Shown here: positions 1 to 64,000 of the stretch, in pieces
Numbering within the stretch: the stretch's first letter is position 1
Layout: each line of letters opens with the position of its first letter
Assembly (NCBI GenBank): GCA_035221665.1
Contig: CM069162.1
Coordinates: forward strand, 25,606,001 to 25,670,000
Direction of reading: 5' to 3'
DNA from: Okamejei kenojei
Taxonomy: Eukaryota
DNA length: 64,000 nucleotides
Position numbers and translations under genes: made by a program
Notes under the pieces: generated by a model
The model's input: the letters and a program-made list of their open reading frames with translations, nothing else
Database searches by the model: none
Told to the model about the DNA's origin: nothing

Positions 1-3000
1 AACAGTGGAATCGTCAAGCACACAGCATACAACTCAAGCACATCAAAGCTCAACTGAAGTTTCATCAGTCACTGTGTCGCCAGTTGAATCCCACTCCACA
101 ACCTCATCATTTTCATTGGTTACTGAATCCCCTTCAGAAACACGTTCAACATCTGCACAAGCATCAGTGACAACTGAAACTTCATCAGAATCCCATCCAA
201 CTACAGAGGCATCACGAATCACAATGTCCTCTTCAGAAAGACAGCCGACAGCACATGAATCATCAAGTACAGAGCAGTCAACACAAACTCATGGAACAAC
301 ATCAGAAATTCCCTCAGAAAGTGCGTCATCATCAAAATCCCTCGCAACAGCAACAACGTCACCTTTGGTCACTGAGAGCTCAGCGGTAACTTATTCTCAA
401 TCATCGCAAATCACATCCTCCAACAAATCTGCAATAGTCTCACATCCAACGACAGAAGAATCATCGATCACCGTCTCCTCACCTGAAGCACATCAGACAA
501 ATACACAGGAACCTTTTACATCGACTTATCCAAAGACAACACAAGCTTCAACAGAAACTATTTTGACAACAGAAACACATTTAACAACACCAATCTCAAA
601 GGAAACGGAGCCTCCATCAGTAACCTACCACGCACAACAGAAGGCTTATCCACAACAGAATTTTCCTCACCAACACCGAATGGTAGACAGGCATCAGCAA
701 CCACATTGTCCACAGCTGAAACACGGTCAGAAACGCAGGAATCAATAAGAACGGAGCATTCAACACAAACCTTTGCAAGCACGACACAGAATTCTTCAGA
801 GAGTGTGTCCGTTTCAGAACCACATTTCACAACGCAATTTTCAGGCACGACACATTCCTTATCGGAATCATATTCCACATCAGTGAAAGCTTCCTCAACA
901 ACAGAACCTTCATCACAATCACATCCTACAATAGCAGCATCCACAATTGCCACATCCTCTCTGGAAACAACTCCAAAAACCCAGCAATCTTCAAGAACTG
1001 AACTTTCATCACAATCCAATCCAAACAAACCAATTATTCATCAGTCACCGAGTCCTCTTCAGAAACACATTTAACAACATCAAGCTTTATCACAGCTAAC
1101 TGAGTACTCAACAGAAACATACTCCACATCGACACAGGTTTCATCAAAAACTGAATCACCCTCAGAAATCCATCAGACCACAGAAGTGCCTTCAAGCTCC
1201 TTGTCCTCATCAAAAACACATCCAACAACATTACACGAATCATCATCAACAGAGCTTCCAACAACAGCATATCCAGCATTGACAACCGCTTCATCTGTTA
1301 GTGCGTCCCCATCTGAAACCCACCTAACAACAACACCACTATCATCGCCAACTCAGTTCTCAGCAGAGACCTATCCAACAACACAAACATCCACAAACAA
1401 ACCTTCATCAGAAAACACATCCAACAACAGTGGAATCGTCAAGCACACAGCATACAACTCAAGCACATCAAAGCTCAACTGAAGTTTCATCAGTCACTGT
1501 GTCGCCAGTTGAATCCCACTCCACAACCTCATCATTTTCATTGGTTACTGAATCCCCTTCAGAAACACGTTCAACATCTGCACAAGCATCAGTGACAACT
1601 GAAACTTCATCGGAATCCCATCCAACTACAGAGGCATCACGAATCACAATGTCCTCTTCAGAAAGACAGCCGAACAGCACATGAATCATCAAGTACAGCA
1701 GTCAACACAAACTCATGGAACAACATCAGAAATTCCCTCAGAAAGTGCGATATCATCAAAATCCCTCGCAACAGCAACAACGTCACCTTTGGTCACTGAG
1801 AGCTCAGCGGTAACTTATTCTCAATCATCGCAAATCACATCCTCCAACAAATCTGCAGTAGTCTCACATCCAACGACAGAAGAATCATCGATCACCGTTC
1901 CTCACCTGAAGCACAATCAGACAAATACACAGGAACCTTTTACATCGACTTATCCAAAGACGACACAAGCTTCAACAGAACCTATTTTGACAACAGAAAC
2001 ACATTTAACAACACCAATCTCAAAGGAAACGGAGCCTCCATCAGTAACCTACCCACGCACAACAAAGGCTTATCCACAACAGAATTTTCCTCACCAACAC
2101 CGAATGGTAGACAGGCATCAGCAACCACATTGTCCACAGCTGAAACACGGTCAGAAACGCAGGAATCAATAAGAACGGAGCATTCAACACAAACCTTTGC
2201 AAGCACGACACAGAATTCTTCAGAGAGTGTGTCCGTTTCAGAACCACATTTCACAACGCAATTTTCAGGCACGACACATTCCTTATCGGAATCATATTCC
2301 ACATCAGTGAAAGCTCCTCAACAACAGAACCTTCATCAGAATCACATCCTACAATAGCAGCATCCACCAATTGCCACATCCTCTCTGGAAACAACTCCAA
2401 AAACCCCAGCAATCTTCAAGAACTGAACTTTCATCACAATCCAATCCAAACACAACCAATTATTCATCAGTCACCGAGTCCTCTTCAGAAACACATTTAA
2501 CAACATCAAGATTATCACAGCTAACTGAGTCCTCAACAGAAACATACTCCACATCGACACAGGTTTCATCAAAAACTGAATCACCCTCAGAAATCCATCA
2601 GACCACAGAAGTGCCTTCAAGCTCCTTGTCCTCATCAAAAACACATCCAACAACATTTACACGAATCATCATCAACAGAGCTTCCAACAACAGCATATCC
2701 AGCATTGACAACCGCTTCATCTGTTAGTGTGTCCCATCTGAAAACCCACCTAACAACTAAACACCACTATCATCGCCAACTCAGTCCTCAGCAGAGACCT
2801 ATCCAACAACACAAACATCCACAAACAAACCTTCATCAGAAACACATCCAACAACAGTGGAATCGTCAAGCACACAGCATACAACTCAAGCTCATCAAAG
2901 CTCAACTGAAGTTTCATCAGTCACTGTGTCGCCAGTTGAATCCCACTCCACAACCTCATCATTTTTGTCATTGGTTACTGAATCCCCTTCAGAAACACGT

Positions 3001-6000
3001 TCAACATCTGCACAAGCATCAGTGACAACTGAAACTTCATCGGAATCCCATCCAACTACAGAGGCATCACGAATCACAATGTCCTCTTTCAGAAAGACAG
3101 CCGACAGCACATGAATCATCAAGTACAGAGCAGTCAACACAAACTCATGGAACAACATCAGAAATTCCCTCAGAAAGTGCGTCATCATCAAAATCCCTCG
3201 CAACAGCAACAACGTCACCTTTGGTCACTGAGAGCTCAGCGGTAAACTTATTCTCAATCATCGCAAATCACATCCTCCAACAAATCTGCAAGTAGTCTCA
3301 CATCCAACGACAGAAGAATCATCGATCACCGTCTCCTCACCTGAAGCACATCAGACAAATACACAGGAACCTTTTTACATCGACTTATCAAAGACGACAC
3401 AAGCTTCAACAGAAACCTATTTTGACAACAGAAACACATTTAACAACACCAATCTCAAAGGAAACGGAGCCTCCATCAGTAACCTACCCACGCACAACAG
3501 AAGGCTTATCCACAACAGAATTTTCCTCACCAACACCGAATGGTAGACAGGCATCAGCAACCACATTGTCCACAGCTGAAACACGGTCAGAAACGCAGGA
3601 ATCAATAAGAACGGAGCATTCAACACAAACCTTTGCAAGCACGACACAGAATTCTTCAGAGAGTGTGTCCGTTTCAGAACCACATTTCACAACGCAATTT
3701 TCAGGCACGACACATTCCTTATCGGATCATATTCCACATCAGTGAAAGCTTCCTCAACAACAGAACCTTCATCAGAATCACATCCTACAATAGCAGCATC
3801 CACAATTGCCACATCCTCTCTGGAAACAACTCCAAAAACCCAGCAATCTTCAAGAACTGAACTTTCATCACAATCCAATCCAAAACACAACCAATTATTT
3901 CATCAGTCACCGAGTCCTCTTCAGAAACACATTTAACAACATCAAGCTTATCACAGCTAACTGAGTACTCAACAGAAACATACTCCACATCGACACAGGT
4001 TTCATCAAAAACTGAATCACCCTCAGAAATCCATCAGACCACAGAAGTGCCTTCAAGCTCCTTGTCCTCATCAAAAACACATCCAACAACATTACACGAA
4101 TCATCATCAACAGAGCTTCCAACAACAGCATATCCAGCATTGACAACGCTTCATCTGTTAGTGTGTCCCATCTGAAACCCACCTAACAACAACACCACTA
4201 TCATCGCCAACTCAGTCCTCAGCAGAGACCTATCCAACAACACAAACATCCACAAACAAACCTTCATCAGAAACACATCCAACAACAGTGGAATCGTCAA
4301 GCACACAGCATACAACTCAAGCACATCAAAGCTCAACTGAAGTTTCATCAGTCACTGTGTCGCCAGTTGAATCCCACTCCACAACCTCATCATTTTCATT
4401 GATTACTGAATCCCCTCAGAAACACGTTTTCAACGTCTGCACAAGCATCAGTGACAACTGAAACTTCATCGCAATCCCATCCAACTACAGAGGCATCTCG
4501 AATCACAATGTCCTCTTCAGAAAGACAGCCGACAGCACATGAATCATCAAGTACAGTGCAGTCAACACAAACTCATGGAACAACATCAGAAATTCCCTCA
4601 GAAAGTGCGTCATCATCAAAATCCCTCGCAACAGCAACAACGTCACCTTTGGTCACTGAGAGCTCAGCGGTAACTTATTCTCAATCATCGCAAATCACAT
4701 CCTCCAACAAATCTGCAATGTCTCACATCCAACGACAGAAGAATCATCGATCACCGTCTCCTCACCTGAAGCACATCAGACAAATACACAGGAACCTTAT
4801 ACATCGACTTATCCAAAGACAACACAAGCTTCAACAGAAACTATTTTTGACAACAGAAACACATTTAACAACACCAATCTCAAAGGAAACGGAGCCTCCA
4901 TCAGTAACCTACCCACGCACAACAGAAGGCTTATCCACAACAGAATTTTTCCTCACCAACACCGAATGGTAGACATGCATCAGCAACCACATTGTCCACA
5001 GCTGAAACACGGTCAGAAACGCAGGAATCAATAAGAACGGAGCATTCAACACAAACCTTTGCAAGCACGACACAGAATTCTTCAGAGAGTGTGTCCGCTT
5101 CAGAACCACATTTCACAACGCAATTTTCAGGCACGACACAATTCCTTATCGGAATCATATTCCACATCAGTGAAAGCTTCCTCACAACAGAACCTTCATC
5201 AGAATCACATCCTACAATAGCAGCATCCACAATTGCCACATCTCCTTCTGGAAACAACTCCAAAAACCCAGCAATCTTCAAGAACTGAACTTTCATCACA
5301 ATCCAATCCAAACACAACCAATTATTCATCAGTCACCGAGTCCTCTTCAGAAACACATTTAACAACATCAAGCTTATCACAGCTAAACTGAGTACTCAAC
5401 AGAAACATACTCCACATCGACACAGGTTTCATCAAAAACTGAATCACCCTCAGAAATCCATCAGACCACAGAAGTGCCTTCAAGCTCCTTGTCCTCATCA
5501 AAAACACATCCAACAACATTACACGAATCATCATTAACAGAGCTTCCAACAACAGCATATCCAGCATTGACAACTGCTTCATCTGTTAGTGTGTCCCATC
5601 TGAAACCCACCTAACAACAACACCACTATCATCGCCAACTCAGTCCTCAGCAGAGACCTATCCAACAACACAAACATCCACAAACAAAACCTTCATCAGA
5701 AACACATCCAACAACAGTGGAATCGTCAAGCACACAGCATACAACTCAAGCACATCAAAGCTCAACTGAAGTTTCATCAGTCACTGTGTCGCCAGTTGAA
5801 TCCCACTCCACAACCTCATCATTTTCATTGATTACTGAATCCCCTTCAGAAACACGTTCAACGTCTGCACAAGCATCAGTGACAACTGAAACTTCATCGC
5901 AATCCCATCCAACTACAGAGGCATCTCCAATCACAATGTCCTCTTCAGAAAGACAGCCGACAGCACATGAATCATCAAGTACAGTGCAGTCAACACAAAC

Positions 6001-9000
6001 TCCATGGAACAACATCAGAAATTCCCTCAGAAAGTGCGTTCATCATCAAATCCCTCGCAACAGCAACAACGTCACCTTTGGTCACTGAGAGCTCAGCGGT
6101 AACTTATTCTCAATCATCGCAAATCACATCCTCCAACAAATCTGCAATAGTCTCACATCCAACGACAGAAGAATCATCGATCACCGTCTCCTCACCTGAA
6201 GCACATCAGACAAATACACAGGAACCTTATACATCGACTTATCCAAAGACAACACAAGCTTCAACAGAAACTATTTTGACAACAGAAACACCATTTAACA
6301 ACACCAATCTCAAAGGAAACGGAGCCTCCATCAGTAAACCTACCCACGCACAACAGAAGGCTTATCCACAACAGAATTTTCCTCACCAACACGAATGGTA
6401 GACAGGCATCAGCAACCACATTGTCCACAGCTGAAACACGGTCAGAAACGCAGGAATCAATAAGAACGGAGCATTCAACACAAACCTTTGCAAGCACGAC
6501 ACAGAATTCTTCAGAGAGTGTGTCCGTTTCAGAACCACATTTCACAACGCAATTTTCAGGCACGACACATTCCTTATCGGAATCATATTCCACATCAGTG
6601 AAAGCTTCCTCAACAACAGAACCTTCATCAGAATCACATCCTACAATAGCAGCATCCACAATTGCCACATCCTCTCTGGAAACAACTCCAAAAACCCAGC
6701 AATCTTCAAGAACTGAACTTCATCACAATCCAATCCAAACACAACCAATTATTCATCAGTCACCGAGTCCTCTTCAGAAACACATTTAACAACATCAAGC
6801 TTATCACAGCTAACTGAGTACTCAACAGAAAACATACTCCACATCGACACAGGTTTCATCAAAAACTGAATCACCCTCAGAAATCCATCAGACCACAGAA
6901 GTGCCTTCAAGCTCCTTGTCCTCATCAAAAACACATCCAACAACATTACACGAATCATCATCAACAGAGCTTCCAACAACAGCATATCCAGCATTGACAA
7001 CTGCTTCATCTGTTAGTGTGTCCCCATCTGAAACCCACCTAACAACAACACCACTATCATCGCCAACTCAGTCCTCAGCAGAGACCTATCCAACAACACA
7101 AACATCCACAAACAAACCTTCATCAGAAACACATCCAACAACAGTGGAATCGTCAAGCACACAGCATACAACTCAAGCACATCAAAGCTCAACTGAAGTT
7201 TCATCAGTCACTGTGTCGCCAGTTGAATCCCACTCCACAACCTCATCATTTTCATTGATTACTGAATCCCCTTCAGATACACGTTCAACGTCTGCACAAG
7301 CATCAGTGACAACTGAAACTTCATCGCAATCCCATCCAACTACAGAGGCATCTCGAATCACAATGTCCTCTTCAGAAAGACAGCCGACAGCACATGAATC
7401 ATCAAGTACAGTGCAGTCAACACAAACTCATGGAACAACATCAGAAATTCCCTCAGAAAGTGCGTCATCATCAAAATCCCTCGCAACAGCAACAACGTCA
7501 CCTTTGGTCACTGAGAGCTCAGCGGTAACTTATTCTCAATCATCGCAAATCACATCCTCCAACAAATCTGCAATAGTCTCACATCCAACGACAGAAGAAT
7601 CATCGATCACCGTCTCCTCACCTGAAGCACATCAGACAAATACACAGGAACCTTATACATCGACTTATCCAAAGACAACACAAGCTTCAACAGAAACTAT
7701 TTTGACAACAGAAAACACATTTAACAACACCAATCTCAAAGGAAACGGAGCCTCCATCAGTAACCTACCCACGCACAACAGAAGGCTTATCCACAACAGA
7801 ATTTTCCTCACCAACACCGAATGGTAGACAGCATCAGCAACCACATTGTCCACAGCTGAAACACGGTCAGAAACGCAGGAATCAATAAGAACGGAGCATT
7901 CAACACAAACCTTTGCAAGCACGACACAGAATTCTTCAGAGAGTGTGTCCGTTTCAGAACCACATTTCACAACGCAATTTTCAGGCACGACACATTCCTT
8001 ATCGGAATCATATTCCACATCAGTGAAAGCTTCCTCAACAACAGAACCTTCATCAGAATCACATCCTACAATAGCAGCATCCACAATTGCCACATCCTCT
8101 CTGGAAACAACTCCAAAAACCCAGCAATCTTCAAGAACTGAACTTTCATCACAATCCAATCCAAACACAACCAATTATTCATCAGTCACCGAGTCCTCTT
8201 CAGAAACACATTTAACAACATCAAGCTTATCACAGCTAACTGAGTACTCAACAGAAACATACTCCACATCGACACAGGTTTCATCAAAAAACTGAATCAC
8301 CCTCAGAAATCCATCAGACCACAGAAGTGCCTTCAAGCTCCTTGTCCTCATCAAAAACACATCCAACAACATTACACGAAATCATCATTAACAGAGCTTC
8401 CAACAACAGCATATCCAGCATTGACAACTGCTTCATCTGTTAGTGTGTCCCCATCTGAAACCCACCTAACAACAACACCACTATCATCGCCAACTCAGTC
8501 CTCAGCAGAGACCTATCCAACAACACAAACATCCACAAACAAACCTTCATCAGAAAACACATCCAACAACAGTGGAATCGTCAAGCACACAGCATACAAC
8601 TCAAGCACATCAAAGCTCAACTGAAGTTTCATCAGTCACTGTGTCGCCAGTTGAATCCCACTCCACAACCTCATCTTTTCATTGATTACTGAATCCCCTT
8701 CAGAAAACACGTTCAACGTCTGCACAAGCATCAGTGACAACTGAAACTTCATCGCAATCCCATCCAACTACAGAGGCATCTCGAATCACAATGTCCTCTT
8801 CAGAAAGACAGCCGACAGCACATGAATCATCAAGTACAGTGCAGTCAACACAAACTCATGGAACAACATCAGAAATTCTCAGAAAGTGCGTCATCATCAA
8901 AATCCCTCGCAACAGCAACAACGTCACCTTTGGTCACTGAGAGCTCAGCGGTAACTTATTCTCAATCATCGCAAATCACATCCTCCAACAAATCTGCAAT

Positions 9001-12000
9001 AGTCTCACATCCAACGACAGAAGAATCATCGATCACCGTCTCCTCACCTGAAGCACATCAGACAAATACACAGGAACCTTATACATCGACTTATCCAAAG
9101 ACAACACAAGCTTCAACAGAAACTATTTTGACAACAGAAACACATTTAACAACACCAATCTCAAAGGAAACGGAGCCTCCATCAGTAACCTACCCACGCA
9201 CAACAGAAGGCTTATCCACAACAGAATTTTCCTCACCAACACCGAATGGTAGACAGGCATCAGCAACCACATTGTCCACAGCTGAAACACGGTCAGAAAC
9301 GCAGGAATCAATAAGAACGGAGCATTCAACACAAACCTTTGCAAGCTCGACACAGAATTCTTCAGAGAGTGTGTCCGTTTCAGAACCACATTTCACAACG
9401 CAATTTTCAGGCACGACACATTCCTTATCGGAATCATATTCCACATCAGTGAAAGCTTCCTCAACAACAGAACCTTCATCAGAATCACATCCTACAATAG
9501 CAGCATCCACAATTGCCACATCCTCTCTGGAAACAACTCCAAAATCCCAGCAATCTTCAAGAACTGAACTTTCATCACAATCCAATCCAAACACAACCAA
9601 TTATTCATCAGTCACCGAGTCCTCTTCAGAAACACATTTAACAACATCAAGCTTTATCACAGCTAACTGAGTACTCAACAGAAACATACTCCACATCGAC
9701 ACAGGTTTCATCAAAAACTGAATCACCCTCAGAAATCCATCAGACCACAGAAGTGCCTTCAAGCTCCTTGTCCTCATCAAAAACACATCCAACAACATTA
9801 CACGAATCATCATCAACAGAGCTTCCAACAACAGCATATCCAGCATTGACAAACCGCTTCATCTGTTAGTGTGTCCCCATCTGAAACCCACCTAACAACA
9901 ACACCACTATCATCGCCAACTCAAGTCCTCAGCAGAGACCTATCCAACAACACAAACATCCACAAACAAACCTTCATCAGAAACACATCCAACAACAGTG
10001 GAATCGTCAAGCACACAGCATACAACTCAAGCACATCAAAGCTCAACTGAAGTTTCATCAGTCACTGTGTCGCCAGTTGAATCCCACTCCACAACCTCAT
10101 CATTTTCATTGGTTACTGAATCCCCTTCAGAAACACGTTCAACATCTGCACAAGCATCAGTGACAACTGAAACTTCATCGGAATCCCATCCAACTACAGA
10201 GGCATCACGAATCACAATGTCCTCTTCAGAAAGACAGCCGACAGCACATGAATCATCAAGTACAGAGCAGTCAACACAAACTCATGGAACAACATCAGAA
10301 ATTCCCTCAGAAAGTGCGTCATCATCAAAATCCCTCGCAACAGCAACAACGTCACCTTTGGTCACTGAGAGCTCAGCGGTAACTTATTCTCAATCATCGC
10401 AAATCACATCCTCCAACAAATCTGCAGTAGTCTCACATCCAACGACAGAAGAATCATCGATCACCGTCTCCTCACCTGAAGCACATCAGACAAATACACA
10501 GGAACCTTTTACATCGACTTATCCAAAGACGACACAAGCTTCAACAGAAACCTATTTTGACAACAGAAACACATTTAACAACCACCAATCTCAAAGGAAA
10601 CGGAGCCTCCATCAGTAACCTACCCACGCACAACAGAAGGCTTATCCACAAAAGAATTTTCCTCACCAACACCGAATGGTAGACAGGCCATCAGCAACCA
10701 CATTGTCCACAGCTGAAACACGGTCAGAAACGCAGGAATCAATAAGAACGGAGCATTCAACACAAACCATTGCAGCACGACACAGAATTCTTCAGAGAGT
10801 GTGTCCGTTTCAGAACCACATTTCACAACGCAATTTTCAGGCACGACACATTCCTTATCGGAATCATATTCCACATCAGTGAAAGCTTCCTCAACAACAG
10901 AACCTTCATCAGAATCACATCCTACAATAGCAGCATCCACAATTGCCACATCCTCTCTGGAAACAACTCCAAAAACCCAGCAATCTTCAAGAACTGAACT
11001 TTCATCACAATCCAATCCAAACACAACCAATTATTCATCAGTCACCGAGTCCTCTTCAGAAACACATTTAACAACATCAAGCTTATCACAGCTAACTGAG
11101 TACTCAACAGAAACATACTCCACATCGACACAGGTTTCATCAAAAACTGAATCACCCTCAGAAATCCATCAGACCACAGAAGTGCCTTCAAGCTCCTTGT
11201 CCTCATCAAAAACACATCCAACAACATTACACGAATCATCATCAACAGAGCTTCCAAACAACAGCATATCCAGCATTGACAACTGCTTCATCTGTTAGTG
11301 TGTCCCATCTGAAACCCACCTAACAACAACACCACTATCATCGCCAACTCAGTCCTCAGCAGAGACCTATCCAACAACACAAACATCCACAAACAAACCT
11401 TCATCAGAAACACATCCAACAACAGTGGAATCGTCAAGCACACAGCATACAACTCAAGCACATCAAAGCTCAACTGAAGTTTCATCAGTCACTGTGTCGC
11501 CAGTTGAATCCCACTCCACAACCTCATCATTTTCATTGATTACTGAATCCCCTTCAGAAACACGTTCAACGTCTGCACAAGCATCAGTGACAACTGAAAC
11601 TTCATCGCAATCCCATCCAACTACAGAGGCATCTCGAATCACAATGTCCTCTTCAGAAAGACAGCCGACAGCACATGAATCATCAAGTACAGTGCAGTCA
11701 ACACAAACTCATGGAACAACATCAGAAATTCCCTCAGAAAGTGCGTCATCATCAAAATCCCTCGCAACAGCAACAACGTCACCTTTGGTCACTGAGAGCT
11801 CAGCGGTAACTTATTCTCAATCATCGCAAATCACATCCTCCAACAAATCTGCAATAGTCTCACATCCAACGACAGAAGAATCATCGATCACCGTCTCCTC
11901 ACCTGAAGCACATCAGACAAATACACAGGAACCTTATACATCGACTTATCCAAAGACAACACAAGCTTCAACAGAAACTATTTTGACAACAGAAACACAT

Positions 12001-15000
12001 TTAACAACACCAATCTCAAAGGAAACGGAGCCTCCATCAGTAACCTACCCACGCACAACAGAAGGCTTATCCACAACAGAATTTTCCTCACCAACACCGA
12101 ATGGTAGACAGGCATCAGCAACCACATTGTCCACAGCTGAAAACACGGTCAGAAACGCAGGAATCAATAAGAACGGAGCATTCAACACAAACCTTTGCAA
12201 GCACGACACAGAATTCTTCAGAGAGTGTGTCCGTTTCAGAACCACATTTCACAACGCAATTTTCAGGCACGACACATTCCTTATCGGAATCATATTCCAC
12301 ATCAGTGAAAGCTTCCTCAACAACAGAACCTTCATCAGAATCACATCCTACAATAGCAGCATCCACAATTGCCACATCCTCTCTGGAAACAACTCCAAAA
12401 ACCCAGCAATCTTCAAGAACTGAACTTTCATCACAATCCAATCCAAACACAACCAATTATTCATCAGTCACCGAGTCCTCTTCAGAAACACATTTAACAA
12501 CATCAAGCTTATCACAGCTAACTGAGTACTCAACAGAAACATACTCCACATCGACACAGGTTTCATCAAAAACTGAATCACCCTCAGAAATCCATCAGAC
12601 CACAGAAGTGCCTTCAAGCTCCTTGTCCTCATCAAAAACACATCCAACAACATTACACGAATCATCATCAACAGAGCTTCCAACAACAGCATATCCAGCA
12701 TTGACAACTGCTTCATCTGTTAGTGTGTCCCCATCTGAAACCCACCTAACAACAACACCACTATCATCGCCAACTCAGTCCTCAGCAGAGACCTATCCAA
12801 CAACACAAACATCCACAAACAAACCTTCATCAGAAACACATCCAACAACAGTGGAATCGTCAAGCACACAGCATACAACTCAAGCACATCAAAGCTCAAC
12901 TGAAGTTTCATCAGTCACTGTGTCGCCAGTTGAATCCCACTCCACAACCTCATCATTTTCATTGATTACTGAATCCCCTTCAGAAACACGTTCAACGTCT
13001 GCACAAGCATCAGTGACAACTGAAACTTCATCGCAATCCCATCCAACTACAGAGGCATCTCGAATCACAATGTCCTCTTCAGAAAGACAGCCGACAGCAC
13101 ATGAATCATCAAGTACAGTGCAGTCAACACAAACTCATGGAACAACATCAGAAATTCCCTCAGAAAGTGCGTCATCATCAAAATCCCTCGCAACAGCAAC
13201 AACGTCACCTTTGGTCACTGAGAGCTCAGCGGTAACTTATTCTCAATCATCGCAAATCACATCCTCCAACAAATCTGCAATAGTCTCACATCCAACGACA
13301 GAAGAATCATCGATCACCGTCTCCTCACCTGAAGCACATCAGACAAATACACAGGAACCTTATACATCGACTTATCCAAAGACAACACAAGCTTCAACAG
13401 AAACTATTTTGACAACAGAAACACATTTAACAACACCAATCTCAAAGGAAACGGAGCCTCCATCAGTAACCTACCCACGCACAACAGAAGGCTTATCCAC
13501 AACAGAATTTTCCTCACCAACACCGAATGGTAGACAGGCATCAGCAACCACATTGTCCACAGCTGAAACACGGTCAGAAACGCAGGAATCAATAAGAACG
13601 GAGCATTCAAACACAAACCATTGCAAGCACGACACAGAATTCTTCAGAGAGTGTGTCCGTTTCAGAACCACATTTCACAACGCAATTTTCAGGCACGACA
13701 CATTCCTTATCGGAATCATATTCCACATCAGTGAAAGCTTCCTCAACAACAGAACCTTCATCAGAATCACATCCTACAATAGCAGCATCCACAATTGCCA
13801 CATCCTCTCTGGAAACAACTCCAAAAACCCAGCAATCTTCAAGAACTGAACTTTCATCACAATCCAATCCAAACACAACCAATTATTCATCAGTCACCGA
13901 GTCCTCTTCAGAAACACATTTAACAACATCAAGCTTATCACAGCTAACTGAGTCCTCAACAGAAACATACTCCACATCGACACAGGTTTCATCAAAAACT
14001 GAATCACCCTCAGAAATCCATCAGACCACAGAAGTGCCTTCAAGCTCCTTGTCCTCATCAAAAACACATCCAACAACATTACACGAATCATCATCAACAG
14101 AGCTTCCAACAACAGCATATCCAGCATTGACAACCGCTTCATCTGTTAGTGTGTCCCCATCTGAAAACCCACCTAACAACAACACCACTATCATCGCCAA
14201 CTCAGTCCTCAGCAGAGACCTATCCAACAACACAAACATCCACAAACAAACCTTCATCAGAAACACATCCAACAACAGTGGAATCGTCAAGCACACAGCA
14301 TACAACTCAAGCACATCAAAGCTCAACTGAAGTTTCATCAGTCACTGTGTCGCCAGTTGAATCCCACTCCACAACCTCATCATTTTCATTGGTTACTGAA
14401 TCCCCTTCAGAAACACGTTCAACATCTGCACAAGCATCAGTGACAACTGAAACTTCATCGCAATCCCATCCAACTACAGAGGCATCTCGAATCACAATGT
14501 CCTCTTCAGAAAGACAGCCGACAGCACATGAATCATCAAGTACAGAGCAGTCAACACAAACTCATGGAACAACATCAGAAATTCCCTCAGAAAGTGCGTC
14601 ATCATCAAAATCCCTCGCAACAGCAACAACGTCACCTTTGGTCACTGAGAGCTCAGCGGTAACTTATTCTCAATCATCGCAAATCACATCCTCCAACAAA
14701 TCTGCAATAGTCTCACATCCAACGACAGAAGAATCATCGATCACCGTCTCCTCACCTGAAGCACATCAGACAAATACACAGGAACCTTATACATCGACTT
14801 ATCCAAAGACAACACAAGCTTCAACAGAAACTATTTTGACAACAGAAACACATTTAACAACACCAATCTCAAAGGAAACGGAGCCTCCATCAGTAACCTA
14901 CCCACGCACAACAGAAGGCTTATCCACAACAGAATTTTCCTCACCAACACCGAATGGTAGACAGGCATCAGCAACCACATTGTCCACAGCTGAAACACGG

Positions 15001-18000
15001 TCAGAAACGCAGGAATCAATAAGAACGGAGCATTCAACACAAACCTTTGCAAGCACGACACAGAATTCTTCAGAGAGTGTGTCCGTTTCAGAACCACATT
15101 TCACAACGCAATTTTCAGGCACGACACATTCCTTATCGGAATCATATTCCACATCAGTGAAAGCTTCCTCAACAACAGAACCTTCATCAGAATCACATCC
15201 TACCAATAGCAGCATCCACAATTGCCACATCCTCTCTGGAAACAACTCCAAAAACCCAGCAATCTTCAAGAACTGAACTTTCATCACAATCCAATCCAAA
15301 CACAACCAATTATTCATCAGTCACCGAGTCCTCTTCAGAAACACATTTAACAACATCAAGCTTATCACAGCTAACTGAGTACTCAACAGAAACATACTCC
15401 ACATCGACACAGGTTTCATCAAAAACTGAATCACCCTCAGAAATCCATCAGACCACAGAAGTGCCTTCAAGCTCCTTGTCCTCATCAAAAACACATCCAA
15501 CAACATTACACGAATCATCATCAACAGAGCTTCCAACAACAGCATATCCAGCATTGACAACCGCTTCATCTGTTAGTGTGTCCCCATCTGAAACCCACCT
15601 AACAACAACACCACTATCATCGCCAACTCAGTCCTCAGCAGAGACCTATCCAACAACACAAACATCCACAAACAAACCTTCATCAGAAACACATCCAACA
15701 ACAGTGGAATCGTCAAGCACACAGCATACAACTCAAGCACATCAAAGCTCAACTGAAGTTTCATCAGTCACTGTGTCGCCAGTTGAATCCCACTCCACAA
15801 CCTCATCATTTTCATTGGTTACTGAATCCCCTTCAGAAACACGTTCAACATCTGCACAAGCATCAGTGACAACTGAAACTTCATCGGAATCCCATCCAAC
15901 TACAGAGGCATCACGAATCACAATGTCCTCTTCAGAAAGACAGCCGACAGCACATGAATCATCAAGTACAGAGCAGTCAACACAAACTCATGGAACAACA
16001 TCAGAAATTCCCTCAGAAAGTGCGTCATCATCAAAATCCCTCGCAACAGCAACAACGTCACCTTTGGTCACTGAGAGCTCAGCGGTAACTTATTCTCAAT
16101 CATCGCAAATCACATCCTCCAACAAATCTGCATAGTCTCACATCCAACGACAGAAGAATCATCGATCACCGTCTCCTCACCTGAAGCACATCAGACAAAT
16201 ACACAGGAACCTTTTACATCGACTTATCCAAAGACGACACAAGCTTCAACAGAACCTATTTTGACAACAGAAACACATTTAACAACACCAATCTCAAAGG
16301 AAACGGAGCCTCCATCAGTAACCTACCCACGCACAACAGAAGGCTTATCCACAAACAGAATTTTCCTCACCAACACCGAATGGTAGACAGGCATCAGCAA
16401 CCACATTGTCCACAGCTGAAACACGGTCAGAAACGCAGGAATCAATAAGAACGGAGCATTCAACACAAACCTTTGCAAGCACGACACAGAATTCTTCAGA
16501 GAGTGTGTCCGTTTCAGAACCACATTTCACAACGCAATTTTCAGGCACGACACATTCCTTATCGGAATCATATTCCACATCAGTGAAAGCTTCCTCAACA
16601 ACAGAACCTTCATCAGAATCACATCCTACAATAGCAGCATCCACAATTGCCACATCCTCTCTGGAAACAACTCCAAAAACCCAGCAATCTTCAAGAACTG
16701 AACTTTCATCACAATCCAATCCAAACACAACCAATTATTCATCAGTCACCGAGTCCTCTTCAGAAACACATTTAACAACATCAAGCTTATCACAGCTAAC
16801 TGAGTACTCAACAGAAACATACTCCACATCGACACAGGTTTCATCAAAAACTGAATCACCCTCAGAAATCCATCAGACCACAGAAGTGCCTTCAAGCTCC
16901 TTGTCCTCATCAAAAACACATCCAACAACATTACACGAATCATCATCATCAACAGAGCTTCCAACAACAGCATATCCAGCATTGACAACTGCTTCATCTG
17001 TTAGTGTGTCCCCATCTGAAACCCACCTAACAACAACACCACTATCATCGCCAACTCAGTCCTCAGCAGAGACCTATCCAACAACACAAACATCCACAAA
17101 CAAACCTTCATCAGAAACACATCCAACAACAGTGGAATCGTCAAGCACACAGCATACAACTCAAGCACATCAAAGCTCAACTGAAGTTTCATCAGTCACT
17201 GTGTCGCCAGTTGAATCCCACTCCACAACCTCATCATTTTCATTGTTACTGAATCCCCTTCAGAAACACGTTCAACGTCTGCACAAGCATCAGTGACAAC
17301 TGAAACTTCATCGGCAATCCCATCCAACTACAGAGGCATCACGAATCACAATGTCCTCTTCAGAAAGACAGCCGACAGCACATGAATCATCAAGTACAGT
17401 GCAGTCAACACAAACTCATGGAACAACATCAGAAATTCCCTCAGAAAGTGCGTCATCATCAAAATCCCTCGCAACAGCAACAACGTCACCTTTGGTCACT
17501 GAGAGCTCAGCGGTAACTTATTCTCAATCATCGCAAATCACATCCTCCAACAAATCTGCAATAGTCTCACATCCAACGACAGAAGAATCATCGATCACCG
17601 TCTCCTCACCTGAAGCACATCAGACAAATACACAGGAACCTTATACATCGACTTATCCAAAGACAACACAAGCTTCAACAGAAACTATTTTGACAACAGA
17701 AACACATTTAACAACACCAATCTCAAAGGAAACGGAGCCTCCATCAGTAACCTACCCACGCACAACAGAAGGCTTATCCACAACAGAATTTTCCTCACCA
17801 ACACCGAATGGTAGACAGGCATCAGCAACCACATTGTCCACAGCTGAAACACGGTCAGAAACGCAGGAATCAATAAGAACGGAGCATTCAACACAAACCT
17901 TTGCAAGCACGACACAGAATTCTTCAGAGAGTGTGTCCGTTTCAGAACCACATTTCACAACGCAATTTTCAGGCACGACACATTCCTTATCGGAATCATA

Positions 18001-21000
18001 TTCCACATCAGTGAAAGCTTCCTCAACAACAGAACCTTCATCAGAATCACATCCTACAATAGCAGCATCCACAATTGCCACATCCTCTCTGGAAACAACT
18101 CCAAAAACCCAGCAATCTTCAAGAACTGAACTTTCATCACAATCCAATCCAAACACAACCAATTATTCATCAGTCACCGAGTCCTCTTCAGAAACACATT
18201 TAACAACATCAAGTTTATCACAGCTAACTGAGTACTCAACAGAAACATACTCCACATCGACACAGGTTTCATCAAAAACTGAATCACCCTCAGAAATCCA
18301 TCAGACCACAGAAGTGCCTTCAAGCTCCTTGTCCTCATCAAAAACACATCCAACAACATTACACGAATCATCATCAACAGAGCTTCCAACAACAGCATAT
18401 CCAGCATTGACAACTGCTTCATCTGTTAGTGTGTCCCCATCTGAAACCCACCTAACAACAACACCACTATCATCGCCAACTCAGTCCTCAGCAGAGACCT
18501 ATCCAACAACACAAACATCCACAAACAAACCTTCATCAGAAACACATCCAACAACAGTGGAATCGTCAAGCACACAGCATACAACTCAAGCACATCAAAG
18601 CTCAACTGAAGTTTCATCAGTCACTGTGTCGCCAGTTGAATCCCACTCCACAACCTCATCATTTTCATTGATTACTGAATCCCCTTCAGAAACACGTTCA
18701 ACATCTGCACAAGCATCAGTGACAACTGAAACTTCATCGGCAATCCCATCCAACTACAGAGGCATCTCGAATCACAATGTCCTCTTCAGAAAGACAGCCG
18801 ACAGCACATGAATCATCAAGTACAGTGCAGTCAACACAAACTCATGGAACAACATCAGAAATTCCCTCAGAAAGTGCGTCATCATCAAAATCCCTCGCAA
18901 CAGCAACAACGTCACCTTTGGTCACTGAGAGCTCAGCGGTAACTTATTCTCAATCATCGCAAATCACATCCTCCAACAAATCTGCAATAGTCTCACATCC
19001 AACGACAGAAGAATCATCGATCACCGTCTCCTCACCTGAAGCACATCAGACAAATACACAGGAACCTTATACATCGACTTATCCAAAGACAACACAAGCT
19101 TCAACAGAAACTATTTTGACAACAGAAACACATTTAACAACACCAATCTCAAAGGAAACGGAGCCTCCATCAGTAACCTACCCACGCACAACAGAAGGCT
19201 TATCCACAACAGAATTTTCCTCACCAACACCGAATGGTAGACAGGCATCAGCAACCACATTGTCCACAGCTGAAACACGGTCAGAAACGCAGGAATCAAT
19301 AAGAACGGAGCATTCAACACAAACCTTTGCAAGCACGACACAGAATTCTTCAGAGAGTGTGTCCGTTTCAGAACCACATTTCACAACGCAATTTTCAGGC
19401 ACGACACATTCCTTATCGGAATCATATTCCACATCAGTGAAAGCTTCCTCAACAACAGAACCTTCATCAGAATCACATCCTACAATAGCAGCATCCACAA
19501 TTGCCACATCCTCTCTGGAAACAACTCCAAAATCCCAGCAATCTTCAAGAACTGAACTTTCATCACAATCCAATCCAAACACAACCAATTATTCATCAGT
19601 CACCGAGTCCTCTTCAGAAACACATTTAACAACATCAAGCTTATCACAGCTAACTGAGTCCTCAACAGAAACATACTCCACATCGACACAGGTTTCATCA
19701 AAAACTGAATCACCCTCAGAAATCCATCAGACCACAGAAGTGCCTTCAAGCTCCTTGTCCTCATCAAAAACACATCCAACAACATTACACGAATCATCAT
19801 CAACAGAGCTTCCAACAACAGCATATCCAGCATTGACAACCGCTTCATCTGTTAGTGTGTCCCCATCTGAAACCCACCTAACAACAACACCACTATCATC
19901 GCCAACTCAGTCCTCAGCAGAGACCTATCCAACAACACAAACATCCACAAACAAACCTTCATCAGAAACACATCCAACAACAGTGGAATCGTCAAGCACA
20001 CAGCATACAACTCAAGCACATCAAAGCTCAACTGAAGTTTCATCAGTCACTGTGTCGCCAGTTGAATCCCACTCCACAACCTCATCATTTTCATTGGTTA
20101 CTGAATCCCCTTCAGAAACACGTTCAACATCTGCACAAGCATCAGTGACAACTGAAACTTCATCGGAATCCCATCCAACTACAGAGGCATCACGAATCAC
20201 AATGTCCTCTTCAGAAAGACAGCCGACAGCACATGAATCATCAAGTACAGAGCAGTCAACACAAACTCATGGAACAACATCAGAAATTCCCTCAGAAAGT
20301 GCGTCATCATCAAAATCCCTCGCAACAGCAACAACGTCACCTTTGGTCACTGAGAGCTCAGCGGTAACTTATTCTCAATCATCGCAAATCACATCCTCCA
20401 ACAAATCTGCAGTAGTCTCACATCCAACGACAGAAGAATCATCGATCACCGTCTCCTCACCTGAAGCACATCAGACAAATACACAGGAACCTTTTACATC
20501 GACTTATCCAAAGACGACACAAGCTTCAACAGAACCTATTTTGACAACAGAAACACATTTAACAACACCAATCTCAAAGGAAACGGAGCCTCCATCAGTA
20601 ACCTACCCACGCACAACAGAAGGCTTATCCACAACAGAATTTTCCTCACCAACACCGAATGGTAGACAGGCATCAGCAACCACATTGTCCACAGCTGAAA
20701 CACGGTCAGAAACGCAGGAATCAATAAGAACGGAGCATTCAACACAAACCTTTGCAAGCACGACACAGAATTCTTCAGAGAGTGTGTCCGTTTCAGAACC
20801 ACATTTCACAACGCAATTTTCAGGCACGACACATTCCTTATCGGAATCATATTCCACATCAGTGAAAGCTTCCTCAACAACAGAACCTTCATCAGAATCA
20901 CATCCTACAATAGCAGCATCCACAATTGCCACATCCTCTCTGGAAACAACTCCAAAAAACCCAGCAATCTTCAAGAACTGAACTTTCATCACAATCCAAT

Positions 21001-24000
21001 CCAAACACAACCAATTATTCATCAGTCACCGAGTCCTCTTCAGAAACACATTTAACAACATCAAGTTTATCACAGCTAACTGAGTACTCAACAGAAACAT
21101 ACTCCACATCGACACAGGTTTCATCAAAAACTGAATCACCCTCAGAAATCCATCAGACCACAGAAGTGCCTTCAAGCTCCTTGTCCTCATCAAAAACACA
21201 TCCAACAACATTACACGAATCATCATCAACAGAGCTTCCAACAACAGCATATCCAGCATTGACAACCGCTTCATCTGTTAGTGTGTCCCCATCTGAAACC
21301 CACCTAACAACAACACCACTATCATCGCCAACTCAGTCCTCAGCAGAGACCTATCCAACAACACAAACATCCACAAACAAACCTTCATCAGAAACACATC
21401 CAACAACAGTGGAATCGTCAAGCACACAGCATACAACTCAAGCACATCAAAGCTCAACTGAAGTTTCATCAGTCACTGTGTCGCCAGTTGAATCCCACTC
21501 CACAACCTCATCATTTTCATTGGTTACTGAATCCCCTTCAGAAACACGTTCAACATCTGCACAAGCATCAGTGACAACTGAAACTTCATCGCAATCCCAT
21601 CCAACTACAGAGGCATCTCGAATCACAATGTCCTCTTCAGAAAGACAGCCGACAGCACATGAATCATCAAGTACAGAGCAGTCAACACAAACTCATGGAA
21701 CAACATCAGAAATTCCCTCAGAAAGTGCGTCATCATCAAAATCCCTCGCAACAGCAACAACGTCACCTTTGGTCACTGAGAGCTCAGCGGTAACTTATTC
21801 TCAATCATCGCAAATCACATCCTCCAACAAATCTGCAATAGTCTCACATCCAACGACAGAAGAATCATCGATCACCGTCTCCTCACCTGAAGCACATCAG
21901 ACAAATACACAGGAACCTTATACATCGACTTATCCAAAGACAACACAAGCTTCAACAGAACCTATTTTGACAACAGAAACACATTTAACAACACCAATCT
22001 CAAAGGAAACGGAGCCTCCATCAGTAACCTACCCACGCACAACAGAAGGCTTATCCACAAAAGAATTTTCCTCACCAACACCGAATGGTAGACAGGCATC
22101 AGCAACCACATTGTCCACAGCTGAAACACGGTCAGAAACGCAGGAATCAATAAGAACGGAGCATTCAACACAAACCTTTGCAAGCACGACACAGAATTCT
22201 TCAGAGAGTGTGTCCGTTTCAGAACCACATTTCACAACGCAATTTTCAGGCACGACACATTCCTTATCGGAATCATATTCCACATCAGTGAAAGCTTCCT
22301 CAACAACAGAACCTTCATCAGAATCTCATCCTACAATAGCAGCATCCACAATTGCCACATCCTCTCTGGAAACAACTCCAAAAACCCAGCAATCTTCAAG
22401 AACTGAACTTTCATCACAATCCAATCCAAACACAACCAATTATTCATCAGTCACCGAGTCCTCTTCAGAAACACATTTAACAACATCAAGCTTATCACAG
22501 CTAACTGAGTCCTCAACAGAAACATACTCCACATCGACACAGGTTTCATCAAAAACTGAATCACCCTCAGAAATTCCATCAGACCACAGAAGTGCCTTCA
22601 AGCTCCTTGTCCTCATCAAAAACACATCCAACAACATTACACGAATCATCATCAACAGAGCTTCCAACAACAGCATATCCAGCATTGACAACCGCTTCAT
22701 CTGTTAGTGTGTCCCCATCTGAAACCCACCTAACAACAACACCACTATCATCGCCAACTCAGTCCTCAGCAGAGACCTATCCAACAACACAAACATCCAC
22801 AAACAAACCTTCATCAGAAACACATCCAACAACAGTGGAATCGTCAAGCACACAGCATACAACTCAAGCACATCAAAGCTCAACTGAAGTTTCATCAGTC
22901 ACTGTGTCGCCAGTTGAATCCCACTCCACAACCTCATCATTTTCATTGGTTACTGAATCCCCTTCAGAAACACGTTCAACATCTGCACAAGCATCAGTGA
23001 CAACTGAAACTTCATCGGAATCCCATCCAACTACAGAGGCATCACGAATCACAATGTCCTCTTCAGAAAGACAGCCGACAGCACATGAATCATCAAGTAC
23101 AGAGCAGTCAACACAAACTCATGGAACAACATCAGAAATTCCCTCAGAAAGTGCGTCATCATCAAAATCCCTCGCAACAGCAACAACGTCACCTTTGGTC
23201 ACTGAGAGCTCAGCGGTAACTTATTCTCAATCATCGCAAATCACATCCTCCAACAAATCTGCAGTAGTCTCACATCCAACGACAGAAGAATCATCGATCA
23301 CCGTCTCCTCACCTGAAGCACATCAGACAAATACACAGGAACCTTTTACATCGACTTATCCAAAGACGACACAAGCTTCAACAGAACCTATTTTGACAAC
23401 AGAAACACATTTAACAACACCAATCTCAAAGGAAACGGAGCCTCCATCAGTAACCTACCCACGCACAACAGAAGGCTTATCCACAACAGAATTTTCCTCA
23501 CCAACACCGAATGGTAGACAGGCATCAGCAACCACATTGTCCACAGCTGAAACACGGTCAGAAACGCAGGAATCAATAAGAACGGAGCATTCAACACAAA
23601 CCTTTGCAAGCACGACACAGAATTCTTCAGAGAGTGTGTCCGTTTCAGAACCACATTTCACAACGCAATTTTCAGGCACGACACATTCCTCATCGGAATC
23701 ATATTCCACATCAGTGAAAGCTTCCTCAACAACAGAACCTTCATCACAATCACATCCTACCGATAGCAGCATCCACAATTGCCACATCCTCTCTGGAAAC
23801 AACTCCAAAAACCCAGCAATCTTCAAGAACTGAACTTTCATCACAATCCAATCCAAACACAACCAATTATTCATCAGTCACCGAGTCCTCTTCAGAAACA
23901 CATTTAACAACATCAAGCTTATCACAGCTAACTGAGTCCTCAACAGAAACATACTCCACATCGACACAGGTTTCATCAAAAACTGAATCACCCTCAGAAA

Positions 24001-27000
24001 TCCATCAGACCACAGAAGTGCCTTCAAGCTCCTTGTCCTCATCAAAAACACATCCAACAACATTACACGAATCATCATCAACAGAGCTTCCAACAACAGC
24101 ATATCCAGCATTGACAACCGCTTCATCTGTTAGTGTGTCCCCATCTGAAACCCACCTAACAACAACACCACTATCATCGCCAACTCAGTCCTCAGCAGAG
24201 ACCTATCCAACAACACAAACATCCACAAACAAACCTTCATCAGAAACACATCCAACAACAGTGGAATCGTCAAGCACACAGCATACAACTCAAGCACATC
24301 AAAGCTCAACTGAAGTTTCATCAGTCACTGTGTCGCCAGTTGAATCCCACTCCACAACCTCATCATTTTCATTGGTTACTGAATCCCCTTCAGAAACACG
24401 TTCAACATCTGCACAAGCATCAGTGACAACTGAAACTTCATCGCAATCCCATCCAACTACAGAGGCATCACGAATCACAATGTCCTCTTCAGAAAGACAG
24501 CCGACAGCACATGAATCATCAAGTACAGAGCAGTCAACACAAACTCATGGAACAACATCAGAAATTCCCTCAGAAAGTGCGTCATCATCAAAATCCCTCG
24601 CAACAGCAACAACGTCACCTTTGGTCACTGAGAGCTCAGCGGTAACTTATTCTCAATCATCGCAAATCACATCCTCCAACAAATCTGCAGTAGTCTCACA
24701 TCCAACGACAGAAGAATCATCGATCACCGTCTCCTCACCTGAAGCACATCAGACAAATACACAGGAACCTTATACATCGACTTATCCAAAGACAACACAA
24801 GCTTCAACAGAAACTATTTTGACAACAGAAACACATTTAACAACACCAATCTCAAAGGAAACGGAGCCTCCATCAGTAACCTACCCACGCACAACAGAAG
24901 GCTTATCCACAACAGAATTTTCCTCACCAACACCGAATGGTAGACAGGCATCAGCAACCACATTGTCCACAGCTGAAACACGGTCAGAAACGCAGGAATC
25001 AATAAGAACGGAGCATTCAACACAAACCTTTGCAAGCACGACACAGAATTCTTCAGAGAGTGTGTCCGTTTCAGAACCACATTTCACAACGCAATTTTCA
25101 GGCACGACACATTCCTTATCGGAATCATATTCCACATCAGTGAAAGCTTCCTCAACAACAGAACCTTCATCAGAATCACATCCTACAATAGCAGCATCCA
25201 CAATTGCCACATCCTCTCTGGAAACAACTCCAAAAACCCAGCAATCTTCAAGAACTGAACTTTCATCACAATCCAATCCAAACACAACCAATTATTCATC
25301 AGTCACCGAGTCCTCTTCAGAAACACATTTAACAACATCAAGCTTATCACAGCCAACTGAGTCCTCAACAGAAACATACTCCACATCGACACAGGTTTCA
25401 TCAAAAACTGAATCACCCTCAGAAATCCATCAGACCACAGAAGTGCCTTCAAGCTCCTTGTCCTCATCAAAAACACATCCAACAACATTACACGAATCAT
25501 CATCAACAGAGCTTCCAACAACAGCATATCCAGCATTGACAACCGCTTCATCTGTTAGTGTGTCCCCATCTGAAACCCACCTAACAACAACACCACTATC
25601 ATCGCCAACTCAGTCCTCAGCAGAGACCTATCCAACAACACAAACATCCACAAACAAACCTTCATCAGAAAACACATCCAACAACAGTGGAATCGTCAAG
25701 CACACAGCATACAACTCAAGCACATCAAAGCTCAACTGAAGTTTCATCAGTCACTGTGTCGCCAGTTGAATCCCACTCCACAACCTCATCATTTTCATTG
25801 GTTACTGAATCCCCTTCAGAAACACGTTCAACATCTGCACAAGCATCAGTGACAACTGAAACTTCATCGCAATCCCATCCAACTACAGAGGCATCTCGAA
25901 TCACAATGTCCTCTTCAGAAAGACAGCCGACAGCACATGAATCATCAAGTACAGAGCAGTCAACACAAACTCATGGAACAACATCAGAAATTCCCTCAGA
26001 AAGTGCGTCATCATCAAAATCCCTCGCAACAGCAACAATGTCACCTTTGGTCACTGAGAGCTCAGCGGTAACTTATTCTCAATCATCGCAAATCACATCC
26101 TCCAACAAATCTGCAATAGTCTCACATCCAACGACAGAAGAATCATCGATCACCGTCTCCTCACCTGAAGCACATCAGACAAATACACAGGAACCTTATA
26201 CATCGACTTATCCAAAGACAACACAAGCTTCAACAGAAACCTATTTTGACAACAGAAACACATTTAACAACACCAATCTCAAAGGAAACGGAGCCTCCAT
26301 CAGTAACCTACCCACGCACAACAGAAGGCTTATCCACAAACAGAATTTTCCTCACCAACACCGAATGGTAGACAGGCATCAGCAACCACATTGTCCACAG
26401 CTGAAACACGGTCAGAAACGCAGGAATCAATAAGAACGGAGCATTCAACACAAACCTTTGCAAGCACGACACAGAATTCTTCAGAGAGTGTGTCCGTTTC
26501 AGAACCACATTTCACAACGCAATTTTCAGGCACGACACATTCCTCATCGGAATCATATTCCACATCAGTGAAAGCTTCCTCAACAACAGAACCTTCATCA
26601 GAATCTCATCCTACAATAGCAGCATCCACAATTGCCACATCCTCTCTGGAAACAACTCCAAAAACCCAGCAATCTTCAAGAACTGAACTTTCATCACAAT
26701 CCAATCCAAACACAACCAATTATTCATCAGTCACCGAGTCCTCTTCAGAAACACATTTAACAACATCAAGTTTATCACAGCTAACTGAGTCCTCAACAGA
26801 AACATACTCCACATCGACACAGGTTTCATCAAAAACTGAATCACCCTCAGAAATCCATCAGACCACAGAAGTGCCTTCAAGCTCCTTGTCCTCATCAAAA
26901 ACACATCCAACAACATTACACGAATCATCATCAACAGAGCTTCCAACAACAGCATATCCAGCATTGACAACCGCTTCATCTGTTAGTGTGTCCCCATCTG

Positions 27001-29495
27001 AAACCCACCTAACAACAACACCACTATCATCGCCAACTCAGTCCTCAGCAGAGACCTATCCAACAACACAAACATCCACAAACAAACCTTCATCAGAAAC
27101 ACATCCAACAACAGTGGAATCGTCAAGCACACAGCATACAACTCAAGCACATCAAAGCTCAACTGAAGTTTCATCAGTCACTGTGTCGCCAGTTGAATCC
27201 CACTCCACAACCTCATCATTTTCATTGGTTACTGGAATCCCCTTCAGAAACACGTTCAACATCTGCACAAGCATCAGTGACAACTGAAACTTCATCGGAA
27301 TCCCATCCAACTACAGAGGCATCACGAATCACAATGTCCTCTTCAGAAAGACAGCCGACAGCACATGAATCATCAAGTACAGAGCAGTCAACACAAACTC
27401 ATGGAACAACATCAGAAATTCCCTCAGAAAGTGCGTCATCATCAAAATCCCCTCGCAACAGCAACAACGTCACCTTTGGTCACTGAGAGCTCAGCGGTAA
27501 CTTATTCTCAATCATCGCAAATCACATCCTCCAACAAATCTGCAATAGTCTCACATCCAACGACAGAAGAATCATCGATCACCGTCTCCTCACCTGAAGC
27601 ACATCAGACAAATACACAGGAACCTTATACATCGACTTATCCAAAGACAACACAAGCTTCAACAGAAACTATTTTGACAACAGAAACACATTTAACAACA
27701 CCAATCTCAAAGGAAAACGGAGCCTCCATCAGTAACCTACCCACGCACAACAGAAGGCTTATCCACAAAAGAATTTTCCTCACCAACACCGAATGGTAGA
27801 CAGGCATCAGCAACCACATTGTCCACAGCTGAAACACGGTCAGAAACGCAGGAATCAATAAGAACGGAGCATTCAACACAAACCTTTGCAAGCACGACAC
27901 AGAATTCTTCAGAGAGTGTGTCCGTTTCAGAACCACATTTCACAACGCAATTTTCAGGCACGACACATTCCTCATCGGAATCATATTCCACATCAGTGAA
28001 AGCTTCCTCAACAACAGAACCTTCATCACAATCACATCCTACCGAAGCAGCATCCACAATTGCCACATCCTCTCTGGAAACAACTCCAAAAACCCAGCAA
28101 TCTTCAAGAACTGAACTTTCATCACAATCCAATCCAAACACAACCAATTATTCATCAGTCACCGAGTCCTCTTCAGAAACACATTTAACAACATCAAGTT
28201 TATCACAGCTAACTGAGTCCTCAACAGAAACATACTCCACATCGACACAGGTTTCATCAAAAACTGAATCACCCTCAGAAATCCATCAGACCACAGAAGT
28301 GCCTTCAAGCTCCTTGTCCTCATCAAAAACACATCCAACAACATTACACGAATCATCATCAACAGAGCTTCCAACAACAGCATATCCAGCATTGACAACC
28401 GCTTCATCTGTTAGTGTGTCCCCATCTGAAACCCACCTAACAATAACACCACTATCATCGCCAACTCAGTCCTCAGCAGAGACCTATCCAACAACACAAA
28501 CATCCACAAACAAACCTTCATCAGAAACACATCCAACAACAGTGGAATCGTCAAGCACACAGCATATAACTCAAGCACATCAAAGCTCAACTGAAGTTTC
28601 ATCAGTCACTGTGTCGCCAGTTGAATCCCACTCCACAACCTCATCATTTTCATTGGTTACTGAATCCCCTTCAGAAACACGTTCAACATCTGCACAAGCA
28701 TCAGTGACAACTGAAACTTCATCGGAATCCCATCCAACTACAGAGGCATCACGAATCACAATGTCCTCTTCAGAAAGACAGCCGACAACACATGAATCAT
28801 CAAGCACAGAACAGTCAACACAAACGCATGGAACAACATCAGAAATTCCCTCAGAAAGTGCGTCCTCATCAAAAACCCTCACAACAGCAACAACGTCACC
28901 TTTGGTCACTGAGAGCTCAGCGGTAACTTATTCTCAATCATCGCAAATCACATCCTCCAACAAATCTGCAATAGTCTCACATCCAACGACAGAAGAATCA
29001 TCGATCACCGTCTCCTCACCTGAAGCACATCAGACAAATACACAGGAACCTTATACATCGACATATCCAAAGACAACACAAGCTTCAACAGAAACTATTT
29101 TGACAACAGAAACACATTTAACAACACCAATCTCAAAGGAAACGGAGCCTCCATCAGTAACCTACCCACGCACAACAGAAGGCTTATCCACAACAGAATT
29201 TTCCTCACCAACACCGAATGGTAGACAGGCATCAGCAACCACATTGTCCACAGCTGAAACACGGTCAGAAACGCAGGAATCAATAACAACGGAGCATTCA
29301 ACACAAACCTTTGCAAGCACGACACAGAATTCTTCAGAAAGTGTGTCCGTTTCAGAACCACATTTCACAACGCAATTTTCTGTCACGGAACATTCCTCAT
29401 CGGAATCATATTCCACATCAGTGAAAGCTTCCTCAACAACAGAACCTTCATCACAATCACATCCTACCGAAGCAGCATCCACAGTTGCCACATCC
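1..29495 (+). repeat. Coding tandem array, unit about 1425 bp / 475 aa, about 20.7 near-identical copies, continuing upstream of the window
   Basis: The marker gtggaatcgtcaagcacacagc recurs at about 5, 1430, 2857, 4288, 5717, 7144, 8572, 9998, 11425, 12851, 14278, 15704, 17132, 18557, 19983, 21409, 22835, 24261, 25687, 27114 and 28542. Confidence 0.98.
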
Positions 29496-30063
29496 TCAAC
29501 AACATTGCAGGAATTATCATCTGCAGAGCTTCCAACAACAGCATATCCAACATTGACAACTGCTCCATCTGTTAGTGTGTACCCATCTGAAACCCACCTA
29601 ACAACAACACCATTATCATCGCCATCTCAGTCCTCAGTAGAGACCTATCCAACAACACAAACATCCACAAACAAACCTTCATCAGAAACACATCCAACAA
29701 CAGTGGAATCGTCAAGGACACAGCATACAATGCAAGTGCCTTCAACCTCCGTGTCATCATCAAAAACACATCCAACAACATTACATGAATCATCAACAAG
29801 AATGCCATTCACAACTAAGATGACTACAAGTAAAATTCATTCTATCAGTTCAGTTCATTCAACTTCGAAAGTTTCAACACATCCAAATACTGTATCATCT
29901 ACCCTGCCTCCAGCACTGGACTACTGCAGTAGATGCCGTTGCCTGAATGGAGGTACTTGTAATTCAAGTGCAACAACAGAAGATCACTGTGTGTGTGATT
30001 GTCCTGCAGATACTTATGGTACTCATTGTGAATATGGACTTAACAATACCCATGCTGTACCCG
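1..30063 (+). CDS. Giant PTS (Ser/Thr/Pro-rich) exon of a MUC3/MUC12/MUC17-family transmembrane mucin, 5'-partial, ending in an EGF-like motif
   Basis: All long + ORFs are pieces of one S/T/E/P/H-rich repeat, broken by scattered 1-bp indels. The last ORF (27819-30071) runs into DYCSRCRCLNGGTCNSSATTEDHCVCDCPADTYGTHCEYG and a canonical donor CCG|GTAAGT at 30063/30064 (phase 1). Confidence 0.9.
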
Positions 30064-30529
30064 GTAAGTAAATTGCATTATTGTGGAATTTGTATGTCAA
30101 AAATGTTGATATTTATATTCTGCCCATATAGCTTAATACGAGAATGCAACATGTAGTCAAATGTAGTTAATCCGACAACTGGGAAGGTTATTGTATGTGT
30201 AATCGCCACCAATGGGGCTTTGCTAAATTAGAACTGACGTTAAAATGCCTCAGCATAGCTTGGGAAAACAATGAGCAAACACCCCTGTTCCTGATTGCTT
30301 TCTGTTTTTGTGGACATCAGTTTTTGTGAACGGATCAGGTTTCTGATTCAGCCTGTAGCGATTTCTCCTTATTTTTATGTAATGTAAAAATTGACATTAA
30401 ATTGACAATAACATAAAAATTATGTTATGTAAAAATTGACCTTTCAATAAGCAGTTGTAGAGGCATAACTGATCACATGGCTAGGATTGTTCCAATGTCT
30501 GTAGCTTTTCTGGTCTTCTTTTGCTGCAG

Positions 30530-30651
30530 GTACAAACATACCAAAGAGAGAAGTTTTTCTCATATTTCGGATAAACAGTACCTGGGATAAAAGGTTGGAA
30601 AACACTTCAAGCTTGCAATATAGAACTTATGTTCAACATTTGATTACAGAG
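30530..30651 (+). CDS. Mucin exon: SEA domain, N-terminal part
   Basis: Acceptor tcttcttttgctgcag|, donor GAG|gttggt. Phase 1 to 0. Translation GTNIPKREVFLIFRINSTWDKRLENTSSLQYRTYVQHLITE resembles the SEA pattern 'F/W...L.n.sS..Y'. Confidence 0.85.
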
Positions 30652-31014
30652 GTTGGTATAGATGTCTTGAAAGATTCTGTATTTAGATTCATCAATACTT
30701 CAAATACACTTGTATAATACATACTGTATCTTAAAAACTGATTTGTTATTAAATTATCTTTTTAGACTCGTGACATTATTCTGTAGCATTGTTTGGATAA
30801 AACCTGTCAGATTTACAGTAAAACATTGACACGTTTACGATTCTATTCTGAGTGAGAATAAATAACTAAAATAACTATTATCACTGCATTTTATACCACA
30901 ATGTAAATTACTGAAAACAAACATTTACCTAGTCCCTGTTATCTTTACTAGCCAGTAAACATTTTATGCCTGTGTTTAGCAAAAATAGTTGGTCTTCCTG
31001 GTAACCCAAAACTA

Positions 31015-31388
31015 AAATACTGCAGATGCTGAAAAACTGAAATGAAATCAGAAAATGCTGGGAATATTCCGCGAGTCTGGCAGCAACTGGAGTATGTATT
31101 TCAGCTTTGTGATCTTTTATTGGTACACTAAAAACTTAAAAATAAAATTAGTTTGATGCTGTAGAGTGAAAGGGAAAGGAAGGAAATAATAAAGAGAAAG
31201 ACTGTGATAGTGGCAATCAGGAGAAATTGAATGAGGTAACGTGATGGTGATAGCAAGATGGTTGTAAACGTATGGCTGAGGGAAATGGAAATGGAAGGCG
31301 ATGAACACAATCTGAAATGCCATCAGAGAAGTACAAAAAACTGAAAGCTGATCATGTTAAACCCAATAATAGAGGCTGACCAAATTAA
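31015..31388 (-). mobile_element. Old Penelope-related 3' fragment split by the L1 (continues at about 37710-37880)
   Basis: tgcagatgct...gaaaatgctgggaatattcc resembles the tail family described below. The flanks rejoin (ccaaattaag|atgaggcaac...gagaggtcagat) into a degenerate reverse complement of the GIY-YIG end at about 59090-59230. Confidence 0.5.
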
Positions 31389-32766
31389 GTTAATAAAGTG
31401 TAAGGGGAAAAAAAATGTGACTACAACTATGGTTAGTGCAGTTAGTATTGGTGTAAGCCACACTAGTGTGGCTATTAATCTATGGACTTCTGTGAAAAAA
31501 AAGATGTTAATAATCCCAGCTCCGTTTTTGCCTTAAGGGCTATATATGTCAGGGTGGGGTATTAAATTTATATACTTAATAATTAATAATACAACTAATA
31601 TCAAACATAGTTAGTATCATAGCACTATATTAGGAGAGCTAACATACATTTTTGAGGGGTAGTTAATACAAAATTATATTTATTAATAATCCATCCATCC
31701 CCCCTTGACCCCAAGATAGAGTCCATGAATTTCATTTTACTCAAGTCAAAAGATGGGGCAACTGAAACTGAAACTGAACTGACTGAATCAGCCGAGAAGC
31801 GTCTTGCCAAGAACAAGAGTTTATCAGAATTATTACACAAAATAACTGAGAAATGAATTGACTTGGAGGGACGTCAAAGGCGTCAGAATCTGCGTATTGT
31901 TAGATTGAGTGAAGGCCGAGAGGGAAATCAAGACCCTCGAAAATTTGCTGCAAAACTCCTAAAAGATATTCTGAACTTGGACCAAGAACCTCTACTGGGC
32001 TGAGCACATAGGGCATTGAGACGTACCCCTAGGAGGGATGCGCCCCCAAGACAGATGATAGTGAAGATGACAACATCAGTATCTTTAGAGATTACTCTGC
32101 AGAAGTGGCCAAGAGAAGATCTTTATTTTTACAGAAACAAGAGGTATCCTGAGGAACATAAAGAAACTGATATATAGCCTGATGTACCCGGCAACATTAA
32201 GGGTAACTTATGATAACAAGGAGCACCACTTCACCAAACATACAGAAGCTCTTGAATTCGCTCGAAACATTCAGAAGAAACTGGAAGAGGAAGAAGTAGA
32301 GGAAGAAGCAGATGAAGATGAAGGACACTGAATATTATTGATCACTTACCTGATGATACTGCCCACCCACAGAAAAGGAGGAGGATTCACACTGGAGGAT
32401 CCGCAGGGAAGGAGGGGGAACAATGGACATGGACTCTATCTTGGGGTCAAGGGGGGATGGATGGATTATTAATAAATATAATTTTGTATTAACTACCCCT
32501 CAAAAATGTATGTTAGCTCTCCTAATATAGTGCTATGATACTAACTATGTTTGATATTAGTTGTATTATTAATTATTAAGTATATAAATTTAATACCCCA
32601 CCCTGACATATATAGCCCTTAAGGCAAAAACGGAGCTGGGATTATTAACATCTTTTTTTTCACAGAAGTCCATAGATTAATAGCCACACTAGTGTGGCTT
32701 ACACCAATACTAACTGCACTAACCATAGTTGTAGTCACATTTTTTTTCCCCTTACACTTTATTAAC
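31389..32766. repeat. 339-bp inverted repeat (arms 31389-31727 and 32428-32766, 700-bp spacer)
   Basis: gttaataaagtgtaagggg...ccaagatagagtccatg is the reverse complement of catggactctatcttgg...ccccttacactttattaac. I saw no mismatch by eye, and the homopolymer lengths match. Confidence 0.95.
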
Positions 32767-33398
32767 ATCACTCACTTTACTCACATTTTTTATTATTATT
32801 TTTATATTATGTATTTAATTTCATATTATATATTATATAGATTTAAGTATGATTGGTATTATATAGTTAGTTCAAAGAGACGTGTGTATAAGACAATGAC
32901 ACAGATATTAACTTTCATCGATCTGATGTTTGGGTATAGTATTGGGTTAGATGAGCTGAGACATCTACTCCATTATAAACCACCTTAATAATAATATGTA
33001 TGACATAAACACTAGAATTGGGGGTGATGGAATCACCTCTGTAGTTGGAATGTTAAGGGAATTAACGAACCAATTAAAAGAGATAAGGTTTTAGCTCAAT
33101 TAAATAGATTGAAATCTGATATTATTTTTCTCCAAGAGACACACCTTAAAAAAGACGCTCAGTATAGATTAACAGCAAAATGGATTTCCAAAGTATATCA
33201 CTCTTCATTTACACATAAGTCTAGAGGGGTAGCAATAATTATTCGTAAAGGTATACCTTTTAAACAAAGCTCAATAATAGAAGATGTTGAGGGTAGAAAT
33301 ATAATAATTACAGGTGAATTATATTCTAAAAAAGTAATCCTTATGAATATATATGGTCCTAATTTTGATAATCCATTATTCTTCAAGGAAATATTTAA

Positions 33399-33863
33399 CA
33401 TTATTACCCATATCACACATCTGAGCTATGCTTTTACAAAATTGTATTCCCTTCGTTTTGAGTGCCAGCAGGGTTAACAGGGGAATATTTTCTTGTATTC
33501 CCCTTTCTTGCGAACGCCTATGGACTTTACGTGTTAAAACAGCGGTAAATATAGTCTTATATTCCCCTGGTCTCACATCCGGGAACTTGGCAATGTGACG
33601 CTGCGTGGGAAATTTAGAATTTGTTCTCGACAAAACAAGCAAAATGGCAGCCTCCTGCGAGAAGAGGTTCGCGACTTTTGACAGAAGATTTTCCTCTAGA
33701 TGTCTGATATGGGTAATAATAACAATATTGACTGTCCTCTTTCGGGGGATACGACATATATTGCCCTCACTAGATCCATATTGCCCTCTTCTTCGACTCG
33801 GGCAATATGAATCTACTTCAGGCAATATATGTCGTATCCCCCTCAAGGCCAGTCAATATTCTA
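33399..33863. mobile_element. 465-bp non-autonomous palindromic DNA element inserted at TTAA inside the L1 endonuclease
   Basis: TTAA flanks both sides (33395-33398 and 33864-33867). Removing 469 bp restores the EN frame EIFN-IPISTQHNLIIGGDFN. It has a 23-bp inverted repeat (33400-33422 / 33698-33720) and a long hairpin at 33724-33860. Confidence 0.85.
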
Positions 33864-36800
33864 TTAATATCCCTATATCCACTCAACATAATCTAATAAT
33901 TGGAGGTGATTTTAATTGTATCTTAGATAATTATTTAGATAGATCATCAATGAAAAGAAAAACCACTTCTAAGTCAAGTACACTTATAAATTATTTTATT
34001 AACACAGCAAACGTTAAGGATATCTGGAGAATAGATAACCAATCTGGTCGAGAATATTCATTCTTTTCCCCTATATTTAGAACCTACTCAAGGATAGACT
34101 ATTTTTAATAGATTCAAAACTAATCCCATTTACATATGACTCAAAATATCATAATATTATTATCTTGGATCATGCTCCATTAACATTTAAGATAAAATTA
34201 AAATACATAACTATTAAAACCTCTAACTGGAGACTCAACCCCCAAATATCAAATGATAGGGCTTGTTATGATTACTTGGTAAAACAGATTAAATTATTTT
34301 TTGAAACTAATGACAAACCTAGAATTTCACCATCACTGCTTTGGGATACATTTAAAGCATTTATGCGTGGTGCGATAATATCAGCACACGCATACTTTAA
34401 TAAGGAAAATCGAAAGACTCAACAAAAGTTGGAAAATGAAATAAAACAATTAGATATTGAAAATGCAATATCTCCTTCAAAGGGGCTAAGTAATAAAATT
34501 GCATCATTAAAATATAAGCTAAATAAAATATACTCAAATCAGATTATTAAACTTTTTCAACAGACTAAACAAGTACATTTTGAATTTGGGGATAAACCAC
34601 AAAATTTACTGGCACGCCAGCTTAGAAAATTAGATGAGGAGAAAATGATACATAAAATTCGATCTGAACAAGGAGAAATATTGACTTTACCAAAGGATAT
34701 CAATGATACATTTTTACAATGTTATCAAAATCTTTACTCATCTAAACTAGCAGGACAATCAGATGGAATGGAAACATTCCTACAAGAATGTCATATTAAC
34801 AGTTTGGATCAGGAAGGTAGAGACTTGTTAAATGCTGATATATCAGTAAAAGATATTGAGGAATCAATTGGATCATTAAATAACGGAAAAGCCGCAGGTC
34901 CTGATGGCTTAAGTGTTGAATTTTATAAGAGGTTTTATGATCTGATCTCTCCACGTTTACATACAATATATAAATATGCTTATGAACAAGGAAAGTTACC
35001 AGAATCATTAAATGTATCTACAATTACACTTATCCCTAAAGCTGATAAAGATTTGGACGGCCCTGGGTCATACAGAGCAATAGCTCTTTTAAACACTAAT
35101 CACAAAATACTAACTAAAATGTTATCTTGGAGGCTACGTTTAGTGATTAATAACTTAATACATCATGACCAAACAGGTTTTATTCCAAAACGCTATTCAA
35201 CTTATAATCTGAGACGTCTATTCAATATCATGTACTCAAAAAGAGTGAATGATATTGAACTAGCTGTCATATCCTTAGATGCTGAAAAAGCATTTGACCA
35301 GGTTGAATGGCCATATTTATTTTAAATAATGCAGAAATTTCAACTGGGGGATAGATTTTCCAAATGGGTAAAAATCATATACTCGAATCCAACTGCAAGA
35401 ATATTAACAAATCAAATGTTATCAGCAAAATTTAATCTCTTTAGGCGTTGGTACACAAGGATGCCCATTATCACCATTACCATTTGCTTTGGTAATAGAA
35501 CCATTAGCCAAAATGATTAGATCAGAACCAGAAATATATGGATATAATACCAAAACTACAACAAATAAAATATCTCTATACACAGATGACATCTTAATTT
35601 ATATCACAAAACCGGAGATTAGTATTCCCAATCTATTTAATGTTATAACTAAGTTTGGAACATTTTCTGGGTATAGAATTAATTGGAATAAAAGTCAAAT
35701 TATGCCTATAACTGGAATAAAATTAAATATTAGAACAATTCCCACTTAAAATAGTCACGGACAAACTCAAATATCTAAGAACTAATGTATCTAAGTCCTA
35801 TAACTGTCTATTTAAATATAATTACCCTCAATTATTAAATAAACTAAAAATATATATTTTATATTGGAAAACACTACCTTTCTCAATGATCGGTAGAATA
35901 AATGCTATAAAAATTATTTTTTTGCCACAATTGTTATATTTATTTCAAGCCATCCCTTTATATCTCCCTAAAATGTTTTTTTAAAAAAAATAGATACTTT
36001 GGTTAATAGTTTTATTTGGGACTATAAAAATCATCGAATAAGTAAAAAACATCTATGTAAATCTAAAATAAAATAAATGGTGGACTAGCACTACCAAATT
36101 TCTTATATTATTTCTGGGCAGTTCAGATTAAGAATATGAATTTTTGGTTGGTAAATTTAGATCATGAGCCAAGCTGGCTAAAGATGGAAAAGGAAGACTG
36201 TTTGCCTTTTGATGTAGGTTCGATTCTTTTTGCACCAAGGGAAGTACCAAAAAAAACGTAAATTGACAACCCTATAATTCATTGGGTTTAATAATCCAAA
36301 TAATAGACGTATTTGGAAACAAATAGTTAAGACCCTACATATGGATAATTTGTTTGCCAATTATGAATAATTATGAATAATCCTTTGTTTGGGCCCTCTG
36401 TATTGGACAAGGGGTTTAGACACTGGAATGATTTAGGAATTAAAAGGATTGAACACCTTTACAAGAAAGGAACATTTCTTTCATTTCAAGAGTTACAGGA
36501 TATCTATGGATTGCAGTCAAATAACATATTTAGGTATTTACAAATTAGAAACTATATTAAGTCAAATACGCAAGACCATAAAAATAGAAAACCAGGATTA
36601 TTAGATGAATTGTTTAATAAACACCCAAATACAGAAAAATTAATAACGTATATATACAATACTATTTTGGATAGGGAAATCCCAACTTCGGAAATATATC
36701 GACAAACATGGGAAAATGAAATAGGTTTATCTATAACGAAGGTAATTTGGGAAGAAAGCCTACAACGTATACATTGTTGCTCATTAAATGGTAGACGTAT

Positions 36801-37914
36801 ATTGATACAATTTAAAGTATTACACAGATTACATTATTCAAAAACGAAATTAAATAGAATTTATCCTAACATTTCTTCTATTTGTGATAAATGTCAGAAC
36901 TTGGAAGCTAACTTAACGCATAGTTTTGTAACATGTATAAAACTCAATTATTATTGGACAGAAATCTTTAGAATTATCTCTGAAGTTCTTAAAATTAAAC
37001 TGGACCCAGATCCAAAATTAATAATATTAGGAGTTCCGGATTCAAATCTAATATTAACAGTAAACCTAAGAAATTTCATGGATTACTGTTTGATAATAGG
37101 GAAAAAATTAATATTGATATTTTGGAAGGGAACATTATCCCCCACAATTAAAATGTGGACAGTGGAAATGTTGGAGACGTTGCATTTGGAAAGAATCAGA
37201 TTTGTCCTAATGGACAAATACGAACTCTTTGAACAGATATGGTCTCCATATACAGAATATTTGAAGGGGTAGCTGTTCTTGGCATCACAACTCAATGGGT
37301 ACCCGGCAGGATTAGATGAAAATGACTCTCTGTTTTTTTTAAATTTGTATACATGTCTCTATTGATATCGTTATTTGAAATTGTGTTATTCACTATTAAG
37401 ATGTATACTATAATCTCTTTTTTATATATATATATAATACTTTGTTTTAATTAGATATATATAACAAGAATATATATATTTTTTTCTCTCTTCTCTTTCT
37501 CTCTATCTTTAATCAAAATTATTATTTAATCACTATTCTTATTGATTAAAATCTATTCTTTTCTTTTTCTACTTTCTAAAAAATAGAAGTTTATAAGAAT
37601 TATTCGTAACATTCGTATACTTATTGAAATAAGTTGGTTGTGTATTTGAAAAGTTGTTATACCCGTTGTTATGATGGATTACTTCTAATAAAAATATTAT
37701 TACAAAAAAGATGAGGCAACATTTCTTAAGCCTTTCTTGAGCCCTTTGGAACAAAGCAGGAGGACAATGCTAGAGAGGTCAGATGAAGAATTAAAGTGGA
37801 AGCCCAGCGCTGGGTTGTCGTGTTCATTGAGAAGCATTCTGCAAAATGCTCTCTCTATCTACATTTAGTTTCTCCAATATAGAAGAGGCCATATTTTGAG
37901 TACTAAAATGCAGG

Positions 37915-38260
37915 ATACTGTCCCACTTTCACGACATAATTCATGACCTCTGGCGAGTTTGCCTTTGACTCATACTCGCAACATGGTAGTCACCAAGAGC
38001 GGAACTCGCTGTAAAAACATGGAGGGGACGGGGGACACAAATTTTTGGCGGCCGCGCGCGCATGCACGCACTCACCCACACATGCGCATGCGCACACTCA
38101 CCCACATCATGTCCCGCCCCCATTGCCTGCTGACCGACGTCTCTCTCGTCCAATCGGCGCCCTCGATCAGCAGTCCCATCTCCACTGTCTCTCGGAAAGC
38201 GGAGACTTTAAAATCCGGATCACAAAAACTTGGGGGGTATGTCCCCCAACGGGGGCGAAC
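37915..38260. mobile_element. GC/CpG-rich relic(s), probably DNA transposon/MITE fragments
   Basis: Abrupt CpG-rich patch. Starts with ctgtcccact (resembles a PIF/Harbinger-type TIR core), followed by gcgcgcgcatgc/gcgcatgcgc palindromes. No partner TIR found. Confidence 0.35.
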
Positions 38261-38490
38261 ACAAAGGCCAGGTGTTGCATTTGCACTTTTATCCTCTCTC
38301 ATCCTGTCAACCTGTCAAGGGATGCAAACACTCTTTAGGCTTGGTTTTATTATGTGTTCCGAAGTACAGTAAAAAACATTGTTTTGCATGCTATCTTATT
38401 ATAACATATTAACAATCAAGCCAAATTCAGATACAATAGGTCAGGCAAAGGGGAGGTTGAGTGGTGTGGGCTGAATCACCTGCATATCTT

Positions 38491-41400
38491 TAAAAGAATC
38501 AATGAAACAGGAAAGAACGACTGAAGGATTCATTTTTGCTATCTACTGCGTAAAGTTCTACTCCTCCCTGCGTAAGTTCTACTCCATCCTGTGTAGTAAC
38601 GGCAATAATAAGTTGGACATTGGAAATGTTTGAAATTGCCATTATAGTAAAGTAAGAACTGTTCTCTATGAGTGGAACTGAAGCTTGGAAAACTGGAACA
38701 ACAGATCTGCCTGACACCGTCAACTTGACAAGATCACCACCTGCACTAAGCTGAATAATGAAGATTGGAAACTTCGAAAGCCAATCGTGAGTAAACGTAC
38801 AGCATTAAGCTTTAAGAACGGCTACTTTCAGTCATATTGGCCAAGATGGCTGTATTAGAATGGCTACTTTAAGCTTTATTGGAAAAGCTAAAGGTACAGC
38901 TGAATGTACTGCAGAAGCTTTATTGGAAAAGCTATACGAGAAGCTGCAAGTATCTGTATTGACAATGACTGTTTCTATGGAAACATGTACGGTGACCTTG
39001 AAAATCTCTACAATATCTTTGTATTGAAATATCAGCCACAGATTGTTTTGAATTCCAGTCTGGAAGCATACGTCATTACATCAACACGTCTTAAAGGAAT
39101 AGTGAGCCAAAGCTCAGCGACAAGAGGGTAAAGTGGAACACGATTCTGGAAAATGTGAAAGAAGAACCATTAAACTCACTGACAACGGCCAGGTATTGCT
39201 CTTGGAAAGATATGAGGTCAAGAATGCGTTCTGTAAACAAGCTGTCAAGCTAATTGAAAAGCTGAAGGAGCTCATGAAATTAGATGAAAATGTGAAAGAA
39301 CTACAATCTAACCTGGTTCAATTAACTGAGCTCTGCAATTAAGTCAGAAAATACCATGAGTCATTGCTGGAAATACCAATGCCTGAAGAGGAGCTTGAAA
39401 GGTGAGATCAGTGGTTTAAAAAAAGAATGGAATCTTTTAATGGTTTTATACAAGATGTGGAAAGGTGGTTATCTGAAGATGGACAGCAAACTACACACTC
39501 CATAGTTGAAGGTGCCTTACAACAGAGTGTTGTAGAATCCGAAATTAGACCTGAAGACAGTATTTCAAATGTCTCAAGAAAACTATCAAGTCACAAATCT
39601 GGTGGATCTTCAAAGACCTCTGCTTGCATAAAAAGCTCAGGCAGAAGAGGCTGCTCGTTTAGCCAGGGTTGCCGCCTTGAACAAGAAGCACAAAAGGAGC
39701 AATGGAAAAGAGAGATTGTGCTGGCAGCAACCGATACCAAGCTTGAGCTTGAGGCACAAGCTAAATATTTTATAAGAAAGATGTAACAGCTGGAACTAGA
39801 GGTGGAGCTGGCAGCAACCAATGCAAGGTTCAATGTACTTGAGGCCAAGAGATCAAGAAGAAGTGGTCATACATTGGAGCGATGTCCACAGATCGAGGCC
39901 AAGAAGGAGCACAGAGAAAGGACGGACTTCTTAAAGGAGAAGGGAGTCTGCTTTGGATATTTGAAGAAAGGACACATGAGTAGAGACTGCAAGAGTCGTA
40001 TGACTTGTGATGTGTGCAAACAAGATCATCCTGAAATACTTCACACTGAACAGAAGAACACAGAGAATAAGCTGGAGCATACAGAACAGAATGAGAAGCC
40101 AACTGTGAGTAATGTTGTTTTCTCAGCTAAGATGTGTGCGCATATTGGGGCTGGTGAAGAAACCTGTATCTTCTCCATCTTGCCGGTACAGGTAAAGAGC
40201 CACAAGGGGGACACGGGGTTGCAAACATACGCCTTTTTGGATCACGGAAGTTCAACTACCTTTTGCACAGAAAGCTTGGTGAAAAGGCTGAACATTACAG
40301 GTCAAAAGACTAAGATTCTCTTGAGTATCATGAATGAAGAGAAGTCTGTGTTCAGTCATCATAGACGGTTTGGAAATATCTAGTCTGGACAAAGACAATT
40401 TTATACAGCTATCTGATGTGTTCACACATAAGACCATGCCTGTTTCTAAAGTAAACATTCCCAAGCAGGAAGGCCTGAAACAATGGCCTTACTTCAAGGA
40501 TATCAAGATTCCTAAAATAGAATCTGGCATCGACCTACTTATCAAAACAAAAGGTATTGGAACCTTGGGAGCTGGTCAACAGCCAAGGGGAAGGACCATT
40601 CGCCGTAAGGACCCTACTCGGATGGGTCATCTATGGTCCCCTGCGAAGAGGCAACAAAAGCAAGGATGTAAATGACTGCCCTGCTGCTGCTGTCAATCGA
40701 ATATCTACTGTAAACTTAGAGGAGCTACTGGTCAAGCAATACAATCATGACTTCAGTGAAAGAACCAGCAAGGAAGCAGAAGAAATGCCCAGAGAAGTGG
40801 TAAAGTTCTTGGATATTATGAATCACTCAGTAAAGATGATAGATGGATACTATTGTCTAGACTTATCTATCAAACAAGAAAGCTTCAGTTTGCTGAATAA
40901 CCGTTGCTTGCAGTGCAGTGCATCCAGAACCTGAAACACAGGTTTGGCAAGAATAGAAAATGTCATGATGAATATACATCTTTCCTCACAGAAATGATTG
41001 ATAATTGTTATGCTGCAATGGTACCAGTGGACCAGCTGAATTGAAGTGATGGAGAGAACTTGTACATCCCACACCATGGGGGGTATCACTCAAGGAAAGG
41101 GACCTTGAGGGTCGTCTTTGACTGTGGGACAGTCTTCAAAGGAACATTACTTTACTGCCAACCGTTGCAGGGTCCAGACCTTACCAACTCATTCATTAGA
41201 GTTCTCATCAGATTCAGACAAGAACCGGTTGCATTGATGGCTGATATCAAAGCAATGTTTCATCAAGTCAAGGTATCAGAAAAGCATAATGACTATTGGC
41301 GATTCCTGTGGTGGCCCGAGGATGATCTGAAACAAGATCTTGATGAATACCGGATGCAGGTACATCTTTTTGGAGCAGTGCCATCACCAAGTTGTGTAAA

Positions 41401-44400
41401 CTTTGCATTAGGAAGACTGCTGAAGACAACAAAACTTATTTCCCAGAAGAGGTGACAAACACAGTAAAGAACAACTTCTATATAGGTGATTGTTTAAAGT
41501 CCATGTCTTCGGAACAGGAGCAATTCAAATGGCAGCACACCTGACTTCCCTCTGCCAAATGGAAGGGTTTGTGCTGTCAGAGTGGATCAGCAACAGCCGT
41601 GCTTTATTGGAATCCATTCCACAAGAAAACAGAGCCAACAGACCAGGGAGTTGGACTTGGACAAAATCAATCTGCCTATGGAAAGAGCACTGGGGTTGCA
41701 CTGGTGCGTTAAAGCAGATGTGTTCTAGTTCAGAATTATGGTACAGGAACGACGATGGGATATCTTATCCGTAGTTAGCTCTATATACGATCCATTTGGA
41801 TTTCTTAAACCATTTACTCTGCCAGCCAAGCTGATTATGCAGGAGCTTTGTAAGGAAAGACTAGGATGGGATGAGAACATATCACTAACCTTCTCTCAGC
41901 GATGGACAGGATGGTTAGCAGATCTCAATAAGAAGTCAGAATTTAAAGTGGACCGGTGCATGAAGCTCGCTAACTTTGGTCAAATCAGATTTGCACAGCT
42001 GACCACTTTTCAGACGCAAGCGAAAGTGGCTACAGTACTATTTCATATCGAAGACATATCTAAGATAACGACAAAGAAGTGCATGTTGCATTCATAATGG
42101 GAAAAGCCAGAGTGACACCACTGAAGCAAATGCCAAATCCCAGAATGGAGCTTACAGCTGCAGTCCTCACTGTCAGAGTTGACATAATGCTGCGAAAGGA
42201 ATTACAGCTTCTACTGGACAAATCCATCTTCTGGACCCATAGCACAACAGTGCTTAAGTATATCATCAACAAAAACAAACACTTTCAAACATTTATAGCA
42301 AACAGGATCTCCTTTGTAAGGGATGCCACTGATGTATCACAGTGGAGATACTTTGCCACAAAGGAAAATCCTACGGATGAAGCCTCTGGAGGAATAACAG
42401 CAGATCGCTTCTTAAGCAGTAAGAAATGGATCAAGGGACCAGAGTTTCTCTGTAAGCCTGACAGAGAATGGCCAAAGCTTAACCTGGAATCAGCAATCTC
42501 TGCTAATGATCTGGAAATCAAGCAAGACATCACAGTGAATGTAATTGTCAAGGATCCATTGGACTATTGAAATACCTATTTGTCATCATGGAGTAAGTTG
42601 AAGACTGTGGTAGCTTGGTTTCTTAAACTATGAACAATGTTCTTGCTGTTGACTCGAAAAAGAAAGGATAGGTATCTTTGAAAAAGATCTTGGCAAACCA
42701 AAGGAAAAGGTTGATAAAGAGATGCAAGTCTTTAAAGCATCAGTCTGCAGACAGTGTTTATGTCCTGATAATCTTCTCAAAGCAGAAAACACAATTATCT
42801 CTTTCTGTCAAAGACAAAGATTCAAAGAAGAGCTATCAACATTAAAAGTTGGTAAACATGGAGTCAAAAGCAGTCATTTGTACAAGCTAGATCAGGTTCT
42901 GGATGAAGGTCTTCTGAGAGTCGGTGGTCGCCTGAATAGACTAGTGATGCCTGAAGAGGCTAAACATCCGATTATTCTTTCGAAGGACTTTCACATATCA
43001 ACACTACTGTTACGACATATCCATGAATAGCTCAGACATGGAGGAAGAAATGATATGCTGTTGTGATTCCGTAAAAGATACTGAATTATAAAAGCTAACT
43101 ATGCTGCAAGGAAGGTCATAACCAACTGTGTTGTGTGTGGATGACAGTGGGAAACAGTTGGAGAACAAAAAATGACAGACTTGCCCCTGGAGAGGATTCT
43201 ACCTGACAAGCCTCCATTTACAGATGTAGGAGTAGACTACTTTGGTCCCATAGAGATCAAGAGAGGACAAAGTCTATTTAAAAGATATGGTGTAATCTTC
43301 TTTTGCATGGCAAGCAGGGCAGTACATCTTGAAGTTGCATCTACACTTGACACAGACTCCTGCATTCATGCTTTATGAAGATTCATCTGTCGACGAGGTC
43401 AAGTTTCATCTTTAAGATCAGACAAAAGCACAAATTTTATCGGAGCGGAAAGGGAATTGAGAGAAGCACTCGATGGCTTAAATCAGAATAAGATGCAGAA
43501 TGCTATGCTTCAGCAAGGGATAAGGTGGAACTTTAATCCCCCAGCAGGAGTGGTGTTTGGGAACGATTGATTTGTATGGTTCGAAATGTGCTGCGCTCTG
43601 TTCTTAAACAACAATTCTGAACGATGAAACTTTATTTTGTGAAATTGAAGCAATTTTAAACGATCGACTCATTACCAAGAATTCTGATGATCCAAAGGAC
43701 CTGGAAGCACTTACACCAAACCATCTTCTCCTGTTGAAAACCAATCCAATACTGCCACCCGGACTCTTCGTGAAGGAAGACATGTACATTAAACGCAGGT
43801 GGAGACAGGTACAATATATGGCAGACCATCTTGGAAATAGTAGACACAAGAATACTTGCCTCTAATCCAAGAACGACAACAATGGTCTAGGATAACAAGA
43901 AGCTTTATTCCAGGTGACATTGTTTTGATGATTGATTCAACTGCACCACGAGGCTCCTGGCTGATGGGTAGAATATTGGAGATGGTACCAGACGCAAAAG
44001 GTCTTGTGCGTACAGTACAACCTGCGAGTAAGAACAACATCATATCGTTAAGACCGATAACTAAGATATGTCAGCTCCAAGAAGAAGATTGAATAATCAC
44101 TTAAGAAGTTTGAATGCCAACACATAGTGCATACCTTTTGTTTTTGATAATATGTTAAGCTAATATGTATTATGTATTATGTAAGCTAATATGATAATAT
44201 GTATGAGCCATTCATGCTTAGGCTAGTTACTGTTAGCATATTTTATTATTTTGTCTGGATATTTCTTGCAGAATTATTTTGAATGCTGGGGGTGGGCTTT
44301 TGATATGTAGATGAACGTTACATATAGCATAGTCACAGGGAGAGGCTAGATCAGACTGGTCGGGCACGGGAGAAAGAATACAGTTCAGCGAGATCAGACA

Positions 44401-44630
44401 GTAAGAACGGAAAGCTACAATTTGTATAAGAATAAAGAGGATCTGGTATGTTCACTTCTTTGTCTGTACAACTACTTCAATAAAGAATCAATGAAACTGG
44501 AAAGAATGACTGGAGGATTTGTTTTTGCTATCTACTGCATAAGTTCTACTTCTCCATGTCTGTTGTAGTAATGGTTGTAGTAATGGCAATAATCATTTGG
44601 ACATTGGCAATGTTTGAAATTGCCATTACA
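38491..44630 (+). mobile_element. BEL/Pao LTR retrotransposon, decayed
   Basis: Gag Zn knuckles (VCFGYLKKGHMSRDC...CDVCKQDHPEILH), protease (AFLDHGSSTTF), RT (YIPHH, LRVVFDC, GPDLTN, ADIKAMFHQV, HLFGAVPSPS), RNase H (KARVTPLK..PRMELTAA), integrase ([14 protein letters not shown]) and C-terminal GDIVL..PRGSWLMGRI, ending at 44092. The domain order is BEL/Pao-type. Diverged direct repeats at 38491-38646 and 44481-44630 (ending ...tgccattaca) are LTR remnants. Many stops and frameshifts. Confidence 0.93.
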
Positions 44631-44689
44631 GTATTGTATTAAAAAAGTAGAAATAAGGAACTGCAGATGCTGGTTTACACGCATGTTCA

Positions 44690-44876
44690 ATGTCCGCAAT
44701 GGGGTAGAGGTTAATCAAACAGTACTCAAGCTTATGCAGGACTGTGCAGAATCCTGATAAAAGAGGGAAAGAAGCTGTTCCTGAATCTGGTGGAGCACAC
44801 TTCGAGCTTCTGTATCTTCTGCTCGATTGGAGCAGGGATAAGGAATGACTGGTGTGGGACAAGTCTTTGATTATGT
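44690..44876 (-). mobile_element. Rex1/Babar-like LINE 3' fragment; its tail lies on the other side of the BEL element at about 38335-38455
   Basis: Minus translation LLQSSRRYRSSKCAPPDSGTASF is a decayed LPSGRRYRS...SFFP. The segment 38335-38455 resembles the tail at 54375-54500. Confidence 0.55.
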
Positions 44877-45883
44877 TTCTCCATTGAAACAGTAATTTGC
44901 TTGTATTTCTTTCAATTTGGTGTACTAGATTTGGTGTTCACAATGTGGTTTCCCGTACATTGCCAAGACAAAGTGCAGATAACTTATCCCTTTGCAGACC
45001 ACCTCCATGCGGTCACGTGATTTTTCAGTTGTCTATCACTTTAATTCTCCATAAAATTCTCACCCTGACCTCTCTGTCTTTATCATCCTTCTCTATTCCA
45101 ATGAAGCTCATGTAAAGCATTAGATACAGCTACTCATATTCCAGCTTGATTCATTTGCAACTTGGTGCTTAACACTGAATTTCAGATTAACACTTAGTTT
45201 CAGATATTCTGCCCTAATGGCATTGTATCTAACAATTCTACAAATGCAGGACCTTTCTTTTTCCCTCCTCTTATACTTCAGATTTAATTCATCAAAATAC
45301 ACCTTGTATTATTCACTTGCCTTTATCACCCACTTTCTGCTGGTACCAACATCTTGAAGAAGAGTTCAGACCTGAAACATTGCCTCTTGATTCACAGAGT
45401 TCCACAGGCAGTTTGTTTTTAACTAAATAAATCACTTTATTTCTCCACTTTCTGTCTCCATCAGTTTTGTTGTTGCAGTTTTAATTAATTTCATTTCCCT
45501 CTGGTATAAGTTCATCAACCTAAATAGCAAACTCTCCCACAGATGCTACCAGATCAGCTGAAAATTCCCAGTATTTTGTTTCTATCTGTCATCTCAGAAA
45601 CTGGAATACCCATTAATATGTGGTGTAGTGAGTCATTCCTGGGTACATATTGTATATATATTAATGGCTCAAATTGATCATTTAGATTCCACTCTGTAAC
45701 TTACTCCCAGGTGTCTGTTATTCCACATATAAATCACCTGAAATATTCAGTAGGTAAACTGTAAATCCCTCCAGGTGTCCAGTTAGTCTTATTTAGAAAT
45801 TCAGTCGTAGATCATATTACTGTATCTGTAATTTAATGAATCATAGCTTTATTTGAATTAATTTCTTTTTTTATTTTTTCCAG

Positions 45884-45948
45884 CTGACACCATTATACAA
45901 AATGGCCTCACCAGAGCACTTTTACAAAGTAATTATTACTGAACTCCG
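45884..45948 (+). CDS. Mucin exon: SEA domain, middle part
   Basis: Acceptor ttattttttccag|, donor CG|gtatgt. Phase 0 to 2. Translation LTPLYKMASPEHFYKVIITEL(R). Confidence 0.85.
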
Positions 45949-46664
45949 GTATGTTATAATAACGAACTTTTGCAAAAGAAATTCCCTTCAATTCTTCAGC
46001 TGATAAAAATCCTTAAATTTAGCAATTCTTAGAGGTTAACTAAATCCCAAATACTTGCAATTTTCACACAGTTATTTTGCACAGTTAGGAACCCGACTGT
46101 AGAGATGTTTATCCAAGTTCCTGCCTCAGCTGGTGAAGAAAGTTAGCCATTCACTTCACACACCAAAAGCTGCACATTTAATGTACAATGACGTTAATAA
46201 TCGTCCTGCGGCAATAATTTGGGACAATTAGTCTCATTGTTTTAAACTGTTTAGGACAAAATCAGCCAGGCATCCCGATCAGAACCTGCTAACTCCAGGC
46301 ATTCTTGTGGATTTACCCACAGTTGGATAAATCCATACTGTGCTAGATGTCCACATAGATAGCACATTTTGTTATGGAAGGAGTTCTAGACTGGTGGCAG
46401 TAAAGTGGAAAAAAGGAGATGTAGACATTTATAGTCTTTTGTGATTCAACTCGATTCTTAGTACTTTATATGAAATGAAGAGGTTGTAAAATGTAATTAT
46501 CATCATTATGTAGAAGATATGGCAGCTGATTTGAATTTGGCAAACTACCACAATCTTTTAATATTATTTGTTTTAGCCTGAAATAAATATTTCTCTCAGA
46601 AAATGAGTCTGAAACATGAGACTGTGTCACAGAGCCAAAGCTAAACAAAGATCAGTACTGATAT

Positions 46665-46760
46665 ATAGACACCAAAAGCTGGAGTAACTCAGTGGGTCAT
46701 GCAGCATCTCTGGAGAAAAAGAATATGTGACGTTTTGGGTCAAGTCCCTTCTTTAGACTG
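46665..46760 (-). mobile_element. Degenerate Penelope-tail short element (similar copies at about 45350, 45520, 46910, 51800, 53600-53725 and 60000-60090)
   Basis: aaaagctggagtaactcagtgggtcatgcagcatctctggagaaaaagaatatgtgacgttttgggtcaagtcccttctttagact is a decayed reverse complement of the hammerhead-bearing tail. Confidence 0.7.
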
Positions 46761-47207
46761 TGAGTCAGGGGAGAAGAAAACAAGAGGTGTGATGTGATGG
46801 TTATTCAGTCCTCCTGGCGTACCCTCCATTGAAAGGAATGATCTTCCCCACAGAATCTTAGTTTCTTCGATGATCACCCAGTCTTTTATGCCAACAGTTC
46901 CAAAGGCCAGCGATCTGAAATGTTTACTCTGTTTCTCCTTCAACAGATGTTGCCTGAATTGTTGAGTATCTCCAGCATTTATTGTACTTGTCCTTGCTGT
47001 TGTATGCTCTTTTTACACCTAGTGCATGTTATATTGGAATAATGATTCAGGATAGTCCTTTTGCTTTCAACTGAGAAATATGTGCTTTGAGTTGTCGTTT
47101 CATTGTTGCATCTGAAGATATGTTCTCTGAGGTGGTTGTAGTGCCTTGCATATCTTATGAAAATATGGAGATAGTAAAAGTTAACCTTGCATTAACTTTC
47201 TCCACAG

Positions 47208-47404
47208 GGAAGGAAGCATTATCATAAAGAGCAAAGGCCTCTACAACTATACCAATAATCAGACAGAAATCAACTATTTAAACCATCATCTAGCCCAAAC
47301 ATTGCTCACTAATATTAATAATACAGATACTTTGAATCACCTCAGATTGGGCGGTAGCAACGTGGAACTCACTGGTATATATACTCCGGTCTCATCAATC
47401 AACA
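47208..47404 (+). CDS. Mucin exon: SEA domain C-terminal part with the G|SIII autoproteolysis motif
   Basis: Acceptor actttctccacag|, donor A|gtaagt. Phase 2 to 1. Translation (R)EGSIIIKSKGLYNYTNNQTEINYLNHHLAQTLLTNINNTDTLNHLRLGGSNVELTGIYTPVSSIN. LREGSIII corresponds to the SEA G|SVVV motif. Confidence 0.9.
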
Positions 47405-47875
47405 GTAAGTATTGCATTGACAAATGTTTTGCACAATAATTCACTCATTCAATTACTTTTGATCCTTTCCTTTTCTCTTCTGCTCCTTAAATTCCTGGCC
47501 CAGGTAACGGTTCAAATCAATAGGTGCCCGGAATCCTCCACAATTTAGCGACAATCTTTGCTATTATCTCTGCCTCCGCACACACGAAGAATGAATATTC
47601 TGTCCTAGGAACTATCTTTGAGATAAAGGAATATACCATAAAGAACAAAAAACGTCTTGGTTTCAACTGACTAGTGGCTATTTATCTACTTCGTCTTTCT
47701 TTCTATTCTTTCCAGCCAAGGCAGTGGTCCGCTCCATGGCTTCTGACCCAATTTGGATCCCTTGGTAATGTGTTGGAAAATGACTGTTTATGACCAGGGG
47801 AAACTAGATGTATCAAGTATTCAAACTGTCCATACATCTGACACCTTCATTTTACTTTTCCATTATTTTTTTTAG

Positions 47876-48038
47876 ATATCACAGACTTGAATATGACATG
47901 TGAGATCCAATTTAATGGTTACAAAGTCAACTGCACCAATGGGCAATACTGTGTATGTGAAGGACCTTGCAAATATGCGCTTGACATCTGTCACTGGCAC
48001 GGGAATTGCTTTAATATGGTTAATGGCTCCATTTGCAA
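47876..48038 (+). CDS. Mucin exon: second Cys-rich/EGF-like motif
   Basis: Acceptor attattttttttag|, donor AA|gtaagt. Phase 1 to 2. Translation NITDLNMTCEIQFNGYKVNCTNGQYCVCEGPCKYALDICHWHGNCFNMVNGSIC(K). Confidence 0.9.
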
Positions 48039-48429
48039 GTAAGTAACATTTGTATATTGCTTTGCTCTGCTGTCCTGAAGGCGATGACTCTTTCTCAGGT
48101 ACATTTCAACTGGTACTGTGTACTCCACAGCATCTGATGGAAATCCCCATTTTTCATGAAGCTCTAAAGCTAATGATGGCCTCGGACATGCGCCCAGATG
48201 CTATATCAACACACACCCACATTCTAGTGTGGGTCATTAGAGAGTGAACAGAACTTAGATTCCAGGCATATGAGAAATTTTCCATTTTAATGGCTCGCAT
48301 AGAAGAACATAATAAGAGCATAAGAATTAGAAGCATGAGTAAACCATTTGGTCCTTCAATACCATTTTTCTGTCCCATCAATATATCATTAAAATAACAG
48401 CTAATAGTCGAGAAGGTAACATTACTCTG

Positions 48430-48720
48430 TTAGCTGGCTAACAGGAAACAGAATATAGACATGAATGGATCTTCTTCTGGTTGTCAAGATGTAACAAGTG
48501 GCTGTTCTGGCTCGAAGGGCCTACTCCTGCACCTATTTTCTATGTAAGTGATGTGCCACAGATATCAGTGCTGGGGCCCCATCATTGTACAATTTATAGA
48601 AATACTTTGGATGAAAGTAGGGAAGATGTGGTTACTAAATTTACAAAGACACATTAGAAAGCAAGCTGTGAAGGTGATGTATGGAAGCTACAAAGGGATG
48701 TACACAGGATAAGTGAATAG
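48430..48720 (+). mobile_element. CR1-type LINE fragment with a short CR1 3' tail nested at about 48509-48546
   Basis: RT-like agctggcta acaggaaacaga...gtaacaagtg|gatgtgccacagatatcagtgctggggccc, interrupted by ggctcgaagggcctactcctgcacctattttctatgt. Confidence 0.55.
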
Positions 48721-49102
48721 ACAACTAAAAATGCTGCACTCCTCACAACAGCACTGAAATGCCAGATCGGATTATGTGTTTACGTTTCTAGTAATTATTA
48801 AAACATAACTCTCAAATGCAGAAATACTTCCATTAAACATGCCTCTACCTTGTGCAATGAGGCTTGTTCACCCTAACCAACTACCCTGAGTTTTGCTAAG
48901 CAACTTTTTTTTAAATGACAGGCATTTCTTGTTTATCTCAGACACCAGATGTGGCCCGAATCTCTTGACCCTGGTGACTCTTTATTCATTTACTCATTTG
49001 TTAGTTTTGGATGTGTCTGGTAGGTTATTAAGAAAGTGTTTTATTCATTTAACGTCTTATCTACAATTGGACACTTCATCGTTTTTTTATTTCTTTTGGA
49101 AG

Positions 49103-49264
49103 ATGTTATCGGAACACATTTTACCAATATACTGGGAAAACCTGTGATATATTCGTAAGGAACTCAGGATTCTATGGTGTGCTGTTTGGAGTGTTGGCAG
49201 GAGCTCTGCTCCTTCTAATTGTCATCATCATTGTCATTATATACTGTCGGAGAAAGAAATACAG
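49103..49264 (+). CDS. Mucin exon: end of EGF2 plus transmembrane helix
   Basis: Acceptor ttttatttcttttggaag|, donor AG|gtatgt. Phase 2 to 2. Translation CYRNTFYQYTGKTCDIFVRNSGFYGVLFGVLAGALLLLIVIIIVIIYCRRKKY(R): hydrophobic helix followed by a basic stop-transfer segment. Confidence 0.92.
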
Positions 49265-49384
49265 GTATGTATTAAGCTAATGATTTCTTGTGTTGAACTT
49301 CCCTGTGAATGAAATGAGAACTTTCAATTCAAGCGGTTTGGAAAAAGTTCTACTTTAGTTATCCATTAAACTCTCATAATGTGT

Positions 49385-50040
49385 TATTAAGTTGGAAAGG
49401 GTGCATAAGAAAATCATCGGTGTTGCCTGGTCTTGTGGGCTTGAGTTATAATGAGACGCTGGATCAGCTGAGACTTTTTTCTTTGTAGCATAGGAGGCTG
49501 AGAGGTAAACTTATAGAGTTGCACAAGTTCATTAAGGACATGGATAATGTGAATGTTTGCAGCCTTTTCCCCAGGATAGAGAATTCTAAAATTAGAGGGC
49601 ATAGACTTACGGTGAGAGGAGAGCGAGTTAAGAGCAACCTCAAGGGTATTTTTTCACTCAGTAGTTAGTCTGTATTTGGAATGAACTGACAGAGGAGGCT
49701 ATAGAAAAGGATAGAATTATAGAAACATAGAAAATAGGTGCAGAAGTAGGCCATTCGGCCCTTCGAGCCTGCACCGCCATTCAATATGATCATGGCTGAT
49801 CATTCAACTCAGTATCCTGTACCTGCCTTCTCTCCATACCCCCGATCCCTTTAGCCACATGGGCCACATCTAACTCCATCTTAAATATAGCTAATGAACT
49901 GGCCTCAACTACCTTCTGTGGCAGAGAATTCCACAGATTCACCACTCTGTGTGGGATACAATTATGAAGACACTTGCACAGTTATATGGATACGAAGGAA
50001 TTAGAGGAATTATCAGTCAAATGCAGGAAAATGGGATAAG
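49385..50040 (+). mobile_element. CR1 LINE 3' fragment with an opposite-strand CR1 3' end nested at about 49718-49952
   Basis: Contains ggaggctgagaggtaaacttatagag...ctaaaattagagggcatag. The nested atagaaacatagaaaataggtgcagaagtaggccattcggcccttcgagcc is the reverse complement of the tail type at about 60790-60830. Confidence 0.75.
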
Positions 50041-50219
50041 CCTCTGACTCTAATTTAGATACACCAGGATGAAAAAGGGATTATCTTTCTCCACCAGGGT
50101 ATCTCTCTGAGCTGGACCCACTGGGCACACCTGAAGTGGAGGTTAAGATGTTTTCCCATTCACAAAATTCAAGATATCTACCATTGTTTCCAGTCATTGC
50201 AAAGGGCAATGGACATCAC

Positions 50220-51025
50220 CACAGGAGGTCAACAGGCTGTGTCTTTTGCTCAATTATTACAGTTGTTTCATGAATGACTTCTATCATTAAGCTGGATAGC
50301 TCTTTGGTAAAGATTGATTGACTTTTAGCTCCATTCATAGCTCTCTCGTATATTTCAGCAATTTGTGCAAAGCTTATAGCAAGACCTGGACAGGCTTGGG
50401 CAAGTAACATTTACAATTGCCAGTCAGTCTTCACCTCCAACAAATTTCTTCTGGCTTATAATGGCTTCACCATCATCAAACTCCAGCATGGAAATCGTTA
50501 GGAATTCCAATTAGTGGCCAAATAGGCAGTGAGCAACTTGTTTCTTGACTTCCTAAATCCTTTCCCACCTGCATAAACATGTTGTGGAATGCCCATTACT
50601 TGAATGGTTTCAACCTCAACACCATTCAAAATGGTTGAAGACATCCATTTGCATCTGCATTCTGCAATCTGCATTCCATCCTTAACTTAAAGATCCACTT
50701 CCTCTGTCACTGCAGTGAGTACTGCCTTCAGAAGGTTAGGCAGCGGTTTACAAATTTTACCAAGGTTCCTGCAGAATCACCGTCATCACCAAGCAGGACA
50801 TGAGCAACAGCACAAAGGAACATCACTACTACACTCTCTTCAAATCACATGATTTCTTTATCATCAATCGGCCAAAATCTTGGAATTCCTCCCCAAATGT
50901 ATTAGAGGTATCTTTACCAGATGGGTTACAGCAATCCGAGGAGACCTTGGCGCACACCTTTTCAAGGGCACTGAAGAGTAGACTATAAAATACTGGCTTT
51001 GCCACTCCCTAAAAATGAACAAAAT
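50220..51025 (+). mobile_element. Highly degraded LINE 3' fragment, clade uncertain
   Basis: RT C-terminus-like remnants (caggcttgggcaagtaacattt; aaaatcttggaattcctccccaa = KSWNSSP) and an A-rich end. Confidence 0.4.
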
Positions 51026-51063
51026 CAATTAATCAAAAAATCTGTTTTTCTCCTTCCCCTCAG

Positions 51064-51134
51064 ACATTCAGATCCTGGCACTCCACAGAAGTGGTACTCG
51101 ATTGATGAAGAATATTTCAGGTTTCCACATACAG
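51064..51134 (+). CDS. Mucin exon: cytoplasmic tail 1
   Basis: Acceptor tttttctccttcccctcag|, donor G|gtaatt. Phase 2 to 1. Translation HSDPGTPQKWYSIDEEYFRFPHT. Confidence 0.8.
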
Positions 51135-52165
51135 GTAATTGAATACCACCTTTGCATGCAATATAACCCATAATGTTTACCTTTCATACAAGTATTTTGA
51201 TAGTATGTGACATATAAAATAATTGCATTATTTGTCAGTTTAAACTTTTTGCCTAAATGCCCATCCTCTTTTTTAGAATGTGTCATTATCTTAGCAATGT
51301 TTAGCTACAGTTTTTAACAAGGTGCTCAGGTTGATTCAAATGTTTGGTTACCTGGCATATTAAGTCAAAAGCCATAGGTGTTTTCTCAGGTAAAACAAAT
51401 TTGGATTCCATCCAAGACTGATCAGAAATTAGGACCTCTGTGCAATAGATGGAGCTCAATGGGATATATGGAACAATGTTCTTAACCTAAAGTGTATGAC
51501 CTTCTCGAGTGAGCAAACAGGCAAAGATTATAGCGGCATCTGTGTGCATTTAAAATATTTTGGTAATTAAGTTGTAATGTCCACAACAATAAAAAATATA
51601 TATTTTGCATGCCAACTTCCTTGCCATTTGGTTGCCAGGAATTCAGGACTAATCCTCAGTAAAGACTTAGTGCTGTAAAAGGAGCGATGGCAGCAATCAT
51701 TTATTGACAATACTGGAAGAGGGATCCAATTGCCATTTCATTGAGTATGGAAAAATGAGGCTATCATTCAAAGAGTGGACACACCTATGCTTTATATCAG
51801 GAACAACAAACAATTTGCTTGAGGAACACAGTAGGTTGAGTAGCATCTGGAGACGTCAAGGAATGGTCAGTGATTTGGTTCAAAACCCTGTATTAGGATT
51901 CTCTTGTTGCTTCAGATTCCATCACACACTTTATATTGCCAGTGTTGCTTGCAACAATATAAATTGTATCATTATTTCAGTTAGTATAGATGGTATTTTA
52001 GGAGGACTTCAATGTACCCTGGTCATAGCATATCAACACATATTTCTCTCACATACAAAAACTGCAACTCACTGAACTTGTCTCACAATTTAGAGATTCT
52101 GCGGTAAAGCCATTATTGTGTCAAATGTTATTCCCCTCCCATCTCACCTCTCCCCAATCCTCCAG

Positions 52166-52317
52166 ATCTGACTACAGAGTCACCAGCACCAAATACTGGC
52201 AAAACACTGGGGAGGAGAAAAGGAAGATACAACCTGGAAAATAATCCTTCGTTCAATGACGATTTCGGTTCTGGTGTCTGGAGACCAAACTTAGACAAAG
52301 TAGATACAGAGGCTGAG
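52166..52317 (+). CDS. Mucin exon: cytoplasmic tail 2
   Basis: Acceptor tccccaatcctccag|, donor GAG|gtaaat. Phase 1 to 0. Translation DLTTESPAPNTGKTLGRRKGRYNLENNPSFNDDFGSGVWRPNLDKVDTEAE. RPNLDKVDT resembles the conserved MUC3/12/17 tail motif (P.Le.vD). Confidence 0.85.
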
Positions 52318-52424
52318 GTAAATTGAATGTTACGTGCAATATCATCGTGATCTTATAATCTATTGAGGACAAAATGGTTTATTATTGCCTTTAATAATGT
52401 GGTGATTTGTTTTCTCCCTGCCAG

Positions 52425-52469
52425 ATACGAGCCAAGCGTCCCGAAGTGGTTTTGCCAGTTGAACAGTGA
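52425..52469 (+). CDS. Mucin last coding exon
   Basis: Acceptor tttctccctgccag|. Translation IRAKRPEVVLPVEQ*. The 'KRPE' matches the I(K/Q)RPE motif at MUC3/MUC12/MUC17 C-termini. TGA at 52467-52469. Confidence 0.85.
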   Translation: MRAKRPEVVLPVEQ

Positions 52470-53312
52470 CAATTGATGCCACTGTTAGAACGTCACAGCC
52501 CACAGTAGTTTAGACAACTTTGTTCAACATGTATTAACTAAAGGGCATTTAAGCTTCCCAAAACAAAGTTAAAACTATATTTTCAAAATACTTTGTTTGT
52601 TGCATGAATATTTCTTGAGAAATAAGAAAAATTCATACTGCTCAGTAACTCAGTTAAAAAAAAACATTTTAAGTTTTTGTAGTTCCTGAAAGCTCAATAA
52701 TGATTTGATTTGATTGATATAAGTGTCCTATTATTTTCATGTTATAAGGTTTTCTCAGTTCTCAATGAGACAAATAAGCAGTGATTCAATACGTCTACGA
52801 ATCTTCAAAACAAGAGGGAGAATGGAACAAGAGTGTTGTTGCATTTGCTCCTCACAATAATAACAAGCCTTTGGATGTTGGCTTCATTAATGTTTGAATA
52901 CAGTAATCTGGTCTATATTGGGAATATAGGACAAAAAAATGAAGGAAAATCATTTTACTTCAGTTCTCAAACAAGAAGAATAGATACCTGGGTGGGGCAC
53001 GAGGGTGTATACATGGAACTTAAGCCAAATCACAGACATAACCTTTAAAAGAGGAAAGATTATATTGTAATTACAATACGACAGTGGGTTAATTGAAAAC
53101 CTTGATTTAACATTCACATTTTTAGTCTGTTTAATTTTTGTAATAAACTTTTCAAATAATTTTTGTCAGAATGCATTAAGGAAAGTACATCTCTTGACTA
53201 TTGTAGACTGTGATATACTTTAACTTTATAATAATTGTCCTGTTTATTTAATACCAAACTATTTTACTGACTCATTTACTTATTCTAAATTGAATATGAC
53301 TGTTTACAGATA

Positions 53313-53318
53313 AATAAA
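53313..53318 (+). terminator. Probable polyadenylation signal of the mucin (alternative AATAAA at 53142-53147)
   Basis: AATAAA at the end of an AT-rich 3' UTR, followed by T/GT-rich sequence (ttgtatctgcttcttgtgtcc). Confidence 0.5.
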
Positions 53319-54019
53319 GAATTGTTATATATAAATTGTATCTGCTTCTTGTGTCCACAAGTATATTTCCTGAATGTTCTCACGTTTAGTGGTAGAAAGT
53401 GCTGGGGAATGGTTTATAAAGAATGACATTATCTTGACAACCATGTCTTTTGAAATACAAGGGATAAAAGCAAGAAGATAAGAATTTGATATCAATATTT
53501 TGGATTAAAGGGAGTTATTGATCTGCCAAACTTCCCACTTCTCCAGGAGGCAGTTGATAGAATTCCTAGATTACTTGCAAGTGAGAGACAAAATTTGTAG
53601 GAAAGAACTGCAAATGCTGGTTTAAACCAAAGATAAACACAAAAAGCTGGAATAATGCAGCAGGCCAGTCAGCATCTCTGGAGAAAAGGAATAGAAGACG
53701 TTTTGGGTCGAGATCCTTCTTCTGAATTGTCAGTTTCCATGAATGGTTTTAGCATAAATCGGTTTGGGATCAATGTGCATGAGGCAATGAACACCATGAA
53801 CATTCATAGAGAAATTAACAAATTACGTGTTTTAAATGCAGATGTATCTTACTTTAGGAGTATAATTTTTTTTTAAACAGATCCTAAGAGCAAGAAGTTT
53901 TTCTAGCTTCCAGCATTAATATAGCGTATGTCATTTTCTCTGGCCAACCCCAGAGTATTTCACAGCCAGTATTTCACGGCAGGCAAAACCAGAAGTTTAT
54001 CCGTGCATTCTAACTATCC

Positions 54020-54290
54020 CTGACACAGCAACATATAAAATATATCAGATAATAGTAATGTTGATTAAGGAATAAATATTGATATTGATACCCATGGTCT
54101 ACTAGTAAGTCACTGGGTCTTTTCATCCATCTGAGAGGGTTGGTGCAACATCTTACCTAATAGACTCCCTCAGTTGTACACTGGATTGTTACCCGAGATT
54201 ACATGTCATATCTTAGTAGTGAAACTTAAGACAATTTAATTCCCAAATATGGGAATACAGTACTAACGGTTGAGGTGAAATCCAGTGTGA
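54020..54290 (-). mobile_element. DeuSINE (SacSINE1-like) relic
   Basis: tgggtcttttcatccatctgagaggg...actccctcagttgtacactgg...gattacatgt resembles the reverse complement of the Deu domain and tRNA-derived head. Recognised from memory, not searched. Confidence 0.45.
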
Positions 54291-54373
54291 GAACAGAGAG
54301 ACCAGAGATTTACATTAATATTGATGAAGATTCGTAGAAAATACTTCATAATTACTAAATATCGAAACAGAGT

Positions 54374-54712
54374 GTTTAGTTTAGTTTATTATTGTCACGT
54401 GTACAGTGAAAAGCTTTTTTTTGCTGCTCACTATCCAGTCAGCGAAAAGACTGCATGATGACAATCAAGTTGTCCACAGCATACAGATTCGGGTTAAAGG
54501 GAATAATGTTTAGTGCAAGATAAAGTCCAGTAAAGTCCGATAAAAGTTTGTCCGAGAATCTCCAATGAGGTAGATGGTAGGTCAGGACTGCTCTCTAGTT
54601 TGTGATAAGGTGGTTCAGTTGTCTGATAACAGTTGGGAAGAAACTGTCCCTGAATCTGGAGGTGTGCGTTTTCACACTTCTGTACCTGTTGCCTGATGGG
54701 AGAGCAGAGAGT
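54374..54712 (-). mobile_element. Rex1/Babar-type LINE 3' end
   Basis: Minus ORF ends LPSGNRYRSVKTHTSRFRDSFFPTVIRQLNH. The tail has an (CTAAA)n microsatellite (gtttagtttagttt on +). Confidence 0.8.
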
Positions 54713-56033
54713 GGATCATTTGTGGACTGGGTGACTGCTGCAAGGTTTTGATCTTCGTCAAATATTTGGTTAAGGCAATCAAGTGCAACATGGTCAGGTT
54801 TACTGATGATACAGCGATGATGCCAGCAATCGTTACAAGGAGGATGCTCAGTGGCTTCAGAGATAAATAGACAGATTATGTGAATGGGCAAGGATATGGC
54901 AGATAGAAAAATATGCAGAAAAGTAACTTTTGTATAAAATTAGAAAAATAGAGCATTTTTAAATGGTAAAATATGAAATGGTATTAGTGTTTGGAGGGGC
55001 CTGGGTGACCTTGGGCACAAATCACTGAAGGTCAACCCATATGTAGGTACAGAAAATTAGGTAGACAATTTTAGAGTCATTGAGTAATATAGCACGGAAA
55101 CAGGTTCTTCAGCCGAATACATCCATGTCCATCTAAGCTTGTCCCATTAGCTCTCAATGAGACATAACCCTCTAAACCTTTCCTATCCATCTACCTGTCC
55201 ACAAATCTATTAAATATTGTTATTGTACCTGTCTCAACCATTTCCTCTGGCAATTGTTCCATCTTGCACCAACCTCTGTAATAAGTTGCCCTTCAGGAAC
55301 CTTTTAAACGTTTCTCCTCACACCTTAAGCCTATGCTCCTTACGATTTTGCACACCTCTATAAGATTGTTGCTCAGTCTCCGACACACCAAGGAATAAGG
55401 TCCGCGCCCTAGAACTCAAGACCGCGAATTCCGGCAAATTCTTACAAATCTCTTTTCCACTCTTTTCAGCTTAATGACATCTTTCCTATAGCAGGACAAC
55501 CAAAACTGTACACAACTCTCCAAATGTGGATTCACTTACATCTTGTACGACTGCAACATAACATCCCACGCTTCCACTCAATACTCTAACTGATGAATGC
55601 CCGTGTATCAAACACCTTCTTCACCATCATCTACCTGTGACACCACTTTTTAAAAAGTATGTAACTTGTGCTCCCAGGTCCTTCTGTTCTACGACATACC
55701 CGAGGCCCCTACCTTTCACTGTGAAGTCAGTTACTAGCTTGACTTTCCAAAATAGAACATCTCACACCTCTCTGAATTTTTATCCATTTGTCATTCCTCG
55801 GCTCACTTATCCAGCTCCTCAAGATCTCGCTATAATGTTTGCCAAATATCTTCACTGTTTATGATACCTTCTATTTTAGTAACATCTGCAAACTTACTAA
55901 CTATGCCTTGTACATTCTCATCCAAATTATTTAAATAAATGACAAATAAACAATGGAGTCAGCACCAATAAATTTGGCATGCCAATAGTCATGGTTCTCC
56001 AGTCTGAAAAATAACCTTCCTCCATCACCCTCT

Positions 56034-56380
56034 AGACTGTGGAACAGCATCCCCCTCCCCAATAGAACTGCCCGCTCCATCGACTCCTTTAAGTCTTGTC
56101 TAAAAACGTATCTGTTCTCCCAAGCCTTTCCTGACGTCCTCTGAGCGAGGGCTATTTGTATATATGTATGTAGCCTGCTTGTGTATACTACTCTTATAAC
56201 AAATGTAAAGCACTTTGGTCAACGAGGGTACACAAAAGGCTGGGGAAAATCAGCGGGTGCAGCAGCATCTAAGGAGCGAAGGAGATAGGCGACGTGTCGG
56301 GTCGAGACCCTTCTTCAGACTAGTCAGGGACGAGAGTTGTTTTTTAAATGCGCTATATAAATAAATGTGACTTGACTTGA
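56034..56380 (+). mobile_element. L2 LINE 3' end
   Basis: RLWNSIP...IDSFKSCLKTYLFSQAF C-terminus, tgtaaagcactttg...gcgctatataaataaa stem-loop tail and (GACTT)n terminal repeats. Confidence 0.75.
56227..56330 (-). mobile_element. Short Penelope 3'-terminal copy with a mutated hammerhead core, nested in the L2 tail
   Basis: Close reverse complement of 59478-59581, flanked by a duplicated (a)cgag. GAAA is mutated to GACA. Confidence 0.85.
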
Positions 56381-56829
56381 CTGCTTCCTACCAAGGAGCC
56401 AATTGTGTATCCAGCTAGCATCTAATCTTCCAGACTAGCCTACCATGGAGGACCTTGGCAAATGGCTTGCAAAATACCATTTACACAACAGTAGCAAGTT
56501 TTTGGAACTATATTCACAAGAAAATTGTGCAGACTCGTTTGCGGAGTATATTCATAACTCACTAGATTTCTAGATATTAAACAAATAATACTAACTGAGA
56601 GTGCAGGAAAGTGACATTGTGGCAAATTATCAGTCATGATCTTATTGAAAGATGGAACTGGCCTGAGAGGCCATATATGGCTTTCACTACTTTTATTTCT
56701 CAGGAGACACATTAATGGGAAGAAAAATACGTATGCTTCTTCATATATCTTTAGATAGATATGTTATGTGGGCTTCCCACTCTGAAAGTGTTACAATGCA
56801 CCTGCTCAAAGTTCTAACTACGCCTCAAT

Positions 56830-57700
56830 TTAAACAAAACCTGGGACAACTTTTATAATATCCCTTTCAGCTGTTTGGGGGCATGTGAAGTGAAACTCAA
56901 CATAACCGCACAGCTCAGAATTAACAGATTGCTGATACGGTAGCCATCGCAACACATTGTATTCAACGCAACACGAGCAAGTGTAGCCTTTGTGGATTGG
57001 CTGGTGCCCCCGGCCTTAGAGACTGTTGCCAACAACATTCCCTGCCGAAATTAACTGCAGATCCCGGGATACGAGTCGGTCCCACCGAACCTGTGAGCCA
57101 GGTAGGAAGTGGGAAATTTCTCATAGGTTACTCCCAGATTTGCAAATTTGTTACAATAATCTAAACCTAATCTCGTAAACATTTCCAGTGCAGTCTCCAT
57201 CAAACAATTTCACTGCATCGATTCATGCATTACAATTCAAAATAATTTAAGGCTACTTCAACCAAAATTATTGCAAAAAAACTGAAGTCCCCATTTCTTG
57301 CCCGGTTCAGTTTACTGGAATTTCTTCATCTGAAAAAATTCCCCAAATATTTATAAAATTCCACTGAAGCTTCAGCAATAATCAATGCCAGTTCTTACCA
57401 AAGATCCTATAGCTGGTTCTTAGTAATATTAGTTACCGTTGTGTTATATTTTGCTCTGTTGGACGTGTCGTCGATGCTTAATATTTCTGAATTAAAGAAC
57501 CAAAGTCAGTTCGAAACGGCATCGTGCAAATGCGCCGCGGTAACTTTCAGCGAGATTGGACAGGACGCTGGCCTGGGCACGATCTTGGAGCAACCGCGAT
57601 ATGAGGGAAATCACTCACACTATCCTGATCACTGTCCAGTGATTCTAAGGGCTTTCGAATAACAATCGAATTTAAGTAAATCCTCCACAGATGAGAAACT
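56830..57700 (+). promoter_or_regulatory. Putative ODAD1 promoter / non-coding first exon region
   Basis: Non-repeat CpG-enriched patches (about 56900-57100 and 57460-57600). Forkhead-like TAAACAAA at 56831. X-box-like GTTGCCAACAAC at about 57025 and CTTGGAGCAAC at about 57584. Candidate donor CCAG|GTAGGA at 57101/57102. The ODAD1 ATG exon has an acceptor, so an upstream exon is required. Confidence 0.4.
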
Positions 57701-58089
57701 GAGTGATGTTTAAAACGCACTTTCCAAGAAACATTTGGTCAGATGTAAGAATTTAGACGAATATATGGGCTAAATACGTCCCAAATAGGACGAGCCTAGA
57801 ATGCTAACATGGTCGGCGTGGTCAAGGCGGGCCGAAGGGCATACAGCTCTAAGACTCTAATATACATTCACCTCCCATGGGATCTTCTTATTGCAAGTCA
57901 GGAGATACCATATCTGCCATTTTCCATCCTCCCTTCTCACTTTACTGGGCCTCAAACTCTTAAGAATTTTTTTTATTATAAGAGGGTTGCATTACAAAAT
58001 TAGATAGGATTCGCTGTAACTATTGGAGGATGGTGAGATCACAGAAAAATTACTACAGCAATGCTTTTTCTCCCTCCCGTCTATATTCA

Positions 58090-59581
58090 GTCATCATGGG
58101 CCCCAGCTACGCCTGCCTCTTTGTCGGGTACGTCGAACAATCCTTGTTCTCGGTGTACCAGGGCCCCATCCCCGACCTCTACCTCCGTTACATTGACGAC
58201 TGCTTTGGTGTCACCTCCTGCACCCACACACAACTGACTGACTTCATCCATTTCACCACCAACTTCCATCCGGCACTCAAATACACTTGCACCATTTCCG
58301 ACATTTCCCTACCATTCCTTGACCTCACCATCTCTATTGCAGGTGATACACTCCTGACCGACATCCACTACAAACCAACTGACTCCCACAGCTACCTGGA
58401 CTACCCTTCCTCCCACCCTGATTCCTGTAAGGACTCCATCCCCTATTCCCAATTCCTCTGCCTACGCCGCATCTGCTCCCAGGATGAGGTGTTCTACACC
58501 AGGTCATCACAAATGGCCTCATTCTTCAGAGAACGGGGATTCCCCTCCTACACTGTAGATGAGGCTCGCACCAGGGTCTCGTCCATACCCCGCAACACTG
58601 CCCTCTCTCCCCATTCCCCCACTCGCAACAAGGGCAGAGTCCCCCTGGTCTTCACCTTTCACCCCACCAGCCGGCAAATACAACACATAGTCCTCCGCCA
58701 GTTTCGCCACCTCCAACGTGACCCCTCCACTCGCTACATCTTCCCATCTCCCCACCCTGTCTGCCTTCCGCAAAGACCGCTCCCTCCGCAACTCCCTTGT
58801 CAATTCTTCCCTTCCCTCCCGCTCTACCCCTTCCCCGGGCACTTTCCCTTGCAACCGCAAGAGATGCTACACTTGTCCCTTCACCTCCCCACTCCACTCC
58901 TTTCAGGGACCCAAGCAGTCCTTCCAGGTCCGACAGAGGTTCACCTGTACCTCCTCCAACCTCATCTACTGCATCCAGATACTGCAGATGCCAGATGATC
59001 TATATCGGTGAGACCAAGCTGAGGCTTGGCGATCGTTTCGCCGAACACCTCCGCTCGGTCCGCAAAAACCAACCCGACCTCCCGGTGGCTCAGCACTTCA
59101 ACTCCTCCTCCCATTCTGTATCTGACCTCTCGGTCCTGGGCCTCCTCCATGGCCAGAGTGAGCAACACCGCAAGTTGGAGGAACAGCACCTCATATTGCG
59201 CTTGGGGAGTCTGCATCCTCTGGGCTTGAACATTGAATTTTCCCAATTCTGTTAACCCTTGCTGTCTCCTCCCCTTCCCACCTCTCACTCAGCCCTCGGG
59301 CCCTGGCATTCCCTCTCTTTCTATCTCTCCCCCACCCTAGTCGCACTAGCTTCTCATTTTCACACTACAAACAGCTTACAATGGCTTGTTCCCTTTATCA
59401 GCGATACTTTTTTGCATATCTTTCATTCATTGTTCTTTATCTCTCCACATCACCGTCTATATCTCTCGTTTCCCTGATCCCTGACCAGTCTGAAGAAGGG
59501 TCTCGACCCGAAACGTCGACTATCTCCTTCGCTCCTTAGATGCTGCTGCACCTGCTGAGTTTCTCCAGCCTTTTGTGTACC
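58090..59581 (+). mobile_element. Penelope-like retroelement (RT + GIY-YIG endonuclease), 5'-truncated
   Basis: RT C-half: MGPSYACLFVGYVE...LYLRYIDDCFG...LPFLDL...HYKPTDSHSYLDY..SHP. After a frameshift near 58750: CNRKRCYTC...FTCTSSNLIYCI / IYIGETKLRLGDRFAEHLRSV...GLNIEF* (stop at 59255). Pyrimidine-rich 3' region with a hammerhead motif. Confidence 0.93.
59486..59521 (+). ncRNA. Minimal type I hammerhead ribozyme motif (Penelope-associated)
   Basis: CUGAAGA-A-GGGU(CUCG)ACCC-GAAA-C-GUC at 59490-59517: both catalytic-core boxes, a stem II hairpin and palindromic ACGU leading into the GUC cleavage triplet. Confidence 0.7.
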
Positions 59582-59598
59582 CTCCCTCTACTTACAGT

Positions 59599-59792
59599 TG
59601 TAGGAAGGAACTGCAGGCGCTGGTTTAAACCGTAGATAGACACAAACTGCTGGAGTAACTCAGCGAGACAGGCAGCATCTCTGGAGAGAAGGAATGGTTA
59701 ACATTTCGGCTGGACCCTAAACATCACCCATTTCTTCTATCCAGAGTTGCTGCCTGTCCCACTGTGTTACTCCAGTATTTTGTGTCTATCTT
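59599..59792. repeat. Two Penelope-tail-derived short elements in inverted (fold-back) arrangement
   Basis: agatagacacaaactgctggagtaactcagcgagacaggcagcatctctggagagaaggaatgg (about 59635-59697) pairs imperfectly with ccatttcttctatccagagttgctgcctgtcccactgtgttactccagtattttgtgtctatct (about 59728-59791). Confidence 0.8.
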
Positions 59793-60184
59793 CCCTTGTG
59801 CCTCCTTTAGGCATATCTTTTCCAATTACCAGACTCGTTCTCAGCCAGCATCACCTCTAATTTCACCAATGTGTGTTCTCGTCTCCATCCTAGTAACAAG
59901 CACTCTATGTTCTCACAATGAACACTCCCTATGCTCTCTCTCCATCTCTAATCTTCCTCTGCAATCTAAAATATGCATGTTTTCTAGTGTTGCCAAGATC
60001 TGATCAGATCTTAAAATATCAGGTTTATTCTGTTTCCGTCTCTACAGATGCTTCCTGACCAGCTGAAAATGTCTAGCATCTGCAGTATTTTCTGCTTTAT
60101 GACAGAATTTCTATAAGCAGTTATTTTCTCCACATGAAGGAAAGATATACTTGCCTTGTGGGCAGTTCAGAGAAGGTTTGAAAG

Positions 60185-60835
60185 CATTATGAAAGTAAGC
60201 ATGCAGGTACAGCAGGCAGTGAAGAAAGCAAATGGCATGTTGGCCTTCATAACAAGAGGAGTTGAGTATAGGAGCAAAGAGTGAGACCACACCTGGAGTA
60301 TTGTGTGCAGTTTTGGACCCTTAATTTGAGGCTATTGAGAGAGTGCAGCGTATGTTTACAAGGTTAATTCCCAGGATGGCGGGACTGTCATATGCTGAGA
60401 GAATGGAGCGCTTGGGGTTTGTAAACTCTGGAATTTAGAAGGATGAGAGGGGATCTTATTGAAACATGATTATTAAGGGTTTGGACACGCTAGAGGCAAG
60501 AAACATGTTCCCGATGTTGGGGGAGTCCAGAACCAGGGGCACAGTTTATGAATAAGTGGTAAGCCATTTAGAACGGAGTTGAGGAAACACTTTTTCACAG
60601 AGTTGTGAGTCTGTGGAATTCTCTGCCTCAGAGGGCGGTGGAGGCCGATTCTATGGATACTTTCAAGAGAGAGCTAGATAGGGCTCTTAAACATAGGAGG
60701 ATATGGGGACATAGGGGATATGGGGAGAAGGCAGGAACGGGGTACTGATTGGGGATGATCAAGCCATGGTCACATTGAATGGTGGTGCCGGCTCGAAGGG
60801 CTGTATGGCCTACTCCTACACCTATTGTCTATTGT
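60185..60835 (+). mobile_element. CR1 (HER1-type) LINE 3' fragment
   Basis: MKVSMQVQQAVKKANGMLAFITRGVEYRSK...VRPHLEYCVQFW...RRMRGDLIE, with tail ggctcgaagggc...tggcctactcctacacctattgtctattgt. Confidence 0.9.
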
Positions 60836-61336
60836 TTGCTAGATTACCTCCATGTTGCCAGGGGTTATATTATAAGGAAGAAATAAGCAGATTGGAGTTT
60901 AGATGAACTCCTTTGGTTGGTTGTTGCTGTGAGCATGTTAAAGAATCTTCTGTTAAAGAATCATTGGGTAAAATCTCAGGATAAGATAACGACCATTTAG
61001 GACTCAGACACAGAGAGATTAGCTCTCTCCGAGGTCTGTGAGACAGAATAGGAGCCTGAAATCTTAAGTATACAGAAGTCTGTATGCAATGCCTTGATTA
61101 TTTGTGTAATTTTGTAGGTGTGGAACTGAACGGATAAGAAAACCATTGCCAGCATTGTCTGCATTTCAAAGGTCTTTTCCGACATTTGTTACAACCTAGC
61201 GAGCAGACAATCACATGTACCTAATAAAGTTCTTGCTTTAAAGCTACAACTGATACTAAATGTGCTATTCTGAGGCGTTGATTTTCGAGATATTAGACAA
61301 ATCATGGTTGGTGGGGACCAGACAGAAACCAATGTC

Positions 61337-61427
61337 TGAGGAAGGGTCTCGACCCGAAACGTCGCCTATCTCCTTCGCTCCTTAGATGCTGCTGCACCCG
61401 CTGAGTTTCTCCAGCCTTTTGTGTACC
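61337..61427 (+). mobile_element. 91-bp Penelope 3'-terminal copy carrying a hammerhead core, with a 10-bp target-site duplication
   Basis: Nearly identical to 59491-59581. Flanked by aaccaatgtc (61327-61336) and aaccaacgtc (61428-61437). Core CUGAGGA...GAAACGUC at 61336-61363. Confidence 0.85.
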
Positions 61428-61599
61428 AACCAACGTCAAGGCCAGATTAGTCATGATTTATTAATAATTGGAGCAAATGGCCTACTCCTTTCCATCTTCC
61501 TTTCAAGAGAAAAGCATTGCCCTTATATATTTCAAATTTAGTATCGCATTGAAATGACAGGGGAACTCCTAGAAACTGTTGTAACAGGGCTGGACACAC

Positions 61600-61885
61600 T
61601 TGATATGAGTCACAGCATCATATTTGAGAATCAGAAGAAATCCCTTCACACAATGGGTGATTAACGTGTGGGATTCTGCATCACAGAAGGTAGTGGAGGC
61701 CATGTCATGAACTGCATTTTCAATAAGGAGGTAGATATAGTTCTCAATGCCAAAGATATCATGAGATATGGAGGGAAAGTAGGAACACAATATTTAAGTG
61801 GATGATAAACCATGATTGTGGTGAATAGAGGAGTAAACCCAAAGAGTAAAAGACCTACTCCTGCTCCTATTTTCAACATTTCTAT
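61600..61885 (+). mobile_element. Old CR1 3' fragment
   Basis: cttcacacaatgggtgattaacgtgtgggattctgcatcacagaaggtagtggaggcc...acctactcctgctcctattttc. Confidence 0.65.
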
Positions 61886-62260
61886 TTGGTGCTCGCAATG
61901 TGCTCCCTCCTACATTGGAAAAATGAAAACGCAGGCTGGGTAAGCATTTAGTCTGAAGTGCCAGCAGCCTGTCAGTTTAATTCTCCATCACGCTCTGACC
62001 TAACTGTTTTGCCTTTGGCTTCAACAACAACAATCTTGAATCTTGCAAATCTGTCTTGTCTGCAGATCCCAAATATAGGATTAGTATTTGGGTTACTGTG
62101 GAATGTTGATGAATCAAAAATATCACAAAGCTTTTGGACATAGATTGTGTTCGTAGCTCCCTTTATTAACTAACGTGTCCAATGGAAGTAAGCTAGCCAT
62201 TATTGTACAAAACATTATTCCAAAATATGTTTACGTTTCAGAAGAACCTGGATGCACACT

Positions 62261-62324
62261 ATGCCTCGTGGGAGTGCGTCGAGTAATCGTTCCAATGGAA
62301 GTGATGGAGAAATGGAAGGGCTCG
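62261..62324 (+). CDS. ODAD1: Outer dynein arm docking complex subunit 1 (CCDC114), first coding exon (exon spans 62242-62324)
   Basis: Acceptor ttacgtttcag| at 62241, ATG at 62261, translation MPRGSASSNRSNGSDGEMEGL, donor G|gtagga (phase 1). Resembles the vertebrate CCDC114 N-terminus (MP.G..A.S.RS...). Confidence 0.8.
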
Positions 62325-62495
62325 GTAGGAAATTTATGTACCCAGTTTAAATCTCCAATGTGCATGATGACGCAGCACAGGTTGATTTTAAAATCTTAAT
62401 GATGTAGATTAATATTTTGGGGCAGTGGAATAATATCAGATAGATGCAAGTTTTTCTTTGAACATATCTCTAAGATTACATTCATCTCTTTACAG

Positions 62496-62595
62496 CTGAA
62501 AGTGAGTTGGCAAAGCTGCAGCATCAGTTCAGAATCATGGAGGGAGATCGGCAGGCATATACCCTGGAGTCCCAGGAGCTGCTGAGGAAACAGTT
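62496..62595 (+). CDS. ODAD1: ODAD1/CCDC114 second coding exon (coiled coil); the gene continues beyond the window
   Basis: Acceptor catctctttacag|, donor TT|gtaagt. Phase 1 to 2. Translation AESELAKLQHQFRIMEGDRQAYTLESQELLRKQ(L/F) matches the CCDC114 'EL.rLQrQ...MEG(E/D)R.AY' motif. The paralogue CCDC63 is a less good fit. Confidence 0.88.
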
Positions 62596-63232
62596 GTAAG
62601 TGTCACCAGGGTACAGGATTCCATATGCAACAGATTGATGTTATTGTAGGACTGCTAGTTGGGATGTATGTGCCCAGGTAGAAATACTGTTTTGATAGAA
62701 ATTACTGTGTAATGAGTCAGTGTCACTTATAACTAAAATAAACCTTTCAATTATTCAATTGGAAATTGCCAGTGAAATCAGAATTGATGAATGGGGGCGG
62801 GTATTCGGATGAAGTCAAAGTCAATTTTATTCGTCACGTGAACATTTAAAGCCAAAACAAAATAGAGAATTTCAACCATTAAAACAGGTTGCACAGGAAT
62901 GTTTCCGTGGTGGTTACTGAAGACAAGTCCAGTGGTTACTCTTATCAGACTTGTGCCATAGCTACACAGGCAGTACCCAGGTTACGCAAGGGTTCCGACA
63001 CAGAGAACTGACCATAAACTGAATTTTCCATGCCAAAATTAAACAATTTACCCCAATACTAAAATATGTGTAGATATTAAAATCTTTGATGTATGGATGT
63101 ACAAAGTCAAAATACCTTGGCAGCCTTGGCAGCAGTTTGGCTGCAAATTGTGTTTGGAAGTATAATGATTAATTGAATACCCATTTTAATATGTCCTCCA
63201 TAATTGTACTGCTGAGTTTAAACTATCGACGA

Positions 63233-64000
63233 CTTTTTTTTTAATTTTAATTTTTTTTTTAAAGAAAGAGAAAGAGAAAAGAGAGGAGAAAAAAAAAAAT
63301 ATATATATATATATTCTTGTTATATGTATTTAATTAAAATAAAGTATTATATAGAAAAAAAGAGAGATTATACTATACATCTTAATAGTGAATAACACAA
63401 TTTCAAATAGCGATATTAATGGAGACATGTATACAAATCAAAAAGAAAAACAGAGAGTTATTTTCGTCTAATCCTGCCGGGTACCCATTGAGTTGTGATG
63501 CCAAGAACAGCTACCCCTTCAAATATTCTGTATATGGAGACCATATCTGTTCAAAGAGTTCGTATTTGTCCATTAGGACAAATCTGATTCTTTCCAAATG
63601 CAACGTCTCCAACATTTCCACTGTCCACATTTTAAATGTGGGGGATAATGTTCCCTTCCAAAATTTCAATATTAATTTTTTCCCTATTATCAAACAGTAA
63701 TCCAAGAAATTTCTTTGGGTACTGTTAATATTAGATTTGAATCCGGAACTCCTAATATTATTAAGTTTGGATCTGGGTCTAGTTTAATTTTAAGAACTTC
63801 AGAGATAACTCTAAAGATTTCTGTCCAATAATAATTAAGTTTTATACATGTTACAAAACTATGCGTTAAATTAGCTTCCAAGTTCTGACATTTATCACAA
63901 ATAGGAGAAATGTTAGAATAAATTCTATTTAATTTCGTTTTTGAATAATGTAATCTGTGTAATACCTTAAATTGTATCAATATATGTCTAGCATTTAATG
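63233..64000 (-). mobile_element. Second copy of the same L1 family (3' end of ORF2, 3' UTR, A tail), antisense in an ODAD1 intron
   Basis: Minus ORFs 63690-63980 and 63511-63705 are almost identical to the C-terminus of 36373-37272. Poly(T) at 63233-63260. Runs off the window edge. Confidence 0.95.

Follow-up and report, generated by a model that had tools for sequence, protein, structure and literature searches.

The closest described systems are the human genes MUC3A, MUC3B, MUC12 and MUC17 at 7q22, in which one giant exon with a high content of proline, threonine and serine (PTS) is followed by EGF-SEA-EGF, transmembrane and cytoplasmic-tail exons, a layout that the skate locus described here shares, with a single exon that we infer. 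Exons of 39,267 bp in MUC3B and 32,428 bp in MUC12 have been reported (PMC9578598), as has a length of up to 23,080 aa for the MUC12 protein (PMC13345508). The exon and protein sizes of the skate gene are within this range and are no record. The homogenised repeat units of these human mucins measure 17 aa in MUC3, 28 aa in MUC12 and 59 aa in MUC17 (Table 1, PMC6163557), and a class I PDZ motif is common to all four members of the cluster (PMC13643018). An older statement holds that homologues of MUC3, MUC12 and MUC17 are missing in fishes (PMC1552070).

Here we argue that a 1,425-bp tandem array in a 64,000-nucleotide stretch of Okamejei kenojei DNA (the window) is probably the single unspliced mucin-domain exon, ~43.6 kb long, of a working membrane mucin with a predicted length of ~14,900 residues, and that the frameshifts in its assembled sequence are likely long-read errors.

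Results

A preliminary description of the window had counted at least 20.7 near-identical units that continued at its edge, and this was borne out: the array, at a single locus, extends another 13.6 kb to the left of the window, for a total of ~30.4 units, with no N and no break in the assembled stretch. Window units are 97-98.5% identical to the last unit when gaps are counted. Tandem Repeats Finder, whose period limit is 500, is blind to a unit of this length. The consensus of 29 full units has a length of exactly 1,425 bp and a single frame without stops, of 475 aa, with Ser at 26%, Thr at 23% (Ser+Thr 49%), Pro at 7% and no Cys, i.e. the long Pro/Thr/Ser-rich tandem domain of SEA-type transmembrane mucins. 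The consensus holds neither a GT[AG]AG donor nor an AATAAA, in line with the earlier remark that intron signals are absent; four weak pyrimidine-AG stretches are present. All 31 unit candidates lie at the array locus on contig C32, on which ground a reading of the unit as a dispersed satellite was dropped.

The features of the gene are collected in Table 1. From acceptor to donor the giant exon spans 43,637 bp as assembled; at 1,425 bp per unit it spans 43,590 bp, which is exactly 14,530 codons, with phase 1 at both ends. Both of its unique ends are open in the frame of the unit, and a phase-1 donor (gtaagt) lies directly after position 30,063. The array joins one EGF-like module, matched by Pfam hEGF only at E 0.14, and then the SEA exons directly. 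All eight downstream exons are open, bounded by AG and GT, in phase and matched by shark and ray proteins, and the interval 49,103-52,469 encodes a single transmembrane helix and cytoplasmic tail. The GS-hydrophobic cleavage motif of a juxtamembrane SEA domain is found in a window exon as GSIII. Pfam SEA scores above cut-off in the orthologues P0003 and P0005 and gives no match for the window exons taken singly, and a Pfam SEA search of the genome did not pick up the window gene, whose SEA domain spans three exons. The folded protein was the shark homologue P0003 and not the spliced window protein (mean pLDDT 51, SEA part 60-80); the top 5 of its 50 listed matches are SEA domains (Z 12.4-9.5, rmsd 2.8-3.5, 100-116 aligned). 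A sequence search of solved structures gave SEA matches that were only weak (best E 0.0045).

Further upstream, one plausible candidate for a signal-peptide exon lies 62 kb from the giant exon (L016:4071-4146), and a scan of the 148 longest of 475 frames found no host gene between the two. Upstream, the neighbour is an MRPS16-like exon; the downstream one is a gene of the ODAD1 family.

Table 1. Coordinates of the array and of the predicted gene features (window positions unless otherwise given)
Feature	Position	Strand	Remarks
Candidate acceptor, start of array and exon	L010:6427 = G000:C32:25592427		13.6 kb left of the window
Array, right-hand two thirds	1..29497	+	20.7 units of 1,425 bp (475 aa)
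Degenerate unit remnants and unique Ser/Thr-rich linker	29489..29918	+	open in the unit's frame
First EGF-like Cys-rich module; end of giant exon	29919..30063	+	8 Cys; 36/53 identical to P0001
Exon, first part of SEA domain	30530..30651	+	17/37 identical to P0001, 20/36 to P0002
Exon, middle of SEA domain	45884..45948	+	18/21 identical to P0001
Exon, remainder of SEA domain	47208..47404	+	opens with GSIII, predicted self-cleavage site; SEA fold of homologue P0003
Exon, membrane-proximal Cys-rich / EGF-like region	47876..48038	+	34/53 identical to P0001
Exon, end of EGF-like module, transmembrane helix, basic stop-transfer residues	49103..49264	+	
Exon, cytoplasmic tail 1	51064..51134	+	20/23 identical to P0001
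Exon, cytoplasmic tail 2	52166..52317	+	38/50 identical to P0001
Last coding exon and stop codon	52425..52469	+	C-terminus VEQ, not a class I PDZ motif
Likely 3' untranslated region	52470..53318	+	AATAAA at 53,142 and 53,313 (motif positions only)

An SEA-type membrane mucin with one huge PTS exon had been proposed before, and the open consensus and the in-phase EGF-SEA-EGF-TM-tail exons bear out that class of gene, the single exon being read from DNA rather than RNA. The accompanying estimates, an exon above 30 kb and a protein above 10,000 aa, are exceeded by our best reading; since the assembled array is not open, a point absent from the preliminary description, both depend on its indels being errors.

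No splice joint and no RNA cover of the unique exons was found in 8 of 24 listed runs, all of them in the form of assembled contigs. The sole run recorded as RNA (X20) yielded a single contig of 163 bp, which lies inside the repeat and has a depth of 2.1. In runs X14, X17 and X18 nothing but the repeat is covered, and these runs may represent shallow DNA; in these four runs, missing cover of the unique exons is not evidence against expression. It is conceivable that the gene works while splicing mostly skips or shortens the giant exon, with the 14,900-residue form rare or absent. Skipping would keep the frame, given phase 1 at both ends and a length that is a multiple of three once corrected; RNA joining the array to unique exons did not appear in the 8 runs, and orthologues are represented in databases by short models (254-891 aa), though probably truncated predictions. 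P0001, P0002 and P0005, however, keep the first EGF module, and skipping would lose it as well; the consensus unit offers no strong donor. Moreover, 101 distinct substitutions in the array create no stop where 4.0 are expected (P 0.013), and in several organism labels the unit has stayed at a length divisible by three, both of which argue for translation. We consider predominant skipping unlikely and retain the full-length exon as the preferred reading.

Read-depth copy number, suggested earlier as a check, agrees with the assembled array. The depth of the unit relative to a single-copy contig is 26 in run X5, 30-36 in X6, 29 in X12 and 18 in X10, a range of 18-36 across four organism labels that is in keeping with ~30 units, with one single-copy contig per run and contig depth not being a copy number as such. 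Runs X5, X10 and X12 have no cover of the unique 3' part, and their single-copy depth comes from the contig at the unique 5' edge. The array might still be real and coding but assembled at a wrong length, collapsed or expanded, in which case exon and protein sizes would be off by a large factor: it far exceeds many reads, error density peaks within it, some of its units differ by just 1-3 substitutions and one of the ratios (X10) is only 18. We nevertheless regard this as very unlikely: another sample under the same organism label gives a ratio of 26, two relatives give 29-36, the array stretch is without N or break, and its units show distinct substitution patterns and a positional gradient.

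The frameshifts of the assembled array bear most directly on the giant exon. Across 29 units there are 103 indels, 101 of them shifting the frame (83 events fall within window positions 1-29,425); assembled units are 1,423-1,435 bp long and only 2 of 29 are indel-free. The longest stop-free run in the window array is 791 codons, and the frame of the giant exon, as assembled, stops at codon 1,055. Nearly all events are single-base (97/103), with 63 of 69 single insertions copying a neighbouring base (expected 50%) and 21 of 28 deletions coming from runs (expected 43%). Most distinct indels are private to one unit (71/85); the other 14 recur in 2-4 units, and their carriers are slightly closer to one another than units paired at random (P 0.054). 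Private indels in the 19 central units number 57, private substitutions 15. Error density is highest inside the array, and no indel falls in the 2,917 bases at the start of the exon or the 2,351 at its end (P 4e-4 at the near-edge rate).

Short-read contigs give a similar picture. Those of runs X14 and X17 are 1,455 bp long with 0 gaps in alignment, a length consistent with a 1,425-bp cycle that closes on itself with 30 bases of overlap. The majority differences listed for 6 runs include no stop. Run X12 (organism D) contains one 96-bp contig with a 1-base deletion, at depth 43 of 496, and also loose ends into unrelated DNA. Contigs drop rare variants, and an indel truly present in 1 of 30 units would be missing from them. 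Silent substitutions number 35 against 28.9 expected, no clear excess (P 0.098). The array indels are likely to be long-read errors and not lesions. A dead allele, whose real frameshifts leave the array drifting as satellite DNA in a decaying mucin gene, would account for the early stop, the 101 frameshifting indels and the near-neutral proportions of silent and replacement changes, but is highly improbable in view of the error-like indel pattern, the lack of nonsense substitutions, the intact downstream exons (8/8), the gap-free majority units of independent runs and the confinement of the unit to its one locus.

The coding unit has an internal structure of its own. Its best comb period is 16.5 aa, a value reached by none of 300 shuffles; the catshark orthologue P0005 shows lags of 17, 34, 50 and 67 and aligns to the unit with a score of 355 versus 206 +/- 13 for shuffles. 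These periodicities, new here, make the 475-aa unit a higher-order repeat and not a primary unit; the faded 16-17-aa motif of which it is built is common to the catshark orthologue. What had been called an exceptionally long unit is indeed a very long homogenised one, though composed of these sub-repeats. Homogenisation by recombination (unequal crossover), as also proposed before, remains the best reading: central units are 99.4% alike and 5' units 98.6%, the difference grows with distance, and 241 of 861 site pairs are four-gamete incompatible, mosaic units being a product that the assembly consensus itself could also generate.

Orthologues occur in sharks, ray-finned fishes and frogs. Trees of the SEA-to-tail region, a quick one of 64 rows and a careful one of 28 rows, both without an outgroup and with no named MUC13 included, separate two clades. 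One (96/97) holds the window gene together with proteins of sharks, ray-finned fishes and frogs, and its branches follow the order of the species. The window gene lies outside the clade of mammalian MUC3, MUC12 and MUC17 with their reptile, frog and coelacanth relatives (100/100). Members of its clade are P0001 (Pristis), P0012 (Callorhinchus), P0015 (Polyodon), P0003, P0005, P0008, P0013 and P0016; identity to P0001 is 68% over 313 columns, with an exon-by-exon match. One frog species has a member in each clade. Forcing the cartilaginous-fish rows into the MUC3/12/17 clade gave an AU p of 0.031 for a group chosen after seeing the tree. Orthology to MUC3/12/17 was dropped on the basis of this placement.

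Discussion

By analogy with known SEA mucins, the predicted protein would be O-glycosylated on up to ~7,100 Ser/Thr and would project from the epithelial surface as a bottle-brush filament, up to ~3.6 micrometres long if it scales like MUC17. Self-cleavage in the SEA domain may occur at GSIII, the protein staying attached until it is shed.

As for its origin, a decayed 16-17-aa repeat, still visible in the catshark orthologue, may have been fixed as a block of ~29 sub-repeats, amplified ~30-fold and kept uniform by unequal crossover and gene conversion. This would be a clean case of mucin lengthening: after the decay of a short repeat, a block of its copies becomes fixed as a higher-order unit and is then amplified, in the manner of satellite DNA except that the reading frame must be preserved. 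With the 1,425-bp unit present at ~18-36 copies in four organism labels, its turnover rate and length constraint are measurable from short reads. An annotation pipeline that met the uncorrected indels would truncate such a gene or call it a pseudogene.

More broadly, and with rather more doubt than confidence, we propose a third gnathostome lineage of SEA membrane mucins, apart from MUC3/12/17 and MUC4, which amniotes would have lost and which sharks, rays, ray-finned fishes and frogs would have kept; the window gene would be its full-length form. In the skate, its mucin domain would be a 43.6-kb exon in which a 475-aa higher-order unit recurs ~30 times. We know of no longer homogenised mucin unit; its length and approximate copy number would be held in several species even as concerted evolution renews its sequence. 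If true, constant unit length and copy number would point to selection on filament length. Fish and frog genes named 'mucin-17' or 'mucin-3' in databases would belong to this suggested separate lineage, which bears on the statement that fishes lack MUC3/12/17 homologues (PMC1552070).

The window gene and the MUC3/12/17 cluster both have divergent edge units, and a tail motif is common to both. The basic repeat of MUC3, at 17 aa, is like the 16-17-aa sub-repeat of the skate unit, and MUC3 also has a long imperfect period of ~375 aa. The human units (17, 28 and 59 aa) are shorter than the 475 aa found here, as the preliminary description had it, but by the trees these genes are probably paralogues and not orthologues of the window gene. 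The skate protein also lacks the class I PDZ motif of the group. The group is placed between ACHE and TRIM56, and none of 21 ACHE-like, esterase-family matches lies on C32, the contig of the window gene. Shark, fish and frog proteins entered as 'mucin-17', 'mucin-3A/3B-like' or 'IMPG2' are short models without a resolved PTS domain, and none of the proteins tested from the window gene's clade showed a near-identical long unit. These database names were assigned automatically and, going by the tree, mislead.

MUC4-like proteins of sharks, hagfish and lamprey have a NIDO-VWD-C8-EGF order followed by SEA-like, EGF and transmembrane regions. Their clade is the nearest other one by path length in the SEA-to-tail tree without an outgroup, and they have a similar transmembrane-entry motif. 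Unlike them, the window gene goes from array to SEA without any NIDO, VWD or C8 exon in between; NIDO, AMOP/VWD and C8 domains before the EGF region, the mark of MUC4, were not found, and the orthologues are colinear and without such domains. A likely MUC4-like paralogue lies elsewhere in the genome, on C14. Beyond the mucins, filaggrin and hornerin have units of roughly 324 and 470 aa, in ~6-12 copies, and are cytoplasmic skin proteins. Their large last exon carries tandem repeats inside it (PMC2668185).

Predicted gene structure

On the evidence of its sequence, the locus quite probably encodes a real and intact giant membrane mucin. Its predicted array exon measures 43,637 bp as assembled and, after subtraction of a net 47 inserted bases, 43,590 bp or 14,530 codons; at each of its unique ends the reading frame is open and continues that of the unit. 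The eight downstream exons are open, AG-GT bounded and phase-compatible, and encode a SEA domain with the motif GSIII, split over three exons, as well as an EGF-like region rich in Cys, a transmembrane helix and a tail whose last residues are VEQ. They match the Pristis pectinata protein P0001 ('mucin-17') exon by exon, and the five best structural matches to the predicted fold of a shark homologue (P0003) were all SEA domains (Z 12.4-9.5).

Features of the mucin locus, its surroundings and a paralogous mucin (bare coordinates are positions in the window, which spans G000:C32:25606001-25670000; L, stretches fetched outside the window; C32 and C14, contigs of the Okamejei kenojei assembly, G000)
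Feature	Position	Strand	Remarks
MRPS16-like exon	L018:8233-8550		Pfam Ribosomal_S16, E 1.8e-24; ~78 kb upstream of giant exon; nearest upstream host-gene match found
Candidate signal-peptide exon	L016:4071-4146		62 kb upstream of giant exon; phase-1 donor
Giant exon	L010:6427 to 30,063		candidate acceptor; donor after 30,063
Contiguous unit copies in window	1-29,497		20.7 units, then two short remnants (BLAST with last unit)
Eight downstream exons	30,530-52,469
Perfect inverted repeat, 339 nt	31,389-31,727 / 32,428-32,766		~700 nt between arms; intron after first SEA exon; recent inversion or assembly artefact
Broken LINE	~33,000-37,300		same intron; in-frame reverse transcriptase match 34,081-35,322
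Broken LTR retroelement	~38,450-44,640		terminal direct repeats ~89% alike, 5.99 kb apart; BEL/Pao-like by eye
338-codon open frame	57,982-58,995		within C-rich repeat; no Pfam match; probably a retroelement piece
ODAD1-family gene, likely first exons	~62,200-62,600		no Pfam match for this exon alone
ODAD1-family gene, matches	G000:C32:25675672-25683402		beyond the window, downstream of the mucin
Paralogous membrane mucin	G000:C14:60.43-60.45 Mb (L024-L026)	minus	resembles MUC4-like group
Its Thr-rich exon	L025:9070-9825	minus
Its calcium-binding-type EGF exons	L026:2986-3399	minus

A dominant period of ~1,426 and a uniform A+C-rich composition mark the window's initial 30 kb. The near-identical 1425-bp array does run past the window edge, as the preliminary description held: it extends 13.6 kb upstream, for a total of ~30.4 units (29 full units plus partial ends), without N over its full length. 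When 600 bases of the unit were searched against the whole genome, all 31 candidates lay at this locus. At exactly 1,425 bp, the consensus forms a single open frame of 475 aa, with 26.1% Ser, 23.2% Thr (234 Ser+Thr), 9.9% Glu, 6.7% Pro and four N-glycosylation sequons; it holds 47 Glu and 19 His, yet lacks Asp, Cys and Trp.

Frameshifts in the assembled array

The preliminary description had proposed an intron-free exon of more than 30 kb and a protein of over 10,000 aa. Indel correction yields ~14,855 codons from giant exon to stop and the consensus is open, but the array as assembled is not: its 29 full units contain 103 indel events (101 frameshifting; 83 inside the window), all but units 23 and 29 are affected, and the frame read from the candidate acceptor hits a stop at codon 1,055. 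Single-base events account for 97 of the 103, insertions outnumber deletions (73 vs 30), and 63 of 69 single-base insertions copy the adjacent base, where 50% would be expected. Most distinct events (71 of 85) are private to one unit, and the 19 central units carry 57 private indels vs 15 private substitutions; germline mutation has the opposite balance. No indels occur in the outermost 2,917 and 2,351 bases of the giant exon, positions that can be anchored by unique flanks. Of the 101 distinct substitutions, none creates a stop (4.0 expected, P 0.013), and an excess of silent changes is not clear (35 vs 28.9 expected, P 0.098). The frameshifts have the pattern of uncorrected long-read error, although 14 indels shared by 2-4 units, with a marginal fit to unit relatedness (P 0.054), speak against pure error.

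Eight of 24 listed sequencing runs were examined, all as assembled contigs, and none of the eight contained a splice joint. Runs X14 and X17 (organism A) each gave one gap-free 1,455-bp contig, a length that we read as one putative closed cycle of 1,425 bp with 30 bases of overlap. X5, also from organism A and from a different study than the best-covering runs, carries the assembly consensus base at 14 of 15 sites where the last unit deviates; organisms B, C and D carry the unit at ~95-98% identity. X12 contained one 96-bp contig with a 1-base deletion (depth 43 of 496) and loose contig ends running into unrelated DNA. Depth of the unit relative to single-copy contigs was 26 (X5), 30-36 (X6), 29 (X12) and 18 (X10, low depth); these ratios, rough because contig depth is no copy number, fit the assembled ~30.4 units.

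Proposed origin and homogenisation of the unit

Long stretches of the unit match other parts of it at 64-73%, and its best internal period, 16.5 aa, was matched by 0 of 300 shuffles and therefore implies ~29 decayed sub-repeats per unit. By this periodicity, the 475-aa unit is itself a higher-order repeat. A catshark orthologue (P0005) shares the period (lags 17, 34, 50 and 67) and aligns to the unit with a score of 355 (100 shuffles, 206 +/- 13, maximum 246); seven Pro/Thr/Ser-rich regions from frogs and bony fishes scored at or near the shuffle range.

Units differ by a mean of 16.5 substitutions: central units by 8.9, the eight 5' units among themselves by 19.5, and the last unit by as many as 33. 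Differences increase with distance along the array, and four-gamete incompatibility holds for 241 of the 861 shared-site pairs, a pattern that fits unequal crossover with conversion; assembly mixing could be a further source of mosaic units. Majority alleles that no unit among the 29 assembled ones carries number at least 7 in X6, 6 in X10, 13 in X12, 17 in X18 and 7 in X14, with no stop among them in the 40 best-supported differences listed per run, and such alleles are a sign of concerted evolution. X14 and X17 bear the organism label of X5 but come from another study; over window 28,600-29,425 their majority unit has at least 7 alleles that occur in no assembled unit, a hint of rapid array turnover between populations, or of a second species under the shared label.

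Phylogenetic placement

A profile search returned 542 proteins at E <= 0.001, the best 150 of which were used. A quick tree combined the window protein with 63 proteins matching from SEA to tail; a careful tree of 28 rows left out three long-branched rows as well as those that were redundant or unnamed. Group A (96/97) joins the window gene with Pristis, sharks, Callorhinchus, frogs, Polyodon and teleosts, branching in species order; group B (96/91) is MUC4-like, six of its seven scanned proteins carrying NIDO and VWD; and group C (100/100) holds mammalian MUC3, MUC12 and MUC17 with turtle, lizard, frog and coelacanth relatives. Hyperolius is represented by one protein in each of groups A and C. 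The tree position of the window gene marks its bearer as a batoid. Forcing the cartilaginous-fish rows into group C was rejected (p 0.031, for a group picked after the tree was seen). No amniote occurs among the 14 named of 22 other group A rows in the quick tree. Both trees are unrooted, having no outgroup, and contain no named MUC13; loss in amniotes would be a possible reading.

The paralogous mucin on C14 also has a SEA-like piece, EGF and a transmembrane exon. A second ODAD1-family member lies on contig C25, and esterase-family matches were absent from C32.

Proposed function and comparison with known mucins

Sequence comparison establishes the anatomy and homology of the predicted gene; known SEA mucins suggest how its product would behave. 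It would enter the secretion pathway, be densely O-glycosylated (234 Ser+Thr per unit, ~7,100 overall) and self-cleave at SEA, a process in which the GSIII-type motif has a role. The glycosylated domain would stand as an extended filament. In MUC17, a 4,073-aa domain reaches up to 1 micrometre (PMC13643018), a scale that would give ~3.6 micrometres here. The tails of MUC3/12/17 carry a class I PDZ motif whereas the window mucin tail does not, so that apical anchoring would differ.

MUC3 has an imperfect period of ~375 aa, and the units of filaggrin and hornerin span ~324 and ~470 aa. Human mucin units, described beforehand as much shorter, do not exceed 169 aa where tabulated (Table 1, PMC6163557), against 475 aa here; the available text of PMC10609567, PMC2668185 and PMC12776774 holds no information on unit length. 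MUC3/12/17 homologues are described as apparently absent from chicken and fishes in the accessible part of PMC1552070, and a carp muc17 is named in that of PMC11414713, with no tie to group A found. The literature searched, in its available parts and with most subscription journals and supplements outside its scope, held no account of a 475-aa-unit array or of the group A clade. The size of the giant exon is not exceptional, because the human MUC3B and MUC12 exons are comparable (39,267 and 32,428 bp in CHM13, as given in the accessible part of PMC9578598); MUC12, of up to 23,080 aa, is termed the largest human exon in the available text of PMC13345508. The window mucin is ordinary in kind and size, and unusual in its unit length, unit origin and lineage.

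What the first reader, a model, noticed from the sequence alone, without database searches (positions are those of the whole stretch)
33395..33867. Unclassified 465-bp element: TTAA-flanked, asymmetric inverted repeats and a 137-nt terminal hairpin
Seen: precise insertion into the L1 EN between TTAA copies, with no true terminal inverted repeats. A 23-bp IR pairs the left end (33400-33422) with an internal site (33698-33720). Directly after it is a long hairpin, 33724-33860 (aatattgactg/cagtcaatatt, gggggatacgacatatattgcc/ggcaatatatgtcgtatccccc, catattgccc/gggcaatatg; loop tcttcttcgactc). A small hairpin ggggaata..tattcccc lies at 33480-33503. This does not fit a piggyBac or Kolobok MITE, which need TIRs. 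Inference: a non-autonomous tyrosine-recombinase (Crypton-like) or Helentron-like element, possibly an undescribed family. The hairpin could also give small RNAs.
Basis: partly seen in the sequence, partly recalled or inferred. Interest (0 to 1): 0.7.

Follow-up and report, generated by a model that had tools for sequence, protein, structure and literature searches.

The report
Young skate Crypton with folded ends
This is a 466-base, gene-less copy of a young and abundant Crypton jumping gene in a skate-like fish genome that also holds intact enzyme-coding parents; it inserts without duplicating its target, and its self-pairing ends suggest it likely moves as one folded DNA strand, a route not shown for this class.

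Summary
The repeats are real, but the ends and the TTAA reading are wrong. Empty L1 sites show a 466-bp insertion (33401-33866) with no target duplication. It is an internal-deletion derivative (99.5-99.6% identical) of a 2,157-bp CryptonA element in the same genome whose 478-aa tyrosine recombinase keeps all catalytic residues. There are over 1,100 copies, and the host is a skate or close relative. Targets are palindromes, AATAW-6 bp-WTATY, cut at one edge of the spacer. The element's own 7-bp spacer ends up on the right; a genome-wide search found no reciprocal product, which points to exchange of one strand. The 23-bp repeat and the hairpin base together form an internal mirror of the element's circle junction, with a 7-versus-5-base bulge kept in four families whose recombinases are only about 37-54% identical to it. 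Best model (inferred): a folded bottom strand is the recombination site, as in integron cassettes. A double-stranded circle with strand-biased exchange remains possible. This scan noted the design before in invertebrates and once in this genome. I found it in no paper searched; Repbase and Dfam could not be checked.

The parts
33401..33866 (+). Non-autonomous CryptonA element, 466 bp, TTATTACCC...CAATATTCTATTA
   Evidence: Empty L1 paralogs. Boundary after the spacer is fixed by copies whose target had T at that position (L190; L009, L072). Matches parent positions 1-282 and 1975-2157.
33401..33422 (+). Left end (A); starts with the TTATT arm and pairs with the internal mirror
   Evidence: I2; 1,174 exact copies of the first 26 bases counted from 33400
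33479..33504 (.). Small palindrome with target-like arms around a 6-bp spacer; possibly a recombinase binding site (inferred)
   Evidence: I10. Other copies have inserted into this site (L208) and into the similar site at 33548-33568 (L190).
33644..33682 (+). First 13 codons of the recombinase ORF (MAASCEKRFATFD), cut by a 1,692-bp internal deletion
   Evidence: Identical to the start of the 478-aa ORF in L116
33698..33734 (+). Internal mirror of the circle junction (A' then B'); arms AATAA (33715-33719) and ATATT (33725-33729) around a 5-nt spacer TAACA
   Evidence: Sequence; fold; kept in 123 of 125 two-ended copies
33724..33860 (+). Terminal hairpin; loop 33787-33799
   Evidence: 9 compensatory, 1 one-sided, 2 broken, 44 unchanged pairs against family 2
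33855..33866 (+). Right end: AATAT arm plus the element's own 7-nt spacer TCTATTA
   Evidence: 2,025 exact 3' 20-mers; this right end in 118 of 125 copies
33390..33400 (+). Host half of the target: AATAT arm and 6-bp spacer TTAACA
33867..33871 (+). Host right arm of the target (ATATC)
33028..35325 (+).
   Evidence: Pfam PF03372 and PF00078; paralogs 96-97% identical; frame reads through the empty site

Best explanation
The element is a gene-less deletion copy of a young CryptonA transposon, moved in trans by the parent's tyrosine recombinase (inferred), and it likely inserts as a folded single DNA strand. Shown: identity with the parent, no target duplication, a palindromic target with a 6-bp spacer, one fixed crossover at the spacer's right edge, and an internal mirror of the joined ends. 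Inferred: (1) exchange of the bottom strands at the two ends releases a single-stranded circle and leaves the other strand carrying the element, so copy number rises; (2) in the circle the joined ends pair with the internal mirror and make a two-armed site with a 7/5-nt unpaired spacer; (3) the recombinase exchanges that strand with the bottom strand of a chromosomal AATAW-N5-A-WTATY site, with a strong but not absolute preference for one matching base; (4) host replication resolves the junction. Confidence is about 0.97 for the identity and about 0.55 for the folded-strand mechanism; the number given is for the whole statement.
For: Parent L116: 2,157 bp, 99.6% and 99.5% to the two parts of the element. 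ORF of 478 aa is DUF3504 over cut-off, folds like Cre (E 6e-9, TM 0.63) and keeps R177, K211, H299, R302, H325, Y334, each present in 75-81 of 81 aligned proteins. 3 of 10 long copies examined have the full ORF. Target: left-arm ATA at the 6-bp register in 68 of 100 copies against 2, 4 and 5 at registers 5, 7 and 8 and 2-10 in background; right arm WTA in 90 of 100. The same L1 site is hit in both orientations at opposite edges of the spacer. 22 of 23 head-to-head pairs have a 6-bp spacer. No duplication in 19 of 28 informative empty-site comparisons. One-sided outcome: of 75 left-anchored hits, 58 have host spacer left and own spacer right, 0 the reciprocal. A genome-wide pattern for the reciprocal left junction gave 7 hits, none reciprocal. 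The 7/5 junction mirror recurs in families 2, 3 and 4 with different sequences (recombinases 54%, 37% and 29-45% identical). Stem covariation. Mirror core kept in 123 of 125 copies and in all multi-copy deletion types listed. The bottom strand folds better in families 1, 3 and 4.
Against: No intermediate was seen and nothing was tested at the bench. One-strand footprints also follow from a double-stranded circle whose 7-bp spacer blocks the second exchange, or from strand-biased repair. Double-stranded right junctions with the 7-bp spacer do serve as targets (4 tail-to-tail cases), so the unfolded site is not inert. In family 2 the top strand folds slightly better (-74.9 against -73.7 kcal/mol). 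Beyond about 11-13 bp, subfamily changes in the left end are not matched in the mirror. The protein model resembles Cre (TM 0.63) more than the integron integrase 2A3V (TM 0.45). 9 of 28 empty-site comparisons were off by 1-15 bp in diverged or low-complexity flanks. 4 of 75 junctions carry duplicated host sequence at the right end. 2 of 125 copies lack the mirror core. Retention of the last 180 bp would be expected for any cis-needed end.
Confidence: 0.55

Rival explanations
1. Same Crypton derivative, but it moves as a double-stranded circle (the standing model) or by strand-biased copy-out as in bacterial SE elements. Only one strand exchange survives because the spacers differ in length and sequence; the mirror and hairpin serve another cis role, such as priming second-strand synthesis, splinting ligation or binding protein.
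For: Fits all junction counts equally. The 7-bp double-stranded site is cleavable. Cre-like fold. Clean excisions of an active algal CryptonF are reported (PMC9977147, passages). Strand-biased circularisation by tyrosine recombinases exists (PMC9345347, passages).
Against: Does not explain why the mirror reproduces both arms in register with a 7/5 spacer in four families. 7-bp sites are used less: 4 tail-to-tail against 22 head-to-head 6-bp cases, although the tail pattern also covered family 2. No donor-flank bases are carried along, unlike SE elements.
Confidence: 0.33
2. The element moves through RNA, borrowing reverse transcriptase from DIRS retrotransposons; the mirror works as a DIRS internal complementary region and the antisense cDNA is the integrated strand.
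For: The layout resembles the DIRS ICR, DIRS elements with ATT ends are in this genome, and the exchanged strand is the antisense strand.
Against: The parent has no reverse transcriptase. There is no pair of inverted terminal repeats to restore the 5' end. No similarity to 30 of 30 PF00589 loci. The DIRS mirror in L074 has no bulge at the junction, unlike the 7/5 design. 466-bp copies differ from the window at only 1-6 positions.
Confidence: 0.06
3. A Helentron/Helitron2-type non-autonomous element moved by a rolling-circle HUH enzyme that recognises asymmetric repeats and a 3' hairpin.
For: Left-end repeat, subterminal partner and hairpin have the same order as in those elements (recalled, not from a call); no target duplication; tandem arrays.
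Against: It is a 99.5% deletion copy of a recombinase-only element, and the target is a two-armed palindrome cut at either edge of a 6-bp spacer, not a T-rich dinucleotide.
Confidence: 0.02
4. A TTAA-specific MITE (piggyBac or Kolobok type).
For: TTAA occurs near both ends in this one copy.
Against: TTAA is not conserved, empty sites show no duplication, there are no terminal inverted repeats.
Confidence: 0.005

Closest known systems
CryptonA transposons and their non-autonomous derivatives (CryptonA-1_OL, -1N1_OL, -1N2_OL of medaka; Kojima and Jurka 2011, PMC3212892: passages, section 8, supplement search)
   Same: Single DUF3504 tyrosine recombinase ORF, about 2.1 kb parent (2,073 bp in medaka), abundant short deletion derivatives, no terminal inverted repeats.
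   Different: That paper found no terminal repeats in animal Cryptons ('n.d.' in its table) and gives no target motif for them. Here the ends, a palindromic target, a one-sided crossover and an internal junction mirror are defined, and the copies are nearly identical.
CryptonF/CryptonS model of Goodwin 2003 (seen only as cited in PMC3212892, PMC9977147, PMC13565253, passages)
   Same: Tyrosine recombinase, presumed circular intermediate, target preference.
   Different: That model uses 4-6 bp direct repeats shared by end and target and a double-stranded circle. Here at most one base is shared at the crossover and the spacers differ (7 against 6).
Integron attC cassettes and CTX phage (PMC5027507 passages, PMC3458562 search listing, PMC9345347 passages)
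   Same: Works like: tyrosine recombinase, short homology at one exchange point, a hairpin site with an unpaired central spacer, bottom-strand bias, replicative resolution (inferred here).
   Different: Not a member: eukaryotic, carries its own recombinase family, has no fixed attI platform, and the fold is made from an internal mirror 150 bp from the end. The protein is closer in shape to Cre than to IntI.
DIRS retrotransposons with an internal complementary region (PMC13465315 passages; L074 and L081 here)
   Same: Internal complement of the joined ends near the 3' end; tyrosine recombinase.
   Different: No reverse transcriptase, no inverted terminal repeats, and the mirror is bulged (7/5) rather than exact at the junction.
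Strand-biased circularising integrative elements, SEs (PMC9345347, passages)
   Same: Tyrosine recombinases, circle from one strand, no empty donor.
   Different: SEs carry 6 bp from the donor end into the new site and have four core genes; this element keeps a constant spacer and has one gene in the parent.

Membership tests
CryptonA (non-autonomous derivative) | Parent encodes only a DUF3504-type tyrosine recombinase | tested here: met
CryptonA (non-autonomous derivative) | R-H-R-Y catalytic residues intact in the parent | tested here: met
   R177, H299, R302, Y334 (plus K211, H325); Cre-like fold
CryptonA (non-autonomous derivative) | Short copy shares both ends with the parent | tested here: met
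   99.6% over 282 bp and 99.5% over 183 bp
CryptonA (non-autonomous derivative) | No terminal inverted repeats and no target-site duplication | tested here: met
Crypton (fungal/oomycete model) | 4-6 bp direct repeats at both termini shared with the target | tested here: not met
   The ATTA at both ends is not a duplicated target; at most 1 base is shared. PMC3212892 says animal Cryptons lack such repeats too.
CryptonA (non-autonomous derivative) | Matches a named Repbase or Dfam family | not testable with these tools
   No such library on hand; a named skate entry may exist
CryptonA (non-autonomous derivative) | Placement in the CryptonA clade by a tree with named members | not tested
   Assigned by DUF3504 and by homologs, not by phylogeny
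DIRS | Internal complementary region | tested here: met
   33698-33734, but bulged
DIRS | Reverse transcriptase/RNase H in the parent | tested here: not met
DIRS | Inverted terminal repeats | tested here: not met
Helentron/Helitron2 | Parent with Rep/helicase; insertion at T-rich dinucleotide (features recalled) | tested here: not met
   no Helitron family search was run
piggyBac/Kolobok MITE | TTAA duplication and terminal inverted repeats | tested here: not met
Integron attC-like mechanism (works like) | Only one strand's product is seen | tested here: met
Integron attC-like mechanism (works like) | Folded strand favoured is the exchanged one | tested here: inconclusive
   Bottom strand better in families 1, 3, 4; not in family 2
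Integron attC-like mechanism (works like) | Recombinase binds and cleaves the folded single strand | not testable with these tools
   Needs biochemistry

The most novel reading that the evidence does not exclude
Animal CryptonA transposons are copy-out elements that integrate a folded single-stranded circle, using an internal mirror of their own junction as the partner strand: a eukaryotic counterpart of integron cassette and CTX phage integration. This skate family is recently or still active and supplies an intact vertebrate-hosted recombinase, a 466-bp minimal donor and a defined target to prove it.
Probability: 0.5. Interest if true: 0.8.

Novelty: new variant of a known kind. Interest (0 to 1): 0.62.

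Why it matters
A 2026 review states that Crypton transposition has not been shown experimentally and assumes a double-stranded circle (PMC13565253, passages). The defining paper found no terminal structure in animal Cryptons. This family gives exact ends, a target rule, a strand-biased footprint from more than a thousand near-identical insertions and intact enzyme genes in one vertebrate genome, so the question can be tested directly with a small donor. If the folded-strand route holds, it would show that a recombination mode known from bacterial integrons also runs in animals, and it would suggest a link to the ICR of DIRS elements. It could also yield a compact, duplication-free integration tool.

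Tried and rejected
Rfam search of 33300-33960: no match at E up to 1. PF00589 search: none of the 30 loci fetched (of 96 scored) shares sequence with the element. Two DIRS elements beside element fragments (L074, L081) have different ends and are separate insertions. My first reading of a 4-bp ATTA direct repeat was rejected by the empty sites. Products opened at the mirror instead of the junction: 9 pattern hits, all 9 were point variants of intact mirrors. Insertion polymorphism: contigs of four runs laid on L005 did not cover the left flank and showed no joint across the insert; one run (X5) has a contig across the right junction; inconclusive. Expression: run X7 is only guessed to be RNA, so one search is no evidence of transcription. 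Small RNAs from the hairpin were not tested. Marine-metagenome matches (X17) may be fish DNA in water and are not counted as evidence of transfer. Paper searches; none returned a description of a junction mirror or hairpin end in Cryptons. Subscription papers (Goodwin 2003, Repbase Reports, Kojima's 2019 review, all recalled or seen only as citations) and bioRxiv supplements could not be read and may bear on the novelty claim. PMC1356339 was not held.

Full report
Observation. The 473 bases fold at -91.5 kcal/mol against -44.4 +/- 4.4 for shuffles (z -10.8). Rfam has no match. The stretch interrupts a LINE ORF2 endonuclease.

It is a young, abundant element. A search of the own genome (2.76 Gb) scored 40 of 1,405 candidates; all 40 had a full-length match at 99-100%. 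Exact patterns give 1,174 left ends and 2,025 right ends. Of the 33 two-ended copies of 466 bp collected, one is the window itself and the others differ from it at 1-6 positions, one of which is private to the window. Other length classes (about 360-800 bp) share both ends. A host KIAA1958 exon is 99% identical to the little skate protein, 97% to basking shark and 94% to chimaera, so the host is a skate or close relative.

Ends and target. TTAA is not conserved. Of 19 paralogs of the interrupted LINE, 16 read TTTAAC-A-ATATCC across the site, one is a variant and two carry an insertion at this same site, one in each orientation. The insert is 466 bp with no duplication. Among 36 insertions with a paralog match in my loci, I dropped 7 whose match was another element junction and 1 in a microsatellite; 19 of the remaining 28 show no gain or loss, and 9 are off by 1-15 bp in diverged or simple flanks. 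Copies whose target had T instead of A at the ambiguous base keep that T on the left (L190), which sets the element at 33401-33866. In 100 non-tandem copies the target reads AATAW-N5-A | WTATY (base frequencies from 101 copies): ATA at the 6-bp register in 68, against 2, 4 and 5 at registers 5, 7 and 8; WTA on the right in 90. The 54 of these picked only by an internal left anchor give 37 and 49. Head-to-head pairs have a 6-bp spacer in 22 of 23 places. Two inverted arms around a 6-bp spacer, cut at either edge, is tyrosine-recombinase geometry (established knowledge of Cre-type sites; PMC3212892 gives 6-8 bp).

The parent. A 659-bp variant carried a reading frame resembling a Crypton N-terminus. 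A DUF3504 search gave 44 matches; several are full elements with these ends. L116 is 2,157 bp, matches the window copy at 99.6% (1-282) and 99.5% (1975-2157), and encodes 478 aa with DUF3504 over cut-off and weaker QRICH1 and phage-integrase matches below cut-off. The model (pLDDT 90) matches Cre best (E 6e-9, TM 0.63), the integron integrase 2A3V less well (TM 0.45). The six catalytic positions are intact and present in 75-81 of 81 aligned proteins. Three of ten long copies examined keep the full frame. The window copy keeps the first 13 codons and has lost 1,692 bp.

The fold. The junction reads AATAT-TCTATTA-TTATT; the mirror reads AATAA-TAACA-ATATT, so pairing leaves 7 bases opposite 5. 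By reading the sequences, the same 7/5 arrangement occurs in family 2 (L124), family 3 (L130) and family 4 (L152, L153, L158, L160), whose recombinases are 54%, 37% and 29-45% identical to L116; families 3 and 4 share one core, so these are three independent cores at most. Between families 1 and 2 the stem has 9 compensatory, 1 one-sided, 2 broken (both in the spacer) and 44 unchanged pairs; this is one comparison of two sequences, with the structure taken from one of them. The mirror core is kept in 123 of 125 copies. The bottom strand folds better than the top in families 1, 3 and 4 by 3-10 kcal/mol and slightly worse in family 2. L112, L157 and L161 showed no such design and L154-L156 have a different arrangement that I did not resolve.

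One-strand footprint. With unlike spacers, two strand exchanges followed by replication should give two kinds of product in similar numbers. Of 75 left-anchored hits on contig C1 up to 155.8 Mb, 58 have the host spacer on the left and the element's on the right, 3 have a tandem neighbour on the left (2 with the usual right end), 8 lack a right end in the fetched stretch, 6 have another right end, and none is reciprocal. Four junctions repeat host sequence at the right end (L082, L086, L209, L224), which could come from branch migration or template switching (inference). A genome-wide pattern for the element's spacer on the left, blind to sites with G eight bases before it, gave 7 hits: 4 mutated tandem junctions, 1 mirror variant and 2 host sites whose right ends also carry the element's spacer or a one-base variant of it. 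The crossover at the right edge implies the bottom strand, given the known 5' stagger of these enzymes.

What speaks against the favoured mechanism. The footprint does not separate a folded single strand from a double-stranded circle whose second exchange fails. Four tail-to-tail insertions show that the double-stranded 7-bp site can be used as a target. Only the first 11-13 bp of the left end stay matched to the mirror across subfamilies. No intermediate, transcript or insertion polymorphism was shown.

Known systems. Non-autonomous CryptonA copies are known from medaka, where no terminal repeats were found (PMC3212892: passages, section 8, supplement search). The mechanism is stated to be unproven (PMC13565253, passages). 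An active algal CryptonF shows clean excision and rising copy number (PMC9977147, passages). An internal complementary region is described for DIRS, not Cryptons (PMC13465315, passages). The attC features come from PMC5027507 (passages), SE elements from PMC9345347 (passages); a Starship preprint (10.64898/2026.09.21.753150, passages) and PMC7599744 (one passage) repeat the circle model.

Earlier notes of this scan. I had the Crypton parent and the junction mirror before looking. The notes report the same design in invertebrate genomes and once in this genome; the integron comparison I took from them and then tested by the counts above. They are leads, not support.

Verdict. A real, young, non-autonomous CryptonA element with a newly defined end design and target rule. 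Identity about 0.97, folded-strand mechanism about 0.55. New variant of a known kind; interest 0.62.

Noticed in passing
window 1-29497: Tandem array of a 1,426-bp unit, 20.7 copies, 98% matches, with long open frames on the + strand; the two frames scanned had no Pfam match.
   Followed up: no
window 33390-33400 + 33867-33871; L144/L244, L146/L245, L181, L183: The same site in this LINE family's endonuclease region was hit at least five times, in both orientations and by different length classes: an insertion hotspot.
   Followed up: partly
L116, L121, L120, L117, L124, L217, L242: Mixed tandem arrays of different subfamilies and even different Crypton families, including autonomous copies; best explained by insertion into existing left junctions, which are good targets (inference).
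   Followed up: partly
L116 protein; run X17: Best named relative is a sea urchin protein (67%); unnamed contigs reach 94% and 84%, and a marine-metagenome contig covers 1,208 bp with 61 differences. Possible horizontal transfer, but fish DNA in water is not excluded.
   Followed up: no
runs X11 and X18: Runs labelled as two other organisms hold the family; X18 has a contig across the same 1,692-bp deletion as the window copy, at low depth.
   Followed up: no
L074:831-5642, L081:2132-6836: Two degenerate DIRS retrotransposons with ATT ends; in L074 the internal complementary region matches the junction without a bulge. L081 sits in a simple-repeat array next to an element fragment.
   Followed up: partly
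L033-L060 (PF00589 hits): A young, high-copy tyrosine-recombinase family with a 333-aa open frame, many copies 95-100% identical; unrelated to this element at DNA level.
   Followed up: no
L154, L155, L156: Three near-identical Crypton-like elements related to family 4 with a 214-bp perfect-looking palindrome near the left part and a rearranged right part.
   Followed up: no
L082, L086, L209, L224, L234, L076: Rare junctions that repeat about 4-25 bp of host sequence at one end, possible traces of replication-linked resolution.
   Followed up: partly
window 42064-42570: Fragment matching Pao retrotransposon peptidase PF05380.
   Followed up: no
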